64,000 bases of DNA, taken from the NCBI GenBank assembly GCA_963835575.1, contig CAWIGG010000002.1, forward strand, positions 1,568,001 to 1,632,000, read 5' to 3'. The translations under genes and the position numbers were made by a program. The stretch is from an uncultured Spirochaetota bacterium. Its GTDB lineage: Bacteria > Spirochaetota > Brevinematia > Brevinematales > JAOACQ01. Below are positions 1 through 64,000 of the stretch, one piece after another. How positions within the stretch are numbered: position 1 is the first letter of the stretch; every line of letters begins with the position of its first letter. Below the pieces are notes generated by a model. It did not search any database, was not told the DNA's origin, and saw only the letters and a program-made list of their open reading frames with translations.

Positions 1-135
1 GAAAGCGTATATCCCGATCTCTTCGAAATGACCGGTGATGGAAAAGCCGCAGTTAAGAATCTATCCGCATATGACAAAGCTCTGGCGCAGGACGCTGCTA
101 ATCAATGCCCTGTAAACTGCATCACTATCAGCTAG
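1..135 (+). CDS. ferredoxin, 3' part (truncated by window start)
   Basis: Frame 1 reads ESVYPDLFEM...AQDAANQCPVNCITIS*, a typical monocluster ferredoxin C-terminus (CPxxxI). Confidence 0.8.
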   Translation, partial: ESVYPDLFEMTGDGKAAVKNLSAYDKALAQDAANQCPVNCITIS

Positions 136-140
136 AATAA

Positions 141-174
141 AAAACCGGCCATCTATTAACTGATGTCCGGTTTT
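141..174 (+). terminator. hairpin, possible intrinsic terminator between ferredoxin and serA
   Basis: AAAACCGG...CCGGTTTT inverted repeat right after the stop codon. Confidence 0.5.
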
Positions 175-197
175 CATTTAATAGAGGGAGGAAATAT

Positions 198-1793
198 ATG
201 ACTTTTAAAGTTCTTGTTACAGACAAACTGGATAAGGAAGGCGTAGAGCTGTTGAAATCCTATAAAGACCTGGAAGTAATAGAAAAGGAAACATTAAAAG
301 GCGATGCGCTGAAAGCTGAGCTGAAAGGTTATGATGCCATTATTGTCCGCAGCGACACAAAATTAACTAAAGATGTCCTGCAGGCTTCTGAAGGTTTAAA
401 AGTCATATCAAGAGCGGGCGTCGGCGTTGATAATATTGATGTGCCGACTGCCACAGAAAAAGGCATTGTCGTGATGAACGCCCCGATGGGGAATACGATC
501 TCGACAGCCGAATATACATTCGCGATGATGATTTCCCTTGCCAGAAAGATCCCTTTTGCCCACCTCAAAACAGCTATGCAGAAGGAATGGGATAGAAAAA
601 GCTTTAAAGGAGTCGAGCTCCTTGGAAAAAAGCTCGGTATTATCGGATTAGGCAGAATCGGAACGGAAGTGGCGAAAAGAGCCCGGGCCTTTGAAATGAA
701 GATTCTTGCCTATGATCCCTTTGTTTCTGAAGAATTCGCCGCGCAGATGGGCATAGAGCTGTGCACGCTGGAAAAAATCTATAAAGAAAGCGATTTTATC
801 ACGATCCATACTCCCCTGACAGAGCAGACAAAAGGAATGATCGGCAAAAAAGAAATAGAGACAATGAAGAAATCCGTGCGGCTTATTAACTGCGCACGCG
901 GCGGGATTATTGATGAGACAGCCCTCGCGGAAGCTTTAAAATCAGGAAGGGTCGCGGGAGCGGCAATAGACGTTTACTCAAAAGAACCCCCCCTCGATCC
1001 GCTGAATCCGCTTTTTGAAGCTCCCAATTGTATTTTAAATCCCCATCTCGGCGCCTCAACTTCCGAAGCGCAGTTTAATGTCGCTGTCGAAAGCGCCCAG
1101 ACTGTGGCAAATTTCCTGCTTCATGGAATGGTGGTCAATGCGGTCAATATGCCCTCAATCAGCAAGGAAGAATTTGAAAATTTGAAAGGTTATATTATTT
1201 TATCTGAAAAAATGGGCTCAATGATATCCCAGTGTATTGAAGGGCAGATTGAGGAAGTGACCATGACCGCCGCCGGCGATATAAAAGAAAAAGATCTGTC
1301 GCTTATCACAAGAGCGGCTTTAAAAGGCCTCTTTCAGAATTTTCTGGGCGACACAGTCAATTATGTTAATTCAACGGCAACTGCCAAATCACGGGGTATA
1401 AAGGTCAGACAGGAAAATGATGAGATTGAAACCGAATACTCAAATCTTCTTTCAATTACGATTAAAAGCGATAAAGAAACCATGAACCTCTGGGGAACTG
1501 TTTATTCAGGAAATCATGGAAAGATAGTGAAATTTAACAATTATTTCTTTGAAATAAACCCGAAGGGAACGCTGATTGTTCTGACAAATGAGGATAAGCC
1601 CGGCGTTATCGGAAAAATCGGCACAATCATGGGCGAAAACAAGATCAACATCGCCAGCATGCATGTTTCAAGAAACAGTACAGACGGCATTGCCCTGACA
1701 ATTCTGAATATTGATTCTGCTATTAAAGAAGAAATTTTAAAACTCCTGCAGAAGGTCCCGGAAATCACTAAACTGAAAATCATTAAATTATAA
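198..1793 (+). CDS. serA: D-3-phosphoglycerate dehydrogenase (with ASB/ACT domains)
   Basis: RAGVGVDN, GLGRIG, NCARGG and PHLGAST motifs, C-terminal ACT domain (DKPGVIG); RBS GGAGG. Confidence 0.95.
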   Translation: MTFKVLVTDKLDKEGVELLKSYKDLEVIEKETLKGDALKAELKGYDAIIVRSDTKLTKDVLQASEGLKVISRAGVGVDNIDVPTATEKGIVVMNAPMGNTISTAEYTFAMMISLARKIPFAHLKTAMQKEWDRKSFKGVELLGKKLGIIGLGRIGTEVAKRARAFEMKILAYDPFVSEEFAAQMGIELCTLEKIYKESDFITIHTPLTEQTKGMIGKKEIETMKKSVRLINCARGGIIDETALAEALKSGRVAGAAIDVYSKEPPLDPLNPLFEAPNCILNPHLGASTSEAQFNVAVESAQTVANFLLHGMVVNAVNMPSISKEEFENLKGYIILSEKMGSMISQCIEGQIEEVTMTAAGDIKEKDLSLITRAALKGLFQNFLGDTVNYVNSTATAKSRGIKVRQENDEIETEYSNLLSITIKSDKETMNLWGTVYSGNHGKIVKFNNYFFEINPKGTLIVLTNEDKPGVIGKIGTIMGENKINIASMHVSRNSTDGIALTILNIDSAIKEEILKLLQKVPEITKLKIIKL

Positions 1794-1822
1794 TCCGTTC
1801 AAGGAATGAAAAAGAGGCCGGT

Positions 1823-2464
1823 ATGAATACAACTTCAATGAAGGAATTGATTAAGCAGGAAAAGCTTGTTCCGATCCTGCGGACCAACTCGCCGGAAGTT
1901 GTTTTACCCATAGCTCAATCGGTTGTGGATGCCGGCTGCTGCATTCTTGAATATACAATGACAATTCATGGAATCATCAAGGAAATAGGGAAAGTCAAAT
2001 CAAAATACCCTGATCTCATCATCGGGCTGGGAACAGTATTGGAGAAGAAAGACGCCGAAGAAGCCATTCAAAACGGCGTCGATTTTATAGTCAGCCCGAT
2101 CCTCAATTACGATATTGTAGATGTTGTGAAATCGAAGGACAAAATGATCATGCTCTCGGGGTTCACCCCTACGGAGATATATAACGCCTATAAAGCCGGC
2201 TCCGATATCATAAAGCTTTTTCCCGCCAGCGAAATGGCGCCGACTTTCATACAAAAACTCAAAGGGCCTTTCCCCTTTATCGAAGTATTCCCGACCGGAG
2301 GTCTGGACTTGATATCAGCCATCCAGTTCCTTTCTTACGGCGCTATCGCGGTTGGAATGGGCAATACAGTATTTAAAACTGAATTGATAAAAAACAAGAA
2401 CTTTCAAGAAATAACCTGTCTGTTAAAGAATGCCTATCATAGAATAAAAAACATGGAAATATGA
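1823..2464 (+). CDS. eda: KDPG/KHG aldolase
   Basis: PILR, LEYT, GLGTV, FIVSP, TPTEI, IKLFPA and PTGG motifs. Confidence 0.85.
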   Translation: MNTTSMKELIKQEKLVPILRTNSPEVVLPIAQSVVDAGCCILEYTMTIHGIIKEIGKVKSKYPDLIIGLGTVLEKKDAEEAIQNGVDFIVSPILNYDIVDVVKSKDKMIMLSGFTPTEIYNAYKAGSDIIKLFPASEMAPTFIQKLKGPFPFIEVFPTGGLDLISAIQFLSYGAIAVGMGNTVFKTELIKNKNFQEITCLLKNAYHRIKNMEI

Positions 2465-2523
2465 TTTGATTATTTCTGAATCCGCCCTTTGGCAGATAAA
2501 TTCAGAATATAATCTTCCCGCTA

Positions 2524-2552
2524 TTGACTTTCAACTTCTGCTTTAGCATAAT
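2524..2552 (+). promoter_or_regulatory. sigma70-type promoter for pfkA
   Basis: TTGACT-N17-CATAAT. Confidence 0.55.
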
Positions 2553-2634
2553 AATATAGTTTAATTTTCTTTCAGGATTGTTACAAAAGCTTTGATTTTT
2601 GGAACAGGCTGTAATTTTTATAAAAAGGGTTTTT

Positions 2635-3705
2635 ATGGCAAAAAAAATGAAGATCGGTATCCTGACATCAGGCGGGGATTGCCCGGGGCTCAATGCCGCT
2701 ATCCGCGGCGTCGGAAAAACAGCCCTGCTCAATCATGGAATGAGTGTCATAGGCATTACATCCGGATTCCACGGACTTATCTATAACGAGACCGTCGAGC
2801 TTGATGAAAGGAAACTCTCGGGTATATTAACTGTCGGAGGAACAATCCTCGGCACATCGAGGGAAAAACCCTTTAAAACAACTGACTCAAAGGAAGCTTT
2901 AAACAAACCGGAGACCATCAAGAAAAATTATGATCTGCTCGGCCTTGACTGCCTGGTCTGCATCGGAGGCAATGGAACGCAAAAAACCGCTTATAAGCTG
3001 TCAAAAGAGGGTTTAAATATTATTGGAGTCCCGAAAACAATTGATAACGATGTCTGGGGCACTGATTTCTCGTTCGGCTTTGATTCGGCGATGTGCATAG
3101 CCACGGAAGCGCTGGATAGACTGCATACGACAGCCAATTCGCATAAAAGAATCATGGTAATGGAAGTAATGGGCCATCATGCCGGCTGGCTTGCACTCTA
3201 CTCCGGGATCTCCGGAGGCGGCGATGTGATCCTCATACCGGAAATCGAGTATGATATTCAGATCATTGCAAAATACCTGGAAAAAAGAGCTGCCACGGGA
3301 AAACCTTACTCGATCGTAGTTGTAGCGGAGGGGGTTTCCATTCCGGATACCGCTGTCTACAAAGACCAGAAAGGGGAATGTTTTTTCAGGACATCCCCCT
3401 GCGGCTACATCGCCCGTAAAATTGAAAGCATGACAGGATTGGAAACCAGAGAAACTATTTTAGGTTATATTCAGAGGGGCGGCACGCCCTCGCCCCGGGA
3501 CAGGATATTGGCCACACGTCTTGGCACTCATGCGGCGGAACTGATCGCCAGGAAAAAATATAACCGTATGGTAGCGCTGAATGGCATGGATATTACATCT
3601 GTACCGCTGGAAGATGTGGCCGGTAAAATTAAAACAGTCCCTCTTGATGATCCGCTGATCAAAGAAGCCCGCCTGATCGATACCTGCTTCGGGGATAAGC
3701 TGTAA
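2635..3705 (+). CDS. pfkA: 6-phosphofructokinase (PfkA family)
   Basis: LTSGGDCPGLN, GGTILGTSR, PKTIDND, EVMGH and LGYIQRGG motifs; start moved to ATG 2635. Confidence 0.93.
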   Translation: MAKKMKIGILTSGGDCPGLNAAIRGVGKTALLNHGMSVIGITSGFHGLIYNETVELDERKLSGILTVGGTILGTSREKPFKTTDSKEALNKPETIKKNYDLLGLDCLVCIGGNGTQKTAYKLSKEGLNIIGVPKTIDNDVWGTDFSFGFDSAMCIATEALDRLHTTANSHKRIMVMEVMGHHAGWLALYSGISGGGDVILIPEIEYDIQIIAKYLEKRAATGKPYSIVVVAEGVSIPDTAVYKDQKGECFFRTSPCGYIARKIESMTGLETRETILGYIQRGGTPSPRDRILATRLGTHAAELIARKKYNRMVALNGMDITSVPLEDVAGKIKTVPLDDPLIKEARLIDTCFGDKL

Positions 3706-3741
3706 AATAACACCCTGAAACACCAACTAAATAGGTTTTTT

Positions 3742-3856
3742 CCCGCGAATCACGCGAATCTGGTCAAATTTATATTTGTTATTATGAGCAGGTTTTACAA
3801 CGAACACAAATTAATCTCATTCTTACCTATTCGTGTCTATTAGCTTCATTAGCGGG
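3742..3856. repeat. CGCGAAT-type periodic repeat, empty open/close inverted pair
   Basis: CCCGCGAATCACGCGAAT ... ATTCGTGTCTATTAGCTTCATTAGCGGG between convergent pfkA and lptG; same family as 45271-45302 and 63694-63725. Confidence 0.7.
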
Positions 3857-3923
3857 TATTTTCCCATTTCGTGTCCATCCGCCTGGAATTAGAGGAATAT
3901 TTGGCAGGTTTTTTATTTTCGGT

Positions 3924-5216
3924 TTAAGTTTTCGCTTTTTTAAAAATATAAATCGAAGTGATCGCGAGAAATACCGTGCCCATTAATGCCCCCATTTCCG
4001 GTGTAATATTTCCTTTGCCGGCCAGCGAAATACCTATTGAGAAAAAGAGGTAATACACAACAAAAAGGGCCATGCTGAGCATCAGATTAATGATAAAGGA
4101 ATATTTTCTGCGGGACATATCCACGATCCCGATCCCGGCCAGCACAACAAATATTATGCCCAGAGGATAGGTGAAATTCGACAGATACCTGGCCTTCTGT
4201 TCTTTATAATCCTGTTTAGACTTAACAAGCTTTTCAATATACCTGGCCCCTTCCTCATATGTCATCGCGTCTATCGCATACCAGACCCTTTCAAAATAAT
4301 AGGGGGGATCCGAAATGAAATCAAACGTTTCGTTTGTAAAAGCCCTGACAATAAAGCTTTCTCCCGCATTTTCTATAGTCCTGATAATACCATGTTCAAA
4401 AATCCATTTTCTTGCATTTAAATCCCATATGGCTTTATTCGCATCAATCCGTAAAGATATGTTGACATTTTCCGGATAGACAAGGTTCCTTTTTTTTGTC
4501 AGTTCTTCCGCATTGGTTATAAGCCACATATTCTGGTTAGAAATGTATTCCTCTGCTTTTCTATCATTATTATCATTTTTTAAACGGATAATTGTAATAT
4601 TTTCCATCTCGCTTGATACAGCATGATAATACCCGACAATATAGATCAGATTATTCGAGCCGAATACTGAGAAATTTTGATTGTCCTTCAAGGATACAAG
4701 GGCTTTCTGATCCACTTTATGGAATATAATCTGGTTTAGAATGTTTTTTTTCTGATTTGCAGGAAAGATAATTGCATTTTGAAAATATAAAATCATGAAT
4801 AAACAATAAATTACAGTAAAAAGCAAGGGATAAAAGCTGATCCTGTAAATACTTGTGCCGGTGCTGACAATAGCTGTTAATTCTTTAAATTGGGCCATTC
4901 TGCTTAAGACATAGACAGTAGCGAATAAAAAGGAAAAAGGCTGCAAAATACAGGTCCAGTAAACACCGTAAAAAAAATAATATTGAAATATAAGAAAAAC
5001 ATCCGTCCCGGGCGGAAGCCATCTTAATTCGGTAAAAATCTGGGTCAGAATATAAATGGAGATGAAAAAGAACAATGAAACTATAAAAGATGAAACGAAT
5101 ACAGTGAGGATATAACGGTCTAATACAGTGAAGCGATAATATTTCATTTTCTCTTTTATCTTATCAAGCATAGCCGGGAAATCTATTGTTATCATCTCCG
5201 GGATTTTTATATCCAT
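3924..5216 (-). CDS. lptG: LptF/LptG family permease (LptG-like)
   Basis: LDRYI start of TM region, ELTAIVSTGTS motif, 3+3 TM layout, tandem with lptF; start estimated. Confidence 0.8.
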   Translation of the reverse strand: MDIKIPEMITIDFPAMLDKIKEKMKYYRFTVLDRYILTVFVSSFIVSLFFFISIYILTQIFTELRWLPPGTDVFLIFQYYFFYGVYWTCILQPFSFLFATVYVLSRMAQFKELTAIVSTGTSIYRISFYPLLFTVIYCLFMILYFQNAIIFPANQKKNILNQIIFHKVDQKALVSLKDNQNFSVFGSNNLIYIVGYYHAVSSEMENITIIRLKNDNNDRKAEEYISNQNMWLITNAEELTKKRNLVYPENVNISLRIDANKAIWDLNARKWIFEHGIIRTIENAGESFIVRAFTNETFDFISDPPYYFERVWYAIDAMTYEEGARYIEKLVKSKQDYKEQKARYLSNFTYPLGIIFVVLAGIGIVDMSRRKYSFIINLMLSMALFVVYYLFFSIGISLAGKGNITPEMGALMGTVFLAITSIYIFKKAKT

Positions 5217-5221
5217 AATTG

Positions 5222-6565
5222 CTATTCCCTTATTTTTATAAAGAGGAGAATGAGACCGGCGGAAACAAATATTATATTGGGGATCCATTCAGTTACAGGC
5301 GGCAGTATTTGTTTCAAAATCAAATTCTCAGTTCCGACTTTCATCCCGTAGAAGAGGAGCATAATAATAATACTGAGCCCAAGCCCTTCATTTCTTCCGC
5401 TTCTTGCGGAAAACATACCGAGTGAAAGGCTGATGAGAGCGAAACCAAGCGACGCGATCGGCAGGGCGAATTTTTCATAAAGTTTCATAATGTAATAATT
5501 AGGAAGATTTTTTCTGTAATTTGAGATGTTTTTGTCAATAACATCTAATTCGGATTTGTATGTTTTTAATTTTTCCTCAAATTCTTTGCTCTTTTGAAGT
5601 ATTTCTTCTTTTGATAATTTAACCGTATCCAGAGAATATTTCTTTTTAAAATCTTCTACATCCTTTAAAAGCTTATCTTTATCCTTTATATAGGTATCGA
5701 TCTGGTTGAGAGAACTTTTTGACTGTGAGGCTATTTCCACGGCCAATTCCTTGAAAGTCATCGTATCCGGACCTTTAGTATAATATTCCTTCGGCAGACT
5801 CAGATAAGTATGTATTGAAAGAAACCTGAAAGAGGCCAGAAAAAACTTTTCATCTTCCTTATCTCCTCCCAATTTTGACTTGATCACTTCCGAAATACTG
5901 CCGTTCATAAACTTAAAAATATAGTGTTCCGGGTTTTCGGGATCAGTAAAAATCCTGCCCTTTTCAGCCTCTATGGTTTTCCTTCCGTTAATGTCAATTA
6001 TATGCACATTATAAAGTACATCCATATTATTTTCTATTGTGTTTTTTTCATAAACTATTTTATATCCGCCGATCTCAACAAATTTATTTTCCTTCAATTC
6101 AACGGCCGGTTTTTGAGCGATCAATTTAGCTCTCAGTTTAATGTAAGTAAGGTTGCTGGGAACTACTACTTTATCCATAAAAACAAAGGAAAAGAGAGTG
6201 ATGATAATACCCACGACCAGGCCCGGCCTTATAATCCTCATTGTTGAAATACCGCAGGACTTCATCGCAGTAATTTCGCTGTCCTGTGAAAAACGGCCCA
6301 GAGTGAGCAGATAGGCCGGCAGTATGCCGAACGGTATGGTTAAGGATAAGATAAAAGGGACCTCATTAATAAGAAGCATGAATACCTGCCCCAGGGGAAC
6401 ATTGTATTCAATATAAAACCGGATAAGAAAAAACAGTTCATTCAGCATCATTAGAATAGTGAAAAAGACCAGCCCGAACAAATAATTCGGCATAAGTTCT
6501 TGATAAAAATAATTATCTATTTTAGAAAAAAAGAGGCGCTTTAATGTTTTTCGAAGCTTTTCCAA
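5222..6565 (-). CDS. lptF: LptF/LptG family permease (LptF-like)
   Basis: IDNY, GRFSQDSEITAMKSCGIS, KFALP and WIPNIIF motifs. Confidence 0.85.
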   Translation of the reverse strand: MEKLRKTLKRLFFSKIDNYFYQELMPNYLFGLVFFTILMMLNELFFLIRFYIEYNVPLGQVFMLLINEVPFILSLTIPFGILPAYLLTLGRFSQDSEITAMKSCGISTMRIIRPGLVVGIIITLFSFVFMDKVVVPSNLTYIKLRAKLIAQKPAVELKENKFVEIGGYKIVYEKNTIENNMDVLYNVHIIDINGRKTIEAEKGRIFTDPENPEHYIFKFMNGSISEVIKSKLGGDKEDEKFFLASFRFLSIHTYLSLPKEYYTKGPDTMTFKELAVEIASQSKSSLNQIDTYIKDKDKLLKDVEDFKKKYSLDTVKLSKEEILQKSKEFEEKLKTYKSELDVIDKNISNYRKNLPNYYIMKLYEKFALPIASLGFALISLSLGMFSARSGRNEGLGLSIIIMLLFYGMKVGTENLILKQILPPVTEWIPNIIFVSAGLILLFIKIRE

Positions 6566-6582
6566 GCCAATTCCCCCGTTAT

Positions 6583-7188
6583 TTAATTCGCAATATGCTT
6601 AAAAATAGACATAATAATATAGACAATGCTTATGACTAAAGTAAAGAGTGAAAACAAAAACGGCGTGAAATAAAGAACTACTGATCCGAAATTACTTATT
6701 ACGGAACAAAGCGCTATCGCTTTTATTTTTAATATTATATTGAATACTGTAACGATAAGGATAATCAGCCCGTAAATAATTGTAAAAACAGATGGAAAAT
6801 AAGAAAAAATAATTGAAAGAGGCAGTAAGACGACAAAAATAAAATCAGATGTCAGAAAAAGCCCGATCAATTCCCTTAATTCCGTTTTTTTATTGGATAA
6901 TGTAAGTAAAAAATAATAGATCGCCAGCGAGATAAAATATAAAAGATATATTATCAGGAGATAAAAAAATATATCAATCATAATACCTGACAAACTATTC
7001 CCGGCAGTATTTACCGATAACTTGTTGGACAGCAGCAGACAGACATTCCCCAGGAGGGATATCCAGAAAGAAAAAACAAGAATCTTTTTGTTTTCTTCGC
7101 TTTTGATTCCTTCCAGCATTTCTCTTAAGGTCTTAAAAGGATGAAAAAACAGCCTGGGTAAATAAGCCAAATAATTATAGAAATCCAT
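6583..7188 (-). CDS. Yip1-like multi-pass membrane protein
   Basis: FFHPFKT motif followed by about 5 hydrophobic segments; lies in an operon with sppA and lptF. Confidence 0.55.
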   Translation of the reverse strand: MDFYNYLAYLPRLFFHPFKTLREMLEGIKSEENKKILVFSFWISLLGNVCLLLSNKLSVNTAGNSLSGIMIDIFFYLLIIYLLYFISLAIYYFLLTLSNKKTELRELIGLFLTSDFIFVVLLPLSIIFSYFPSVFTIIYGLIILIVTVFNIILKIKAIALCSVISNFGSVVLYFTPFLFSLFTLVISIVYIIMSIFKHIAN

Positions 7189-7199
7189 AATGCACCTGC

Positions 7200-8207
7200 C
7201 TAATATGTATAAAGATAAAATACCGGGCAATTATTATTGTCCAGCTCTTCAATGGGAGTCTTGATAATGCTGACCTTCTGAGTCCTGAGAGCTATATCAG
7301 ATAAAGAACCAAGGTATTTGAATATATTATTAATATCCGCTTTCAGTTCGACTACATTCGGCGTACCGCTTATCTTTGCCTTTTCCGCTGTAATCCTGAC
7401 AGTGTCTTCAAAATCGCCCAGTTCATCTACAAGCTTGTATTTTAGCGCCTGCCTTCCTGTAAAAATCCTGCCGTCCGCAATAGGAGCAAGCTTTTCAGAA
7501 GATATTTTTCTTCCCTTCGATACGGCCTGAAAAAACTGGCCGTAAGCGTCCATAATCAGCTGGGTCATGATTTCCCGCTCCTCGTCGGTCATTTTTCTAT
7601 AGCTGGACATCATATCCTTGTTCTTTCCGCTTTTAATGACATTATATCCAATCCCTATCTTTTTAAACAATTCAGACAGATCAAGGCCCGCTGAAATGAC
7701 GCCTATGCTGCCGACAATGCTTCCCGGGTTTGCAACAATATAATCAGCGGCGCTTGAAATATAATAAGCTCCTGAAGCCGCAAGGTCGCCAACCGATACT
7801 GTCACCACCTTCCCTTTTTCCCTCAAGCGCCTGATCTCATTATAAACTTCCTGGGTAGCCGCCACTGTCCCGCCGGGTGAATCGATCCTTAAAATCACCG
7901 CTTTGACATTGGGATTATATTCAATAGATTTCAGCAAGTCCACCCAGTATATAGCCCCGCTTCTCCTTATACCGAAATAATCGCTTTCATCACCGTAAGA
8001 AATAGGCGAAAAAATATTCAGAACGGCAATTGTATCCGCCTGGTAAAGAGAGGCGCCGATCAAACCGCGCTTCTTGTCTTTATTAAATAATACGCCCTCT
8101 TTTCTATCTTTATCTGAAGGGCCTATAACAAGTATCAGGACGCCTATTACAATTGAAATGAGCAAAAGACCCATTAAAATTCTTCCGCTTGTTTTTGTTC
8201 CTGTCAT
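7200..8207 (-). CDS. sppA: signal peptide peptidase SppA (S49)
   Basis: IDSPGG, AASGAYY, GSIGV, KSGKNKD and DGRIFTG motifs. Confidence 0.93.
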
Positions 8208-8216
8208 AACATACTC

Positions 8217-9116
8217 CTATTTTTTGAAGAGTGTCTGCTTCGTTGTTTTATTATACAGCTTGAGGTATTTATTCAAATCTCTCATAAAATACTGGTCTTT
8301 AAAAATGTCTTTGAATGAATAATTTTCAATTTCTTTTGAAAAATCGCCTTCGGTATCGTTAATTTTTTCGCCCACGGTTTTCTGCCAGTTATCATTATTA
8401 AATTCAAAACCGGCCAGTTTTATAACTGTGTTTTTACCATACTTTCCTATCAGATAACGCGTAAATTCCTCAGATTCGGGTATGATAACAATTCTTGTGA
8501 ATATGTTTTCAAGCTCGCTTAAATTAAAATACCTTTCTTCCCTTGAATAAAATTCCTGGATTGACACGAATGTAATCTCTTTTAACAGATAATTGACCGT
8601 ATAGGCATACACCTGCCGCAAATCATCGTCTGATAACTGATATTTCATCAGCACATCATCAATTTCTTTAATTTTAAAAATCTGACTGAATTCATTCGTC
8701 AAAGGTCCATTTTGAAGATTTTTATTATTTTTTAGATCTTTTATTAGATCCGCCCATTCTATTTCAATGACCCCGTATTTCAACAGTTCATTTTTCCAAT
8801 CGGCAAACAGATAAGTCCCTATTGTATAAAAAAAACTGTAATAATCAGAGTTAAACGGTACCCGGAGAGTATTTATCTCTTTTTGATTGACATAAGGATA
8901 AAACCGCAGAAGGGTACTGTCAATAAACGGTACGAGCTTCAAAGCGTTTTCTTTATCTCCGGAATAAGCGACCTCCAATATCGGCATTGAACTCTCATCC
9001 CGGCAAACAATGATTTTTTGATTTCCGCTGACATTATCCTTCTCAATATTGAAGCTGTTGCGGGAACAGGCGAAGAAAAAAGCACATAAAAGAAATAAAA
9101 CAATCCGTTTTTTCAT
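8217..9116 (-). CDS. hypothetical lipoprotein
   Basis: MKKRIVLFLLCAFFFAC lipobox-type signal peptide; long ORF. Confidence 0.65.
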   Translation of the reverse strand: MKKRIVLFLLCAFFFACSRNSFNIEKDNVSGNQKIIVCRDESSMPILEVAYSGDKENALKLVPFIDSTLLRFYPYVNQKEINTLRVPFNSDYYSFFYTIGTYLFADWKNELLKYGVIEIEWADLIKDLKNNKNLQNGPLTNEFSQIFKIKEIDDVLMKYQLSDDDLRQVYAYTVNYLLKEITFVSIQEFYSREERYFNLSELENIFTRIVIIPESEEFTRYLIGKYGKNTVIKLAGFEFNNDNWQKTVGEKINDTEGDFSKEIENYSFKDIFKDQYFMRDLNKYLKLYNKTTKQTLFKK

Positions 9117-9195
9117 TTCCTGTTTCCTCACTGGTTTTAATACATAATCATTTTAAAACGGTTTTTGAATTATATCAAATCCTTTCTTTAGTTAA

Positions 9196-9252
9196 TATCC
9201 CTCATCAGTTTGTTTGTTTCCAGGGTAGGGCCGGACAAACTTGTGAGGGATA
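9196..9252. repeat. REP-like palindrome (TCCCTCAYCAGTTTG family), copy 1
   Basis: TATCCCTCATCAGTTTG...CAAACTTGTGAGGGATA; homologous to 33891-33960. Confidence 0.7.
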
Positions 9253-9409
9253 AAAGGAATAAGCTGAAATTGGTTAAATATTTTATACATAAGCAATTGT
9301 ATAACTTTGCTTCTTTGTTTCGGCATATTTTATTATTTAAAATTATTACTGGACTTTTAGGCATATCGTAATTAAAATGTATATTATAATCTAAATTCAG
9401 GAGCTTCAA

Positions 9410-10618
9410 ATGAAGAATAATGCCTCCATTATACCTCAGGTAATTAGATATCACCCTCTGGTCGGGTTAGAGCTTATGAAAGGTTTTTCCTCTTTAAATA
9501 GAGCCCGTTTTATCGACTACCGCTTCGGCAATGGAAAATCCAGCGTCATTCCCCTCATCACTTTTAAGATCACCCCGCTCTGCAACCTTCATTGCGTTAT
9601 GTGCGGGCAGAACGGCGTGAAAGGAACTCTCAAAGACAGGGCCTCAAAAGAAGCCGAAACCCTTGTCTCTTTGGAAAGATACAAAAAATTAACCGACGAA
9701 GTCGCCGGAAAAACCAATGTGTTTTATATGTGGGGCGGCGAACCGTTTTTGTACCCGGACTTTATGGACCTTGCGGAATATATGGCGAAAAAAGTCCTCT
9801 TTACGGTTAATACAAACGGGACCCACCTTGTCGACAATGCCGAAAGGATCGTGCGTGATAAATGGCACGGCATATTTATTTCACTTGACGCTTTTGAGGA
9901 TGTCAACGACACAATCCGGGGCAAAGGGAATTATCAGAAAGTCATAAACGGTATTGAGGCCATTAACAGGGAAAAGGAAAAACAAAAAGCCACCATGCCG
10001 TACATGGTCATTGTGACAACAGTCAGCAATCTGAACTATAAATACCTGGACAAACTGGCGGCGGCGCTCGCCAATAAAGGCCTTGCATGGCATATCATCA
10101 ACCTGGGGACCTATATTACCGAAGACATAGGTGAAGAGCAGAAAAAATGGTTGAAAGAAAAATTAGGGATTGATCCTGTATACTGGAAGGGATTTACCAG
10201 CGGCTATAATGAAGGCATTAACGGCAATGAATTCTCCAGAATCCTGGACAAGGTCCACAGCTATAAAAACGGCTATCCTATTATTACCGTTCCTGTCATA
10301 AAACCGAATAAGATTGGTATTTACTATTCCGACCTGAAGACCATCGTCAATGACCGCTGTTCGGCGCCATGGTTTTCCGTTAATATAAATTATAACGGGG
10401 ATGTGCATTTCTGCGCGGATTATCCGGATTATATAGTCGGCAATATTAAAAATGACTCCCTGATGAATATTTATAATAATGAAAAAGCCGTCAAATTTAG
10501 AAAGGCTTTGAAAAAGAGCCCCTATGGTCTCTTCCCTGCCTGCAACCGCTGTTATCAGCTGATGCTCTGCGGCCGGAAAAGAGGCAAATTCGCTAAGGCT
10601 TCTTATGCCCGCCAGTAA
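9410..10618 (+). CDS. radical SAM protein with SPASM/Twitch-like C-terminal domain
   Basis: CNLHCVMC, WGGEPF and NTNG motifs; C-terminal CSAPW...FCAD...CNRC. Confidence 0.88.
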   Translation: MKNNASIIPQVIRYHPLVGLELMKGFSSLNRARFIDYRFGNGKSSVIPLITFKITPLCNLHCVMCGQNGVKGTLKDRASKEAETLVSLERYKKLTDEVAGKTNVFYMWGGEPFLYPDFMDLAEYMAKKVLFTVNTNGTHLVDNAERIVRDKWHGIFISLDAFEDVNDTIRGKGNYQKVINGIEAINREKEKQKATMPYMVIVTTVSNLNYKYLDKLAAALANKGLAWHIINLGTYITEDIGEEQKKWLKEKLGIDPVYWKGFTSGYNEGINGNEFSRILDKVHSYKNGYPIITVPVIKPNKIGIYYSDLKTIVNDRCSAPWFSVNINYNGDVHFCADYPDYIVGNIKNDSLMNIYNNEKAVKFRKALKKSPYGLFPACNRCYQLMLCGRKRGKFAKASYARQ

Positions 10619-11405
10619 GAAGCTTAAAAAAGAAATGAATGATCCAGGCCGCAAATACAGGCGGTATAAGTCTGCCTATATAATATAATAAGCGGTACTG
10701 AAATCCGGCTGTAATAAAAGCCCTTTTCCTGAACAACCCTTTTAATCCTATGCGCGCGATCTTTTCGGCTGTCATTCCGCTCTTCTCTGAGAATTTTTTG
10801 AACGCGGCGCTTGTAATCCCGGCGTTTTTATCAAAATTAGTTTTGACAAAGCCCGGCAGGAGGCATGTCACTTCGACATGATCTTTTCTCAGTTCCCTTC
10901 GTAATGCTATTGTATAATTAAAAACATATGTCTTGCCGGCCGCGTAGGATGAAAAGAACGGCGCCGGGTAAAAACCTATACATGAGCCGACGTTCAATAT
11001 CCAGCCGGATTTTCTTTTCCGCATCGATTGACCGAAAAAACTTGAAAGCGCAGTCAGGGCCTGGATATTCAGATTAAGCATAGCTTCGACAACCTGAGGA
11101 TTGGAGCCGGCGCTTTCCCCGAATAATCCGGACCCGGCGTTATTAATTAAAACATCAATATTGATTTTCTTTTTATTGCAGTCCGAATAGAGTTTTTCAG
11201 CCGCTGCCGGCTTTGAAAGGTCATAAGGCAATAGTGAAATCTCCACTCTGTTTTCCTCTGAAAGCTCTCTCTTGATTCTCCGCAGTTTTTCTTTGTTCCG
11301 GCTAACTAAAACCAGGTTGTAATTCCTTTGGGCCAGTAATTTCGCGAATTCATAACCGATCCCTGAGGAAGCCCCGGTTACAAGGGCCGTTAATCTTTTC
11401 TGCAT
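10593..11405 (-). CDS. short-chain dehydrogenase/reductase
   Basis: TGASSGIG, NNAG and YAAGK (YxxxK) motifs. Confidence 0.9.
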   Translation of the reverse strand: MQKRLTALVTGASSGIGYEFAKLLAQRNYNLVLVSRNKEKLRRIKRELSEENRVEISLLPYDLSKPAAAEKLYSDCNKKKINIDVLINNAGSGLFGESAGSNPQVVEAMLNLNIQALTALSSFFGQSMRKRKSGWILNVGSCIGFYPAPFFSSYAAGKTYVFNYTIALRRELRKDHVEVTCLLPGFVKTNFDKNAGITSAAFKKFSEKSGMTAEKIARIGLKGLFRKRAFITAGFQYRLLYYIGRLIPPVFAAWIIHFFFKLLTGGHKKP

Positions 11406-11869
11406 CACCGGTTGTCCAGCATCGCGGTCAGTTCCGCTTCCGCGGCCAGTTCTCCATTGACCCTGGCATATCCTTTAAACCTGGCAAGCTTTGTCGACAA
11501 TTTTAAAACCTCAATTTCGTAATCCAGCCTGTCTCCCGGCATAACCGGCCTTCTGAATTTGGCTTTATCGATCATCATAAAAAGGATTATCTTATCCTTA
11601 ATGCTTCCTGCTTCCCTTTCCTGCAGTTTTAAAGCGATAAAACCGGAGCACTGGGCCATTCCTTCTATTATTAAAACTCCGGGCATAATAGGTTTCCCGG
11701 GAAAATGTCCCTGAAAAAATTCCTCATTCATTGTCACATTTTTATATCCCCTGCCGCCTGTTTCCGTAATTTCCGTCACTTTATCAAGCAGCAGGAATGG
11801 ATAACGGTGAGGGAGATACTTGCTGATCTCAATAACATCATAAACCTTGTTTACTTCAGGTGATGGCAT
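11405..11869 (-). CDS. fabZ: 3-hydroxyacyl-ACP dehydratase
   Basis: LPHRYPFLLLD and FFQGHFPGKPIMPGVLIIEGMAQ motifs. Confidence 0.95.
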   Translation of the reverse strand: MPSPEVNKVYDVIEISKYLPHRYPFLLLDKVTEITETGGRGYKNVTMNEEFFQGHFPGKPIMPGVLIIEGMAQCSGFIALKLQEREAGSIKDKIILFMMIDKAKFRRPVMPGDRLDYEIEVLKLSTKLARFKGYARVNGELAAEAELTAMLDNR

Positions 11870-11978
11870 AAATTACTCCTCATTTTATTATCACTGTTAT
11901 TATTTGCGATTATATCATTAAAATTAAAATGATTACGGAATTAAATTATTTCCGTACTTAAGGGGCATCTTTTCTATT

Positions 11979-12872
11979 TTATAACAATTGGTTCCAGGAT
12001 TTAACTTCAATGCTCTCTTCTATTTTTTTGACAAGACCGGAAATGATATTACCGAAACCGGCCTCAACCGCCTCGGTCACACCCTGTTTTTTTAAAAAAC
12101 GGATTGAGTCAGACCAGAGGACCGGGCTTTTCATCTGCCTGACAAGAAGGTCCCTGACATTCGTTTCATCCTCAAATAAAGCCGTGACATTCGATACAAC
12201 TTTACATTGAGGTTTATTAAAGGGAATATTTTCAATAAACCGGCCGAACTCTTCGGCTGCTTTTACCATTAATTCTGAATGAAAAGCCCCGCTCACAGCA
12301 AGCTTCAGCACTCTTTTTGCCCCGGCTTCTTTCAGTCTCGGTTCTGCAAGATCTATTCCCTCTTTCAAGCCGGATATCACAACCTGACCGGGACTGTTGT
12401 AATTGACAGGCTCCACATATTTTTCCTTAGAAACTTCCCAGCATATCTGTCTGACTTTTTCGTCTTCAAGGCCGAGAACCGCGGCCATCCCGCCTTTTCC
12501 TTCAGGATCCGTGGCGGCCATCAGTTCCCCTCTTTTCCGGACAACCACAAGGGCGTCTTCAAAAGAAAGCATTCCGGCAGCCAATAACGCCGAAAATTCA
12601 CCGAGCGAGTGCCCCGCGGCGAAGTCGGGTTTCAGTCCTTTATTAAATAGAAGCGTCGCCGCTATATGGCTGTATGTTAATATCGCGGGCTGGGCATTCT
12701 GCGTCTTAGTTAATTCCTCTTCAGGACCCTCAAAAGACATGTTGGATAATGAAAATTTCAATATTTCATCCGCTTTTTTATAAATTTCATCGGCGGCCGC
12801 AAATTCCTCGACAAGGTCTTTCCCCATGCCTAATTTTTGTGATCCCTGCCCGGGAAATAAAAATACCCTCAT
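11979..12872 (-). CDS. fabD: malonyl-CoA-ACP transacylase
   Basis: FPGQGSQ, GHSLGE and VSGAFHS motifs. Confidence 0.95.
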   Translation of the reverse strand: MRVFLFPGQGSQKLGMGKDLVEEFAAADEIYKKADEILKFSLSNMSFEGPEEELTKTQNAQPAILTYSHIAATLLFNKGLKPDFAAGHSLGEFSALLAAGMLSFEDALVVVRKRGELMAATDPEGKGGMAAVLGLEDEKVRQICWEVSKEKYVEPVNYNSPGQVVISGLKEGIDLAEPRLKEAGAKRVLKLAVSGAFHSELMVKAAEEFGRFIENIPFNKPQCKVVSNVTALFEDETNVRDLLVRQMKSPVLWSDSIRFLKKQGVTEAVEAGFGNIISGLVKKIEESIEVKSWNQLL

Positions 12873-12899
12873 ACATTACTCCTTAAAATTGAGGATAAT

Positions 12900-12928
12900 A
12901 GGATAAAAGAAATAAGCCTGATTGTCAA
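12900..12928 (-). promoter_or_regulatory. sigma70-type promoter for fabD
   Basis: Minus strand TTGACA-N17-TATCCT. Confidence 0.5.
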
Positions 12929-13123
12929 ATAAACAAACACCTCCGGGAAATTAATATGCTGTCTGATAAGAATAATTATTTTTTTTAATCATCGGAAGCA
13001 TATATAGTTACATCGCCCTGTCTGTGGCCGGCTCCGGCCGCTTAAAACAGACTTTGATTCCATTTACTGAAGTTTATTAAAATACTTTTGCTGCATTTGT
13101 AAAGCTTCCTTTATTTTTTTTCC

Positions 13124-13152
13124 TTGATAAAAATTATAAAACCTCTTATAAT
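13124..13152 (+). promoter_or_regulatory. sigma70-type promoter for ptsI-purU-response regulator
   Basis: TTGATA-N17-TATAAT. Confidence 0.6.
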
Positions 13153-13188
13153 TTCATTACGAGACCGGCATTAAGCAGGGGGGAAATT

Positions 13189-14946
13189 ATGTACCTTCTC
13201 CGGGGCATACCTATTTCAAAAGGGATTGCGATCTGCAGTATACTAATCCGTTATGACGTTACAAAAATGATCCGTTTTTACAGGATTGATGAAGAAGGGG
13301 AAAAGGACAAGGAAATCTCCAAATACCGTAACGCAGCGGAGGAAACAAAAAAAGAAATCAACTTTCTCAAATCGAATAATAACAATCCTCTCAATATCGA
13401 AAATGAAAAGATCGTGGACTATTATGAAATGCTCATCAATGAGGATTTTTTCACAAAAAACGTTGTGGAAAGGATTAAGAGCGATTTCTACCCCGCTGAC
13501 GTGGCCCTTGTCTATGAACTGGACCTTCTGAAAAAACAATTCGATAAACTGGAAGGCGATTATTTTCAAAGCCGTTTTCTGGATTTCAAGGTCCTTGCTG
13601 ACAGGATTATCAGGAAAATGTACGGCGATATTGACCTCTTTTCCGTCAATGAGCCGGTCATTATTGTTGCCGAGGAAGTCTCTCCCGCCGAAGTACTGCA
13701 TATTCCCAAAGAATTTGTCCGGGGTATAGCCACCGAATCCGGCAGCACGACTTCCCATGCCGCGATCATAGTGGAATCACTGGAAATACCTGCGGTTTTC
13801 GGCATCAAGGACATTCTCAATTATGTTAAAAAGAATGATAAGATAATCGTTGACGGATATAAAGGGATCGTCATTGTCAACCCGGATGAAGGAACGATTA
13901 ATGACTACGTACACCTGCAGAACAGCTATAACCTCAAGGAAAAGGAAATATTCAGCGTTGTGAACCTCCCTTCCAAAACAATGGATGACGTAGATGTAAA
14001 GATCTACGCCAATGTATCCAACTCAATGGAACTGAATATCGCCCGCCGCCATGGCGCGGAGGGGATCGGCCTGCTCCGGACAGAACTGGTATTCATTGCC
14101 AATGAGAAATTCCTGAATGAAAACGAGCAGTTTGAACTTTATAAAGAATACCTCCTTCTTTTTCAGGATAAAGAAGTTGTGATCCGCACGCTTGACATGG
14201 GCGGCGATAAATTCATCGGCGACAAAAAGAACAAAGACCCCAATCCATTTCTGGGCTGGCGGTCCATCAGGGTGTTTTTAAAGGAAGTCGAGAAATTTAA
14301 ACAGCAGCTCCGGGCAATCATCCGGGCAAGCGTGTTTAATGATAATATCAAAATCATGATTCCAATGATTTCCAGCGTTGATGAAGTCCGCCGTGTAAAG
14401 GAAATATTTGAGGAATGCGAAGAGGAAATAAAGGAAGAAGGCAAGCCCTTTAAGTACAATATCCCCATCGGTATCATGATCGAAATTCCATCGGCCGCCC
14501 TGCTCTCCAATGTGCTGGCAAAAGAGGTGGATTTTTTCAGCCTCGGCACGAACGATCTTGTCCAGTATACGCTTGCGGTTGACAGGAACAATCAGGTTGT
14601 CGCTGAATATTACCAGCCGCTGAACCCGGCCGTTCTTATGCTGATGCGCCTCACAGTCCGGAACGCGAACCTGAATCACAAACCTGTTTCTGTCTGCGGC
14701 GAAATAGCCAGGAACCCTTTATACATAAGGCTTCTCCTGGGGTTGGGCCTGAGAAACTTCAGCATTAATCCGACTTATATCCCGCTTGTAAAATCAATCA
14801 TTTTAAAATCTAAAATCTCGGAAGCGAATGAGCTCTGGAAAACAGCCCGGAAAATGAGCACCGCGGCTGAAATTGAGGCGCTTCTGAAAGATGACCTGAA
14901 AAAGAATTTCCCGGATATTTACGAATCCTATTTCTATGATGAATAA
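13189..14946 (+). CDS. ptsI: PTS enzyme I (PEP-protein phosphotransferase)
   Basis: TSHAAI phospho-His, GIGLLRTE, RTLDMGGDK, NPFLGWR, GTNDL and VCGE motifs. Confidence 0.93.
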   Translation: MYLLRGIPISKGIAICSILIRYDVTKMIRFYRIDEEGEKDKEISKYRNAAEETKKEINFLKSNNNNPLNIENEKIVDYYEMLINEDFFTKNVVERIKSDFYPADVALVYELDLLKKQFDKLEGDYFQSRFLDFKVLADRIIRKMYGDIDLFSVNEPVIIVAEEVSPAEVLHIPKEFVRGIATESGSTTSHAAIIVESLEIPAVFGIKDILNYVKKNDKIIVDGYKGIVIVNPDEGTINDYVHLQNSYNLKEKEIFSVVNLPSKTMDDVDVKIYANVSNSMELNIARRHGAEGIGLLRTELVFIANEKFLNENEQFELYKEYLLLFQDKEVVIRTLDMGGDKFIGDKKNKDPNPFLGWRSIRVFLKEVEKFKQQLRAIIRASVFNDNIKIMIPMISSVDEVRRVKEIFEECEEEIKEEGKPFKYNIPIGIMIEIPSAALLSNVLAKEVDFFSLGTNDLVQYTLAVDRNNQVVAEYYQPLNPAVLMLMRLTVRNANLNHKPVSVCGEIARNPLYIRLLLGLGLRNFSINPTYIPLVKSIILKSKISEANELWKTARKMSTAAEIEALLKDDLKKNFPDIYESYFYDE

Positions 14947-14968
14947 GTGAAGGATAAGAAATGTTTTT

Positions 14969-15829
14969 ATGAATAATAATGATACCGCTGTTCTTCTCCT
15001 TTCATGTCCCGATAAAAGAGGAATAGTGGCGGAAATTTCCAGTTTTATTTATCAATATAACGGAAATATCATTCATTCCGACCAGCATACAGACCATGAA
15101 AGCAATACTTTTTTTATGCGGATCGAATGGGAGCTTGAAGGCTTTCAGATAAAAAAAGAAAAAATCCGCAGCGCTTTCAGTTTTATCGCCGGCAAATTCT
15201 CCATGAATTGGGAACTGCATTTCTCCAATACTGTTCCCCGAATGGCAGTCTTCGTTTCCAGCCTGGACCATTGCCTCTATGATATTCTATTAAAGAATAA
15301 ATCCGGCGAGATCAGGGCGAAAATTCCAATTATCATCAGCAATCATACCGAGCTGAAGCCCATTGCGGATTATTTCGGGATCGAATTTAAAGTGTTCCCG
15401 ATTAATGCGGACAGCAGGGAAGCTGTGGAAAAAAAAGAGATTGAGCTCCTGAAGAAATTGAAAATAGACCTGATCGTACTTGCCCGGTATATGCAGATAC
15501 TCAGCGGCGGATTTATCAGGCAATATCCGAATAAAATCATCAATATCCACCATTCCTTTTTACCCGCTTTTGTCGGAGCCAAGCCTTATCACCAGGCCTA
15601 CAGAAGGGGCGTAAAAGTAATCGGTGCCACAAGCCATTATGTAACGGAAGAGCTGGATAACGGCCCGATCATTGAACAGGATGTAATACACGTCAGCCAC
15701 CGCGATTCTCTTTCGGATTTTATGCAGAAAGGAAAAGAACTCGAAAAAATTGTCCTGTCGCGGGCTGTAAAATACCACCTGGAAAATAAGACGCTTGTTT
15801 TCGGTAATAAAACCGTGGTTTTTGACTGA
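14969..15829 (+). CDS. purU: formyltetrahydrofolate deformylase
   Basis: CPDKRGIVA ACT domain, LARYMQILS, INIHHSFLPAF and GVKVIGATSHYV motifs. Confidence 0.95.
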   Translation: MNNNDTAVLLLSCPDKRGIVAEISSFIYQYNGNIIHSDQHTDHESNTFFMRIEWELEGFQIKKEKIRSAFSFIAGKFSMNWELHFSNTVPRMAVFVSSLDHCLYDILLKNKSGEIRAKIPIIISNHTELKPIADYFGIEFKVFPINADSREAVEKKEIELLKKLKIDLIVLARYMQILSGGFIRQYPNKIINIHHSFLPAFVGAKPYHQAYRRGVKVIGATSHYVTEELDNGPIIEQDVIHVSHRDSLSDFMQKGKELEKIVLSRAVKYHLENKTLVFGNKTVVFD

Positions 15830-15840
15830 ACGGAGATCTT

Positions 15841-16473
15841 ATGAAAAGAATAGTATCCATTAAAATCCTTATTATAGACGACAGCACAGTGGCGCGTAAA
15901 AGCATTAAGGAAAATCTGAGAAATTTTAACATTGAATTTGTTGAGGCCGCCGACGGGGAAAACGGATTCGCCCAGGCGATAACCTCCCTCCCTGACCTGA
16001 TATTGCTCGACTTGAACCTGCCCGACACTCATGGTTTTGAAGTGCTCAAAAAGTTACGGGGCCACCCTACGACAGCCCATATACCTGTCATAATCACCAC
16101 AGTCAGCAGAGTGGCAAAGGATGTCGAGGAAGCGCACATCTCCGGGGCCCAATCCTACATTCTCAAGCCTGTTGAACCCGGCATGCTCCTCAGTAAAATA
16201 CTCAAAATATTGAATATAAATGAATCGGAAATAGCTTCCCGAACCATTGACAGCGCTCAGGCCGGCGCCGAAGCTTCAAAAAAAGCTTCCGCCCAGACCT
16301 CATCTTTTCAGAAAATCGAGGCGGCGGATTTAAAACCGGAAATGGAACTGGGGCTTCCCATTCTATCGCCCGCAGGCAATATTCTTTTTAAAGCGGGTAC
16401 GGTCCTGGACGGGAATAAAATTCAAATAATCTTAAAAGAGAATATTAAAATAGCCTTCATCAAACCGCGGTAA
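15841..16473 (+). CDS. response regulator (REC plus small C-terminal domain)
   Basis: IIDDS, LILLDLNLP and YILKP motifs. Confidence 0.88.
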   Translation: MKRIVSIKILIIDDSTVARKSIKENLRNFNIEFVEAADGENGFAQAITSLPDLILLDLNLPDTHGFEVLKKLRGHPTTAHIPVIITTVSRVAKDVEEAHISGAQSYILKPVEPGMLLSKILKILNINESEIASRTIDSAQAGAEASKKASAQTSSFQKIEAADLKPEMELGLPILSPAGNILFKAGTVLDGNKIQIILKENIKIAFIKPR

Positions 16474-16525
16474 GAAATTCTGGCTCATCCGACTAAAGCG
16501 AATATCATTTAAAAAGTTATAATTA

Positions 16526-16569
16526 ACAGGAAGGTGTCCTTCACGCTGTTCAGGACCGGATCCGTCAGG
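16526..16569 (+). repeat. CAGGAAG-type repeat interrupted by a REP-like TCCTTC..TCAGGAC motif
   Basis: ACAGGAAG-GT-[GTCCTTCACGCTGTTCAGGACCGGATCC]-GTCAGGAAG. Confidence 0.5.
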
Positions 16570-16619
16570 AAGAGAGATGGAATTATTACATAGAGTTTGT
16601 TGAATATTTAGAATTTCAG

Positions 16620-16783
16620 TACAAAAGCCGTCATTGCGAGCACCCGGTTTTTTCCTTTGCCGCCGAATTCAGTGCGAAGCAATCTGTTAACTCATTAAGC
16701 CATCTTTATTTGCAGACAGATTGCTTCGCGCTATAATCAGTACCATAGTACAGTGCCGGACGCTCGCAATGACGGCTTTTGTA
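16620..16783. repeat. REP/RPE-like nested palindrome (GTCATTGCGAG...GAAGCAATC family)
   Basis: Perfect 22 bp outer IR TACAAAAGCCGTCATTGCGAGC and 14 bp inner IR GCGAAGCAATCTGT/ACAGATTGCTTCGC. Confidence 0.85.
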
Positions 16784-17143
16784 TTAAACGCAATAATAAT
16801 CATTACTGAACAAGTATTTCCCGCCGAAGTAGCCTCTCCTGTGTTGGACTGGCCAATGATGCTGTTGATTATATTCTTGCCGCTGAAATTATGACAGAGG
16901 AATTTCATCGTATTGTCAGTAACGTATTGTTCAGCATAATCTGCCCTGATATATCGGCGTCTTCATAATGAATCACCCGCATAAAACTTTTTTTTATAAC
17001 ATACCGATAAATATTCACAAGTAAAGCGTTTTGTGGTATAATATAGAAAAGGAATAATTAAAAAGCACCGGTAAAATTCCTCCAAAATCTTCCGAATCGA
17101 AAAGGTATAACACTAAACAAGAAAATAAGCGCTTAATTCAGAT

Positions 17144-19174
17144 ATGTATAAATCGGAGTTGAAAATGCGCCGTATTTTTAAAACAAAGCCTGTTTTGCTT
17201 ATTGCCTTGTTCCTTTCCTTCATTTGTTTATATACTCAAAGCCTCTTTGCCGGCATTACTCAAGTCGGTAAAACGTCCGGGGCCGTTAAAGGGCGGCTGG
17301 ACCTTAGGGATTGGGATTTTAATAAAAACGGAATTACCCGGCTGGACGGCGAGTGGGAGTTTTATTGGAATGAACTTCTGACTCCCGATGATTTCAGTAA
17401 AACAACAGAAACACCTCTCTTTTTCAAAATTCCCGGTATCTGGAATAATTATGAAATCAAAGGGAAAAAATTAGGGGGTGACGGATACGGCACTTTCCGC
17501 CTCAGGATTCTATTACCGGAAAAGCAGCCCGATCTCGCGCTCTATATCCAGAATTTCGCCACATCCTACCGGTTGTGGATTGATCTGAAGCCCTGCGCCT
17601 CAAACGGTATTGCGGCATCTTCGGAAAAAGAATCGGTCGCCCGGTACATCCCGCAGACCATTGACTTGACAGATGGAAAAAAACAGTTGACGCTGACGCT
17701 GCAGATCGCCAACTTTTATTCCGACAAAGGCGGCCCCTGGAACAGCATTTACATCGGACCAAGAGATGAAATCCTGCATTTGCGCGACGGTATCATTACG
17801 CTGGACAGCTTCATTTTAGGACTTCTGTTCATTATAGCCTTATACTATATCCGCATATACTTTTTCAGGAGAAAAGACCCCTCTTATCTTTATTTCGGAC
17901 TGGTCTGCCTTCTATTTTTTCTTTACATGTTTGTAAACGATCACAGCGAGTTCAGGGGGATTCTGCTTTCCAGGATTGACTGGAACTTTATCACAAAATC
18001 AGGATTTCTGATCATTTGCGCCATTATGCCCGCTTTTATTTCATTGATCCACTCTCTTTATCCTCTCGGAAAAAACCGGATCATTCCTTATTTTTTCAAT
18101 TGGGCGGGACTGCTCCTATGCCTTACAGTGATCATCCTGCCCGTAAAGATACTGGGTTTGATTTTGCCTTTTATTCACAGCCTGCTCATCCTGGCTCTAT
18201 TGTATATGATAATTTCCCTCATCTCCGCGGCATGGCATAAGCAAAGAGGCGCCTTGATTTATCTTGTCAGCATGATCTTTTTCACATTTTCAGCCTTTTT
18301 TGATATTGCCGTATCGGAGATGGTCATTCCTTCAATCCGTTATTCTACGGGAATCGGGCTTACAGTTTTCATTCTTTTTCAGTCTTACGTTCTGGCTTCC
18401 CGCTTTACCCGTTCGATCTCGGCCATTGAGACAGTTTCCGGCAAGCTTCATTTTGACCGCCTGGACCTGGATGCTTCCATCGACAGCCTGGCAAGGCAGC
18501 TGGAATTAAAGGCCAATGAACTCAGGGAAAGCGAGGAAAGGTACAGGGAAATGGCTTTCCTGCTGCCTACTATAATCATAGAAACAGACAGTATGTTCAG
18601 AATAACATTCTCTAATCAGGCCGGCTTGAAGACACTGGGTTTAGAAGAAGGAAAACTGTCTTCCGGGGAAAATCTGCTGAACGGCTTTGTTCATCCGGAT
18701 GACAGGAAAAGGTTTGCCGAATACTGTCAAAAGATCATAAAGGAAGAAAATATCAATTTCAGCGAAATACGCCTGATAAAAAAAGACGGCACAAAAACCA
18801 CTTTGCTGAGCAAAGCCGCGCCGATTTATAAAGACGGCTCCATAACCGGCATCCGCTTTAACGCAATCGATTTAAAACCGCTTCTTTCCTCTGTTATTCT
18901 TCCGGAAGAATCCTTTTTTAAAAACTACCGTTTCAGCGAAAGGGAGAAAGAGGTTTTGCTCCTCTTGATGCAGGGTTATAAAATAAAGGAAATAGCGGAG
19001 AAGCTTTTTATCGCGGAAGTGACGGTAAAGTGGCATTTAAGCGCCATCTATGCAAAATTAGGAGTAAAAAATAAAATCGAGTTTTTTGAGCTGCTGAAAA
19101 ATTACCAGCGCAAAAGCCTGGGCAGCGAATCCTTTATTTTTTCCATTCTCAGCAAGCTCATCAAGGAAGAGTGA
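17144..19174 (+). CDS. membrane-anchored transcriptional regulator: 7TMR-DISM sensor, PAS and LuxR HTH
   Basis: LDGEWEFYW/GYGTFRL extracellular domain, 7 TM segments, SEERYR-PAS (VHPDD), FSEREKEVL...IAEKLFIAEVTVKWHLSAIYAKLGV. Confidence 0.88.
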   Translation: MYKSELKMRRIFKTKPVLLIALFLSFICLYTQSLFAGITQVGKTSGAVKGRLDLRDWDFNKNGITRLDGEWEFYWNELLTPDDFSKTTETPLFFKIPGIWNNYEIKGKKLGGDGYGTFRLRILLPEKQPDLALYIQNFATSYRLWIDLKPCASNGIAASSEKESVARYIPQTIDLTDGKKQLTLTLQIANFYSDKGGPWNSIYIGPRDEILHLRDGIITLDSFILGLLFIIALYYIRIYFFRRKDPSYLYFGLVCLLFFLYMFVNDHSEFRGILLSRIDWNFITKSGFLIICAIMPAFISLIHSLYPLGKNRIIPYFFNWAGLLLCLTVIILPVKILGLILPFIHSLLILALLYMIISLISAAWHKQRGALIYLVSMIFFTFSAFFDIAVSEMVIPSIRYSTGIGLTVFILFQSYVLASRFTRSISAIETVSGKLHFDRLDLDASIDSLARQLELKANELRESEERYREMAFLLPTIIIETDSMFRITFSNQAGLKTLGLEEGKLSSGENLLNGFVHPDDRKRFAEYCQKIIKEENINFSEIRLIKKDGTKTTLLSKAAPIYKDGSITGIRFNAIDLKPLLSSVILPEESFFKNYRFSEREKEVLLLLMQGYKIKEIAEKLFIAEVTVKWHLSAIYAKLGVKNKIEFFELLKNYQRKSLGSESFIFSILSKLIKEE

Positions 19175-19196
19175 AATTTTCCCGCCAATAAATACC

Positions 19197-19262
19197 CTAC
19201 CTCTGGTATAGTATAATCCCGCCCGCCGGTATAGTCTTATAAACCTTCTAAAAAGCTATAAT
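19197..19262 (+). promoter_or_regulatory. putative LuxR-family operator and -10 box for the GH8 gene
   Basis: TACCTCTGGTA palindrome, GGTATAGT direct repeat (19205, 19228), TATAAT at 19257 with no consensus -35. Confidence 0.5.
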
Positions 19263-19297
19263 GTTGCATCAACTTCGCAAAATATTAGGAGGTCTAT

Positions 19298-21652
19298 ATG
19301 ATCAAAAGCTTTTTCAGGCCGACACGGAAAATTTATTTTCTGCCGGCCGCATTTGCGCTTTTTACCCTTGTTCTTTCAGGATGCACTCTGGCCCCGGGAA
19401 ATAGCAGTCCAAAAAGCGGGAATAACGGAAATAACGGGACTTCAGAAATCACAAGCCCCGATTCATCCGCTCAAAAGAGCTTCATCCTGCCGGTTAACGA
19501 ACCGTACAAATACGGCATGCCGTATGCCCCGGCAAGTTTGAACAACACAAGTCTGCTCTCGGAATATAACGACTGGATAAACCATTACGTCATATGCCCT
19601 GACGGCTACAGGTCAAGGGTCCAGAGAGACGCTGCGACCGGTTACGACACCGTATCCGAAGGAATGGGCTACGGATTGCTCCTGTCTGTTTACTTTGGTG
19701 ATCACGATAATTTTTACCGTTTATACAGTTATGTATTAATGCATACCAACGGGCAGGGTTTGATGCACTGGAGGGTGGACCGGTACGGCAATAATATTGA
19801 CGAAATGGGTTACAACATCCCTTCTCCTCCGCCGCACCAGAATTTATATACAAACGGGACGCCTGTCGCAACAAATTCGGACGGCACGGTTGTTCAGAGT
19901 TCCATTCTTCAAAGTACGACAGCTCCGGCAGGGTACGGCCTCTATGAAAACTCCAGGGGCCTTACTTCCGCTTCCGACGCCGATGAGGATATTGCCCTGG
20001 CCCTCTGTATGGCCGCCAAAGTCTGGGGCACTTGGTGCAATTATAATTATCAGACGGAAGCCCTCAATTGGATCGGCAATATTATGAAATACGATATGCA
20101 CCCCGGCTGGCAGCATACCGACCCGGCATCCGATGGGACCGTATTTCTCGGCGCCGGGGATTATGATAACGGCGGAAGCGCCAACGGCACATGGGGCGGC
20201 TATAAATATGAAGCCAACAACGGAAAGAAAGCCGGCTGGGATCCATCTTATTATATGCCTGCCTGGTATCCCATATTCAAACAGCTCACCGGCGACCCGC
20301 TGTGGGACCAATTAACGAATACTATGTGGCAGCAGTGCGCCATAGTCGGCGCCGCAAATAGCGGGACCGGTCTTTTTCCGGACTGGTGCGACACTTCCTC
20401 GGGCACCTGCCAGCAAACTGTATGGTGCAGCGACCGGGGCCCTCAGAGTTATAATTTCTATTATGACGCCGTCCGTGTTCCGTGGAGAATGGCCGTGGCC
20501 GCGAGTTGGTTTAACGACCAGAAGGCCCTTGCCATAGCCGGCCAGAATGCGGTGTTTTTCAAGCAGAAAATGGGGACTACGTTTAATGCCAATAATATTT
20601 TAGACGGTTATTCTATTACCGGCGGAGCCTGGCAGCTCTCAAAAGCCGATCCCGGCAGCGCAGCTAATGGCGGGCAAAACCCTAACCCGCCGGTGTTTGT
20701 ATCCATGATCGCTCCCGCCGAATTGCCGTGCATGGACGTAAGCTACGCGAACGCGTTTTATATTGCCGTCACTAACTGCAAGATCCCTTACACGGCTCAA
20801 TATAATTATTTCGGAAATACCCTGCGTCTTCTCTCGCTATTGTATCTCTCCGGCAATTTTGTCAACCTATATGAGCAAAACCCTTATACTGCAAAGCCGA
20901 CACACCCGGTTCCCGGGACCATTTACGCCGATGATAATTATACCATAAACGGAGTCAACTACCTGGCAACCAATATCGGCGGAGTCGATTATATAAAAGC
21001 CGGGTGTACTGCGGTATTCCTGGTCAGCAATACAGAAGCCGCCCCATATTCAATGTTCACAATAACTCCAAGCATCATGCTGGATCCTAAAATGCCTCCC
21101 GGAACCTATGCAAGCCCCTACTATCCATATTATTATTGCTATGTTGACGGAGTACTGGCATCAACTTCAACTATTCAGCTTACTCCCGGGGTGCATACAA
21201 TCACATTCGAGTGTCATGCCTATGTTTATTTAAAATCTATAAACTTTACTTATCTGAAGGATTCCCCATACAAGACAATTCCCGGAACTATAGATCTGAA
21301 CAATTACATAATGTGCTTTAGCGCCGGACTCTCTGCAAATAACCCGAATTGTCCATCACTTCCTTTGGTTGTTTCAATGGGAGCTCCTTATTCCGGTACA
21401 CCGTATGTGGAATATGATGTCAACGCGCCCTCTGCCGGAACTTATACCATAAGCATACCGGTTTACAACAATTATTTTGCCAACAACAATATCTCCATTA
21501 CTTCCGGAAGCAACCTGCTGGGTAAAATAGGGCCTATTCCCAATTCGTCATCCGTTCAAACTTTTAGCACAACTATAACTCTAAGCGCGGGTGTTCAGCC
21601 TCTCCGTTTCAGCTCCGCATATGATTGCATTGGACCTATAACAATTAATTGA
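19298..21652 (+). CDS. glycoside hydrolase family 8 lipoprotein with C-terminal CBM-like beta-sandwich modules
   Basis: LVLSGC lipobox; TVSEGMGYGLL, SASDADEDIALAL, PSYY and YYDAVRVPWR GH8 motifs; C-terminal EYDVNAPSAGTY...LSAG. Confidence 0.88.
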   Translation: MIKSFFRPTRKIYFLPAAFALFTLVLSGCTLAPGNSSPKSGNNGNNGTSEITSPDSSAQKSFILPVNEPYKYGMPYAPASLNNTSLLSEYNDWINHYVICPDGYRSRVQRDAATGYDTVSEGMGYGLLLSVYFGDHDNFYRLYSYVLMHTNGQGLMHWRVDRYGNNIDEMGYNIPSPPPHQNLYTNGTPVATNSDGTVVQSSILQSTTAPAGYGLYENSRGLTSASDADEDIALALCMAAKVWGTWCNYNYQTEALNWIGNIMKYDMHPGWQHTDPASDGTVFLGAGDYDNGGSANGTWGGYKYEANNGKKAGWDPSYYMPAWYPIFKQLTGDPLWDQLTNTMWQQCAIVGAANSGTGLFPDWCDTSSGTCQQTVWCSDRGPQSYNFYYDAVRVPWRMAVAASWFNDQKALAIAGQNAVFFKQKMGTTFNANNILDGYSITGGAWQLSKADPGSAANGGQNPNPPVFVSMIAPAELPCMDVSYANAFYIAVTNCKIPYTAQYNYFGNTLRLLSLLYLSGNFVNLYEQNPYTAKPTHPVPGTIYADDNYTINGVNYLATNIGGVDYIKAGCTAVFLVSNTEAAPYSMFTITPSIMLDPKMPPGTYASPYYPYYYCYVDGVLASTSTIQLTPGVHTITFECHAYVYLKSINFTYLKDSPYKTIPGTIDLNNYIMCFSAGLSANNPNCPSLPLVVSMGAPYSGTPYVEYDVNAPSAGTYTISIPVYNNYFANNNISITSGSNLLGKIGPIPNSSSVQTFSTTITLSAGVQPLRFSSAYDCIGPITIN

Positions 21653-21666
21653 AAAGGCAATTCATA

Positions 21667-21698
21667 CGCAGGCCGGGGAAACCCGGCCTGCGCTTTTT
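21667..21698 (+). terminator. intrinsic terminator
   Basis: CGCAGGCCGGG-GAAA-CCCGGCCTGCG followed by a T run. Confidence 0.85.
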
Positions 21699-21749
21699 AT
21701 GAATTAATACCAATGATATTAAATATCCGTTTTTATCATCATTATTTAA

Positions 21750-21953
21750 GGGCAGTTCCAAATACTTAAAATAAATCAGATATTTCCAACATAGGTTTTG
21801 GAACTGCCCCGGTTATAGGATCTCTTGCAAATTTAATTGGCGCTACCGTATAGAGTTCGCTGGTTGATGATCTTTTCAGACAGCGAACTCGGGCGGTAGC
21901 ATGAACTCATATAATAGCGGCAGTTCTAAATATTTGAGTTTTTAGAACTGTCC
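21750..21953. mobile_element. 204 bp MITE, copy 1 (IS5-like ends)
   Basis: Ends GGGCAGTTCC.../...GAACTGTCC, flanked by TTAA on both sides; near-identical inverted copy at 25569-25772. Confidence 0.85.
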
Positions 21954-22077
21954 TTAAGATGGTTTTAATTCGATTCTTTTCTGCCGTAATTTTAATCTGC
22001 TAAAGCTCTTGCGGACCAATGGGCCGGAACACTATTGTATTTTGTATTACAAGCATAAAATAAAAAAGGAGAATTTT

Positions 22078-23058
22078 ATGAAAAAGAACTGGATTGTTTC
22101 CGGAATACTGATCACTTTAAATGTTTTGATCGCGTCTTGTTCTGCATCACCAGGTTCATATGGAGGAGGGTCCTCCGGTTCATTTTCATCAGATTATGTT
22201 TCCGCTATGATACTTGTTCCCGCCGGAACTTTTCAGTATGACGGTACGCCAGGCGATACCAATAGGATATCATCGTCCTTCCATATCAGCGAATACGACA
22301 TCACCCGCGCTGAATTTTCTAATGTGATGGGGTTTGATCCCAGCGATACCAATTTTTCTACTGGAAAAGATGATCCGGTTCAGATGGTTAACTGGTATCA
22401 GGCCCTTGTATTCTGCAACAAACTGAGTATGTATGAAGGCCTGGCACCTGTGTACACCATCGGCGGCAGTACTGATCCAGCCGTATGGGGAGTTGTTCCA
22501 ACAAGCGACAATGCGGTCTGGGATGCGGTTACCGCAAACTGGTCCGCCGGCGGCTATCGCCTGCCGACAGATATGGAATGGATGTGGGCGGCTATGGGCG
22601 CCGATACGGCGAATCCAGGACAGATTAACACCACAGGCTGCCTCAAGATCTTTGCGGGCAGCACAGGGTCTAATAACGTTGATAACTATGCCTGGACTAC
22701 TGATAACAGCAGCAATACAACCCATCCTGTAGGATCAAAACTGCCTAACGAGCTTGGCCTGTACGACATGAGCGGAAACGTGTGGCAGTGGTGCTGGGAC
22801 TGGTATGCATCGTATCCCGGCGGAGCGTTGACTGACTATAAAGGAGCGGCTTCGAGCGCACTCCGCGTCCTTCATGGCAGCTGTTTGGCCGGCCCTGCGT
22901 CCGACGCTGCGATTGTGAAGCGCGGCAACGTCCAGCCGTCTTTCCAGAACCTGATTGCCGGTTTTCGGGTCGTTCGTCATGAGTTCTGCGGCATGCTCAA
23001 AACCGGCCTGCTTCCCGCGGCACAAGCCGCGAATAATCAAACCGGCACACGACCGTAA
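22078..23058 (+). CDS. FGE-sulfatase (SUMF1/CLec-fold) domain lipoprotein
   Basis: LIASC lipobox; PVQMVNWY, GYRLPT, PNELGLYDMSGNVWQWCWD and GFRVVR motifs; RBS AGGAG before ATG 22078. Confidence 0.88.
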   Translation: MKKNWIVSGILITLNVLIASCSASPGSYGGGSSGSFSSDYVSAMILVPAGTFQYDGTPGDTNRISSSFHISEYDITRAEFSNVMGFDPSDTNFSTGKDDPVQMVNWYQALVFCNKLSMYEGLAPVYTIGGSTDPAVWGVVPTSDNAVWDAVTANWSAGGYRLPTDMEWMWAAMGADTANPGQINTTGCLKIFAGSTGSNNVDNYAWTTDNSSNTTHPVGSKLPNELGLYDMSGNVWQWCWDWYASYPGGALTDYKGAASSALRVLHGSCLAGPASDAAIVKRGNVQPSFQNLIAGFRVVRHEFCGMLKTGLLPAAQAANNQTGTRP

Positions 23059-23098
23059 CTATTAGAAGAGTTAAGAAGACAAATAAGAGGCATTATTT

Positions 23099-25426
23099 AT
23101 GAATATACCAAAACTTATTTTTCGTTTATTACTGGGGCGCCGTCTTCCGATCACGGCCGGGACACTGGAAGTTCCCGGCATCAAGGCGCCGGTGTCGATC
23201 CGGCGAGACCGGTACGGCATAGCCTACATTGAAGCGCAAAACGACCGGGATGCCTGGTACGGCCTCGGGTTCTGCCATGGTCAGGACCGCGCCTTTCAAC
23301 TGGAAGGCCTGATCCGGATCGTCCATGGCACCATGTCGGAATTAGCAGGGCCTGACACGCTGCCCATAGACCGCCTTTCAAGGCGGATCGGCTTCGCTCA
23401 TTCCGCGCGTCAGCAATGGGAAATACTGGATAACGAAATCCGGGTGATGCTAAATGCTTACGCGCAGGGTGTAAACAGCGGCAGCAGGGCAGGATGTTCT
23501 AAAACCGCGCATGAATTTTCCCTGCTGGGAATAAAACCTGCTCCTTACAGCGGCGCCGATGTTCTGGGAGTGCTCAAGCTCATGTCGTTCAATCTTGCGT
23601 CCAACTGGGATATAGAACTTGCCCGCTTAAAAGTCCTTATAGAGGACGGTCCCTATGCTTTGAAAGCGATTGACCCGGTATATCCTGAACGGCAGGCTGT
23701 CGCTTTTCCTCAAAAAGTTCCCGCCGGTAAAGCTATGGACAGGCTCGCTGAAGATCTGGCAATATTTACAGCCGCGGCCGGCTACGGAGGAGGTTCTAAT
23801 AATTGGGTCATCGCCCCTTCCCGGACAGTCACAGGACGCCCCATCTTAGCCAATGATCCTCATCTCTCTCCTTCTCTTCCTTCAAATTGGTATCTGGTTA
23901 ATATACAAACGCCGGAGTGGAAATTGGCAGGGGCATCCTTCGTCGGCGCTCCATGCATTCCTTCGGGTTTCAACGGTACCGGCGCATGGGGAATGACATC
24001 CGGCCTGGTGGACAATACCGATCTTTTCATAGAAGAAATCGGTCCCGACGGTCAAAGCGTCCGGCAAGGCGATCAATTTGTTCCCTGTGATATAAGGAAG
24101 GAAATCATCCATATCAAGGGTAAAAAACCTATCGAGGAAAAGGTTCTTGTGACTCCCCGGGGGCCCATTATCAGCCCGGCCCTTGAGGGGGATTTCGGCG
24201 CGATATCAATGCGGGCCGTGTGGCTGGACGCGCGGCCGTTAAAAGGTTTTTTTCAAATGCATCGCGTCCGTTCCTTTGAGGAATTCAGGCAGGCTTTTAA
24301 AGAATGGCCGGCGGCTTCTTTTAATATGGTTTATGCGGATACCTCCGGCGCGATCGGATGGCAATTGGTGGGGGAAGCGCCTCAGCGGAAAAAAGGATAC
24401 GGCACTATTCCCCTGCCAGGAAGCGATCCGGATGTTGGATGGAAGAATGAAACCGTTCCTTTTGAATTAATGCCGTACTTATACAACCCGGAAGCAGGGT
24501 TTATCGCGACAGCCAATAATAAACCGGCTCTTACAAAAGAAAAGCCTTTCCTGGGTGTTGACTGGGTGGACAGCTACCGGGCAGACCGCATTAAGGAGGT
24601 AATTAAAACCCGGAAAAACTGGGATCAATCCGGAACACAGGAGCTTCAAATGGACCAGGAGTCCATACCCTGGCGTGAGCTAAGGGATATAGTTTTGGCT
24701 GTAAACGCAGATACTGATGAGGCGCGTCAGGCCCTCGATTTTTTAAAAGCCTGGAATGGCATGGTAGCAGCGGATTCGCCGGCCGCCGCCGTTTACGAAT
24801 TATTTACTTCCGACATGATGCGGCGTATAGTTGAAGCTAAAGCTCCCCGCACTGCCGGATGGGCTCTCGGCAAAGGCTTCACCCTTTTATCACCGCATTC
24901 CGTGCTGGCCATACGGCGCTTCGGTCACATGGTGCGGCTCATCCGGAATCAGCCGGAAGGCTGGTTTAAGATATCCTGGGCGAAGGAAATGGCTGATGCC
25001 CTGGGAACCGCGGTAAAAACGCTCCGAAAGCGGTGTGGAAATAATACAAATAATTGGGCCTGGGGCAGTGTCCGTCCGCTGACCATACCCCATCCATTCG
25101 GCGGAAAAGCCCCGCTCGATAAAATTTTCAATCTGGGACCATTTGCCTGGGGAGGCGACACGTCGACAGTCGGACAGGCGGCGGTCGACCTGCTTGATCC
25201 GGCAGCCAACACCATCTTTATGGCATCGCTCAGGATGGTACTGGATGTCGGGAATTGGGATGAAAACCGCTTTTCCATACCGGGCGGACAATCCGGGAAC
25301 CCGCTTTCTATACACTACAGTGATCTTCTTCCTTTCTGGCAAAAAGGCGAAGGCGTGCACATTGCATGGTCAAAAGAAAAGATTGAACAGGAGGCGCAAT
25401 CTAAGCTAAAACTAATAAACAAATAG
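23099..25426 (+). CDS. penicillin acylase family (Ntn-hydrolase, S45) protein
   Basis: RRDRYGIAYI, HGQDRAFQLE, G-SNNW processing site, LANDPHL, ATANN and PGGQSGNP motifs. Confidence 0.92.
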   Translation: MNIPKLIFRLLLGRRLPITAGTLEVPGIKAPVSIRRDRYGIAYIEAQNDRDAWYGLGFCHGQDRAFQLEGLIRIVHGTMSELAGPDTLPIDRLSRRIGFAHSARQQWEILDNEIRVMLNAYAQGVNSGSRAGCSKTAHEFSLLGIKPAPYSGADVLGVLKLMSFNLASNWDIELARLKVLIEDGPYALKAIDPVYPERQAVAFPQKVPAGKAMDRLAEDLAIFTAAAGYGGGSNNWVIAPSRTVTGRPILANDPHLSPSLPSNWYLVNIQTPEWKLAGASFVGAPCIPSGFNGTGAWGMTSGLVDNTDLFIEEIGPDGQSVRQGDQFVPCDIRKEIIHIKGKKPIEEKVLVTPRGPIISPALEGDFGAISMRAVWLDARPLKGFFQMHRVRSFEEFRQAFKEWPAASFNMVYADTSGAIGWQLVGEAPQRKKGYGTIPLPGSDPDVGWKNETVPFELMPYLYNPEAGFIATANNKPALTKEKPFLGVDWVDSYRADRIKEVIKTRKNWDQSGTQELQMDQESIPWRELRDIVLAVNADTDEARQALDFLKAWNGMVAADSPAAAVYELFTSDMMRRIVEAKAPRTAGWALGKGFTLLSPHSVLAIRRFGHMVRLIRNQPEGWFKISWAKEMADALGTAVKTLRKRCGNNTNNWAWGSVRPLTIPHPFGGKAPLDKIFNLGPFAWGGDTSTVGQAAVDLLDPAANTIFMASLRMVLDVGNWDENRFSIPGGQSGNPLSIHYSDLLPFWQKGEGVHIAWSKEKIEQEAQSKLKLINK

Positions 25427-25568
25427 GTGGGCATAATAATTAATTTTTGATTCTTGTTGATATTTCCATTTCTTCATTTTAATTATCTAATTCATAAATA
25501 TAAGTAATTCCTGCCGATGTTAATTTCTTTGTCAAAGAAAAGCAAAATATTCTAAAATTATAGATTAT

Positions 25569-25772
25569 GGGCAGTTCTAAAAACTCAAATATTTAGAACT
25601 GCCGCTATTATATGAGTTCATGCTACCGCCCGAGTTCGCTGTCTGAAAAGATCATCAACCAGCGAACTCTATACGGTAGCGGCAATTAAATTTACAAGAG
25701 ATTCTACAACCGGGGCAGTTCCAAAACCTATGTTGGAAATATCTGATTTATTTTAAGTATTTGGAACTGCCC
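25569..25772. mobile_element. 204 bp MITE, copy 2 (inverted relative to copy 1)
   Basis: Reverse complement of 21750-21953 with a few substitutions; flanked by TTAT on both sides. Confidence 0.85.
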
Positions 25773-25805
25773 TTATTATTAATTATTTATGATAGATCAG
25801 CCTTT

Positions 25806-26795
25806 TTATTGATAAAAGACCTTGAGCGCTTCAAACCGCGATCTGACCAATCCGTTTAGAAAGGGTTCGTAAGTAAAAACCGTTTTGCCGTCCTTCATGA
25901 CAATGATGCGGTAAGGCTGTTTTAATACCTGGGTTAGATGATAGAAAAGCTCTGTTTCGGCAAGATCCTCAATCCAGTATCTGCTTCCATATAATGAGAC
26001 AAACGGCGTTCCGGACAATTCCTGATAGAGTTCAGGCGCATTGGACATTTTGATTTTCGGACCACCATGAAAGCCGTAAAACGTGATCATTTTTCTCATT
26101 GTAAAATCATAAGCCGGTATGGGGAGATTATTGCTCAGCCAGATGTTCACTATAAACGGTGTTTCCCGCGGTTTTTCTTTTCTGATCTTGAATATGATAT
26201 CTTCAACAAAAGGACAGATGTTTTCGACATAATCCGCGCAATGCGTCGATTCATGGAGCAGAATCCCGAACATACCGCTGTATTCTTTTCCGGCATCGAT
26301 CTGCAGGCTCCAATTGCTGCCGGCAGTCAGAAAGCATGTGTTTTCCTTATATGTCAGCCACTGGCTCAGGCTCATTTTCAGAACAAACGGATTAAAATAG
26401 AGGGTGCAGTATACATTATTTTTATCATCCATAAGCCAGTCAGCCATTCCGCTCCCCAGTAAATTGCTGACAAAATAGATGCCGGCAACCTTTTCCATTA
26501 TGATCTTCTTATTGAGCGGTGGAAGCTCTAAAAAAGCGTTTTGAATAAGCTCAAGCTCTTTTTCTTCAGGATAATAAGGTAGGTAGCTCCTGTTGCTGGC
26601 CAGGGCTTTAAGATATTTCAACACAAAACCCGGCGCCTTTTTGATCCTTGAAATAAAAGGAGCGCCGCTGTCGAAAGAATAACTCGAAAGACGCCTGATG
26701 GAGCTGTTCTTTACCTCATCAATTGAATTGGTCCCCATCAGCGGGCAATACAGAAATATGAAAATGGGGATTAAAAAAAGTTTTTTTAATACCAT
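25806..26795 (-). CDS. secreted protein, putative zinc metallopeptidase
   Basis: Signal-peptide-like N-terminus; LLHESTH (HExxH) and downstream YGS...EDLAE. Confidence 0.55.
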   Translation of the reverse strand: MVLKKLFLIPIFIFLYCPLMGTNSIDEVKNSSIRRLSSYSFDSGAPFISRIKKAPGFVLKYLKALASNRSYLPYYPEEKELELIQNAFLELPPLNKKIIMEKVAGIYFVSNLLGSGMADWLMDDKNNVYCTLYFNPFVLKMSLSQWLTYKENTCFLTAGSNWSLQIDAGKEYSGMFGILLHESTHCADYVENICPFVEDIIFKIRKEKPRETPFIVNIWLSNNLPIPAYDFTMRKMITFYGFHGGPKIKMSNAPELYQELSGTPFVSLYGSRYWIEDLAETELFYHLTQVLKQPYRIIVMKDGKTVFTYEPFLNGLVRSRFEALKVFYQ

Positions 26796-26956
26796 CGTTT
26801 ATCAACATCCAAATATATAATGTTTTTATTATATCATATCCATACTATGCATGAAAGTTTTATCGAATTTTTATAGTGAATTTTATAATGTCAATAAATA
26901 ACCTCTTTTCAGGCAATCAATTGTTTCTTTAATTGCCGAATAGTTTGAAATAAATC

Positions 26957-26984
26957 TTAATTTTGCATACAATAATATCGATAA
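26957..26984 (+). promoter_or_regulatory. putative sigma28-type promoter of MCP 1
   Basis: TTAA-N16-ATCGATAA; same motif and spacing at 29359-29386. Confidence 0.5.
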
Positions 26985-27048
26985 ATAGATAATACATACA
27001 TTGAATTGCTTATAGGCGCTCTGTATTTCAGCTTTTGGAGGACAGCAA

Positions 27049-29334
27049 ATGCGTATAATAAAAAAGAGAGGTATGGCGTCTTCTTTTTTTATTAATATCA
27101 TCATTTTACTTTTTTTCATCATGCCGGGCTGCTTCGGTGAAATGATACTCAAAAGCCCTGATGAAAAATTACCGCTGAAAAATTTTTTTATCCTGGAAAG
27201 CGAATATCATCCGGGCTGGCTGATAACAACTGAATTATCATCCGCATTTATTCCCTATAATTACAGCATTCTTCCGGTCAATTTAAAAACCTCAAAACGG
27301 ATGTATACATTCCGGGGAAGTTTTTACCTCAATTTATCTCTGTCCGGTTCCATACTCTCGCTCTATTTAGGTCCGTCCGGCTATCCTTATGACGTTTATC
27401 TGAACGGGAAAAAGATCCTCAGCAGAGGGAACCATATCGGGATATATCAACCCACATCTTATGAGACCCTTTCTATTCAATTAAATAATGAACAGCTTAG
27501 ATACGGGAACACCCCGAATGAAATCGCCGTTCAGGCCTTTCCATTTGATGAAAGGGACCCATTTGAAGCGCCTGTTCTATCTTCTGAAAATAATACGGCA
27601 CGTATGGCTTTTATCAGAAATATTTTTAATGTCCATTTTATCCAAGCTTCTTTTATTATAGGCATCCTGATAGGTCTTTATTTCCTCTTTCACTTTTCAG
27701 CAAGACGCTTCAAAGACAGGCATTATCTCTATTTTGCCCTGATGTGCTTCTTTTTCAGCTTCAGCTATTTCAATATTTCCTTTAATTATAATTTAGTGGA
27801 CGAGGTATTTCTGGAAAAAATATCCCGCTGTTCTTTCCCGCTGGCCACTCTTTTTCTGACTTTGTTCATCAGGGAGTTTACAAAGCTTGCCAAAAAATTC
27901 TGGGTTTTCGGCATCATTACCATACCCTCATTCATTACCGCCATATACCCGTTTTTTCAGAATACAAAAAGCGCTATTGATAATTTTTTCAATCAAACTG
28001 TGACAAATTTCATCATTACTCCTCTTCTGCTTTTCAGTATTATCATGCTGATTATTTCTTATGTCAAAACACGTAAAAAAGAATACCTGATCATAATGGC
28101 GGCCTTCTTTTTCAATATAGGCGCAAGTCTTCATGATATTTATTATGTAAATATACATAACAGTCCTTTCTGCTGGCTGGTGCCTTACAGCTACATGATG
28201 CTGGTTATCAGTATTTTCATCGTACTCGCCATTGAGGAATCCTCCATCTATACCGAATCGCTTAAAAGCGCGGATGAAATCAGCCATAAGAACAAATCGA
28301 TGAAGGAAATCCTGCAGAAAATAGAGCTTGTCTCCGGCAATCTTGTCCATTCCAGCCGGAACCTGGAAGACAACATCGGCACCGCCATTTCCGTCATTAT
28401 GAATTCCAGCAAAAACAACAAGGCAATCTCCGGCCAGCTCATTTCACAGCTCCAGGAAATCGAAAAAGTCACCTCCCAGATCGCCTTGCGCATGGAAACC
28501 GCCGTGGATAAAATCCCGAAAGCCATTTCCAACCAGACGGCCGTCGTCGAGGAGACAAACCGCACCGTCACAAGCATGAATACCCATATTGATAAAATCC
28601 AGCAATCGACCATACAGACCAATGATATAGCCCAGGAACTCTCCCGCATCGCCACCGACAGCAAGGACATCGTTCTCAAATCAAAAAACTCGATCAGCCA
28701 GGTGGCGGAAAACTCGAAGTTTATCAGCGAGGTCCTGCAGAACATACAGGAAATCGTCGAGGAAAGCAATTTCCTCTCCATCAACGCATCCATAGAATCG
28801 GCGCATGCCGGGGAAGCCGGCAAGGGATTCAGCATCCTGGCCAATGAGATCAGGGAGCTTGCCAATAAATCCAGGGAAAGGCTGGAAATGAGCCAGAGCC
28901 GTCTCAAGCAGATGATCTCCTTTATCAATGAAAGCCTTATGCTTTCCGAACAGGTCACGAACCAGCTCCTGACGATTATCGAGAACACGCAGAGCTCCGC
29001 CGCTATGATCAGCAATATCACGGCGCTGATGAACGAGCATAAAGCCGAATCGAACGCCATTCTGGAAGGATCGGGGATCCTGCTTAAGGATACGCTTTCG
29101 ATCAAGAATATGACGGATGATGACCAGAGGGAGAACGAGAAGCTGCAGAAAACATTGCTCAGTTTAAAGAAGTCTTTTGAGGATATGGCGAACCTGCTCC
29201 GGGGCCAGACTGAAAGCGAATCGGACATACGGGACGCCATAGACCATATCAAGGAAGTTCTTACTGAAAACCTGAAAACCATTGATATTTTAAAGGAAAC
29301 CGTTATGATAGCTGCGGATAATAAATCGGCTTGA
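27049..29334 (+). CDS. methyl-accepting chemotaxis protein with 7TM-DISM-type sensor, copy 1
   Basis: LSINASIESAHAGEAGKGFSILANEIRELA MCP signature; multiple TM segments; RBS GGAGG. Confidence 0.9.
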   Translation: MRIIKKRGMASSFFINIIILLFFIMPGCFGEMILKSPDEKLPLKNFFILESEYHPGWLITTELSSAFIPYNYSILPVNLKTSKRMYTFRGSFYLNLSLSGSILSLYLGPSGYPYDVYLNGKKILSRGNHIGIYQPTSYETLSIQLNNEQLRYGNTPNEIAVQAFPFDERDPFEAPVLSSENNTARMAFIRNIFNVHFIQASFIIGILIGLYFLFHFSARRFKDRHYLYFALMCFFFSFSYFNISFNYNLVDEVFLEKISRCSFPLATLFLTLFIREFTKLAKKFWVFGIITIPSFITAIYPFFQNTKSAIDNFFNQTVTNFIITPLLLFSIIMLIISYVKTRKKEYLIIMAAFFFNIGASLHDIYYVNIHNSPFCWLVPYSYMMLVISIFIVLAIEESSIYTESLKSADEISHKNKSMKEILQKIELVSGNLVHSSRNLEDNIGTAISVIMNSSKNNKAISGQLISQLQEIEKVTSQIALRMETAVDKIPKAISNQTAVVEETNRTVTSMNTHIDKIQQSTIQTNDIAQELSRIATDSKDIVLKSKNSISQVAENSKFISEVLQNIQEIVEESNFLSINASIESAHAGEAGKGFSILANEIRELANKSRERLEMSQSRLKQMISFINESLMLSEQVTNQLLTIIENTQSSAAMISNITALMNEHKAESNAILEGSGILLKDTLSIKNMTDDDQRENEKLQKTLLSLKKSFEDMANLLRGQTESESDIRDAIDHIKEVLTENLKTIDILKETVMIAADNKSA

Positions 29335-29341
29335 TGAATAT
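28165..29341 (+). repeat. 1177 bp direct repeat (identical to 30554-31730)
   Basis: Reads identically to 30554-31730 by eye (offset 2389). Confidence 0.9.
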
Positions 29342-29358
29342 CAGGGATATATTAGTTT

Positions 29359-29386
29359 TTAATTTTTAATACCCTAATATCGATAA
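29359..29386 (+). promoter_or_regulatory. putative sigma28-type promoter of MCP 2
   Basis: TTAA-N16-ATCGATAA. Confidence 0.5.
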
Positions 29387-29440
29387 ATAGATGACCTTAC
29401 TATCTCTTTGAGTAGAGGCGCTCTGTTGGAGGACAAGTTC

Positions 29441-31723
29441 ATGACTTTAATAAAAAGGACCAAAGCGTCTTCTTTTTTTATTAGTATCATTTTTCTGATT
29501 TTTATATTACCGGACTGTTTCGGCGAAATGATCCTCAAAAGCCCGGGTGAAAAATTGAATCTCACGAATTTTTTTATCCTGGAAAGCGAATATCATCCCG
29601 GATGGTATTTAACATCCGATCTATCATCCGTCGGTTTTAAACCCTACCTGTTCAATTCCCTGCCGGTAACTTTAAAAGGAATAAGAAGAATGTATACTTT
29701 CAGGGGAAATTTTTATATCGATCCCTCACTCCAGAATACTCCGTTTTCTCTCTATTTAGGACCATCCAGCTATCCTTATGATATATATCTTAATGGAAAG
29801 AAAATTCTCATCCGGGGCAACCCCGGCATTTTTTATCAATCCACCTTCTATGATACTATTGATATACAGATCAATGGTGAATTCCTGCATTACGGGAAAA
29901 TCCCTAATGAGATCGCAGTCCAGGCTTATACTATCGATGAAACCGCTCCTTTAGAAGCGCCGGTATTTTCCTCGGAAAAAATGATCGCGCGCATGGTATT
30001 CTTTAGAAACCTGTTTAATGTTTACTTCATACAGGCGTCATGCGTCATCGGCATCCTGATCGGGCTTTATTTTCTCTTTCACTTCGCCGCCAGGCGCTTC
30101 AAAGACAATCATTATCTCTATTTTGCCCTGATGTGCTTCTTTTTCAGCTTCAGCTATTTCAATAATGCGTTTACTTATATTTCCGCTGATGAGATTCTTT
30201 TTGAAAAGATATCATGTTTTTCCTTTCCCTTCACTGTTTTATTTCTGACTTTGTTCATCAGGGAGTTTACAAAGCTTGCCAAAAAATTCTGGATAATCAT
30301 TATATTATGTATTCCGCCGGTTTTAAGCGCCGTCTATATTCTCCAGCAGAAAACAAAATCCTCAATTGATTCTTTTTTTTATTCCATCATGACTAATTTT
30401 TATTTTACCCCATTGCTGCTGTTCTGTTTAATCCTGCTGATAATATCTTATATCAAAAAAAGGAAAAAAGAATATTTTATTATATTAGCGGGGTTTATAA
30501 TTAATATCGGCGCCAGTATCCACGATATGATTTTTGTCATGTCTTCCGCGACGCCTTTCTGCTGGCTGGTGCCTTACAGCTACATGATGCTGGTTATCAG
30601 TATTTTCATCGTACTCGCCATTGAGGAATCCTCCATCTATACCGAATCGCTTAAAAGCGCGGATGAAATCAGCCATAAGAACAAATCGATGAAGGAAATC
30701 CTGCAGAAAATAGAGCTTGTCTCCGGCAATCTTGTCCATTCCAGCCGGAACCTGGAAGACAACATCGGCACCGCCATTTCCGTCATTATGAATTCCAGCA
30801 AAAACAACAAGGCAATCTCCGGCCAGCTCATTTCACAGCTCCAGGAAATCGAAAAAGTCACCTCCCAGATCGCCTTGCGCATGGAAACCGCCGTGGATAA
30901 AATCCCGAAAGCCATTTCCAACCAGACGGCCGTCGTCGAGGAGACAAACCGCACCGTCACAAGCATGAATACCCATATTGATAAAATCCAGCAATCGACC
31001 ATACAGACCAATGATATAGCCCAGGAACTCTCCCGCATCGCCACCGACAGCAAGGACATCGTTCTCAAATCAAAAAACTCGATCAGCCAGGTGGCGGAAA
31101 ACTCGAAGTTTATCAGCGAGGTCCTGCAGAACATACAGGAAATCGTCGAGGAAAGCAATTTCCTCTCCATCAACGCATCCATAGAATCGGCGCATGCCGG
31201 GGAAGCCGGCAAGGGATTCAGCATCCTGGCCAATGAGATCAGGGAGCTTGCCAATAAATCCAGGGAAAGGCTGGAAATGAGCCAGAGCCGTCTCAAGCAG
31301 ATGATCTCCTTTATCAATGAAAGCCTTATGCTTTCCGAACAGGTCACGAACCAGCTCCTGACGATTATCGAGAACACGCAGAGCTCCGCCGCTATGATCA
31401 GCAATATCACGGCGCTGATGAACGAGCATAAAGCCGAATCGAACGCCATTCTGGAAGGATCGGGGATCCTGCTTAAGGATACGCTTTCGATCAAGAATAT
31501 GACGGATGATGACCAGAGGGAGAACGAGAAGCTGCAGAAAACATTGCTCAGTTTAAAGAAGTCTTTTGAGGATATGGCGAACCTGCTCCGGGGCCAGACT
31601 GAAAGCGAATCGGACATACGGGACGCCATAGACCATATCAAGGAAGTTCTTACTGAAAACCTGAAAACCATTGATATTTTAAAGGAAACCGTTATGATAG
31701 CTGCGGATAATAAATCGGCTTGA
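29441..31723 (+). CDS. methyl-accepting chemotaxis protein with 7TM-DISM-type sensor, copy 2
   Basis: Paralogue of 27049-29334; RBS GGAGG before ATG 29441. Confidence 0.9.
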   Translation: MTLIKRTKASSFFISIIFLIFILPDCFGEMILKSPGEKLNLTNFFILESEYHPGWYLTSDLSSVGFKPYLFNSLPVTLKGIRRMYTFRGNFYIDPSLQNTPFSLYLGPSSYPYDIYLNGKKILIRGNPGIFYQSTFYDTIDIQINGEFLHYGKIPNEIAVQAYTIDETAPLEAPVFSSEKMIARMVFFRNLFNVYFIQASCVIGILIGLYFLFHFAARRFKDNHYLYFALMCFFFSFSYFNNAFTYISADEILFEKISCFSFPFTVLFLTLFIREFTKLAKKFWIIIILCIPPVLSAVYILQQKTKSSIDSFFYSIMTNFYFTPLLLFCLILLIISYIKKRKKEYFIILAGFIINIGASIHDMIFVMSSATPFCWLVPYSYMMLVISIFIVLAIEESSIYTESLKSADEISHKNKSMKEILQKIELVSGNLVHSSRNLEDNIGTAISVIMNSSKNNKAISGQLISQLQEIEKVTSQIALRMETAVDKIPKAISNQTAVVEETNRTVTSMNTHIDKIQQSTIQTNDIAQELSRIATDSKDIVLKSKNSISQVAENSKFISEVLQNIQEIVEESNFLSINASIESAHAGEAGKGFSILANEIRELANKSRERLEMSQSRLKQMISFINESLMLSEQVTNQLLTIIENTQSSAAMISNITALMNEHKAESNAILEGSGILLKDTLSIKNMTDDDQRENEKLQKTLLSLKKSFEDMANLLRGQTESESDIRDAIDHIKEVLTENLKTIDILKETVMIAADNKSA

Positions 31724-31751
31724 TGAATATAAATTTAAAAAAGGGGCTATT

Positions 31752-32951
31752 ATGGATTTTTCTCTGGGTGATATTGAGAACAACAGAATCTTAATTGTTG
31801 ATGATAATGAAGCGATACATGAAGATATCAAAAAAATTATTAAAAGCGAACCCTCCAAGGAAAAATTAGAAATTTCCAATCTTGAAAATATTTTATTCGA
31901 CAAAAAAATAAATACTGAAAACATACCGGATAAAATTAAAATAGATTACCAGATTGAAGACGCCTATCAGGGTGAAGAAGCGGTCATGATGGTCCAGAAG
32001 TCCGAGGCAAAAAACAGGCAGTACGCGCTGATATTCATGGATGTGAGAATGCCTCCCGGCATTAACGGGATTGAGGCTATTGAAAAAATCTGGAAAATAA
32101 ATCCATTCATTGAAATCGTCATCTGCACCGCTTTTTCCGATTATACCTGGGAGGAAATAGTCAGAAAGGTCGGAAGCGCCGAGCGCCTTTTATTTGTAAA
32201 AAAGCCTTTTAATTCGCTGGAAATAAAACAGGTGGTCCTTTCGCTTATATTAAAACGCAATATGAATGAAAAAGCACGTAATATGATCAAAAACATGGAA
32301 AATGAAATGGAGGAAAGGACCAATCAGCTGCAGTCCATGATATCTGAATTGAAAAAAAGTTCCGACGATAAACAGAATAAAAATGCCGCGTCGGCAGAAC
32401 TTTCGGAAAGGGACAGTTTGACCAGGCTCTATAACCTTTTTGTACTTCAGCAGCGCCTGCAGGAAATATTTGAAGCTTCCCGCCGCCATTCATTTCCCAT
32501 CAGCGTGATGATCATTGATATTGATAATTTCAAAGAATTGAACGACACATACGGACATGATACCGGCAATGAAGTCCTCTTAAAAATCGCGGAGATTCTG
32601 AAAGGCTCTCCCTATATCCCGGGCCAATCCTATGATGAGAAGGAAAATATAGGAGAGATCCGGAAATACGACATCGCCGGAAGGTATGGAAGCGATGAAT
32701 TCGGAGTTGTATTACCATACTGTACAGAAGAATCGGCAAGAAAGATCGCCGAACGTCTATTGCAGAGAATTCAAACTATCAAACTCTCATCCGCACCGGA
32801 AGCCGTCATCAGGGGAAATTGCGGTATCGCGGTCCTTAATAAGGATAAAGCCTGCCAGAACAGCAGGCAGATACTAAGCCTTGCCGACAAAGCGCTCTAT
32901 TACGCCAAATCACAGGGTAAAAACCGCCTGCATGTCATAAAATTCGAATAG
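31752..32951 (+). CDS. REC-GGDEF protein with variant GSDEF active site
   Basis: ILIVDD, FMDVRMP, DSLTRLYN, IDIDNFK, YGHDTG, RKYD..RYGSDEF and ADKALY motifs. Confidence 0.88.
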   Translation: MDFSLGDIENNRILIVDDNEAIHEDIKKIIKSEPSKEKLEISNLENILFDKKINTENIPDKIKIDYQIEDAYQGEEAVMMVQKSEAKNRQYALIFMDVRMPPGINGIEAIEKIWKINPFIEIVICTAFSDYTWEEIVRKVGSAERLLFVKKPFNSLEIKQVVLSLILKRNMNEKARNMIKNMENEMEERTNQLQSMISELKKSSDDKQNKNAASAELSERDSLTRLYNLFVLQQRLQEIFEASRRHSFPISVMIIDIDNFKELNDTYGHDTGNEVLLKIAEILKGSPYIPGQSYDEKENIGEIRKYDIAGRYGSDEFGVVLPYCTEESARKIAERLLQRIQTIKLSSAPEAVIRGNCGIAVLNKDKACQNSRQILSLADKALYYAKSQGKNRLHVIKFE

Positions 32952-33615
32952 CTCCGTACTGACGGGAATAGGCGCTTATTTTCTCTCTTATCTCATCATT
33001 CAGAACAACTTTTCCATCAATAGGACGGTTATAAAGATATTCGACTATATCCTGAAGAGTGACGACCGAATATGCTTCCATTCCAAACTCATCCTTCACT
33101 TCCTGAAGGGCTGTCTTACTGCCGGTGCCTTTTTCCATCCTGTCAACCGAAACAACCAGGGCTTTAAGCGCAACATCCGCGATAGATTTTAAAAGCCGTA
33201 TGCTTTCCCTGACGGAAGTTCCCGCTGTTACAACATCCTCAATGATAACAATGCGGGTCCCGTCTTTCGGCCTGCAGCCGATAAGAATGCCTCCTTCGCC
33301 ATGGTCTTTCGCTTCTTTACGGTTAAAACAAAAACATTTGCTCTCATTATATTTTTGAAAAAGCGCTATGGATGCCGAAACGCAAAGCGGTATGCCTTTA
33401 TAGGCAGGCCCGAATAATATATCAAATTCGGCCCCAATCTGCTTCATAATGGAATCGGCATAAAACTCTCCCAGTTTTGCTATCTGCTCCCCATTTTTAT
33501 AATTTCCTGTATTAATAAAAAAAGGGGTTTTTCTTCCGCTCTTTGTTACAAAATCCCCGAATGTCAGAACATTCGACCTGACCATAAATTCCATAAAATC
33601 TTCTTTATAACCCAT
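32935..33615 (-). CDS. pyrE: orotate phosphoribosyltransferase
   Basis: FGDFVTKSGR, GPAYKGIP, NRKEAKDHGEGG and IEDVVTAGTS motifs. Confidence 0.95.
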   Translation of the reverse strand: MGYKEDFMEFMVRSNVLTFGDFVTKSGRKTPFFINTGNYKNGEQIAKLGEFYADSIMKQIGAEFDILFGPAYKGIPLCVSASIALFQKYNESKCFCFNRKEAKDHGEGGILIGCRPKDGTRIVIIEDVVTAGTSVRESIRLLKSIADVALKALVVSVDRMEKGTGSKTALQEVKDEFGMEAYSVVTLQDIVEYLYNRPIDGKVVLNDEIREKISAYSRQYGAIRIL

Positions 33616-33641
33616 AACCGCCTGCCGTTTAATTTATTTTA

Positions 33642-33851
33642 AGGCAGTTCTAAAAACTCATATTGGTTCGCCACATTCGACAAGCTCAGTGCATGTAAAC
33701 TCACCACAAGTTTTAGAACTGCCGACTTTGTTTTAGATCATGCAGCCGCTGAGTTCGCGCGGCGAACTCCTCGCGGCAGCATTATTTACAAAAACAAGGA
33801 ATTTATTATAATAGGGACAGTTCCAAAAAGTTAAGTTTTTTGGAACTGTCC
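33642..33851. mobile_element. diverged MITE, copy 3
   Basis: Same three-hairpin layout (GGCAGTTCTAAAA..TTTTAGAACTGCC; GAGTTCGC..GCGAACTC; GGACAGTTCCAAAAA..TTTTTGGAACTGTCC). Confidence 0.75.
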
Positions 33852-33890
33852 TTCAATAATTATAAATTTATTTTTTTTATTAATCAAGTG

Positions 33891-33960
33891 CATTTCCAAT
33901 CCCTCACCAGTTTGTCAGGGTAAACCTGAGGAGCAATCAAACTGGTGAGGGATGGAAATG
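33891..33960. repeat. REP-like palindrome (TCCCTCAYCAGTTTG family), copy 2
   Basis: CATTTCCA-ATCCCTCACCAGTTTG...CAAACTGGTGAGGGA-TGGAAATG. Confidence 0.75.
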
Positions 33961-34111
33961 TCAAAAAAATATTACAGTTAGAGAACAAGATGTTCTTGGT
34001 TCTTGACTATTTTGTCGATTTTTAGAACTGCTCTTAATTTTGAAGCTTCTATTAGACTTTTTACATTTCCCTGTATAAAATTTGAAGACAGTAATAATGG
34101 AGTAATTTGCA

Positions 34112-34797
34112 ATGCCGCTATTTCAATTAATTGATGAACTGATTTTTCCTCCGGTCGAACTTGCCGAAGTGGAAGGAATACTGGCCGTAGGCGGAGACCT
34201 TTCTCCTGAAAGGCTGATTCTGGCCTATCAATCGGGGATCTTTCCCTGGTATATGGGAGAGAGCCCGATCCGCGTTTCGTTCTTTTTCCCGAAGAACTCA
34301 TAATCCCGAAAAGCATGAACAGGGTTTTTAATAAACATGTTTTCAATTTCACATTCGACCGGCGTTTTGAAGAAGTCATCACATCCTGCAGCCTGCCGCG
34401 GAAAAAAGAAAGCAGCACATGGCTCGTCCCTGATATGATTGACGCCTATATCCGGCTTCATAAGCTCGGGTATGCCCATTCGGTCGAAGCCTGGCAGGGG
34501 GATATGCTCTCGGGCGGCCTGTACGGCGTATCTCTGGGCCGCTGCTTTTTCGGCGAATCGATGTTCACCCGCGTCAGCAACGCCTCAAAAGCGGCGCTGA
34601 TATTCCTGACAAGAAAATTAAAAGAACTGAATTTTATAATCATTGATTCTCAGATTCATACACCCCATCTTGAAAGAATCGGCGCACGGGAAATTCCCCG
34701 GATGGAATACCTTGAATATTTAAAAAAGGGGCTTAAATATAAAACCCTGGCCGGCAGCTGGCAGAATTTAATGATCAATAGTATGAATTGTGAATAA
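34112..34797 (+). pseudogene. aat: leucyl/phenylalanyl-tRNA-protein transferase, frameshifted
   Basis: [25 protein letters not shown] in one frame, RFVLFPEE...GYAHSVEAW...FFGESMF in another; the conserved LWWSPDP segment is missing at about 34270. Confidence 0.85.
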
Positions 34798-35071
34798 CCC
34801 CGCTCTGCATTATTGTATATACGCCAATTGTTCAGCCCAGGTCACCTATTAAATCGAGGGAAACGGCGGCATGCTGATTCTGTTTTCTTACTTATGGCGA
34901 TCGTAGTTGAATCCATCGGCATCAGTAAAAAAGATTGCGATATTTATTTTTTTTAAACAAAAAATGATAGTCAATATTCTTTAATTGCAATAGATCTAAA
35001 ATATGTTTTTGCAAAATTTAAAATTGGATTTTATGTCTCTTTCCGGTTATAATATTCCACAGGAGGAAATA

Positions 35072-35374
35072 ATGCGGCAGAGCAATATCTCCAATCCGTT
35101 AACGACTGTTTTTCTCTATATTCTTTTCGGCGCGCTGCTCATTTCTTTTTTCATCGGTATGTTTCCCTTTATTATAATTCTTATAATCATAGCCGCCTGC
35201 GGCATAGGTTTTTCCTTTCTATACCAGTATATCAGATCTAAAATTAACAATCCGGAGAATCCCCATTCAAAATATGACGAACATGGAAGCAGGAAGATAA
35301 AGGCCTCCGTTATCGAAATGAAAGACCTCGGAAACAAAGAGAACAGAGAGTCTCAGGAAGAAACAAAAAAATGA
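35072..35374 (+). CDS. small membrane protein
   Basis: RBS AGGAGG; hydrophobic N-terminal half; overlaps the DUF58 start. Confidence 0.6.
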   Translation: MRQSNISNPLTTVFLYILFGALLISFFIGMFPFIIILIIIAACGIGFSFLYQYIRSKINNPENPHSKYDEHGSRKIKASVIEMKDLGNKENRESQEETKK

Positions 35375-36276
35375 AAAAACAGAAAGAAATCCCGATCCAG
35401 CAGATCATTTCAAAAGTCAAGCACCTGGAAATCCGCGCACGTAAAATCGTGCAGGACACTCTGTCAAGCGAATATCACAGCGTCTTCAAGGGAAGAGGCA
35501 TTGAATTCAACGAAGTACGGAATTACTTTCCCGGAGATGATGTCAGGGATATCGACTGGAATGTGACGGCCAGGATGAATGAACCATATGTTAAAACTTA
35601 TATTGAGGAACGCCAGCTGACCGTCATCTTTGCCGTGGATGTGAGCGCTTCAGGTTATTTCGGCAGCGGCAAATCAAAAAGGGAAATTATGGCGGAAGCC
35701 GTCGCCCTGCTCGGGTTCGCGTCTTTTTTTAATAATGACAAGGCGGGCCTTATCCTCTTTTCAGAAGATATCGAGAAGGTCATTCCGCCCAGAAAAAATT
35801 ATTCGCATCTCTTAAGGATCATACGGGACACATGGTATTACGAGGCAGGGCATAAAGGCACTTCTCTTACCCGTTCTTTCGGAAGCATACACAGCCTTCT
35901 CAAAAAAAAGGCCATCATCTTTATTCTCAGCGATTTTATGGACACAGGTTATGAAAAACCTCTCCTCGGACTGTCAAAAAAGCACGAAACCATCCCAATT
36001 GTCGCGAGCGACCCTCTGGAAGAAAAATTGAGCCTGCCGCTCACTTTAAAACAGCGTTTTCCTCTGCCTGTACTTTTTGATATAGAGGATATGGAAACGG
36101 AAAAACAAAAAACCATTGACCTTGAATCATCGCAGGCGACTGAAATAGAAAAATACCGTAAATATTATAGAAATATTTTCAAGAAGCTTTCTTTAGACTA
36201 TACGGAAATCAACAGCGAAATGGATTATTTTAAAAGAATTGAACTGATGCTCCGGAGAAGAATGCAGAAAAGATAA
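35371..36276 (+). CDS. DUF58 (MoxR-associated vWA-like) protein
   Basis: YHSVFKGRGIEFNEVRNY.PGDDVRDIDWNVTAR, DVSAS and LSDF motifs. Confidence 0.9.
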   Translation: MKKQKEIPIQQIISKVKHLEIRARKIVQDTLSSEYHSVFKGRGIEFNEVRNYFPGDDVRDIDWNVTARMNEPYVKTYIEERQLTVIFAVDVSASGYFGSGKSKREIMAEAVALLGFASFFNNDKAGLILFSEDIEKVIPPRKNYSHLLRIIRDTWYYEAGHKGTSLTRSFGSIHSLLKKKAIIFILSDFMDTGYEKPLLGLSKKHETIPIVASDPLEEKLSLPLTLKQRFPLPVLFDIEDMETEKQKTIDLESSQATEIEKYRKYYRNIFKKLSLDYTEINSEMDYFKRIELMLRRRMQKR

Positions 36277-36282
36277 ATTATT

Positions 36283-37623
36283 TTAACCCCGCCCGTTGTT
36301 CATTTCCTTCAATATATCACCCTTGCCGATTGGGAAATACCGGAAACCCAGCTCTTTCATCTGGGCCGGATTAAAAATGTTTCTTCCGTCTACTATAACG
36401 GGCAGTTTTAATGTATTATAGATGTCTGAAGGCTTTATTTTTTTAAATTCTTCCCATTCCGTCAATATAACCAGCGCTTCGCAATTCTCAGCGGCTTTCA
36501 GCGGTGATTCCGCGTACTTTATATTCCCTGATTCAGGATATATCTTTTTAAAATTTTCCGCCGCCTCCGGATCATACAGCCTGACATTGACCTTTTTTCC
36601 TATAAGATCATGAACGATCTTAAGTGAAGGCGCCTCTCTGATATCATCCGTTTCCGGTTTGAAAGCAAGGCCCCATACAGCTATTTCTTTGTTTTTTAAA
36701 ATCCAGAGCTCCTGCTCCAGAACTGTAATAATCTTTTTAAAACGGACGAAATTAAATGTATCAGCCGCTTTCATCAATGAACTATCGACAAAATGCTCGT
36801 CCATCACTTTTATAAAGGCTTTTACATCTTTCGGAAAACAGCTTCCGCCGTAACCTATTCCAGCGTTCAGAAAAGCCCTTCCGATGCGTCCGTCAAAGCC
36901 AATCCCTTCTGCCACTTTTTCAATGTCGCCTTCTGTTTTTTCGCAAAGGTCGGCCACCATATTGATAAATGAGATCTTTAGAGCCAGGAAAGAATTGGAT
37001 GCGTATTTAATAATTTCAGCGCTTGAGGGGTCAACAAGGATTTTTTTCGTTTCAAAACATTCGTAAAGTTTGAGCATAATGTCCTTTGCGCGCTGCGTCT
37101 CTACACCAATTACAATCCGGTCCGGATTCATAAAATCGGGAATGGCCGAACCTTCCTTTAAAAATTCGGAATTGACAACAAAGTCAAAATGTGATTTTCC
37201 CTTATTATAAAGCTTTGTTATTGTTTCAAGATGTTTATGCGTGCCGACCGGAACGGTGCTTTTCTCCACAATGATTTTATAAGAATGGGGCGGAGCGTTT
37301 TCGGCTATATTTCTGACCGCGGTCTCAACCTGCGACAGGTCGGCAGAACCGTCGGGCATAGGAGGCGTGCCGACACAGATAAAAATAATGTCGGAGTTAT
37401 GCACCATCTCTTTAATATCCAGGGTAAAAGATATTTTCTTACTAGTAATATTCTTTTTCAGAAGCTTGTCCAGGCCCGGTTCATAGATAGGGGATTTTCC
37501 TTTTTTATAGGCCTCAATTTTACCTTCATCCACGTCAAAGCAGATTACCTGGTTCCCCACGTCTGCGAAACAGCAGCCGCTCACAATACCCACATAGCCG
37601 GTGCCGATTATCCCGATATTCAT
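36283..37623 (-). CDS. ugd: UDP-glucose/GDP-mannose 6-dehydrogenase
   Basis: GTGYVG, ICVGTP, EKSTVP, EFLKEG, GYGGSCFPKD and AFKPETDDIRE motifs. Confidence 0.93.
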   Translation of the reverse strand: MNIGIIGTGYVGIVSGCCFADVGNQVICFDVDEGKIEAYKKGKSPIYEPGLDKLLKKNITSKKISFTLDIKEMVHNSDIIFICVGTPPMPDGSADLSQVETAVRNIAENAPPHSYKIIVEKSTVPVGTHKHLETITKLYNKGKSHFDFVVNSEFLKEGSAIPDFMNPDRIVIGVETQRAKDIMLKLYECFETKKILVDPSSAEIIKYASNSFLALKISFINMVADLCEKTEGDIEKVAEGIGFDGRIGRAFLNAGIGYGGSCFPKDVKAFIKVMDEHFVDSSLMKAADTFNFVRFKKIITVLEQELWILKNKEIAVWGLAFKPETDDIREAPSLKIVHDLIGKKVNVRLYDPEAAENFKKIYPESGNIKYAESPLKAAENCEALVILTEWEEFKKIKPSDIYNTLKLPVIVDGRNIFNPAQMKELGFRYFPIGKGDILKEMNNGRG

Positions 37624-37636
37624 TTTTTATCCCCGT

Positions 37637-38803
37637 TTATTTAATTTCTTTCAGAAGATCCTTAACTTTATCGGTCCTTTCCCAGCTGAATCCTTCCCTG
37701 CCGAAATGCCCGTAAGCGGCCGTTGCCTGAAAAATAGGTTTCCTCAGGTCCAGCGTTTTTATAATGCCGGCCGGCGAAAGGTCAAATACCTTTTTCACCG
37801 CTTCTTCTATGGCTTTTTCTTCCACTTTTGCGGAATTGAAAGTCTCTACCATTACTGAAACCGGGAACGGAACGCCGATCGCATAAGCCACCTGCAGCTC
37901 GCATCTTTCACAGAGTCCGGCGGCGACAATATTCTTTGCCACATAACGGGCCATATAAGCCGCGCTTCTGTCAACCTTGGACGGGTCTTTCCCGCTGAAA
38001 GCCCCGCCGCCATGCCGGCCCATGCCGCCGTATGTATCGACAATGATCTTTCTGCCTGTCAGCCCTGAATCGCCATGAGGGCCGCCGATGACAAAACGGC
38101 CGGTGGGATTAATATAATATTTTGTATTCTTATCAAGCAAACCGGTCGGTTCAAGAATAGGCATGACAATCTGTTTTATAATCTCGCTCTTGAGATCGTT
38201 ATAACTGATTGAATCATCGTGCTGATGGGAGACGACAACCGTGTCAATCCGTACCGGTTTATTCCCTTCATATTCAATTGTCACCTGGCTCTTTGAATCC
38301 GGGCGGAGCCATTTGATTTTTCCTTCTTTTCGAAGCTCAGAGGCAAATTTTAAAATCTTATGAGCGTACATGATCGGGGCCGGCATGAGTTCCGGCGTCT
38401 CCCTGCAGGCAAAACCGAACATCATTCCCTGGTCGCCTGCGCCCTGCTGGCCTTTAAACTCTTCCAGCCCGGCGCCTGATACGCCCTGGGATATATCCGG
38501 AGACTGTGAATGTATTGTATTAAGCACCGCCATTGAATGACAGTCAAGGCCGTACTCGGGATTGTCATAACCGATTTTTTTTGCCGTGTCCCGTACAACA
38601 GTCTGAAAATCCACCTGCGCTTTCGTCGTGATCTCACCGCCGACCAGAACCATTCCCGTTGTCGTAAAAGTTTCGCAGGCGACGCGCGAATTCGGGTCCT
38701 GCGCCAGGCAGGCGTCAAGCACGCCGTCCGACACCTGGTCAGCAAGTTTATCCGGGTGGCCTTCGCTGACTGATTCCGATGTGAAAAGATATCTTCCAGC
38801 CAT
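37637..38803 (-). CDS. metK: S-adenosylmethionine synthetase
   Basis: [19 protein letters not shown] and [16 protein letters not shown] motifs; RBS AGGAG before ATG 38803. Confidence 0.97.
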
Positions 38804-38836
38804 TTCATTGCTCCTAAACAAAAAATAAGAATACTC

Positions 38837-38865
38837 ATTATAAAAAAGGCCTGGAATAAAATCAA
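38837..38865 (-). promoter_or_regulatory. sigma70-type promoter for metK
   Basis: Minus strand TTGATT-N17-TATAAT. Confidence 0.6.
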
Positions 38866-38897
38866 TTATTTTTTGCTCTTTCATAATTTGATTGTTA

Positions 38898-40589
38898 CCT
38901 AAACTGAGCGATTCTTTTATTAATTCAAAAAATCGGCCTGTTAAACGGGTGGGGTTTTAGAAATTTTAAGGAGTGAGATATTACCCATCCAATTTAAAGT
39001 ACAAGACCCTTTAGAAAAGGTCCTTATTTGTTGAAATTTTAGTTTTGAGCGCAATACCCCCTTATCCGGTTTTTTAGCTTTAATAATTTATATTGGGACA
39101 ACGAACAGGCATTTGTCCCAAACTTTAAATAGCCCCAATTCGTCTATTACTTCATGCCCGAAATTTCAATACAATTTTTCTGCTTCTTCTTACGATCTTT
39201 CCGGCTATGTCAATAAAAAGCCGTCTTACAGTGTCCGGATAACTGCCAATTGGGAAGCTATCTGAAAGCGCGTCTTCCTGCATAGCAATCAATAAATTGC
39301 GGGATATCAGCATCAGAAAATAGTATGCGGCATTTGAGATAAACCTTTTGAAAGGGAGTGTTTCATCCGCAAACTCCTTCACGCTCCGATTTACCAATTC
39401 ATCCTTCGCCCTTAAGAGATAAAGTTCGATAATCTCTTTAGCCGCCAGGTATTTTTCCAGTCCTGCCTTTTTTAGTAATTCCTGATTATATAAATTTGTG
39501 TAAATTAAATTATCCGGTTTCGCAAAATCCAGAAGGTACTCATCTCCATTATTTGCCCTTTTACAGTAAATCGCCCGGCGGCCTTTGCTCCATTTCTCCC
39601 GTTTGTCTCTAAAATCACAATATTCCCAGACATCGCCTTTTCTCTCAAAATTGCTCCAGCCTTGCGGAAGCTTGCGGATCAAATCCAGTTTGATGTCGTT
39701 GTACATTGTACCGCCGCAGATATAGTAATGTCCGTTTTCTTCCATCCATTCATAGTATTTCTGATCATTGAACCCACTATCTGAAACAACAATAACCGGC
39801 ACGTCTTTATCGTATTCTTTACGGATCTTTCCGATGATTTTTTCAAGCGATTCGTTCAGGTCATTCCCGTGATTACAATGTGCGCTCCCTTCCCGAAACA
39901 GCGAATAAATCACATAAGGCCCCCAATAGAACAATAAAGGATGAAACCCTTTTACCATTTTATATGTCAGAGTTACGCCTTCCCGTTTTCGCGCGCTGTT
40001 ATTGTCTAATACCGTCGAATCAACACCAAGTACAATTACCTTTGGCCGGGTTATTTTGAGCCGCCAGATAAACAACTCCAGTAAAAAATGACCTAAAGCA
40101 TTCACCATTTTTTCCGTTACGGCGCCTAAGAACCGTTTCATTGTATGTGAGGATGCCATTTCATTCTTTGAGAACTCAATTGTCCCGGCATACCCCATAT
40201 TGTTTTTCAGATCGTCAAACCTCGTCATAGTATTTTGGCTTCCGTCAACGAAAAAGCAGAATATCTGCTTTAGTATATTCTCGATCTTTTGCCCTTTTGA
40301 ACTTTTCCGCAGGCCGTCAAATATTCCAGTAATCAGCGATAATACGTGTGTCCCTTTGAGGTATCTGCAAAAAAATGCCAATCCTCCCCTGCCGCTTAAT
40401 AGATCATCCGTTATTCCAATTTCAGAAATCTCATTTTTGCAATATTTATTTTTTTCAGCCATAATTAACCTGCTTTTGCACCCAATGGGTGTTTTTTCGG
40501 GGTAAGGATGGCGGCAACCATTTCCTTACCCCATTCTATTTTAGCATGGTTTTTTATAATTCGGCTAATAAAGAATCGCTCAGTTTAGG
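38898..40589 (-). mobile_element. IS1380-family insertion sequence
   Basis: TIRs CCTAAACTGAGCGATTCTTT; 5 bp TSD TGTTA (38893-38897, 40590-40594). Confidence 0.9.
39152..40462 (-). CDS. IS1380-family DDE transposase (probably frameshifted near the C-terminus)
   Basis: GVDSTV, GFHPL, FREG, DSGF and RAKDE motifs; an alternative frame continues to a stop at 39088. Confidence 0.85.
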   Translation of the reverse strand: MAEKNKYCKNEISEIGITDDLLSGRGGLAFFCRYLKGTHVLSLITGIFDGLRKSSKGQKIENILKQIFCFFVDGSQNTMTRFDDLKNNMGYAGTIEFSKNEMASSHTMKRFLGAVTEKMVNALGHFLLELFIWRLKITRPKVIVLGVDSTVLDNNSARKREGVTLTYKMVKGFHPLLFYWGPYVIYSLFREGSAHCNHGNDLNESLEKIIGKIRKEYDKDVPVIVVSDSGFNDQKYYEWMEENGHYYICGGTMYNDIKLDLIRKLPQGWSNFERKGDVWEYCDFRDKREKWSKGRRAIYCKRANNGDEYLLDFAKPDNLIYTNLYNQELLKKAGLEKYLAAKEIIELYLLRAKDELVNRSVKEFADETLPFKRFISNAAYYFLMLISRNLLIAMQEDALSDSFPIGSYPDTVRRLFIDIAGKIVRRSRKIVLKFRA

Positions 40590-40631
40590 TGTTAATACAA
40601 GCATTTATTTAAATAGATCACAATGGTATAG

Positions 40632-40834
40632 CCACGGAGCCACGGAGAACTGGGAAATATTTTTTTAATATCTAATTGTTTATCAATTCTTTATCTTTTT
40701 GAATAAAGGTAATTTTGAGAATAGAACGCGGAGGGAAATCCACGGAGATACGGAGGATAAAGAGGAAATCCAAATAATAGGAAATCCTCTGTGACCGGCG
40801 CCTGTCCCGGGCTTAGCGAGGGATGCCTCTGCGG
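40632..40834. repeat. CACRGAG-type periodic repeat, open/close pair with an inserted REP-like motif
   Basis: CCACGGAGCCACGGAG, CACGGAGATACGGAG ... CCTCTGTG-[CCTGTCCCGGGCTTAGCGAGGGA]-CCTCTGCGG. Confidence 0.65.
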
Positions 40835-40965
40835 CAGACATTACAAGAATTAAGATCCTTCTCCATCGTTTTGTGAAACACAATTCCCTCATTCCTTGAA
40901 TATATTCACTGTTTTCCTTAAACTTTTAGACTCATGAGTCTGATAAAATAAGGACCGATAAAAAG

Positions 40966-43815
40966 ATGAAAAAATTACTCTGTATTACTGTCTTTTTTCT
41001 CTGCGCGAACCTTCTCCATCCATTCGGTAAAAATAAAGTCGTTTATTATCCTTCAGAGTGGCAGATTCTGGAATCACAGCATTTCAGAATATATCTGCCT
41101 AAAGACAATCTTTTTCTCTCCAATGAAATACTCTCTACCGCGGAGGAAATATTCGCCCATCATTCAACAGCATTCGGCTATACTCCCAGGGTCAGAATAA
41201 AAATTATTCTCTATAACAACCAGATTGATTTTCAGCAGAATAACATTATGGACTGGACCAGCCCCGGCACCGGCGGCTTTACTGAATTTCTTAAGGGGCG
41301 CGTTGTTGTGCCCTACTCCTCTTTTTATCCTGATTTTTACCATGTGCTTTCCCATGAAATCAATCACGCCTTTCAGGGTTATAGGTGGGGCAAAGGAGAG
41401 ATGAACCGTTTTATATTACAGGACATCGATATACCGCTCTGGCTGATTGAAGGCGCCTCCGAATTCAACTCCATCGGCGTTGATAAGGAGTGTGAGATGA
41501 TCATCGCCGACGGCCTGATTAACGGCATTCTTCCTTCCCTTCAGGAATTGTCTGATCTATACCGGCTCGGACCCAATGATTATTTTTATGTCTATAAAGA
41601 AGGGCAGATATTCTACCAATTCATTCAGGACAAATACGGCAGGGGAGTCTATTCCCGTTTCAACGACTCAATTTCTGAGAATAAAACATTTGAGCAGGTC
41701 CTCACCAATTTTTTCTCGGAGCGTTTCGATCAGCTTAATGCGGAATTTTTTGATTATCTCCGTAAAAAATATCTCCCGAATATTTCAAATCTGGCAAGTA
41801 TTGAATTAACCGCGAGAAAAATAATGAAAGAAGACACAGGATTCAACATGAATCCTGTGTCGCTCGGCTCGAACAGGACCGCGTTTATCAGCGATAGGGA
41901 AATATACCCTTCTATCGTCATTTTTGACGGAGAAAAAGATTCTCTAACAAGAATAGTCAAAGGCGGGTTTGATGAGGATTTTCTGGAATTCCAGTACGGA
42001 AAGAGAAACAATCTTTCCGTCAGCACAAACGGCCTTTTGTGTTTTGTTTCGAGAAGCGGCGGAGAGGATTCTCTTTTTCTTTATTCCTTTAAAAAGAATA
42101 ATACGGAAAAAATAAGCCTTCCTTTCAGGATCATAAATTCTCCGGAAATCTCCCCGGACGGCGGCAGAATCGTTTTTTCCGCCGTTCAGAACCAGCAGGC
42201 GCACATATTTATTTATGACAGGCAGACAAAAACTACGAAAGCCGTAACAAGCGGCGAATTCTATGACAGTCAGCCCAGGTTTCTGGGGACAAACCGGATC
42301 GTTTTTGTTTCCAACCGGAAGAACGGCATTAAAAGCCAGAATATGGATATCTTTATCTATAACCTCGATAATAATAAATATGAGCTGGTGCTGGACACTT
42401 CTTTTTCCGATGAATACCCGGCCGTGTCAAAGGACATGGAAAGCATAGCCTTTATTAAAATGGACATCCATCCTTCCCTTATGATATATTCCCTGAAAGA
42501 AAAAAAGCTCTATGAGGAAATTGTGCCGACCGGGGGTGTTTTTTCTCCGTCTTATGATGAAAATGGAGATATCCTTCTTACAGCATATAATAAAAACCGT
42601 TATAATATTTTCAGATATACTCCTTCCTGCAAAAAAACAATAACTAATTTTTATCATTCCGGCATATTTTCGCAGGAAACCGCCGAAACTTTTTCTCCCT
42701 ATCCGGGCATTTCACTTCAGCCATATAAAACGGAGCTTTCCATTGACGCGCTTTTCGGCGGTTTTGTCCTTAATACCTCACTCGGGGCGGCGGCGCTCGG
42801 TATGCTGCAGTTCAGCGATCTTATGGGTGATGAACGTTATCAGCTGCTGATTGATACAACCATCATTCTGAACAGCAGTTTTCTTGACTATCTGAACGCT
42901 GACTTCACCTATCTCAATCTTAAAAACCGCCATAACTACGGCATAAGGATCTTTCAATACAGCAATTATTTTTATGAACTCAATACGCTTCAGGAATTTT
43001 ATAATATGGAAAGGGCTTACGATAAAACCTACGGCGGCTTTATCCTTTACAGCTATCCTTTTTCGACCTTTGACAGAATAGAAGCGCAATTAGGGTACAG
43101 AGGATTCAATTTTATAACCAATGTTGAGACAGACGGCACAAACATCTTCTATGATTATGATTATCAAAATAGAAACCTGGTGAGTTTATCCTTTGTTCAT
43201 GATTCCACTCTCTGGGATATTACAGGACCGATAGACGGAATCCGCTATGAACTGACGCTCTCCAAATCATTCCCGCTTTATCAAAATTCGCTTAATTATG
43301 AAAAGGCGGTCCTGGATTTCAGAAGCTACTTTATGATACTGCCCAACCTTATATCAGGCTATTCTTTCGCCTTCAGGGCTGTGGCCGGTAAAGTTTTCGA
43401 TACCGACAAAAATAAATATCCTTTTTATCTGGGCGGATTTAATTCCATCCGCGGTTATGACCTCTGGAGTTTCCAGGGCGATAATATGTTTCTTTTTAAT
43501 TTTGAACTCAGAATCCCTTTCATCTATGACTGGACCATCGGCTTCCCGTTTCCGCTCAGAATGCCCACTATCTGGGGAGTGATTTTCTGGGATTTCGGTT
43601 CAGTATGGAATTCAGAACAGTCCCTTGTGTTATTCGAAACGAGGGATGGCGCCACTTATTTCAAAGATCTCAAAAGCGGCCTTGGATTCGGTTTCCGCCT
43701 GGTCCTCCTGCCGGCCATTAAACTGATGGTTAATTTTGCGGTGCCTTATGACTGCTCGCCGGTCCCGCCGCTCAGCGCATGGCAATCTTTCTGGCTGATT
43801 GGAATCGATTTTTAA
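40966..43815 (+). CDS. outer-membrane protein: peptidase MA-like domain, PD40 beta-propeller and Omp85/BamA-type barrel
   Basis: FGKNKV, GGFTE, SHEINH, PLWLIEG, SPDG repeats, FYLGGFNSIRGY and terminal Phe. Confidence 0.82.
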   Translation: MKKLLCITVFFLCANLLHPFGKNKVVYYPSEWQILESQHFRIYLPKDNLFLSNEILSTAEEIFAHHSTAFGYTPRVRIKIILYNNQIDFQQNNIMDWTSPGTGGFTEFLKGRVVVPYSSFYPDFYHVLSHEINHAFQGYRWGKGEMNRFILQDIDIPLWLIEGASEFNSIGVDKECEMIIADGLINGILPSLQELSDLYRLGPNDYFYVYKEGQIFYQFIQDKYGRGVYSRFNDSISENKTFEQVLTNFFSERFDQLNAEFFDYLRKKYLPNISNLASIELTARKIMKEDTGFNMNPVSLGSNRTAFISDREIYPSIVIFDGEKDSLTRIVKGGFDEDFLEFQYGKRNNLSVSTNGLLCFVSRSGGEDSLFLYSFKKNNTEKISLPFRIINSPEISPDGGRIVFSAVQNQQAHIFIYDRQTKTTKAVTSGEFYDSQPRFLGTNRIVFVSNRKNGIKSQNMDIFIYNLDNNKYELVLDTSFSDEYPAVSKDMESIAFIKMDIHPSLMIYSLKEKKLYEEIVPTGGVFSPSYDENGDILLTAYNKNRYNIFRYTPSCKKTITNFYHSGIFSQETAETFSPYPGISLQPYKTELSIDALFGGFVLNTSLGAAALGMLQFSDLMGDERYQLLIDTTIILNSSFLDYLNADFTYLNLKNRHNYGIRIFQYSNYFYELNTLQEFYNMERAYDKTYGGFILYSYPFSTFDRIEAQLGYRGFNFITNVETDGTNIFYDYDYQNRNLVSLSFVHDSTLWDITGPIDGIRYELTLSKSFPLYQNSLNYEKAVLDFRSYFMILPNLISGYSFAFRAVAGKVFDTDKNKYPFYLGGFNSIRGYDLWSFQGDNMFLFNFELRIPFIYDWTIGFPFPLRMPTIWGVIFWDFGSVWNSEQSLVLFETRDGATYFKDLKSGLGFGFRLVLLPAIKLMVNFAVPYDCSPVPPLSAWQSFWLIGIDF

Positions 43816-43825
43816 GGAGAAATAA

Positions 43826-45178
43826 ATGTCCGAATTAAAAGTGAGTATCTCCGGGATCCGGGGAATTTGGGGCGAGAGCCTTAATCTGAAAACCCTTATT
43901 GAGTTTACAAAAGCTTTCGGCCTTTTTGTAAAAAAAACAGGCGGAAATAAAATCCTTTTAGGACGGGACGCGCGCCCTACGGGAAAAATGATTTCTCTGA
44001 CGGTATCGGGTATTTTAAACTCGATGGGGATCGATGTTCTGGACTGCGGGATAATCCCCACTCCATCGATACTTTACGGGGTCAGAAAATTAAAACTCGG
44101 CGGCGGCATCATCATTACCGCGTCCCATAATCCCATAGAATGGAACGCCCTGAAATTTGTCAGGCATGACGGGACTTTTACAAATGAGAAAGATATAAAA
44201 ATTATTCAATCAAATCTGGGAAAGGACTTAAAAGAAAATCTCTACAATAAGATCGGGAAATACGAGGAGACATCGCTGATTGAAGAGATGCATATTCAGG
44301 AAATCCTTAAAAATGTTTCGGCCCCTCTCATCCGGAAAAAGAAATTTAAAGTTGTCCTGGACCCGGTTAACAGCGCCGGAAGCCGGATCACAGCGGAACT
44401 TCTTAAAGAGCTGGGCTGTTCCGTCCATCTTGTCAACGGAGAGATAAACGGGACATTCGGCAGGGGAACGGAGCCGAACCCGGCCAATTTAACTCATTTA
44501 ACCGCCATCATCAGAAAAACAAAAGCCGATATCGGCTTTGCCCAGGACCCTGATGCCGACAGGCTTGTCGTTATCGATGAAAAAGGAGCCGTTTTGAGTG
44601 AGGAGATGACGTTAGCTCTGGCGGCAGAGCATATCCTTTCGGAAAACCCGGGGGATATTGTCGTGAATCTTTCCACTTCCATGCTCTGCGAATGGCTGGC
44701 GCGGAAATACGGCGTCCGCTGTTACCGGACAAAAGTGGGCGAAGCCAATGTAGTCGATGGAATAATAAAGAGGAAAGCCCGCATCGGCGGCGAGGGAAAC
44801 GGCGGCGTGATCTATCCGAAGATCAACTGCGCTAGGGACAGCCTTGTGGGCATAGCCCTTATTCTGGAATTAATGACAAAAAGAAAGAAAAGCATTTCTA
44901 AAATAGCAGGAGAATTTCCCTCTTATCCGATGAAAAAAGAGAAATTCACATTCAAAGGCAATATCAATACATTATATAAGGATATTAAGGCTTCATTCAA
45001 AAAAGCTGTCATCAACGAAGCCGACGGCCTCCGCCTGGAATGGGATGAGAAAGGGAATAAAATATGGCTGCACATCCGGCCATCAAATACGGAGCCGGTT
45101 GTCCGCGTCATCGGCGAATCAGTGGATGAGGCCCTGCTGGATGAAAGCCTGATGATAATAAAGAAACTCATTTCTTGA
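43826..45178 (+). CDS. phosphohexomutase (PMM/PGM/GlmM family)
   Basis: SGIRG, TASHNP, DPDADR, GGEGNGG and RPSNTEP motifs. Confidence 0.92.
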   Translation: MSELKVSISGIRGIWGESLNLKTLIEFTKAFGLFVKKTGGNKILLGRDARPTGKMISLTVSGILNSMGIDVLDCGIIPTPSILYGVRKLKLGGGIIITASHNPIEWNALKFVRHDGTFTNEKDIKIIQSNLGKDLKENLYNKIGKYEETSLIEEMHIQEILKNVSAPLIRKKKFKVVLDPVNSAGSRITAELLKELGCSVHLVNGEINGTFGRGTEPNPANLTHLTAIIRKTKADIGFAQDPDADRLVVIDEKGAVLSEEMTLALAAEHILSENPGDIVVNLSTSMLCEWLARKYGVRCYRTKVGEANVVDGIIKRKARIGGEGNGGVIYPKINCARDSLVGIALILELMTKRKKSISKIAGEFPSYPMKKEKFTFKGNINTLYKDIKASFKKAVINEADGLRLEWDEKGNKIWLHIRPSNTEPVVRVIGESVDEALLDESLMIIKKLIS

Positions 45179-45204
45179 ATAAAATCCGCCGACCTTCTTT
45201 TAAA

Positions 45205-45758
45205 CACGAAGAACACCAAGAGCATCCTTCGCTAACGCTCAGGACAGGCTCCGAGTCACCAACGGGGTAATCCGCGAAGGCACGCGAATAGACGCGAATG
45301 GGGGAAGTTCGGTTAAATTTAAGAGGACAGGAGGTCAGGAAGAACCGGGGAATAGTTTTGGGTGTCATTTTTATTTTCTTTTCTTTATCATTATCAACAA
45401 GCCTTTTAATATAATTTTTCTGTAATTGAAAACACAGAGGGCACAGAGAAAAAAGAGAGCACGGAGAGTTTTTGTTTTGAATAATCCAGATTGTTTAATC
45501 CGTTACTCGATAGCATAGATAATTGATAAGGTAGGCTACGCCTGTTATACAAAAGAAATCAAATAAAAAAACCTTCAATTGTTTTATAAAAGCCGATGTA
45601 TCGACCCCAATTCATCGCGGATGACGCGGATTAGACGGATTGGCGGCGGATTTTATTTTTATTGACTTTTCTGGCTTTACGACTTTGCGAGAGATATTAA
45701 TTCACGCAAAGACGCAGAGGCAAGAGGGAAGAAAAGGTGGGCTATGCCCGCTGGACAA
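45205..45758 (+). repeat. left array of ordered repeat motifs (A-E)
   Basis: CGCGAAT x3 (45271), CAGGAAG (45327), CACAGAG x3 (45433), CGGAT x4 (45616), GGCTATGCC..GGACAA (45737); mirrored at 63396-63725. Confidence 0.8.
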
Positions 45759-45768
45759 AATATTTTAT

Positions 45769-47052
45769 GGGCGGTTTTAAAAACCGCCTAATTTATCAAC
45801 ACTTCCCTGATAATAGAAAATATTTTCAAAATATTTCTGCCAACAGGTTAAAAACTGTTTCTATTACCAAAATTCAGCCAAACACGGGCAATATTATCCA
45901 TATCTTCTGTATTTTAAGCCGCACAAGACGCAATTCGACCTTTTACCACAACATACCGTGCTAAATTATAAACCAGATTCATCAGCCCGATTTGGCTCTC
46001 TGCCCTTTCTTTTCCTATCGATCGTATTGTACTGCCGTTCATACTATTTTCAACAAAACCAAAAACATGCTCAACACGAACTCGGATGCGGCTCTTTCTT
46101 CTATTTTTTTCTTTCTGCTTCTCCGTCAATGGCTTATTTCTGTATCCTTTTTCGTGAATCCGGTTTTTCATCTCAAATTTTTCTAATATTCCTGCTACCG
46201 TTGGGCCAACATATGCGCTGTCCGCGTAAAACGGCTTCCCTTTGTCTTTCTCATTCAATAGAGGTTCAACTACCTGTGAATCGTGAACGCTCGCATCTGT
46301 CGTGACATAAGAACGAATAAGTTTTGACTTCACATCAACCTTTGTATGGTTTTTGTATCCGTAATGCCTCTCTTTATTCTTGGTCATCCAGCGCGCATCC
46401 GTGTCTTTATGGGAAAGCTTATGCGTATTATCTTTCCAATCTTCCGGAACCTCGCCTTCTTTTATTTTCTTGTTTTCTTCGCGGCTGTTCCTCTGCCGGG
46501 GAACATCCACAAAACTTGCGTCTACCATAACGCCCGCTTTCCCTATCACACCTTTATTCTCAAGATTCTCATCGAATATTTTAAAAAGTTTCTCTATTGC
46601 TTTCGCTTTCATCAGTTTTTCCTTGAATTCCCAGATTTTACTGTAGTCCGGAACTTTGTCCGAAAGTGTTATCCCAAGATATCGCTGAACGGATAACCTG
46701 TCATTGATCTGAAATTCCGCTTGCTCATCGGAAAGATTGTAATACCTCTGGAATATCAGTATCTTGAACATGAAAACATAGTCATAATGTGGCGCTCCGC
46801 CCGGCGCCTTCTGCTCTTTCGGCGCCAAAATCTCTGTTAACAGCGGCCGGAACATCTCAAAGTCTACAACCCTGTTAAGCTTATCCAGCGGTGTTTTTAC
46901 GCCGCTTAGCTTTTCCATCCGCTCCTGATATTCAAACAAGTTACGGTCTTTCCGCTTAATTTTTGTCATAGCCTTACCTCTGTTTTCTTTGACTATGATT
47001 ATATGTTTTTATATACTATTTGTATATGATACGTGGGTTTTTCAAACCGCCC
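45769..47052 (-). mobile_element. IS5-family insertion sequence
   Basis: TIRs GGGCGGTTT(T/G)AAAAACC; 4 bp TSD TTAT. Confidence 0.9.
45914..46969 (-). CDS. IS5-family transposase
   Basis: YNLSDEQAE, VPDYS, MVDAS, YGYKNH, VHDSQ, YADSAY and RVRVEHVFG motifs. Confidence 0.93.
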   Translation of the reverse strand: MTKIKRKDRNLFEYQERMEKLSGVKTPLDKLNRVVDFEMFRPLLTEILAPKEQKAPGGAPHYDYVFMFKILIFQRYYNLSDEQAEFQINDRLSVQRYLGITLSDKVPDYSKIWEFKEKLMKAKAIEKLFKIFDENLENKGVIGKAGVMVDASFVDVPRQRNSREENKKIKEGEVPEDWKDNTHKLSHKDTDARWMTKNKERHYGYKNHTKVDVKSKLIRSYVTTDASVHDSQVVEPLLNEKDKGKPFYADSAYVGPTVAGILEKFEMKNRIHEKGYRNKPLTEKQKEKNRRKSRIRVRVEHVFGFVENSMNGSTIRSIGKERAESQIGLMNLVYNLARYVVVKGRIASCAA

Positions 47053-47092
47053 TTATATAAGTGATCAATTTTATTTGATTGAAACTGTTGTA

Positions 47093-47222
47093 CTGACCCC
47101 AATTTTACAGGATTACCAGGATTATTCGGGATTTATCATAATAACTATTAAGAATCTTCGATTTTATTTTATGATCCTGTGAATCCTGTGGTATCAAGTA
47201 AATTCTGTTGAATTGGGGACAG
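47093..47222. repeat. GACCCCAAT/CAGGATT-type repeat (motif F) with local closing arm
   Basis: CTGACCCCAATT-TTACAGGATTACCAGGATTATTCGGGATT ... ATCCTGTGAATCCTGT ... AATTGGGGACAG; inverted homologue at 63299-63346. Confidence 0.75.
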
Positions 47223-47389
47223 AATAAATATGATACTTCTAATTTTCAATTTCCGTTCAGGCGTTATTTAATCCCAGCTTTTTTCTAAAGATTGATGATA
47301 TAGTAATTCTCTACCTTTTAACCAAGCGACAAAGCCGTATCGCCGTTATTATCCTTCACGTTTACCGTAGTCAGGTCGGCAGAGGCTTT

Positions 47390-48190
47390 TTAAATTTCGA
47401 TCGTATTCCCTGTAAAATTATAAAACACTTTATCTTTGAAGGATTCTTTCATAATTGCGTATTTTTCTATGCCTGTACAGTGACAGACACCGATTTTATT
47501 GATATTATATTTTAGTAATTCGCTTATTAATCTTCCGGTCAGGTCATTATCCGCGTCTTTCAGATGAAAGCCTCCGAGAACAAGGTTTATTGGGATTTGA
47601 AAAATATCCATGGCGGATAGAACAATATTTGAAATCCCCCTGTGGGAACATCCGCTTATGATATTCATTTTATTATCGCTGATGGTCACAATAAACAATT
47701 CATCAGTAAAAGTATCCTCAAGAAAATCATCGCCGTCTTTAATGAACATATTTGTAAAATGTGTATCCCAGACGTTTTTTATATCAATATTTGGAATAAC
47801 AAAAAAACCGGGGTATATTTCGGTAACATCTTTTACAAACCTGATTCTATGACTGAATAGCGCCTTATCATTTTTTATACCGATGAATTCTTCTTTATTT
47901 TTATATTTTGGGGTAAAAAAGCCTTCTTTGATATAAATCGATGCTTTTTGATTTATCCGGCAGAACGGCTCAAGCCCTCCAGCGTGGTCGTAGTGCCCAT
48001 GGCTTATTATGACCCTATCAACCTGCGACATATCAATGCCGAGGTTCTCCGCGTTTTTTATAAAATTTCCATCCTGCCCGGTATCGAAAAGGATTTTTTT
48101 ACCGTCCATTTCTATCAGAAGCGACAATCCATGTTCCGCTGTCAAATTTTTACTGAAAACAGTATTTTCTATTAAGACGGTGATCTTCAA
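47390..48190 (-). CDS. MBL-fold metallo-hydrolase (COG1237-like)
   Basis: AEHGLS, LFDTG, SHGHYDHAGG, GCSHRG, GGFH and CHCTG motifs. Confidence 0.88.
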   Translation of the reverse strand: MKITVLIENTVFSKNLTAEHGLSLLIEMDGKKILFDTGQDGNFIKNAENLGIDMSQVDRVIISHGHYDHAGGLEPFCRINQKASIYIKEGFFTPKYKNKEEFIGIKNDKALFSHRIRFVKDVTEIYPGFFVIPNIDIKNVWDTHFTNMFIKDGDDFLEDTFTDELFIVTISDNKMNIISGCSHRGISNIVLSAMDIFQIPINLVLGGFHLKDADNDLTGRLISELLKYNINKIGVCHCTGIEKYAIMKESFKDKVFYNFTGNTIEI

Positions 48191-48210
48191 GAAACCTCCT
48201 CTGGAGCCGT

Positions 48211-48855
48211 TTATTTCCTGGCAATGACCATCATATGTTCCACTTCTTTTTTCTGCCAGGCGCTGTATTCCATAATATTTTTTATGGACACCTCGCTGTA
48301 ATTTCTCAATAAATGCCTGACCTCTTCTTCAGTGAAAAAATGGTGGATGATATCGCCGTCGGGAGCGTCGATGTGCAGGAAAGAATTATTTTCCACCTCG
48401 ATAATATCCGGCCCGGCGACATATTTGTAAAATTCGACAGGGGTGATGATTATAAACAAAATCCCTTTATCTTTAATAATGCGCTCGATTTCATAAAACA
48501 TTTTCTTTATCTCTTGATACTTTCCATGGCTCAAAACATTAATGCATACCGCGAAATCATATTTTTCATGAATACCGGTCAGGTCCCTTAAATCGAATTG
48601 AGAAACCTTCACGTTATAAGAAGGTTTAAGATTTTGTTTTAGAATTTCTAGGGCGTTTACAGATGAATCGACAGCATGCACAAAATATCCTTTTTCGGCA
48701 AAATAGATGGAATACCTCCCGGTTCCGCACCCTAAATCTATTATTTTTTTAATATCGTTTTGCTTCATTATATTTTCAAAACATTCAATCAGGTTTTCAT
48801 TAGGTGTGCTGATGATCAAGTCCCGGTTTTTAAATAAATCGTTCCAGTCTGCCAT
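48211..48855 (-). CDS. class I SAM-dependent methyltransferase
   Basis: IIDLGCGTGR motif; RBS AGGAG before ATG 48855. Confidence 0.85.
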   Translation of the reverse strand: MADWNDLFKNRDLIISTPNENLIECFENIMKQNDIKKIIDLGCGTGRYSIYFAEKGYFVHAVDSSVNALEILKQNLKPSYNVKVSQFDLRDLTGIHEKYDFAVCINVLSHGKYQEIKKMFYEIERIIKDKGILFIIITPVEFYKYVAGPDIIEVENNSFLHIDAPDGDIIHHFFTEEEVRHLLRNYSEVSIKNIMEYSAWQKKEVEHMMVIARK

Positions 48856-48915
48856 TTTATTCTCCTTAAATTTTGTCAAAAAATTAAACAACTGCAATTC
48901 AAATAACGGAATATA

Positions 48916-49350
48916 TTACAGCATATTTTTTGTAATCCAATTTTTCGCGTCTTCGGAAATTTCCATTTTATTTAAAATATCATCCGGAATTCTAATCGGC
49001 TTATTGTTGTCTTTCATAATAAAACAATGTTCAGTATAGCCGTAACAAAGTAAATCTTTTTCATTTCGATAAATCAGATAATCCACACGGATTTTAGCGC
49101 GGGTGATTTTTGTAAAAGCCGCGTGAATCTGGATTTCATCATCAAAGTAGGCCGGAGAAACATATTTTGTAAACACTTTTGTTACCGGCAGCAGGATGCC
49201 TTTTGTTTCCAGTTCCCTGTAATTGATCCCGCACTCACGGAATAAATTCATACGCGCCAGTTCCATCCAGATGGTATGATTGGAATGATGTATAAACCCC
49301 ATCTGGTCGCTTTCTTCGTAGCGGGCGCGGATTTTAGTGATATTTATCAT
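48916..49350 (-). CDS. acyl-CoA thioesterase (YbgC/4HBT family)
   Basis: RYEESDQMGFIHHSN..WMELAR and PAYFDD motifs. Confidence 0.88.
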   Translation of the reverse strand: MINITKIRARYEESDQMGFIHHSNHTIWMELARMNLFRECGINYRELETKGILLPVTKVFTKYVSPAYFDDEIQIHAAFTKITRAKIRVDYLIYRNEKDLLCYGYTEHCFIMKDNNKPIRIPDDILNKMEISEDAKNWITKNML

Positions 49351-49474
49351 ATAATTCACCTCAAATTTATTATTAACGTCATGGTAAAAATGCCCGCCGT
49401 AAAACCGACTTGATGCGGGAGTTTTATTCCGGCGAGACGGCGTTTCATGGAAATCTGATCGCCGGCCGCCTTTA

Positions 49475-50041
49475 TTATTCCAATGTGACAGCGATCAGAA
49501 AAGGCGCCGACTCCTTTCCGTCAGAAACAAAATCAAATTCTGCGATTTCTATATCGGGGAAAGGATTGATCCAGGTATATTTATATAACTGAATGGAATT
49601 GCCAAGGGCCCTTGTCCTTTCATTATCACCCTTCCATGCGATTTCCGCGTCAGTAGGCAATTTATCCCCGGGGTAAAACCACCAGTCGACAACATAACGC
49701 TGATAGACAATTGGTATCATTTCTTTATTTCCATTAGAATAAAATACTCTATATTCTCCTATTTTTGTTCCTTCCCGGTCATGCCATGAAGCTCCATGAA
49801 GAAAATGGATTTTTTCTGCCTTCTGATTCACTTTTATTCCTTTGATTCCCGATGGATAATCGCAGCCGGTCCTTTCTTTTGAAATACTTCCCGACAGCTG
49901 AATCATTCCGTTTACGTCAAATGTGGTACCCGCGAATACACTGACGCCGTGCGGGATTGTTTTTAAATCATTCCCCGGCTTATGATGAATTTCATTATCC
50001 AGAGAATTGGTAAAATACCCGGATAAATTGATAAACTTCAT
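49475..50041 (-). CDS. hypothetical protein (beta-sandwich-like domain)
   Basis: RBS AAGGAGG; IHFLHG..W, DWW and WINPFP segments; function unknown. Confidence 0.6.
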   Translation of the reverse strand: MKFINLSGYFTNSLDNEIHHKPGNDLKTIPHGVSVFAGTTFDVNGMIQLSGSISKERTGCDYPSGIKGIKVNQKAEKIHFLHGASWHDREGTKIGEYRVFYSNGNKEMIPIVYQRYVVDWWFYPGDKLPTDAEIAWKGDNERTRALGNSIQLYKYTWINPFPDIEIAEFDFVSDGKESAPFLIAVTLE

Positions 50042-50089
50042 ACTTCTCACCTCCTTATATGATTTTTATGGCTTTTACATTGGAGTTCA

Positions 50090-51139
50090 CTACTGTCTTT
50101 CCAGATTTACATTACAATGCGGACACTTCAATGAAGAACAGGGTATGCCGGGCTGGTGGTCGATTTTATAACCGCATTGCGGACAGGCGCAATAACCGCC
50201 CGGACCTTTACCGGATGATTCTTCGTTTTCTTTTTTGAACCTGCCTTTTTTCTGCCAGCCGAACCCTTTGCCGAAAAAAGGATTATAAAACCCTGTCGAC
50301 ACTTCATGGCTTTCTATCTGGATCACGACATAAACAAGGTTTCCGATTTCTTTAATAAGTGTTTCTCTTAACTTGTTGGAAATATTTACCGCACTCTCCA
50401 CGTTTAAATTGCCCGGCAGTTTTATCCCTAAATTGGCGGTTATAACCGCACCTTTTTTCTGCGTCTTTAAAGAGGCAATTTCTATCTTATTTTCTCCGGC
50501 TATCGATTTTATTTTCTGCTCTATTTTCCCGCCTGCGGAAACATCCAGCAATGAATCAACCGCTTCCTTCCCAAGCGAAAGAGATTCCTTGATTATATAA
50601 AGGCCGATCAGTAAAGCCAGCAAAGGATCGGCATATATCCAATATTTAGCCAGGAACAAACCGCATAAGACCGCCAGGGAAACAAAAACATCAACTCTGG
50701 AATGGACGCCGTCTGAAAGCAGGGCTATGGAATTTTCTTTTTTCCCGAAATGTATTTTCAACCGCGCCATAATTTCATTAATGACCGCCGAAAACACCAT
50801 AACCGTAAATGCAAGATAATCTATTTTTATTTTTTGAGGTTTAATAAATCCCTGATAGGCCTCATAAACGATCCCCAGACCCGTACCGAGCAATATCAAA
50901 GTGATAACGGCGCCGGCTAAAACTTCAAATTTATAATGACCGTAAGGATGTTTTTCATCGACCGGTTTTTTGGAGATTTTAATTCCGATAAATCCAATGG
51001 CTGAAGCGAAAATATCCATGAATGAATGCAGCCCTTCAGCCAAAACCGCGGCGGATTTAGTTATTATTCCCGCTGTGATTTTTCCGCCGGCTAAGATTAT
51101 GTTTATAAATATGGAAATTACAGCCACTTTTTCTTTCAT
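50090..51139 (-). CDS. cation diffusion facilitator with C-terminal Cys-rich zinc-ribbon extension
   Basis: AEGLHSFMD, HPYGHYKFE and DGVHSRVD motifs; tail GPGGYCACPQCG...PCSSLKCPHC. Confidence 0.88.
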   Translation of the reverse strand: MKEKVAVISIFINIILAGGKITAGIITKSAAVLAEGLHSFMDIFASAIGFIGIKISKKPVDEKHPYGHYKFEVLAGAVITLILLGTGLGIVYEAYQGFIKPQKIKIDYLAFTVMVFSAVINEIMARLKIHFGKKENSIALLSDGVHSRVDVFVSLAVLCGLFLAKYWIYADPLLALLIGLYIIKESLSLGKEAVDSLLDVSAGGKIEQKIKSIAGENKIEIASLKTQKKGAVITANLGIKLPGNLNVESAVNISNKLRETLIKEIGNLVYVVIQIESHEVSTGFYNPFFGKGFGWQKKGRFKKENEESSGKGPGGYCACPQCGYKIDHQPGIPCSSLKCPHCNVNLERQ

Positions 51140-51184
51140 ATCAATTCCTTCGGGGAAAGTTTTCAAATAAATTATTTGAAGATT

Positions 51185-51493
51185 TCAACTCTTTTTTATT
51201 TTTTCTATTTCTTCCTCCACTTCAGCGGCGCCTTTGTCATAGAATTTTTCCTCATCCGGTTCAAGGTGCTTCAACAGCCTTAAGAATTCCCCGGCGTGCA
51301 CCCGTTCTTCATCCGCTATGTCCTTTAACACTCCCTGTACCAGCTTATCGTCGATTGATTCCGCAAGCTGCATGTAAAGCTGGACGGCTTCGTACTCCGC
51401 GGCGATCATAAATCTCACCGCGCGGACCAGTTCTTCATGGGTTAATTTGCGGTCCTTCGCAAGGCCCGAAAATGCTGTACTGAATTCAGGCAT
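51185..51493 (-). CDS. ferritin-like (rubrerythrin-family) small protein
   Basis: AAEYEAVQLY and DIADEERVHAGEF diiron motifs. Confidence 0.85.
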   Translation of the reverse strand: MPEFSTAFSGLAKDRKLTHEELVRAVRFMIAAEYEAVQLYMQLAESIDDKLVQGVLKDIADEERVHAGEFLRLLKHLEPDEEKFYDKGAAEVEEEIEKIKKS

Positions 51494-51531
51494 GTTCTTC
51501 CTCCTGTAATTGATTATTTCTTAATATATTA

Positions 51532-51984
51532 TTAATCATAATGTATTCTAATCTCTTTGTCAGACATAACAGGGGCCAGTATTTCCTTCCATTCCGGAGC
51601 TTCCCAGCTTCTAAGTTTTTCATGTGTTTCCAGGTATTTTGCCGGGATGGGATGCGTTCCCATTACAATCTTGAGATTAAATCGTTTCTGTATAAAGGAG
51701 CGGAAATAATCCAGATACGGACAGGGAGGATAACCCACAAGCAGTCCGGTGGCCAGGTGAATGACTTCCGCGCCGTTTTTCTTCATTTCTTCCGGGGCGT
51801 ATTCGATATTCCCGCCCGGGCATCCGCCGCAATCGGCAAAACCAACCAGTTCCAGCTCTTCATCATCGCCGTAAACGCTGAAAGCCCCATGTCTTTCACG
51901 AAGCGCTCTCAGGCATTTACCGCCGGCGCATGACCTGTAGCGGCCGCAAGTAATGATGCCTAATTTAATAATTTTCTTCATCAT
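51532..51984 (-). CDS. CGGC domain protein
   Basis: CAGGKC, CGGCPG, PPCP and MGTH motifs. Confidence 0.85.
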   Translation of the reverse strand: MMKKIIKLGIITCGRYRSCAGGKCLRALRERHGAFSVYGDDEELELVGFADCGGCPGGNIEYAPEEMKKNGAEVIHLATGLLVGYPPCPYLDYFRSFIQKRFNLKIVMGTHPIPAKYLETHEKLRSWEAPEWKEILAPVMSDKEIRIHYD

Positions 51985-52025
51985 TTACTCCTATGTATAA
52001 TTTCAAGTATTTTGACTAAATATTT

Positions 52026-53033
52026 TCAAGCCTTATTATTTTTCAAATAATAAAACACTTTTACTACTAACTTCCTGGCAATCGCAACGATTGCTTTTTG
52101 CTTGCAGGTTCTGCTTCTTAAGTCATCGTAGTATTTCCGCATATAAGGGTCGAATCTTACCGCTGCCCACGCGGCCTGTACTATCACTCTTAATATAGCT
52201 TTATCTGTATTCCTTGTAATGTGCCCGCCACGGTTTTTCTCATCACTTTCATTGACTTTGGGCGCCAATCCGAGATATGACACCAGTTTTTTATGGCTGT
52301 CAAAACGCTCAATATTTTCTATCTTCGATACCAGATATGCGCCGCACGTTTTACCTATCCCGTCAATCTCTTTCGTAATGGTCTGGTATGCCTTATCAGT
52401 TGCGCAAAGCCCGAAAATCTGATCGTCCAGTTCTTTTATCATCTCATTATATTCTATAACCAATTGGTATTGTCTCTTAATCCCTTCTTTGAGCGCTGGA
52501 GAAAGAACAAGACCTTCCAACCAGGCTTCATCTCTTTTCTGTCCCATAAACAGCTTTTTTTCAGGAGCAAGTCCCCAATAATCCAGCATCGCTATAATCA
52601 GGTTCTTAGTCTCTACTTTCTGCCGAACCAGCTTTTCTCTTATCTTCAATAGCCCTTTTACTTCCGCCCATTTCTCGCTTTTGACCAGACAGTAAGACAA
52701 TTCTTCTTTTTCAAACCGTCGCAATATGATTGCGATTTTTTCCGCGTCTACACGGTCTGTCTTCTTGGTCTTATCCATCAAACTTTTAAGTTCAATGGTG
52801 TTTAGGATTAACACATCTTTTGCCAACCGTTCTGCTTTTTTGGCCAAGTCCCATGTCTAGGTCGTTGATTCCACGCCCATCACTGTGTCTTTGTCAATTT
52901 CATTCAAGAAATCCGAAACTCCTGCCGAATTTCTTTCATAGCGTTTGACTTCCTTTTGACCTGTCTCTAAAATAATGCAGACAGTCATTTGTTTTTTGTG
53001 GATGTCAACGCCGACCCACTTTTTTGCTTCCAT
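52026..53033 (-). pseudogene. IS110-family (DEDD) transposase with in-frame amber stop
   Basis: MEAKKWVGVDIHK..., VESTT*TW (TAG at 52857-52859), KTDRVDA, IDGIG, SYLGLAP and KAIVAIARKL motifs. Confidence 0.88.
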
Positions 53034-53058
53034 AACTTACCTCTCGATTTTATTTGAG

Positions 53059-53254
53059 AGGCTTGAAAATACTCGGTTTTATCAGGTTTGAGTTACCGCA
53101 CTCCTATCCGGGGATTTATCCCCATTATGGCGGTTCGGGCAAGGACTCGATCATACTCCTAACGGGGTGTTACCCCATAAAAATGATTCGGTCTTTGTCC
53201 TATTCAAGCTCTCGCGCTCATTTTCGGCGCGGGAGCTTTATTTTCTTCAAGCCT
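53059..53254 (-). ncRNA. putative IS110 bridge RNA
   Basis: Two internal loops, each enclosing a GGGG..CCCC hairpin; closing stem AGGCTTGAA/TTCAAGCCT; located 5' of the transposase. Confidence 0.7.
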
Positions 53255-53256
53255 GA

Positions 53257-53892
53257 TTAATCATACCATCTCCTTGAATCAAAATCAGAAAATTTCAACT
53301 CCGGATCATCGGGTAAATGAAAACCTGCAGGCGGTATGCCAAGCCCCTCCGCGAATCTGCCCCAATAATTCACCTTCCCCACCAGCACAGCCAAAATCAC
53401 TATTTCTTCCGGCAAAAAAAGCCGTTTCACGTCCGCAATCACATTTTTATCAACCTGAATAGGCGTTTTTGAAAGCATGGCCGCATAACGAATGGCTGCC
53501 CGTTCGCGTTCAGTAAAAGATGCCGCCGTTTCCAGATCCCGCTCGCCGCGCAAAACAGCCATTTCATCGGGTGTTATATTATATTTATCTCTCCGGTGCG
53601 CATTGATGTCAATTAAAAAGGAACTGGAAACTTCAAAAGAGATACGAAGCCGAATCAGCGCGGTTATACGTTTACCAAGCTTCTTGCCGCCATTCTCCGC
53701 CGATGTCTCCAAAAGTCCGGACGCTATACCAGCCATCGGGCGCCATGCCAATAGCCGGGCCGGCAACATAGTTCTGCCGGTGCTCTGTTCACTCAAACAA
53801 ATGAATGGCTGTAAATAAAAAGGAATACACTGCGGCGGATCAATATAAGGTTTTGAAACTGCCGCACCTGCCCTGGCCGCTTCAGGATGCAT
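53257..53892 (-). CDS. carboxymuconolactone decarboxylase/AhpD-like protein lacking CxxC
   Basis: LIRLRIS..SSSFLIDIN, FTERERAAIRYA, EEIV, NYWGRF and GIPPAGF segments; RBS AGGAGG. Confidence 0.75.
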   Translation of the reverse strand: MHPEAARAGAAVSKPYIDPPQCIPFYLQPFICLSEQSTGRTMLPARLLAWRPMAGIASGLLETSAENGGKKLGKRITALIRLRISFEVSSSFLIDINAHRRDKYNITPDEMAVLRGERDLETAASFTERERAAIRYAAMLSKTPIQVDKNVIADVKRLFLPEEIVILAVLVGKVNYWGRFAEGLGIPPAGFHLPDDPELKFSDFDSRRWYD

Positions 53893-54009
53893 AATTTCCT
53901 CCTTTTGATTGTGAGAACACCTGGGGAAAAGCGACATAAAGAGCTAACAGAACCGGCAGGTTCTCACTTTCAATCCTCCCAGACTAGCCAACGCCATATG
54001 CCCATATCG

Positions 54010-54096
54010 TTATTGCAGAAGAATACAGGTATTATAAACTAATTTTATCCTGTTTGTCTCACAAAAGCGCGAGCGGATTTTAGTGATATTTATCAT
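54010..54096 (-). pseudogene. decayed 5' fragment of a thioesterase paralogue
   Basis: MINITKIRSRFCET vs MINITKIRARYEES; about 25 bp identical to 49327-49351. Confidence 0.55.
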
Positions 54097-54135
54097 AATC
54101 AGCCTCTATTATGTTATTGATATCTTTATGTTTGT

Positions 54136-55089
54136 TTATTTATCATCCGGTTCCGGCGTCGTTAATGTATCGTAATATTTCACAAAATTGTCCTTTTCGG
54201 CGGAATCCCTGAAGGCGATAGCGGTACGGGGGTGTTCATTGAGCATGCCCGATATCATATAGGGAATGATATATCCCCACTCCACCTGCCTGCTGAGGGG
54301 CAGGTAATGGTCCTGGATCAGCCTCAATACGGGCCTTAAATCGAATTTCGGGTTTTTTAAAAAATGAAGGAGCAGTTCCAGGGGGCAGTTGCCGGGGCCT
54401 CTCCCGATCCCGTAAACGGAAGCGTCCAGAATATTCGAATTGTCTATGATGGCCTGAATGGTGTTCGCAAATGCGAGCTGGCGGTTATTGTGAGTGTGGA
54501 TGCCGATTGTTTTACCGGGCAGAGCCTCCCTGTATTTTTTTATCAGATATGTCACATCTTCGCTGTACATATTGCCGTATGAATCCACCACATAGACATA
54601 AGGGATTCCGGTTTTGCTTAAATCAAGAAGGGCTTCGTCGATATCTTTTTCAAGGTTTGTGGATACAGCCATAAGATTAATCGTTGTTTCATAACCTTTA
54701 CCCATGCAATGTTCCGCGAGAGCGATTCCTTTATCAATATCTTTAATATAACAGGCCACCCTGATCATATCAAATACGGATTTGTCTACCGGCAGGATAT
54801 CCTCTTCTAACACTCTCCCGATGTCCACCATATAAGCCAGTTTCATATTGGACTCTATCCCTTTGATGACTTTTTTTACATCTTCTTCATCACAAAAACG
54901 CCATTTCCCGAATTCATTCGGATCAAACTGTTTTTTTGACGCTTTATAACCCATTTCCATGTAATCAACCCCGGCTTCCGATAACGCCTTATAAGTGGCC
55001 CTGACAAACTCGTCGCTGAACTGCCATTTGTTGATGAGCCCGCCGTCCCTGATCGAACAGTCGAGCACTTTAATTTCCGGTCTGAACAT
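54136..55089 (-). CDS. DRE-TIM metallolyase / HMGL-like aldolase-domain protein
   Basis: LDCSIRDGG, VDSYG, GIHTHNN and GIGRGPGNCPLE motifs. Confidence 0.85.
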   Translation of the reverse strand: MFRPEIKVLDCSIRDGGLINKWQFSDEFVRATYKALSEAGVDYMEMGYKASKKQFDPNEFGKWRFCDEEDVKKVIKGIESNMKLAYMVDIGRVLEEDILPVDKSVFDMIRVACYIKDIDKGIALAEHCMGKGYETTINLMAVSTNLEKDIDEALLDLSKTGIPYVYVVDSYGNMYSEDVTYLIKKYREALPGKTIGIHTHNNRQLAFANTIQAIIDNSNILDASVYGIGRGPGNCPLELLLHFLKNPKFDLRPVLRLIQDHYLPLSRQVEWGYIIPYMISGMLNEHPRTAIAFRDSAEKDNFVKYYDTLTTPEPDDK

Positions 55090-55185
55090 AGTTATATCTC
55101 CTTCATAATTTGATAAAAATGAGTGTAATAAAAACACCGCGGGGGATCCGGTGCCCGGATTTTCCCCGTGATCCTTATGCCCGTC

Positions 55186-55554
55186 TTAATGACAATGGCT
55201 GTGCTGGCAGGCGTTTTCCGCCGATAATTCACCGAGTTCATTCTTTTTGTATTTCATAATTATCTCATCGACGGACAGCGCGTTTTCGGCATAATAAACT
55301 TTCATTCCAAGGGCGTTCAGTTTTTCAACGGCGCGGATTCCCATGCCGCTGCAGACAACAGCTTCGACTTGATTTTCTATTAATCCGTCCGCCGGCTGGC
55401 ATTGGCCATGTTCATGTTCCTTATTGCCGTTGTCAATAAAGCTTAAAACGCCGGTTTGAGCTTCAAAAACGGCATAATAGGGAGCGCTGCCGAAATGGCC
55501 GTAAACAATGGATTTCAATCCATTCATGTTTTCTGTGGGGATTGCGACTTTCAT
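55186..55554 (-). CDS. NifB/NifX family Fe-Mo cluster-binding protein
   Basis: MKVAIP, HFGSAPYY and VVCSGMG motifs; His-rich segments. Confidence 0.88.
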   Translation of the reverse strand: MKVAIPTENMNGLKSIVYGHFGSAPYYAVFEAQTGVLSFIDNGNKEHEHGQCQPADGLIENQVEAVVCSGMGIRAVEKLNALGMKVYYAENALSVDEIIMKYKKNELGELSAENACQHSHCH

Positions 55555-55579
55555 AATATATTCCTCCAATAGAATACTT

Positions 55580-56203
55580 TTATTTTTTATAACTTTTTAA
55601 TACGACAAATCCGCCCGTGTCATGCCCTCTTTTAAAGGGCTGTATTTTGTTTTTAAATTCAAACAGCGTTTGCTTTGACTCCAGTCCTGTAAAACCGGCG
55701 GATTTTAACAGTCCCATGACCTCCCGGACCCGGTAAAATTTCGCCTGTTTATAAAACCGGCTTTTATCTTTATTCTCAAAATAAAACCGGCCTATCTTAC
55801 TTTCCAGCGGTACAAAACCAATCAGGATAAAACCGCCGGGTTTGATTACCCTGAAAGCTTCCTTTAAAGCACGCGCCGGGTCGTCCAGAAAGCAGATGGT
55901 CGTAATCAGCGCCGCGAAATCAAAGGCATTATCCGGCAGGGGTAAGTTCTCGGCGTAAGCCCGGATGACCTTCAGCCCTTTTTTTAGAGAGAGTTTCGCC
56001 ATTTCCTTTGAAGGTTCTATGCCCATTTTAATTCCAAGGGGCAGGGCGAACCTGCCGCTGCCGCTACCGATTTCAATCCCGTTTAAGCCATCGGGAATAA
56101 AACTTTTAATCAGCCCCAGTTCGGAAAGGAAAACGGCTTCATTCCTTTCAAACCATTTCTCATAATCGTCTGGGTATTGATTAAAAACTTCAACTCCCGG
56201 CAT
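55580..56203 (-). CDS. class I SAM-dependent methyltransferase
   Basis: IEIGSGSGRF, AENLP and RVIKPGG motifs. Confidence 0.88.
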   Translation of the reverse strand: MPGVEVFNQYPDDYEKWFERNEAVFLSELGLIKSFIPDGLNGIEIGSGSGRFALPLGIKMGIEPSKEMAKLSLKKGLKVIRAYAENLPLPDNAFDFAALITTICFLDDPARALKEAFRVIKPGGFILIGFVPLESKIGRFYFENKDKSRFYKQAKFYRVREVMGLLKSAGFTGLESKQTLFEFKNKIQPFKRGHDTGGFVVLKSYKK

Positions 56204-56507
56204 TCGGGTCTCCCCACAAAGGATCGGCTCCGAATTTTTTCGTCCAGAACTCCTCCGGCGGAATATGCTTTTCTATTTCGTCCCTTGAAAACGATATGGG
56301 GAATTGATTGCAGTAATTTATCAATAATTTACCCGCGTATAATATGTCCCTTGTTTTTTCTTCGCATAGTCTTTTATCTTCCCCACACCTGTCCGGATGC
56401 CATTTTTTCAGCAAGTCTTTATATTTCTGGGTTACGGTGCTGATACTAGCCTGTTCCGGAATGTCCAGAATCTGCCTGGCCTTTGTTATTTCTTCATATA
56501 ATCCCAT
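56190..56507 (-). CDS. J-domain protein
   Basis: KKWHPDRC motif; C-terminal FGADPLW. Confidence 0.85.
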   Translation of the reverse strand: MGLYEEITKARQILDIPEQASISTVTQKYKDLLKKWHPDRCGEDKRLCEEKTRDILYAGKLLINYCNQFPISFSRDEIEKHIPPEEFWTKKFGADPLWGDPNAGS

Positions 56508-56515
56508 ACAGGTTC

Positions 56516-56866
56516 CTATTTAGACGGTTTTTCCGGCAGGCGGCAGCAGCCGTCATCCTTTAAATCCGTTCCTTTTGCAAGAACTCCGGAATATTCTTTA
56601 TGACGCCGGTAAAATGTGACGGCGTAAGAACAGGACGGATTGACCTTCAGCCCTTTTTCCCGCACGAAATCGGAAAATCCGGTCAATAAGGCTTCGGCGA
56701 TCCCCTGCCCGCGAAGGTCCGGGTGGACATAGGTCTGGAACAAATCAACGGTCGAAGAATCGATAAATTCATAAACCGCTTCGCAGTGATACCCGTCATG
56801 GTCGCAATAAAAGCTTTTTGTCGTTTCATCATGGATAATGGCGAACTTTTTTGTTTTTCCAATCAT
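56516..56866 (-). CDS. GNAT family N-acetyltransferase (YjdJ-like)
   Basis: TYVHPDLRGQGIA and PSCSYA motifs; RBS GGAGG before ATG 56866. Confidence 0.82.
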   Translation of the reverse strand: MIGKTKKFAIIHDETTKSFYCDHDGYHCEAVYEFIDSSTVDLFQTYVHPDLRGQGIAEALLTGFSDFVREKGLKVNPSCSYAVTFYRRHKEYSGVLAKGTDLKDDGCCRLPEKPSK

Positions 56867-56916
56867 AAGAATTATGCCTCCCTGGAAATTATTTTGTATG
56901 TATATCTGCGACCCTG

Positions 56917-57384
56917 TTATTCTGATTTTTCCATTTGCCGGTGGCCGCATCTTCCGCCCTGGCGTGAGCATCCCCTATCATCCGGGTGCCGGTGAATATT
57001 GGCGCTCCGGCATTGCGGGCATATTGCAGGATGTCCCGTGCCGAAAGGTAAAGACCATACATGTTTGCAATCATAACAGAGAAATTTTCTTTCCGACATA
57101 TTGACATGACCTCCTTCGATTTTTACGGCTTTGCCGTTAATGAGAGCGTCCGCGACTTTTTTCCTTGCCGATTCGATAATATTGCCGAAAGTCTGCCGGG
57201 AAACATTCATTTTTTGGGCGGCTTCTTCCTGATACAGGCCCTCCAGGTCGGCCAGGCGCAGGGCTTCCAGTTCATCCAAATTTAATGCAACTATATCAAG
57301 ATTGGATACCGGAATTCCGGCAGGTTTGAAGAACAGGGTATCGGGACTGAAATCGACTTTTCTGCATTTCATCGGTCTCGGCAT
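56917..57384 (-). CDS. DUF134 HTH protein with C-terminal zinc ribbon
   Basis: MPRP.KCR, FKPAG, ELEALRLAD, QEEAAQKMNVSRQTF, CYDC and CPQC motifs. Confidence 0.9.
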   Translation of the reverse strand: MPRPMKCRKVDFSPDTLFFKPAGIPVSNLDIVALNLDELEALRLADLEGLYQEEAAQKMNVSRQTFGNIIESARKKVADALINGKAVKIEGGHVNMSERKFLCYDCKHVWSLPFGTGHPAICPQCRSANIHRHPDDRGCSRQGGRCGHRQMEKSE

Positions 57385-57420
57385 ACTGCCTCCCTATTTA
57401 ATTTATGTTAATATAATATT

Positions 57421-57690
57421 TCAGATTAAAAAGTCGATCATATCCCTTTCACGAAGCATCCTTCTTTTCCAGGCTGATATTCCCGGAACGCTGTAAGGAA
57501 GCAGGCGGAGGGAATAATAGGACGGAATGACAGGTATTCCAATCATATTCCCGGCATTTATCAGCATAAACAGGTGATCCGAGTCTATTCGGGCTTTTAA
57601 AGCAAAACCGGCCATGCCGTACCCTGACAATCCGTAAAAGAAACCCTTTAAAAAATTTAACGCTTTATAAACTCTTTTCAGACTCAGCAC
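57421..57690 (-). CDS. small conserved hypothetical protein
   Basis: RBS AGGAGG before GTG 57690; FFYG..., IGIPVIPSYYSLRLLPY...WKRRMLRERD resembles small proteins of cstA/ArsA-like operons (from recall). Confidence 0.6.
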   Translation of the reverse strand: MLSLKRVYKALNFLKGFFYGLSGYGMAGFALKARIDSDHLFMLINAGNMIGIPVIPSYYSLRLLPYSVPGISAWKRRMLRERDMIDFLI

Positions 57691-57751
57691 TTTATACCTC
57701 CTGTGAAAGATCATGATCATTTATTTCACAGCTCTTTATCCTGTTCTTCAT

Positions 57752-59554
57752 TCAATACACCCGGTCATTCCAGGTCTTTTTATTCACCTCAAAAATCAGC
57801 GTCTTTTCAGCGATCTGCCTGATGTTCCTGCCCTCGCAGCCGCGGGGGACCATCCAGCAGACAGCCCTTTCGCCTTTAAAATATTTCATCGCGCAAGCCA
57901 GGGCTTTTTTAATCGAATAAGGCTTTGTTGAAACAATATTGATCATAATCATAAGCCAGTTGACGGAATAGTGGCTGATATTGGAGCCCTGTTTTAAAAG
58001 CTGGGTGACGGACGGGCCGGACGTCTTCTTTTTCGCGTGGCCGAAATCAGGCGCTTCCGCTTTTCCGACAGGGTTGAGCTTGGTTGCCCTGCAGAAATCG
58101 ACAGTCGCCCACCGTGCAATTGCTTTTGATGAAGCGATTTTTGAATAATTACAGCCGTAGATATCGATGATCAATTCAAAAGCTGACGAAAAACCCTCTT
58201 CCATCGGAAGCTTAAAATCCTTTAAAAAGATTTTTGAGCATTCTGTCATTTTAGGGAGCAATACCTCGCTAGAAGGCAGAAGCTTTCTGTTGTCCTTAGC
58301 CAGCCTTGCTTGATAGATCAGGCTTTTCCTGCGGATCTCCCTGATGTCGGAAAATGACCCGCGGGGGACATGCCAGCAAACGCTGTTCACGGCCCCGTAA
58401 TAAGACAGTGTATAGGAAACGGCGTCTTCCACCGGAAGAGAGGCGCATGTAAAACAATTGGCGCATCCTGTCGCGCCGTACTGCCTGTAATTGATTGCGC
58501 TGGTTTCTATATACTGGACAAGCGTATCGCCCTCGCCGAAGTCCCGGTTTGAGACCATCGGTTCGCCATAAGCGATCATATTGATGGCCTCGCAGGTTTC
58601 CCTACTCCATCTGGCTATTTTTGAAACCGAAGGGATTTTTTTGCTATTCAGTGCGATGTCCATAACGACTTCCTCGCCGTATTTGTCCTGTTCGAGCCGG
58701 CCCTGGAATTCCGGGTAAACAACTGTGGAAATATCCGGCGAATACCACCTGCTTTTGATCCCTGAGATTTTATACGCCTTCCTGGCGTTTTGAGCGGCTT
58801 TCGTGAAGACCTTGCGGCCTTTTGATCCGGCCGTCAGGCTGAAAGGCCCGCCGATGTAGCTGACGTTTGACAACTGGATGACCCTGACGTCGTCAAATGT
58901 GCGTTCAATCTGCCGCCAGCTTCCGGGGCATTCCGAAGGCTGAAGGATGAGAGAACCGGTTTGATGAATAGCTATTCCTCCGTCCACCAGGGCATCGTAA
59001 ACGCACTGGTAAAAATCGGTGCTGAAGAGGCTTTTTGCCGGTCCTATCGGGTCCGCCGAGTCGATGATCACCAGGTCGCATTTGCCCTTCATGGAGCGGA
59101 TGTCTTCCGCACCGTCGCCGATGATCAGGCGCAGGCGTTTATCATCCCAGATGCCTTCCGAAACAGACGGCATGAATTCCCTGCATTTATCGATCACCAT
59201 CCTGTCGATCTCGACCATGGTGACGGTTTTTACAGATTTATGTTTGAGGACTTCCCTGGCCGCGCCACCGTCGCCGCCGCCGATGATCAGAACATTTCTG
59301 GCCGGCTTTAAGAGCAAAAACATGGGCCAGTGTACGATCCATTCGTGGTAAATGCCTTCGTCTTCCTCCGTCAGCTGAACAATATTGTCGAGTATCAAAA
59401 CGCGGCCCAGCCGTTCAGTTTCCAGGATCATTATTTTCTGATGGCCGGTGTCCGTTTCCGGGACAAGGACTTTGGAAACTTTAAAGCCGTAATTAATATC
59501 CGTATAAAGGTCTTCATAAAACCAAAATTCGTTTCTCTTTTTTATCAATCCCAA
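57752..59554 (-). CDS. speE: polyamine aminopropyltransferase fused to two tandem S-adenosylmethionine decarboxylase-like domains
   Basis: N-terminal SpeE motifs (GRVLILD, YHE, VLIIGGGDGG, VEID, IIDSADP); two C-terminal repeats each ending xxCWxVPRG, the first with QYIETS and FTC. Confidence 0.85.
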   Translation of the reverse strand: MGLIKKRNEFWFYEDLYTDINYGFKVSKVLVPETDTGHQKIMILETERLGRVLILDNIVQLTEEDEGIYHEWIVHWPMFLLLKPARNVLIIGGGDGGAAREVLKHKSVKTVTMVEIDRMVIDKCREFMPSVSEGIWDDKRLRLIIGDGAEDIRSMKGKCDLVIIDSADPIGPAKSLFSTDFYQCVYDALVDGGIAIHQTGSLILQPSECPGSWRQIERTFDDVRVIQLSNVSYIGGPFSLTAGSKGRKVFTKAAQNARKAYKISGIKSRWYSPDISTVVYPEFQGRLEQDKYGEEVVMDIALNSKKIPSVSKIARWSRETCEAINMIAYGEPMVSNRDFGEGDTLVQYIETSAINYRQYGATGCANCFTCASLPVEDAVSYTLSYYGAVNSVCWHVPRGSFSDIREIRRKSLIYQARLAKDNRKLLPSSEVLLPKMTECSKIFLKDFKLPMEEGFSSAFELIIDIYGCNYSKIASSKAIARWATVDFCRATKLNPVGKAEAPDFGHAKKKTSGPSVTQLLKQGSNISHYSVNWLMIMINIVSTKPYSIKKALACAMKYFKGERAVCWMVPRGCEGRNIRQIAEKTLIFEVNKKTWNDRVY

Positions 59555-59621
59555 TTTTTCCCTCCTTTTCTGAAACCGGCAGAAGATGTATTTGTAAGCA
59601 TTTCAATAATACTTCAAACAT

Positions 59622-60380
59622 TTATTTAATAGTCTGATCAAGAGCTTTTTCAATCTTTTCGGATAATTCCCCCAGCAATCCTCGCGTTATTTCGCTTGAT
59701 AAGTCAAGTCCCTGTGAAGGTATGGACGCTATTTCCTTTGTCATTGGAAGACGCATCAATATATTCTCCTGCAGAATGGACTCTTCCGGTTCCGGAAAGA
59801 ATGAAAAGCTCTTGCCGCATTCAGGGCAGACAATGGCGCTCATATTTTCAATAACACCCAGTATCGGGATACTCAGCATCTCCGCCATCTGGACGGATTT
59901 ATTCACGATCATGGAAACCATATCCTGAGGGGTGGTCACTACCAGAAGTCCGTTCAGCGGGATTTTCTGCATGACGGTCAGCGCCACATCAGCCGTACCG
60001 GGAGGCATATCCACTACAAGATAATCAAGTTCTCCCCATTCCACATCCGTCCAGAACTGTTCGATGGCTTTTGTCAGAAGCGGCCCCCGCCAGACAACCG
60101 GTTTGTTTTCATCTTCCAGCAGCAGATTCATCGAAACAACCGATATCCCCTGCTGTGTTTGAAAAGGCAGGAGTTTGCCGCCGTCGGTGAGAATTCTGCC
60201 CAGTTTTAATTGAAATAACCGTGGAATACTCGGGCCGGTTATGTCCGCGTCCAGTACGCCGACTTTATAACCTTTCAGGGCCAGCGCGTTTGCCGCCAGA
60301 AAAGTAACGGTGGATTTACCGACCCCGCCTTTCCCGCTCATGACCCCGAAAATGCTTTTTATCTGACTGGTATTTTCCAT
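59622..60380 (-). CDS. Mrp/NBP35 family ATPase (Fe-S carrier)
   Basis: SGKGGVGKS, DADITGPS, WRGP, DMPPGT and ENMS..CPEC motifs. Confidence 0.92.
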   Translation of the reverse strand: MENTSQIKSIFGVMSGKGGVGKSTVTFLAANALALKGYKVGVLDADITGPSIPRLFQLKLGRILTDGGKLLPFQTQQGISVVSMNLLLEDENKPVVWRGPLLTKAIEQFWTDVEWGELDYLVVDMPPGTADVALTVMQKIPLNGLLVVTTPQDMVSMIVNKSVQMAEMLSIPILGVIENMSAIVCPECGKSFSFFPEPEESILQENILMRLPMTKEIASIPSQGLDLSSEITRGLLGELSEKIEKALDQTIK

Positions 60381-60395
60381 GAATTTATTTCTCCT

Positions 60396-60441
60396 ATAAA
60401 TAGCATATGCTAATTATAGTTAAAAATTTGGTTATTGTCAA
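60396..60441 (-). promoter_or_regulatory. consensus sigma70 promoter overlapped by a palindromic operator
   Basis: Minus strand TTGACA-N17-TATAAT, overlapping ATAATTAGCATATGCTATTTAT. Confidence 0.8.
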
Positions 60442-60825
60442 ATGCCAGAAATAAAATATTAAAGTAATTTTGATAAGGTTAGGAAAAATAATTAATGGCA
60501 GTTTTTGCCCGGCAAGGGACCCTGTCATCACCATTCCGTCCAACCGGTGCTGCGTTTAACTGTTGCGGTCATGCAAAGGTATGAACAGATTTACGCTGAG
60601 AGGAAAAGAAAAATGCAATATACAATGGGTGTTATATAATATAGTGCATAATATAAGTAAAATTCATGTATTAGGAGGATTATGATGCCGTAAAGCATCC
60701 GCAGCGGAATTGACGGCTGAATGAGGCTGATTCAATCAAAATTATGACGGTTTAACCGGAAATACTTCCCCGGTTGAACAACAGGGAAATCAGCATTTGA
60801 AAATGAATTTTTCTAAAAGCCCGTT

Positions 60826-62547
60826 GAGTCTGTCGAAAAAGTGATATTTAATGTAAATTATTATCGATATAGCTTAAAATAATGAATGAAATAAATCAAT
60901 AGCGGAAGGTTATATGGCAAGATACAAGACAGTTAATTATGAGCAGATGGAAATGATACCGCTCAATTTTTCAGATCAGCTGATCGAAGGAACATATGAA
61001 CACACACTCAATTTCCTAATCGAGGAAAAGGCTGACCTTTCCTGTTTTGATATAAATTATAAAAATGATAAAACAGGCTCGAAAGCGATTTCTCCGGCAA
61101 TTCTTCTGAAAATAATCCTTTTTGCCTATTCGAAAGGTATTACTACATCACGCAGGATTGAGGAAGCTTGCCGGGTGAATGTCATCTTCAAAGCCCTGTC
61201 CGGGAATACCGTTCCAGACCATTCCACTATAGCCGCTTTTGTTACCGGTATGAAAGACCGGATTAAAATAGTATTTCAGTTTGTGCTGATGGTCTGTTCT
61301 TCTGCGGGATTGATCGGCGGGGACATGTTCGCCGTTGACGGCTGTAAATTGCCTTCAAACGCTTCTAAAGAATGGAGCGGTACATTCAAAGACCTGAAAA
61401 AGAAACAGGAAAAGTTTGAAAAGCTGGCGGCATTTCTACTGGAAAAACACGCGCAAGCTGACTGCTCCGGCGAAAATGAAAAGTCTAAAGCGCTTCAAAA
61501 AAGATCGGAAAAAATACGGAAGAAAGCGGAGAAAATCGATGCCTTTCTCAAATCCCAGAATCCCAAATACGGCAAGCGGGGACGTGAAAACCAATCGAAT
61601 ATTACCGATAACGAAAGCGCGAAAATCAAGAGTTCCCACGGTGTGATACAAGGTTATAATGGACTTGCGGTAGTGGATTCAAAGCATCAGGTGATTACCG
61701 CGGCGGAAGCTTTTGGTTTAGGCCAGGAAGGGGAAGTATTGAAGCCGATGGTTGAAATAACGGAGGAAAATTTAAGCGTGATAAAAGGAGAAACAAATCC
61801 GCTGGAAGGAAAAACAATACTGGGGGACACGAATTATTTCAGCGAAGAAAATCTAAAATATCTGGCGGAAGAAAAGAAGATGGAAGCTGTGATACCGGAC
61901 AATCAATTTCGAGGGAGGGATGAACGGTTTACCGATCGGGGAAGGTTCAAGCCGAAACCGATGAAATACCGGGAACACGATTTTGAAAAAAATGAAGCTG
62001 ATAATACTTATATATGCCCGAATGGAAAAATATTAAGCTATAAGGGATACCAGAGGCAATTGAGTAATTTCGGCCATAAATATCAGGCCAGGCAGGCGGA
62101 TTGTTCAAAATGCGGGAAAAGGGGACAATGCTTAAAACATCCCGATAAGACAAGGCAAAGAACATTATATCTGGTGGACAAAAGAGGGGATAAAAACTAT
62201 TCAAAAGAAATGGTAAATAAAATTGATCTGCCGGAAATCAGGGATTTGTACAGCCGGAGGATGGGAATAATTGAGCCGGTATTCGGTAACATCCGTTCTT
62301 GTAAAGGTATGGACCGTTTTACGCTCAGGGGTAAGAGTAAGGTTAATATCCAGTGGCTTTTGTTCTGTATAGTGCATAATATTGGTAAAATCCAGATATT
62401 TGGTAAGATTTAAGGGGGTGTTCATAGCCATAATACCGGCTTGAAATTGGAAAAATGGAAAATCCGGATAGAGAAATGAAAAATGATACTCTATCCGGCT
62501 TTCAGAAGACAGTTTTTATTCTCGTTTTTGGCTTTTTCGACAGGGTC
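60826..62547 (+). mobile_element. IS1182-family insertion sequence
   Basis: TIRs GA(G/C)(T/C)CTGTCGAAAAAG; GTT flanks both ends. Confidence 0.85.
60914..62413 (+). CDS. IS1182-family transposase
   Basis: SRRIE, PDHSTIA, AVDGCK, QGYN, YICPNG, CSKC..RGQC and IEPVFG motifs. Confidence 0.92.
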   Translation: MARYKTVNYEQMEMIPLNFSDQLIEGTYEHTLNFLIEEKADLSCFDINYKNDKTGSKAISPAILLKIILFAYSKGITTSRRIEEACRVNVIFKALSGNTVPDHSTIAAFVTGMKDRIKIVFQFVLMVCSSAGLIGGDMFAVDGCKLPSNASKEWSGTFKDLKKKQEKFEKLAAFLLEKHAQADCSGENEKSKALQKRSEKIRKKAEKIDAFLKSQNPKYGKRGRENQSNITDNESAKIKSSHGVIQGYNGLAVVDSKHQVITAAEAFGLGQEGEVLKPMVEITEENLSVIKGETNPLEGKTILGDTNYFSEENLKYLAEEKKMEAVIPDNQFRGRDERFTDRGRFKPKPMKYREHDFEKNEADNTYICPNGKILSYKGYQRQLSNFGHKYQARQADCSKCGKRGQCLKHPDKTRQRTLYLVDKRGDKNYSKEMVNKIDLPEIRDLYSRRMGIIEPVFGNIRSCKGMDRFTLRGKSKVNIQWLLFCIVHNIGKIQIFGKI

Positions 62548-62576
62548 GTTGTGTGAAGTAACCGTTGCAAACGGTT

Positions 62577-63188
62577 TCATTTATTTGCTTGTAATATAAT
62601 TGTATTCTTTTCTATCATTATCTTAATTTCTTTGAAACTATGTTTAGATAATGCTTCTCTATATTCTTTATCATTTTTAAGTCTAACAAAATCCCACCAT
62701 TTTGTTCCTTTTTTTGGATATCCATTTACTATTAAAAATATCCCATTCAGTTTCAAAACTCGTTTAATTTCATTAATAGATTTATCAAAATCATTCCAAA
62801 AATTTATAGTATCAAAAGCAGTAATAATATCAAAAAAATCATTCTCATAAAGTAGTTTGCTTACATCTCCTTGGATAATATTAACATTACCATCACGAAT
62901 ACCTTTTTTATTAATTTTTTTTGACAGACTAACCATATCCATAGAATGATCAATTCCAAATATTTTTGCATTTTTTAATAAAGAAGAAAAGATGCTTATT
63001 GTTTTTCCTCCACCACATCCAACATCAAGTATTGATATCTGATTTTTTATGTCAATCTTATCAATAAGATGCTTTTTAATGATCTTTTTGTATTGATTGT
63101 TATGAATCAAGTTCATTATTATTCCAGCAAATCGTCCTTTAATTCCTATAGGCTTTGATCCAATTGTCTGCATTTCATTAGTACTCAT
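62577..63188 (-). CDS. class I SAM-dependent methyltransferase (AT-rich)
   Basis: ILDVGCGGG, GIDHS and RVLKLNG motifs; RBS AAGGAG. Confidence 0.88.
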   Translation of the reverse strand: MSTNEMQTIGSKPIGIKGRFAGIIMNLIHNNQYKKIIKKHLIDKIDIKNQISILDVGCGGGKTISIFSSLLKNAKIFGIDHSMDMVSLSKKINKKGIRDGNVNIIQGDVSKLLYENDFFDIITAFDTINFWNDFDKSINEIKRVLKLNGIFLIVNGYPKKGTKWWDFVRLKNDKEYREALSKHSFKEIKIMIEKNTIILQANK

Positions 63189-63298
63189 TATTTCTCCTTT
63201 GCAAAGTTATTTCGTACAAAAAGTGAGATTATTAAATATCCATCATAAAAATTATACTTCACTAACCCCCGCCTATGCAATATTTATAATAAATTTTG

Positions 63299-63725
63299 AA
63301 TCCTGCTAATCCCGTTAAATCCTGAGAATCCTGTTCTATTGGGGTCTAACAACCCGCTTTAATAAAACAAGAAAGAATTTCTAAATCATAATCCCTTGTC
63401 CGCCAGGCATAGCCACTCCTTAACCCCGGTTCCCCGCCAACCTTCTCCGCATCAGCCAGATATCGGGTGAAATCAAAAGGCGGCATAGTGTAAAACTAAA
63501 TCCTATAAATCCGCCCTCATCCGTGAAAATCAGTGTGCAGAATCGGATATTATCTAAAAGAGTTGTTTATAAAATCTTTTTTTATAGCTATAAAGAATTG
63601 AAGTGAAAGCGATCTCCGTGTTCTCTGTGAACTCCGTGGCCGACCCCCGAAACCCTTCCCGACTTCCCGACTTCCTGTTAATCTTTACCGTTTCCTATTC
63701 GCGTCCATTCGCGTGGCTTAGCGGA
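63299..63725 (-). repeat. right array of ordered repeat motifs (F'-A'), mirror image of 45271-47133
   Basis: Reverse complement gives CGCGAAT, CAGGAAG/CGGGAAG, CACRGAG, CGGAT, GGCTATGCC..GGACAA and GACCCCAAT-CAGGATT in the same order. Confidence 0.8.
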
Positions 63726-63730
63726 AGATT

Positions 63731-64000
63731 TCACCACTTCCTCTTGAACCTGAAATAACTGTTAATAACTCCCGCCGAGACCTGCTCGGGAAAGAGATCC
63801 AGGACTTCTATGCCCAGCTTTCTCAAACCGGCTATGGTCTTGTTTCTTCTCAGGATCATATCGGCGCCGGCCGCCTTTAAATAGATATCCTTGCTTCCGC
63901 TGATATTCTGGTCCGCGATCTCGAAAATAGTTTTGTCCCTTAACAGCACTAATAAAACCATGTGATTTTTTTTGATGATGGATAAATGTTTGTAATAAAT
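63731..64000 (-). CDS. C-terminal part of a probable DUF58-family protein (truncated by window end)
   Basis: ..KNHMVLLVLLRD..LRKLGIEVLD..VINSYFRFKRKW resembles DUF58 C-termini. Confidence 0.55.
   Translation of the reverse strand: MYYKHLSIIKKNHMVLLVLLRDKTIFEIADQNISGSKDIYLKAAGADMILRRNKTIAGLRKLGIEVLDLFPEQVSAGVINSYFRFKRKW

Follow-up and report, generated by a model that had tools for sequence, protein, structure and literature searches.

REPINs, among the closest systems described, have arms that are short palindromes with a GTAG/CGTC-type tag (PMC3733652). The family PF13366, which comprises the GxxExxY proteins, has a PD-(D/E)XK fold and a function listed as unknown (PMC3424549). In the main texts of the open-licence literature, we found no description of word-array or nested-repeat cargo elements for GxxExxY, PF13366 or TIGR04256. 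The arms analysed here are not tagged short palindromes of the REPIN type; each is a direct array of one 7-letter word at a period of 9-10 nt. They lie in a stretch of 64,000 nucleotides (hereafter the window) of the genome labelled G000, its relatives being labelled G001-G004 and G008. We consider it probable that this locus is a compound nest of GxxExxY-type word-array brackets serving as a landing pad.

Layout of the phosphohexomutase-DUF58 junction

A preliminary description of the window had reported six motifs, A to F, behind the phosphohexomutase gene, and the same six in mirror order behind the convergent DUF58 gene. Re-reading of the window sequence established that the mirrored A-F order around the accessory block is real; all motifs were found at, or a few bases from, the positions first given, and recounting returned the same identities for A/A' (28/32) and F/F' (31/39). 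The gene labels (phosphohexomutase, IS5-type, IS110 and IS1182-type transposases, DUF58) also hold. The features are, in order:

43826..45178, plus strand: phosphohexomutase gene, left core flank (Pfam PGM_PMM I-IV); adjoins DUF58 in G004, G002 and G001
45205..45220, plus strand: K-word arm (CACGAAG type), unmatched on the right; piece of a K-A(left type)-B composite that recurs
45262..45302, plus strand: A arm, left-type end (TAAT leader)
45327..45342, plus strand: B words (CAGGAAG type), elsewhere a satellite behind A, K or F arms
45433..45469, plus strand: C arm (CACAGAG words)
45534..45652, plus strand: first E-H module and D words (E at 45534, H leader at 45603)
45675..45726, no strand: G-word pair, back-to-back (close, then open), unmatched on the right; 90.7% over 75 bp against G000:C5:6790-6864
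45737..45758, plus strand: second E motif, upstream flank of an E-H-F arm, broken by IS5
45769..47052, minus strand: IS5-family element within the E-H spacer, 4-bp TTAT duplication; 22 genome copies
47095..47220, no strand: F(...)F hairpin, complete, in which left F is closed by a local arm of its own (fold z -4.65, 0/200 shuffles equally good; 85.5% over 166 bp against G000:C2:1764067-1764232)
47388..60456, minus strand: accessory block including IS110 (Pfam); sister copy without arms at G000:C5:255970-267619
52026..53040 (start approximate), minus strand: IS110-family transposase, gene interrupted by an in-frame TGA close to the start; present once
60826..62547, plus strand: IS1182-type element, 3-bp GTT duplication, lying 30-40 bp beyond the stop of the methyltransferase gene
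62577..63188, minus strand: methyltransferase gene, AT-rich (25% GC), directly after the promoter-like F' arm end; the real single-gene passenger
63251..63280, minus strand: F' arm, inner end resembling a promoter (TTGCAT, 18 nt, TATAAT); five arms have it in homologous form
63299..63346, minus strand: F' arm with H leader; an unambiguous partner is absent
63396..63414, minus strand: E' motif, upstream flank of H-F'
63499..63553, minus strand: D' arm, P-type leader (the other leader type seen on D arms)
63614..63638, minus strand: C' arm
63655..63677, minus strand: B' words
63694..63728, minus strand: A' arm, right-type end (TCTT leader), 6 bp past the DUF58 stop
63731..64000, minus strand: 3' end of the DUF58 gene, MoxR operon, right core flank

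The accessory block encodes an MBL-fold protein, methyltransferases, a thioesterase, a CDF transporter, rubrerythrin-like, CGGC and HMGL-like proteins, NifB/NifX-like proteins, DnaJ, GNAT and DUF134 proteins, a spermidine synthase fusion and an Mrp/NBP35 ATPase. Targeting of arms by IS5 was considered separately and rejected, as 3/22 copies lie within 300 bp of an arm versus 18.7% for random intergenic points.

The two arms agree in the six mirrored families, but the left one has extras without a counterpart on the right, namely K (45205), an additional E-H module (45534/45603) and the G pair (45675/45703). The left F, formerly read as opening towards F', is closed by its own arm at about 47174-47220. 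The spacers, formerly thought unrelated, are repeat-family sequence: across 75 nt at the A-B junction the arms are 75% alike, 45579-45611 is 79% like 63338-63370, and the right C'-D' spacer matches G000:C2:1319994-1320142 at 86% identity over 152 bp.

Word-array elements in the genome and the pairing of the arms

Small inverted-repeat elements are spread through the genome and stacked at gene ends, frequently with single foreign genes inside them, behind a promoter-like sequence that they have in common; the mirrored motifs are their deepest case. Using a custom regular-expression detector, which missed at least the local closing arm of F, we counted 650 intergenic arms in the genome and 4 in a shuffle. 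These elements have bloomed in the lineage (80 exact matches to the A word here, 0-1 in each of 11 family relatives), sit at gene 3' ends (23/24 of the arms with at least three families near a gene abut one) and stack inside one another. Runs less than 0.7 kb apart face inward in 141/171 cases, and the closest pairs share their inner family in 101/119 (30.5 expected), a matching that is gone at 3-8 kb (1/11); most copies are empty hairpins of 65-320 bp. A single outer-to-inner order is common to the 94 multi-family runs, with 154/204 family pairs following it when the arms of the window are left out (null maximum, 140). The nesting of different families, as first proposed for this locus, is real genome-wide: among overlapping pairs up to 6 kb, nine are nested (at 7 loci), one crosses and none lies side by side.

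The junctions and spacers of composite arms reappear at loci far apart. An A arm has K before it in 14 cases, as against 0/59 for right-type A arms. Since E precedes H in 13/14 arms, E is a flank and not a family. Independent nests were found in a metagenome contig of 58% GC and in G002, where the structure is T(A(cargo)A)T. Pattern searches matched the A-B junction in one metagenome contig and the K-A junction in none of the viral contigs; the E-H-D/F composite was not found outside this lineage in the genome collection, where 11 scattered matches with no surrounding arrays were set aside as chance.

One A element, with a proper left and a proper right end, extends over the full 18.4 kb at the ancestral junction between phosphohexomutase and DUF58. 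Its A/A' pair combines the left with the right end type, and ends are complementary in this way in 35/36 A elements with readable ends. Short A pairs were left+right in 32/43 cases, left+left or right+right in none and unclassified in 11, while the 14 long pairs comprised 6 left+right, 3 same-type and 5 unclassified. No target-site duplication was detected at 36 A elements (longest direct repeat in the 14-nt flanks 3.19 versus 3.20 for shuffled pairings, p 0.55), and an "empty target" built from two A leaders occurred only 3 times, which is uninformative. No close relative shows an intermediate state, and insertion events are therefore unobserved.

The arms might face each other by chance, if each of the two convergent genes simply has a composite array of its own at the 3' end, the two arrays being alike only through the common order and not paired over 18 kb. 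The preliminary description had itself named ordered, unpaired 3' arrays as evidence against its reading; this holds in part, ordered multi-family runs being common at gene 3' ends, and long-range partner matching is marginal. Across the genome, facing multi-family arms reach a family-order score of 22 against 16.9 expected (p 0.052), which falls to a non-significant 17 against 14.0 (p 0.16) once the window locus is removed, and the outer family matches in 4 cases against 3.6. In the same direction point the shared order and 3' bias, the unmatched K, first E-H module and G pair, and the sequence scores, by which the closest relatives of each arm lie elsewhere (partner arm 54, best 140; outside the 12 closest arms). 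Against chance facing stand the complementary A/A' ends and the family order, in which the right arm (6 families) matches the left one better than any other of the 93 multi-family arms compared with it; runs with at least five families are rare (6/522), and two of them are at this locus. A five-family mirror at C4:995673-997567, whose partners rank first by sequence for each other, argues the same way, and we hold chance facing to be unlikely.

Alternatively, one ancestral long terminal inverted repeat, or an arm copied across by template switching, could have left the mirror, with spacers decaying later. The A-B likeness between the arms fits this, as do the mutual best partners at C4:995673-997567 and a locus (C6:240778-243579) where both arms read K-A(left type)-B, and template switching perfects inverted repeats in proteobacteria (PMC5941160). 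However, the two A ends differ in type, the two D arms differ in leader, and each spacer is nearer to distant loci than to its own mirror, which makes such an origin improbable.

Nuclease genes, passengers and the 16 kb block

The genes found between arms belong to PF13366. All 9 GxxExxY genes of the genome have adjoining word arms (by eye), and the 38 GxxExxY loci of the phylum show the same word on both sides in 17, different words in 0, a word on one side in 9 and none in 12. Words of six families (A, C, F, G, K and T) are found bracketing GxxExxY genes, with C words doing so in other genomes of the phylum, and none of the 38 phylum loci had B, D, E or V words beside such a gene. The assignment of the motif words to GxxExxY-flanking families is thus borne out by gene neighbourhoods in genome and phylum. 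The three A-type GxxExxY proteins are 74-81% alike, versus 37-54% to the others. Neither Pfam nor tblastn revealed a GxxExxY gene or remnant in the window block, and for this reason the window nest is a non-autonomous derivative of the word-array element.

The F' arm has a new feature: it ends in a promoter-like module that is found in five arms, each before a different AT-rich gene (ORFs of 21-26% GC). Arms account for 5/28 motif matches against a 6.8% null, the motif having been picked after the window locus was viewed; a consensus promoter scanner that demands 4/6 matches to TTGACA did not report the F' motif. Low-GC ORFs are bracketed in 7/204 cases, versus 30/2802 other ORFs (p 0.011) and 0/204 in the outward-facing control, and 12/20 bracketed low-GC ORFs have no Pfam family. 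The methyltransferase passenger has a 64% homolog in G002, between repeated spacers of about 75 bp without word arms. At another bracketed locus, C2:1245846-1250841, 4/4 same-genus relatives have an empty site of 5-33 bp. By synteny, the bracket interiors at C4:995673, C4:710384, C6:240778 and C5:158532 are mostly missing from relatives; no exact empty site was found at these four, whose flanks are too rearranged or poorly aligned.

The convergent-gene junction is ancestral, as proposed, and its flanking core genes have been neighbours: they adjoin in three same-genus relatives, at spacings of 5 bp, 125 bp and 2.6 kb. Cargo capture holds in that brackets enclose lineage-specific AT-rich genes, but the 16 kb block is not demonstrated as a bracket-captured unit. 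The sister copy in the same genome is armless, with 100% identity across about 3.5 kb; G004 and G008 also have armless copies, and the same junction holds other cargo without brackets in G001 and G003. Bracket and cargo as a unit at another site were not found among these three cargo copies. The accessory block holds no integrase gene (Pfam), the 23 tyrosine-recombinase matches genome-wide include 0 in the window, and no inverted or circular joint was seen in three low-depth contig sets, none of which spans the block. The 16 kb block shows no sign of having been moved by the arms.

These results bear on the original proposal of six independent open/close pairs, each with its own nuclease or recombinase, that captured the block and could excise, invert or move it. 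It draws on the mirror order, the ancestral empty junction, the six words that bracket GxxExxY genes and the likeness among A-type proteins. F nevertheless closes locally, E travels with H-F/D as a flank, the cargo occurs armless in the same genome and two relatives, the junction accepts armless cargo elsewhere, and the window has no GxxExxY gene or remnant. The proposal is already largely refuted for F and E, and as a whole we consider it improbable.

Proposed assembly of the nest and comparison with known systems

A compound nest of word-array brackets could have been assembled in steps. In its full form, the element comprises two inverted arrays of a single 7-letter word with a GxxExxY (PF13366) nuclease gene between them. 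Within the A element, further elements and ready-made arm pieces (K-A-B, C-P-D, E-H-F) may have been added, both by insertion into the AT-rich loop and by recombination or copying between homologous modules; the order would thereby stay collinear, and hence mirrored. The loop, as a neutral landing pad, may first have taken a single AT-rich gene behind the promoter-like F' end, and then the insertion sequences and the 13 kb block, which circulates without brackets. Judging from co-occurrence, the small elements, though not the 16 kb block, are probably mobilised in trans by the GxxExxY nuclease. More speculatively, the nested brackets may form an integrase-free gene-capture platform, a possibility we raise tentatively: nucleases would open their cognate hairpin loops, elements would insert in a set hierarchy, the innermost arm would give a promoter expressing any single foreign gene that landed, and composite arms would provide portable homology for swapping contents between loci and lineages.

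The locus shows how a striking "bracketed island" of 16 kb can come about with no movement of the island by its brackets. It suggests one route by which accessory genes may come to lie, and be expressed, at gene 3' junctions with no integrase involved, and a nuclease family of unknown function gains testable substrates.

As in integron promoter/cassette platforms, a fixed promoter-like sequence fronts exchangeable AT-rich single genes; unlike in those platforms, there is one gene per bracket rather than an array, and the block lacks an integrase. REPIN/RAYT systems (PMC3116915) share the inverted doublet as replicating unit with singlets as remnants (repeats here are likewise mainly inverted doublets), lineage-specific blooms and a repeat family flanking one small enzyme gene. 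They differ in having REP palindromes rather than word arrays, an HUH tyrosine transposase rather than PF13366 as partner, and ordered clusters described as tandem rather than multi-family nests. BIMEs, neisserial NIME arrays and minimal mobile elements (PMC1797815) offer mosaic multi-family intergenic arrays, opportunistic IS insertions and alternative syntenic cargo with exchange via recombination proposed; the present locus, unlike these, lacks a single dRS3-like repeat, its modules are ordered, polar and bracket-forming, an arm bears a promoter-like end, and no dedicated recombinase is shown. MITE composites such as IMU-flanked integrons also flank passenger genes with small non-coding repeats (PMC3184786), but the flanks here are not two identical MITEs, no target duplication was found, a cognate DDE transposase is lacking and the large cargo moves without the flanks. 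From the autonomous form of the GxxExxY word-array element the locus differs in having no GxxExxY gene in its loop, and it shares with that element the word family in inverted arms and the asymmetric ends (A/A', left plus right). This apparently undescribed element is thereby widened from a single cassette to a genome-wide architecture, in which nesting is ordered, arms are composite and an arm end resembling a promoter stands before exchangeable foreign genes.

The mirrored arms at the window locus

The structure is real and unusual. We explain it as the deepest member of a class of compound brackets found throughout the genome rather than as a mobile cassette of 16 kb. The preliminary description had six motifs in mirror order between a phosphohexomutase and a DUF58 gene, with three insertion sequences, and we found all of these where it had put them, A and A' being identical at 28 of 32 positions and F and F' at 31 of 39. 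The features of the window are as follows (the IS5 and IS1182 labels follow from Pfam domains and the known traits of both families).

21747-21957 and 25565-25775: 211-nt inverted repeat, 97%, 3.6 kb apart
27082-31674: tandem duplication, spacing 2389 bp, partly 100% identical
45271 (A) to 47095 (F), motif starts, forward strand: left arm, 3' of phosphohexomutase
52026-53040: IS110 transposase, single-copy, with an in-frame TGA close to the start
57752-59554: spermidine synthase fusion, the partner an S-adenosylmethionine decarboxylase-like sequence of weak score; other copies on contig C5 (within the identical stretch) and at C6:99027-100833 (87%)
60826-62547: IS1182-type element, 30-40 bp behind the methyltransferase stop
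62577-63188: methyltransferase gene, 25% GC
63299-63725, reverse strand: right arm, A' to F', 3' of DUF58

Coordinates prefixed C refer to contigs of the source genome (G000). F, described as open towards F', closes locally through its own closing arm (about 47174-47220); the 146-nt stretch there has a fold z of -4.65, and the unit matches C2:1764067-1764232 at 85.5% across 166 bp. The spacers, thought unrelated, are repeat-family sequence recurring at other loci: the C'-D' spacer of the right arm matches C2:1319994 at 86% identity over 152 bp, and the arms at C4:970740 and C5:158691 show 67-69% similarity to 320-340 bp of the right arm. Left-arm modules lacking a mirror are K (45205), a second E-H (45534/45603) and a G pair set back to back.

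Repeat words, GxxExxY genes and nesting

De novo word counting recovered the same words with a period of 9-10 nt, and our own regular-expression detector found 650 intergenic arms (direct arrays of one 7-letter word) in the source genome against 4 in one shuffle. Exact matches to the A word number 80 there; each of 11 family relatives has 0-1. The suggested link between such periodic repeats and GxxExxY (PF13366) nuclease genes was borne out, word arms adjoining, by eye, all nine of these genes in the genome. A survey of 38 loci (these 9 and 29 from other genomes in the phylum) revealed that (i) the same word lies on both sides at 17 loci, on one side at 9, and no word at 12, (ii) different words flank one gene at none of the 38, and (iii) the words are A, C, F, G, K and T, with B, D, E and V not seen at any of the 38. 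Similarity among the three A-type proteins is 74-81%, against 37-54% to the remaining GxxExxY proteins. No GxxExxY gene or remnant was found within the window. Separately, C6:2181-2498 holds the single four-helix-bundle (PF05635) gene inside inverted arrays of a different 14-nt tandem repeat.

The 522 runs of the source genome include 94 multi-family arms, whose families follow a common order, roughly K/B, A, C/V/T, E, D, F (agreement in 154 of 204 family pairs with the window's arms left out; mean 128 and maximum 140 in 100 shuffles with refitting). Arms with at least three families and a gene no more than 130 bp away start at that gene's 3' end in 23 of 24 cases. Junctions between modules also recur: E comes before H in 13 of 14 arms, so that E, previously counted as a bracket family of its own, is a flank travelling with the H-F/D arm. 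A elements have two different ends, left and right (one of each in 35 of 36 with readable ends); K precedes A 14 times and a right-type A in 0 of 59 cases, which points to copying of ready-made composites. Overlapping pairs of different families within 6 kb are nested in nine cases (seven loci), crossing in one and side by side in none, and independent nests occur in the relative G002, where T lies outside A and the enclosed AT-rich DNA measures about 1 kb, and, with C outside D, in a metagenome contig of 58% GC. A second mirror nest, of five families (K A V E D ... D E V A; C4:995673-997567), encloses one DUF2971 gene of 28% GC; its two arms are each other's best match, and it is a cleaner test case than the window.

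Pairing, cargo and passengers

Chance facing of the two window arms is unlikely, with evidence on both sides. For a true pair, (i) short A pairs join left and right ends in 32 of 43 cases (same-type 0, unclassified 11), and the window's A and A', 18.4 kb apart, are likewise left and right ends, (ii) the left arm's best family-order match among 93 arms is, with no tie, the right arm, and only 6 of 522 runs hold at least five families, and (iii) a second bracketed locus (C2:1245846-1250841), also left plus right, is empty in all four same-genus relatives. Against it, (i) the 18 facing multi-family pairs have an order score of 22 versus 16.9 (p 0.052), or 17 versus 14.0 (p 0.16) without the window locus, (ii) their outer-family matching is no better than chance, and inner-family matching, strong below 3 kb, falls to 1 of 11 at 3-8 kb, (iii) the 14 long A pairs comprise 6 left plus right, 3 same-type and 5 unclassified, (iv) no target duplication was found at A elements, and (v) the 12 arms closest in sequence to the left arm do not include the right arm. 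Local duplication, with one arm a copy of the other, for instance by template switching (PMC5941160), is very unlikely.

The brackets had been credited with capturing the 16 kb block, and this is not supported, as block copies exist without arms. Window 47388-60456 has a sister copy at C5:255970-267619, with no arms at its ends (identity 97.4% across 6.4 kb, 100% in a row of seven 500-bp bins, 85-88% in other stretches); parts of the block also occur, without arms, in G004 (84-88%, beside a DDE transposase gene) and G008. The block thus circulates on its own. About 3.5 kb of window 56574-60456 is 100% identical to C5, against 85-93% in other parts, and may reflect very recent duplication or gene conversion, or possibly an assembly artefact.

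A DUF58 ortholog was present in 5 of 30 relatives searched. The proposed ancestral junction was confirmed, phosphohexomutase and DUF58 being neighbours in G004 (abutting, 5 bp between matches), G002 (125 bp, without motifs) and G001 (separated by 2.6 kb that carries other genes and no arms). In G003 and G008 they lie on separate contigs, each followed by other genes, without arms. The junction is therefore ancestral, yet accepted cargo without brackets. C4:370487 is likewise empty in G003 (23 bp), and in three relatives it is occupied by other DNA, 1.4-6 kb long. Six-pair capture, as first proposed, has the mirror order on its side and the local closure of F, the behaviour of E and the armless copies against it, and is highly improbable.

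It is the methyltransferase that acts as a bracket passenger would. It stands behind a promoter-like motif (TTGCAT-18-TATAAT) with which F' ends on its inner side, and a homologous G-rich version lies behind an arm at five loci, where the ORF that comes next (21-26% GC) differs from locus to locus (arm-linked in 5 of 28 matches versus a 6.8% null, the motif having been picked after viewing the window locus). In the source genome, 25 bracket loci of 0.6-6 kb contain 45 ORFs, 20 of them in the lowest GC decile; 7 of 204 low-GC ORFs are bracketed versus 30 of 2802 others (p 0.011), and 0 of 204 in the outward-facing control. That nested brackets form an integrase-free capture site, the innermost arm giving landed genes a promoter, is a possible though doubtful reading. 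IS5 copies of this genome showed no preference for arms. The IS1182-type element, in the window and elsewhere in the genome, has GTT duplicated at all six copies with both ends readable; its insertion flanks resemble integron attC cores. A methyltransferase homolog in G002 (L111:960-2200; G002:C2:1.8547-1.8559 Mb) belongs to a row of AT-rich ORFs with a repeated, imperfect hairpin of about 75 bp between them, resembling a cassette array.

Compound brackets and known systems

As a whole, the findings are probably best explained by small elements nested into compound brackets. GxxExxY proteins would move the small elements in trans, loops would attract further insertions while tolerating insertion sequences and blocks, and recombination or copying between homologous modules would yield collinear composite arms. 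The PF13366 entry in PMC3424549 lists its function as unknown, and no published account of a GxxExxY word-array element or of its nesting was found in open-licence main texts. The system belongs to none of the REPIN/RAYT, NIME or MITE-composite classes, in that its arms are word arrays, not tagged palindromes (PMC3733652), and no target duplication was found here. In its working it is comparable with REPIN/RAYT (PMC3116915) and with NIME arrays and their minimal mobile elements (PMC1797815), and it resembles MITE composites (PMC3184786).
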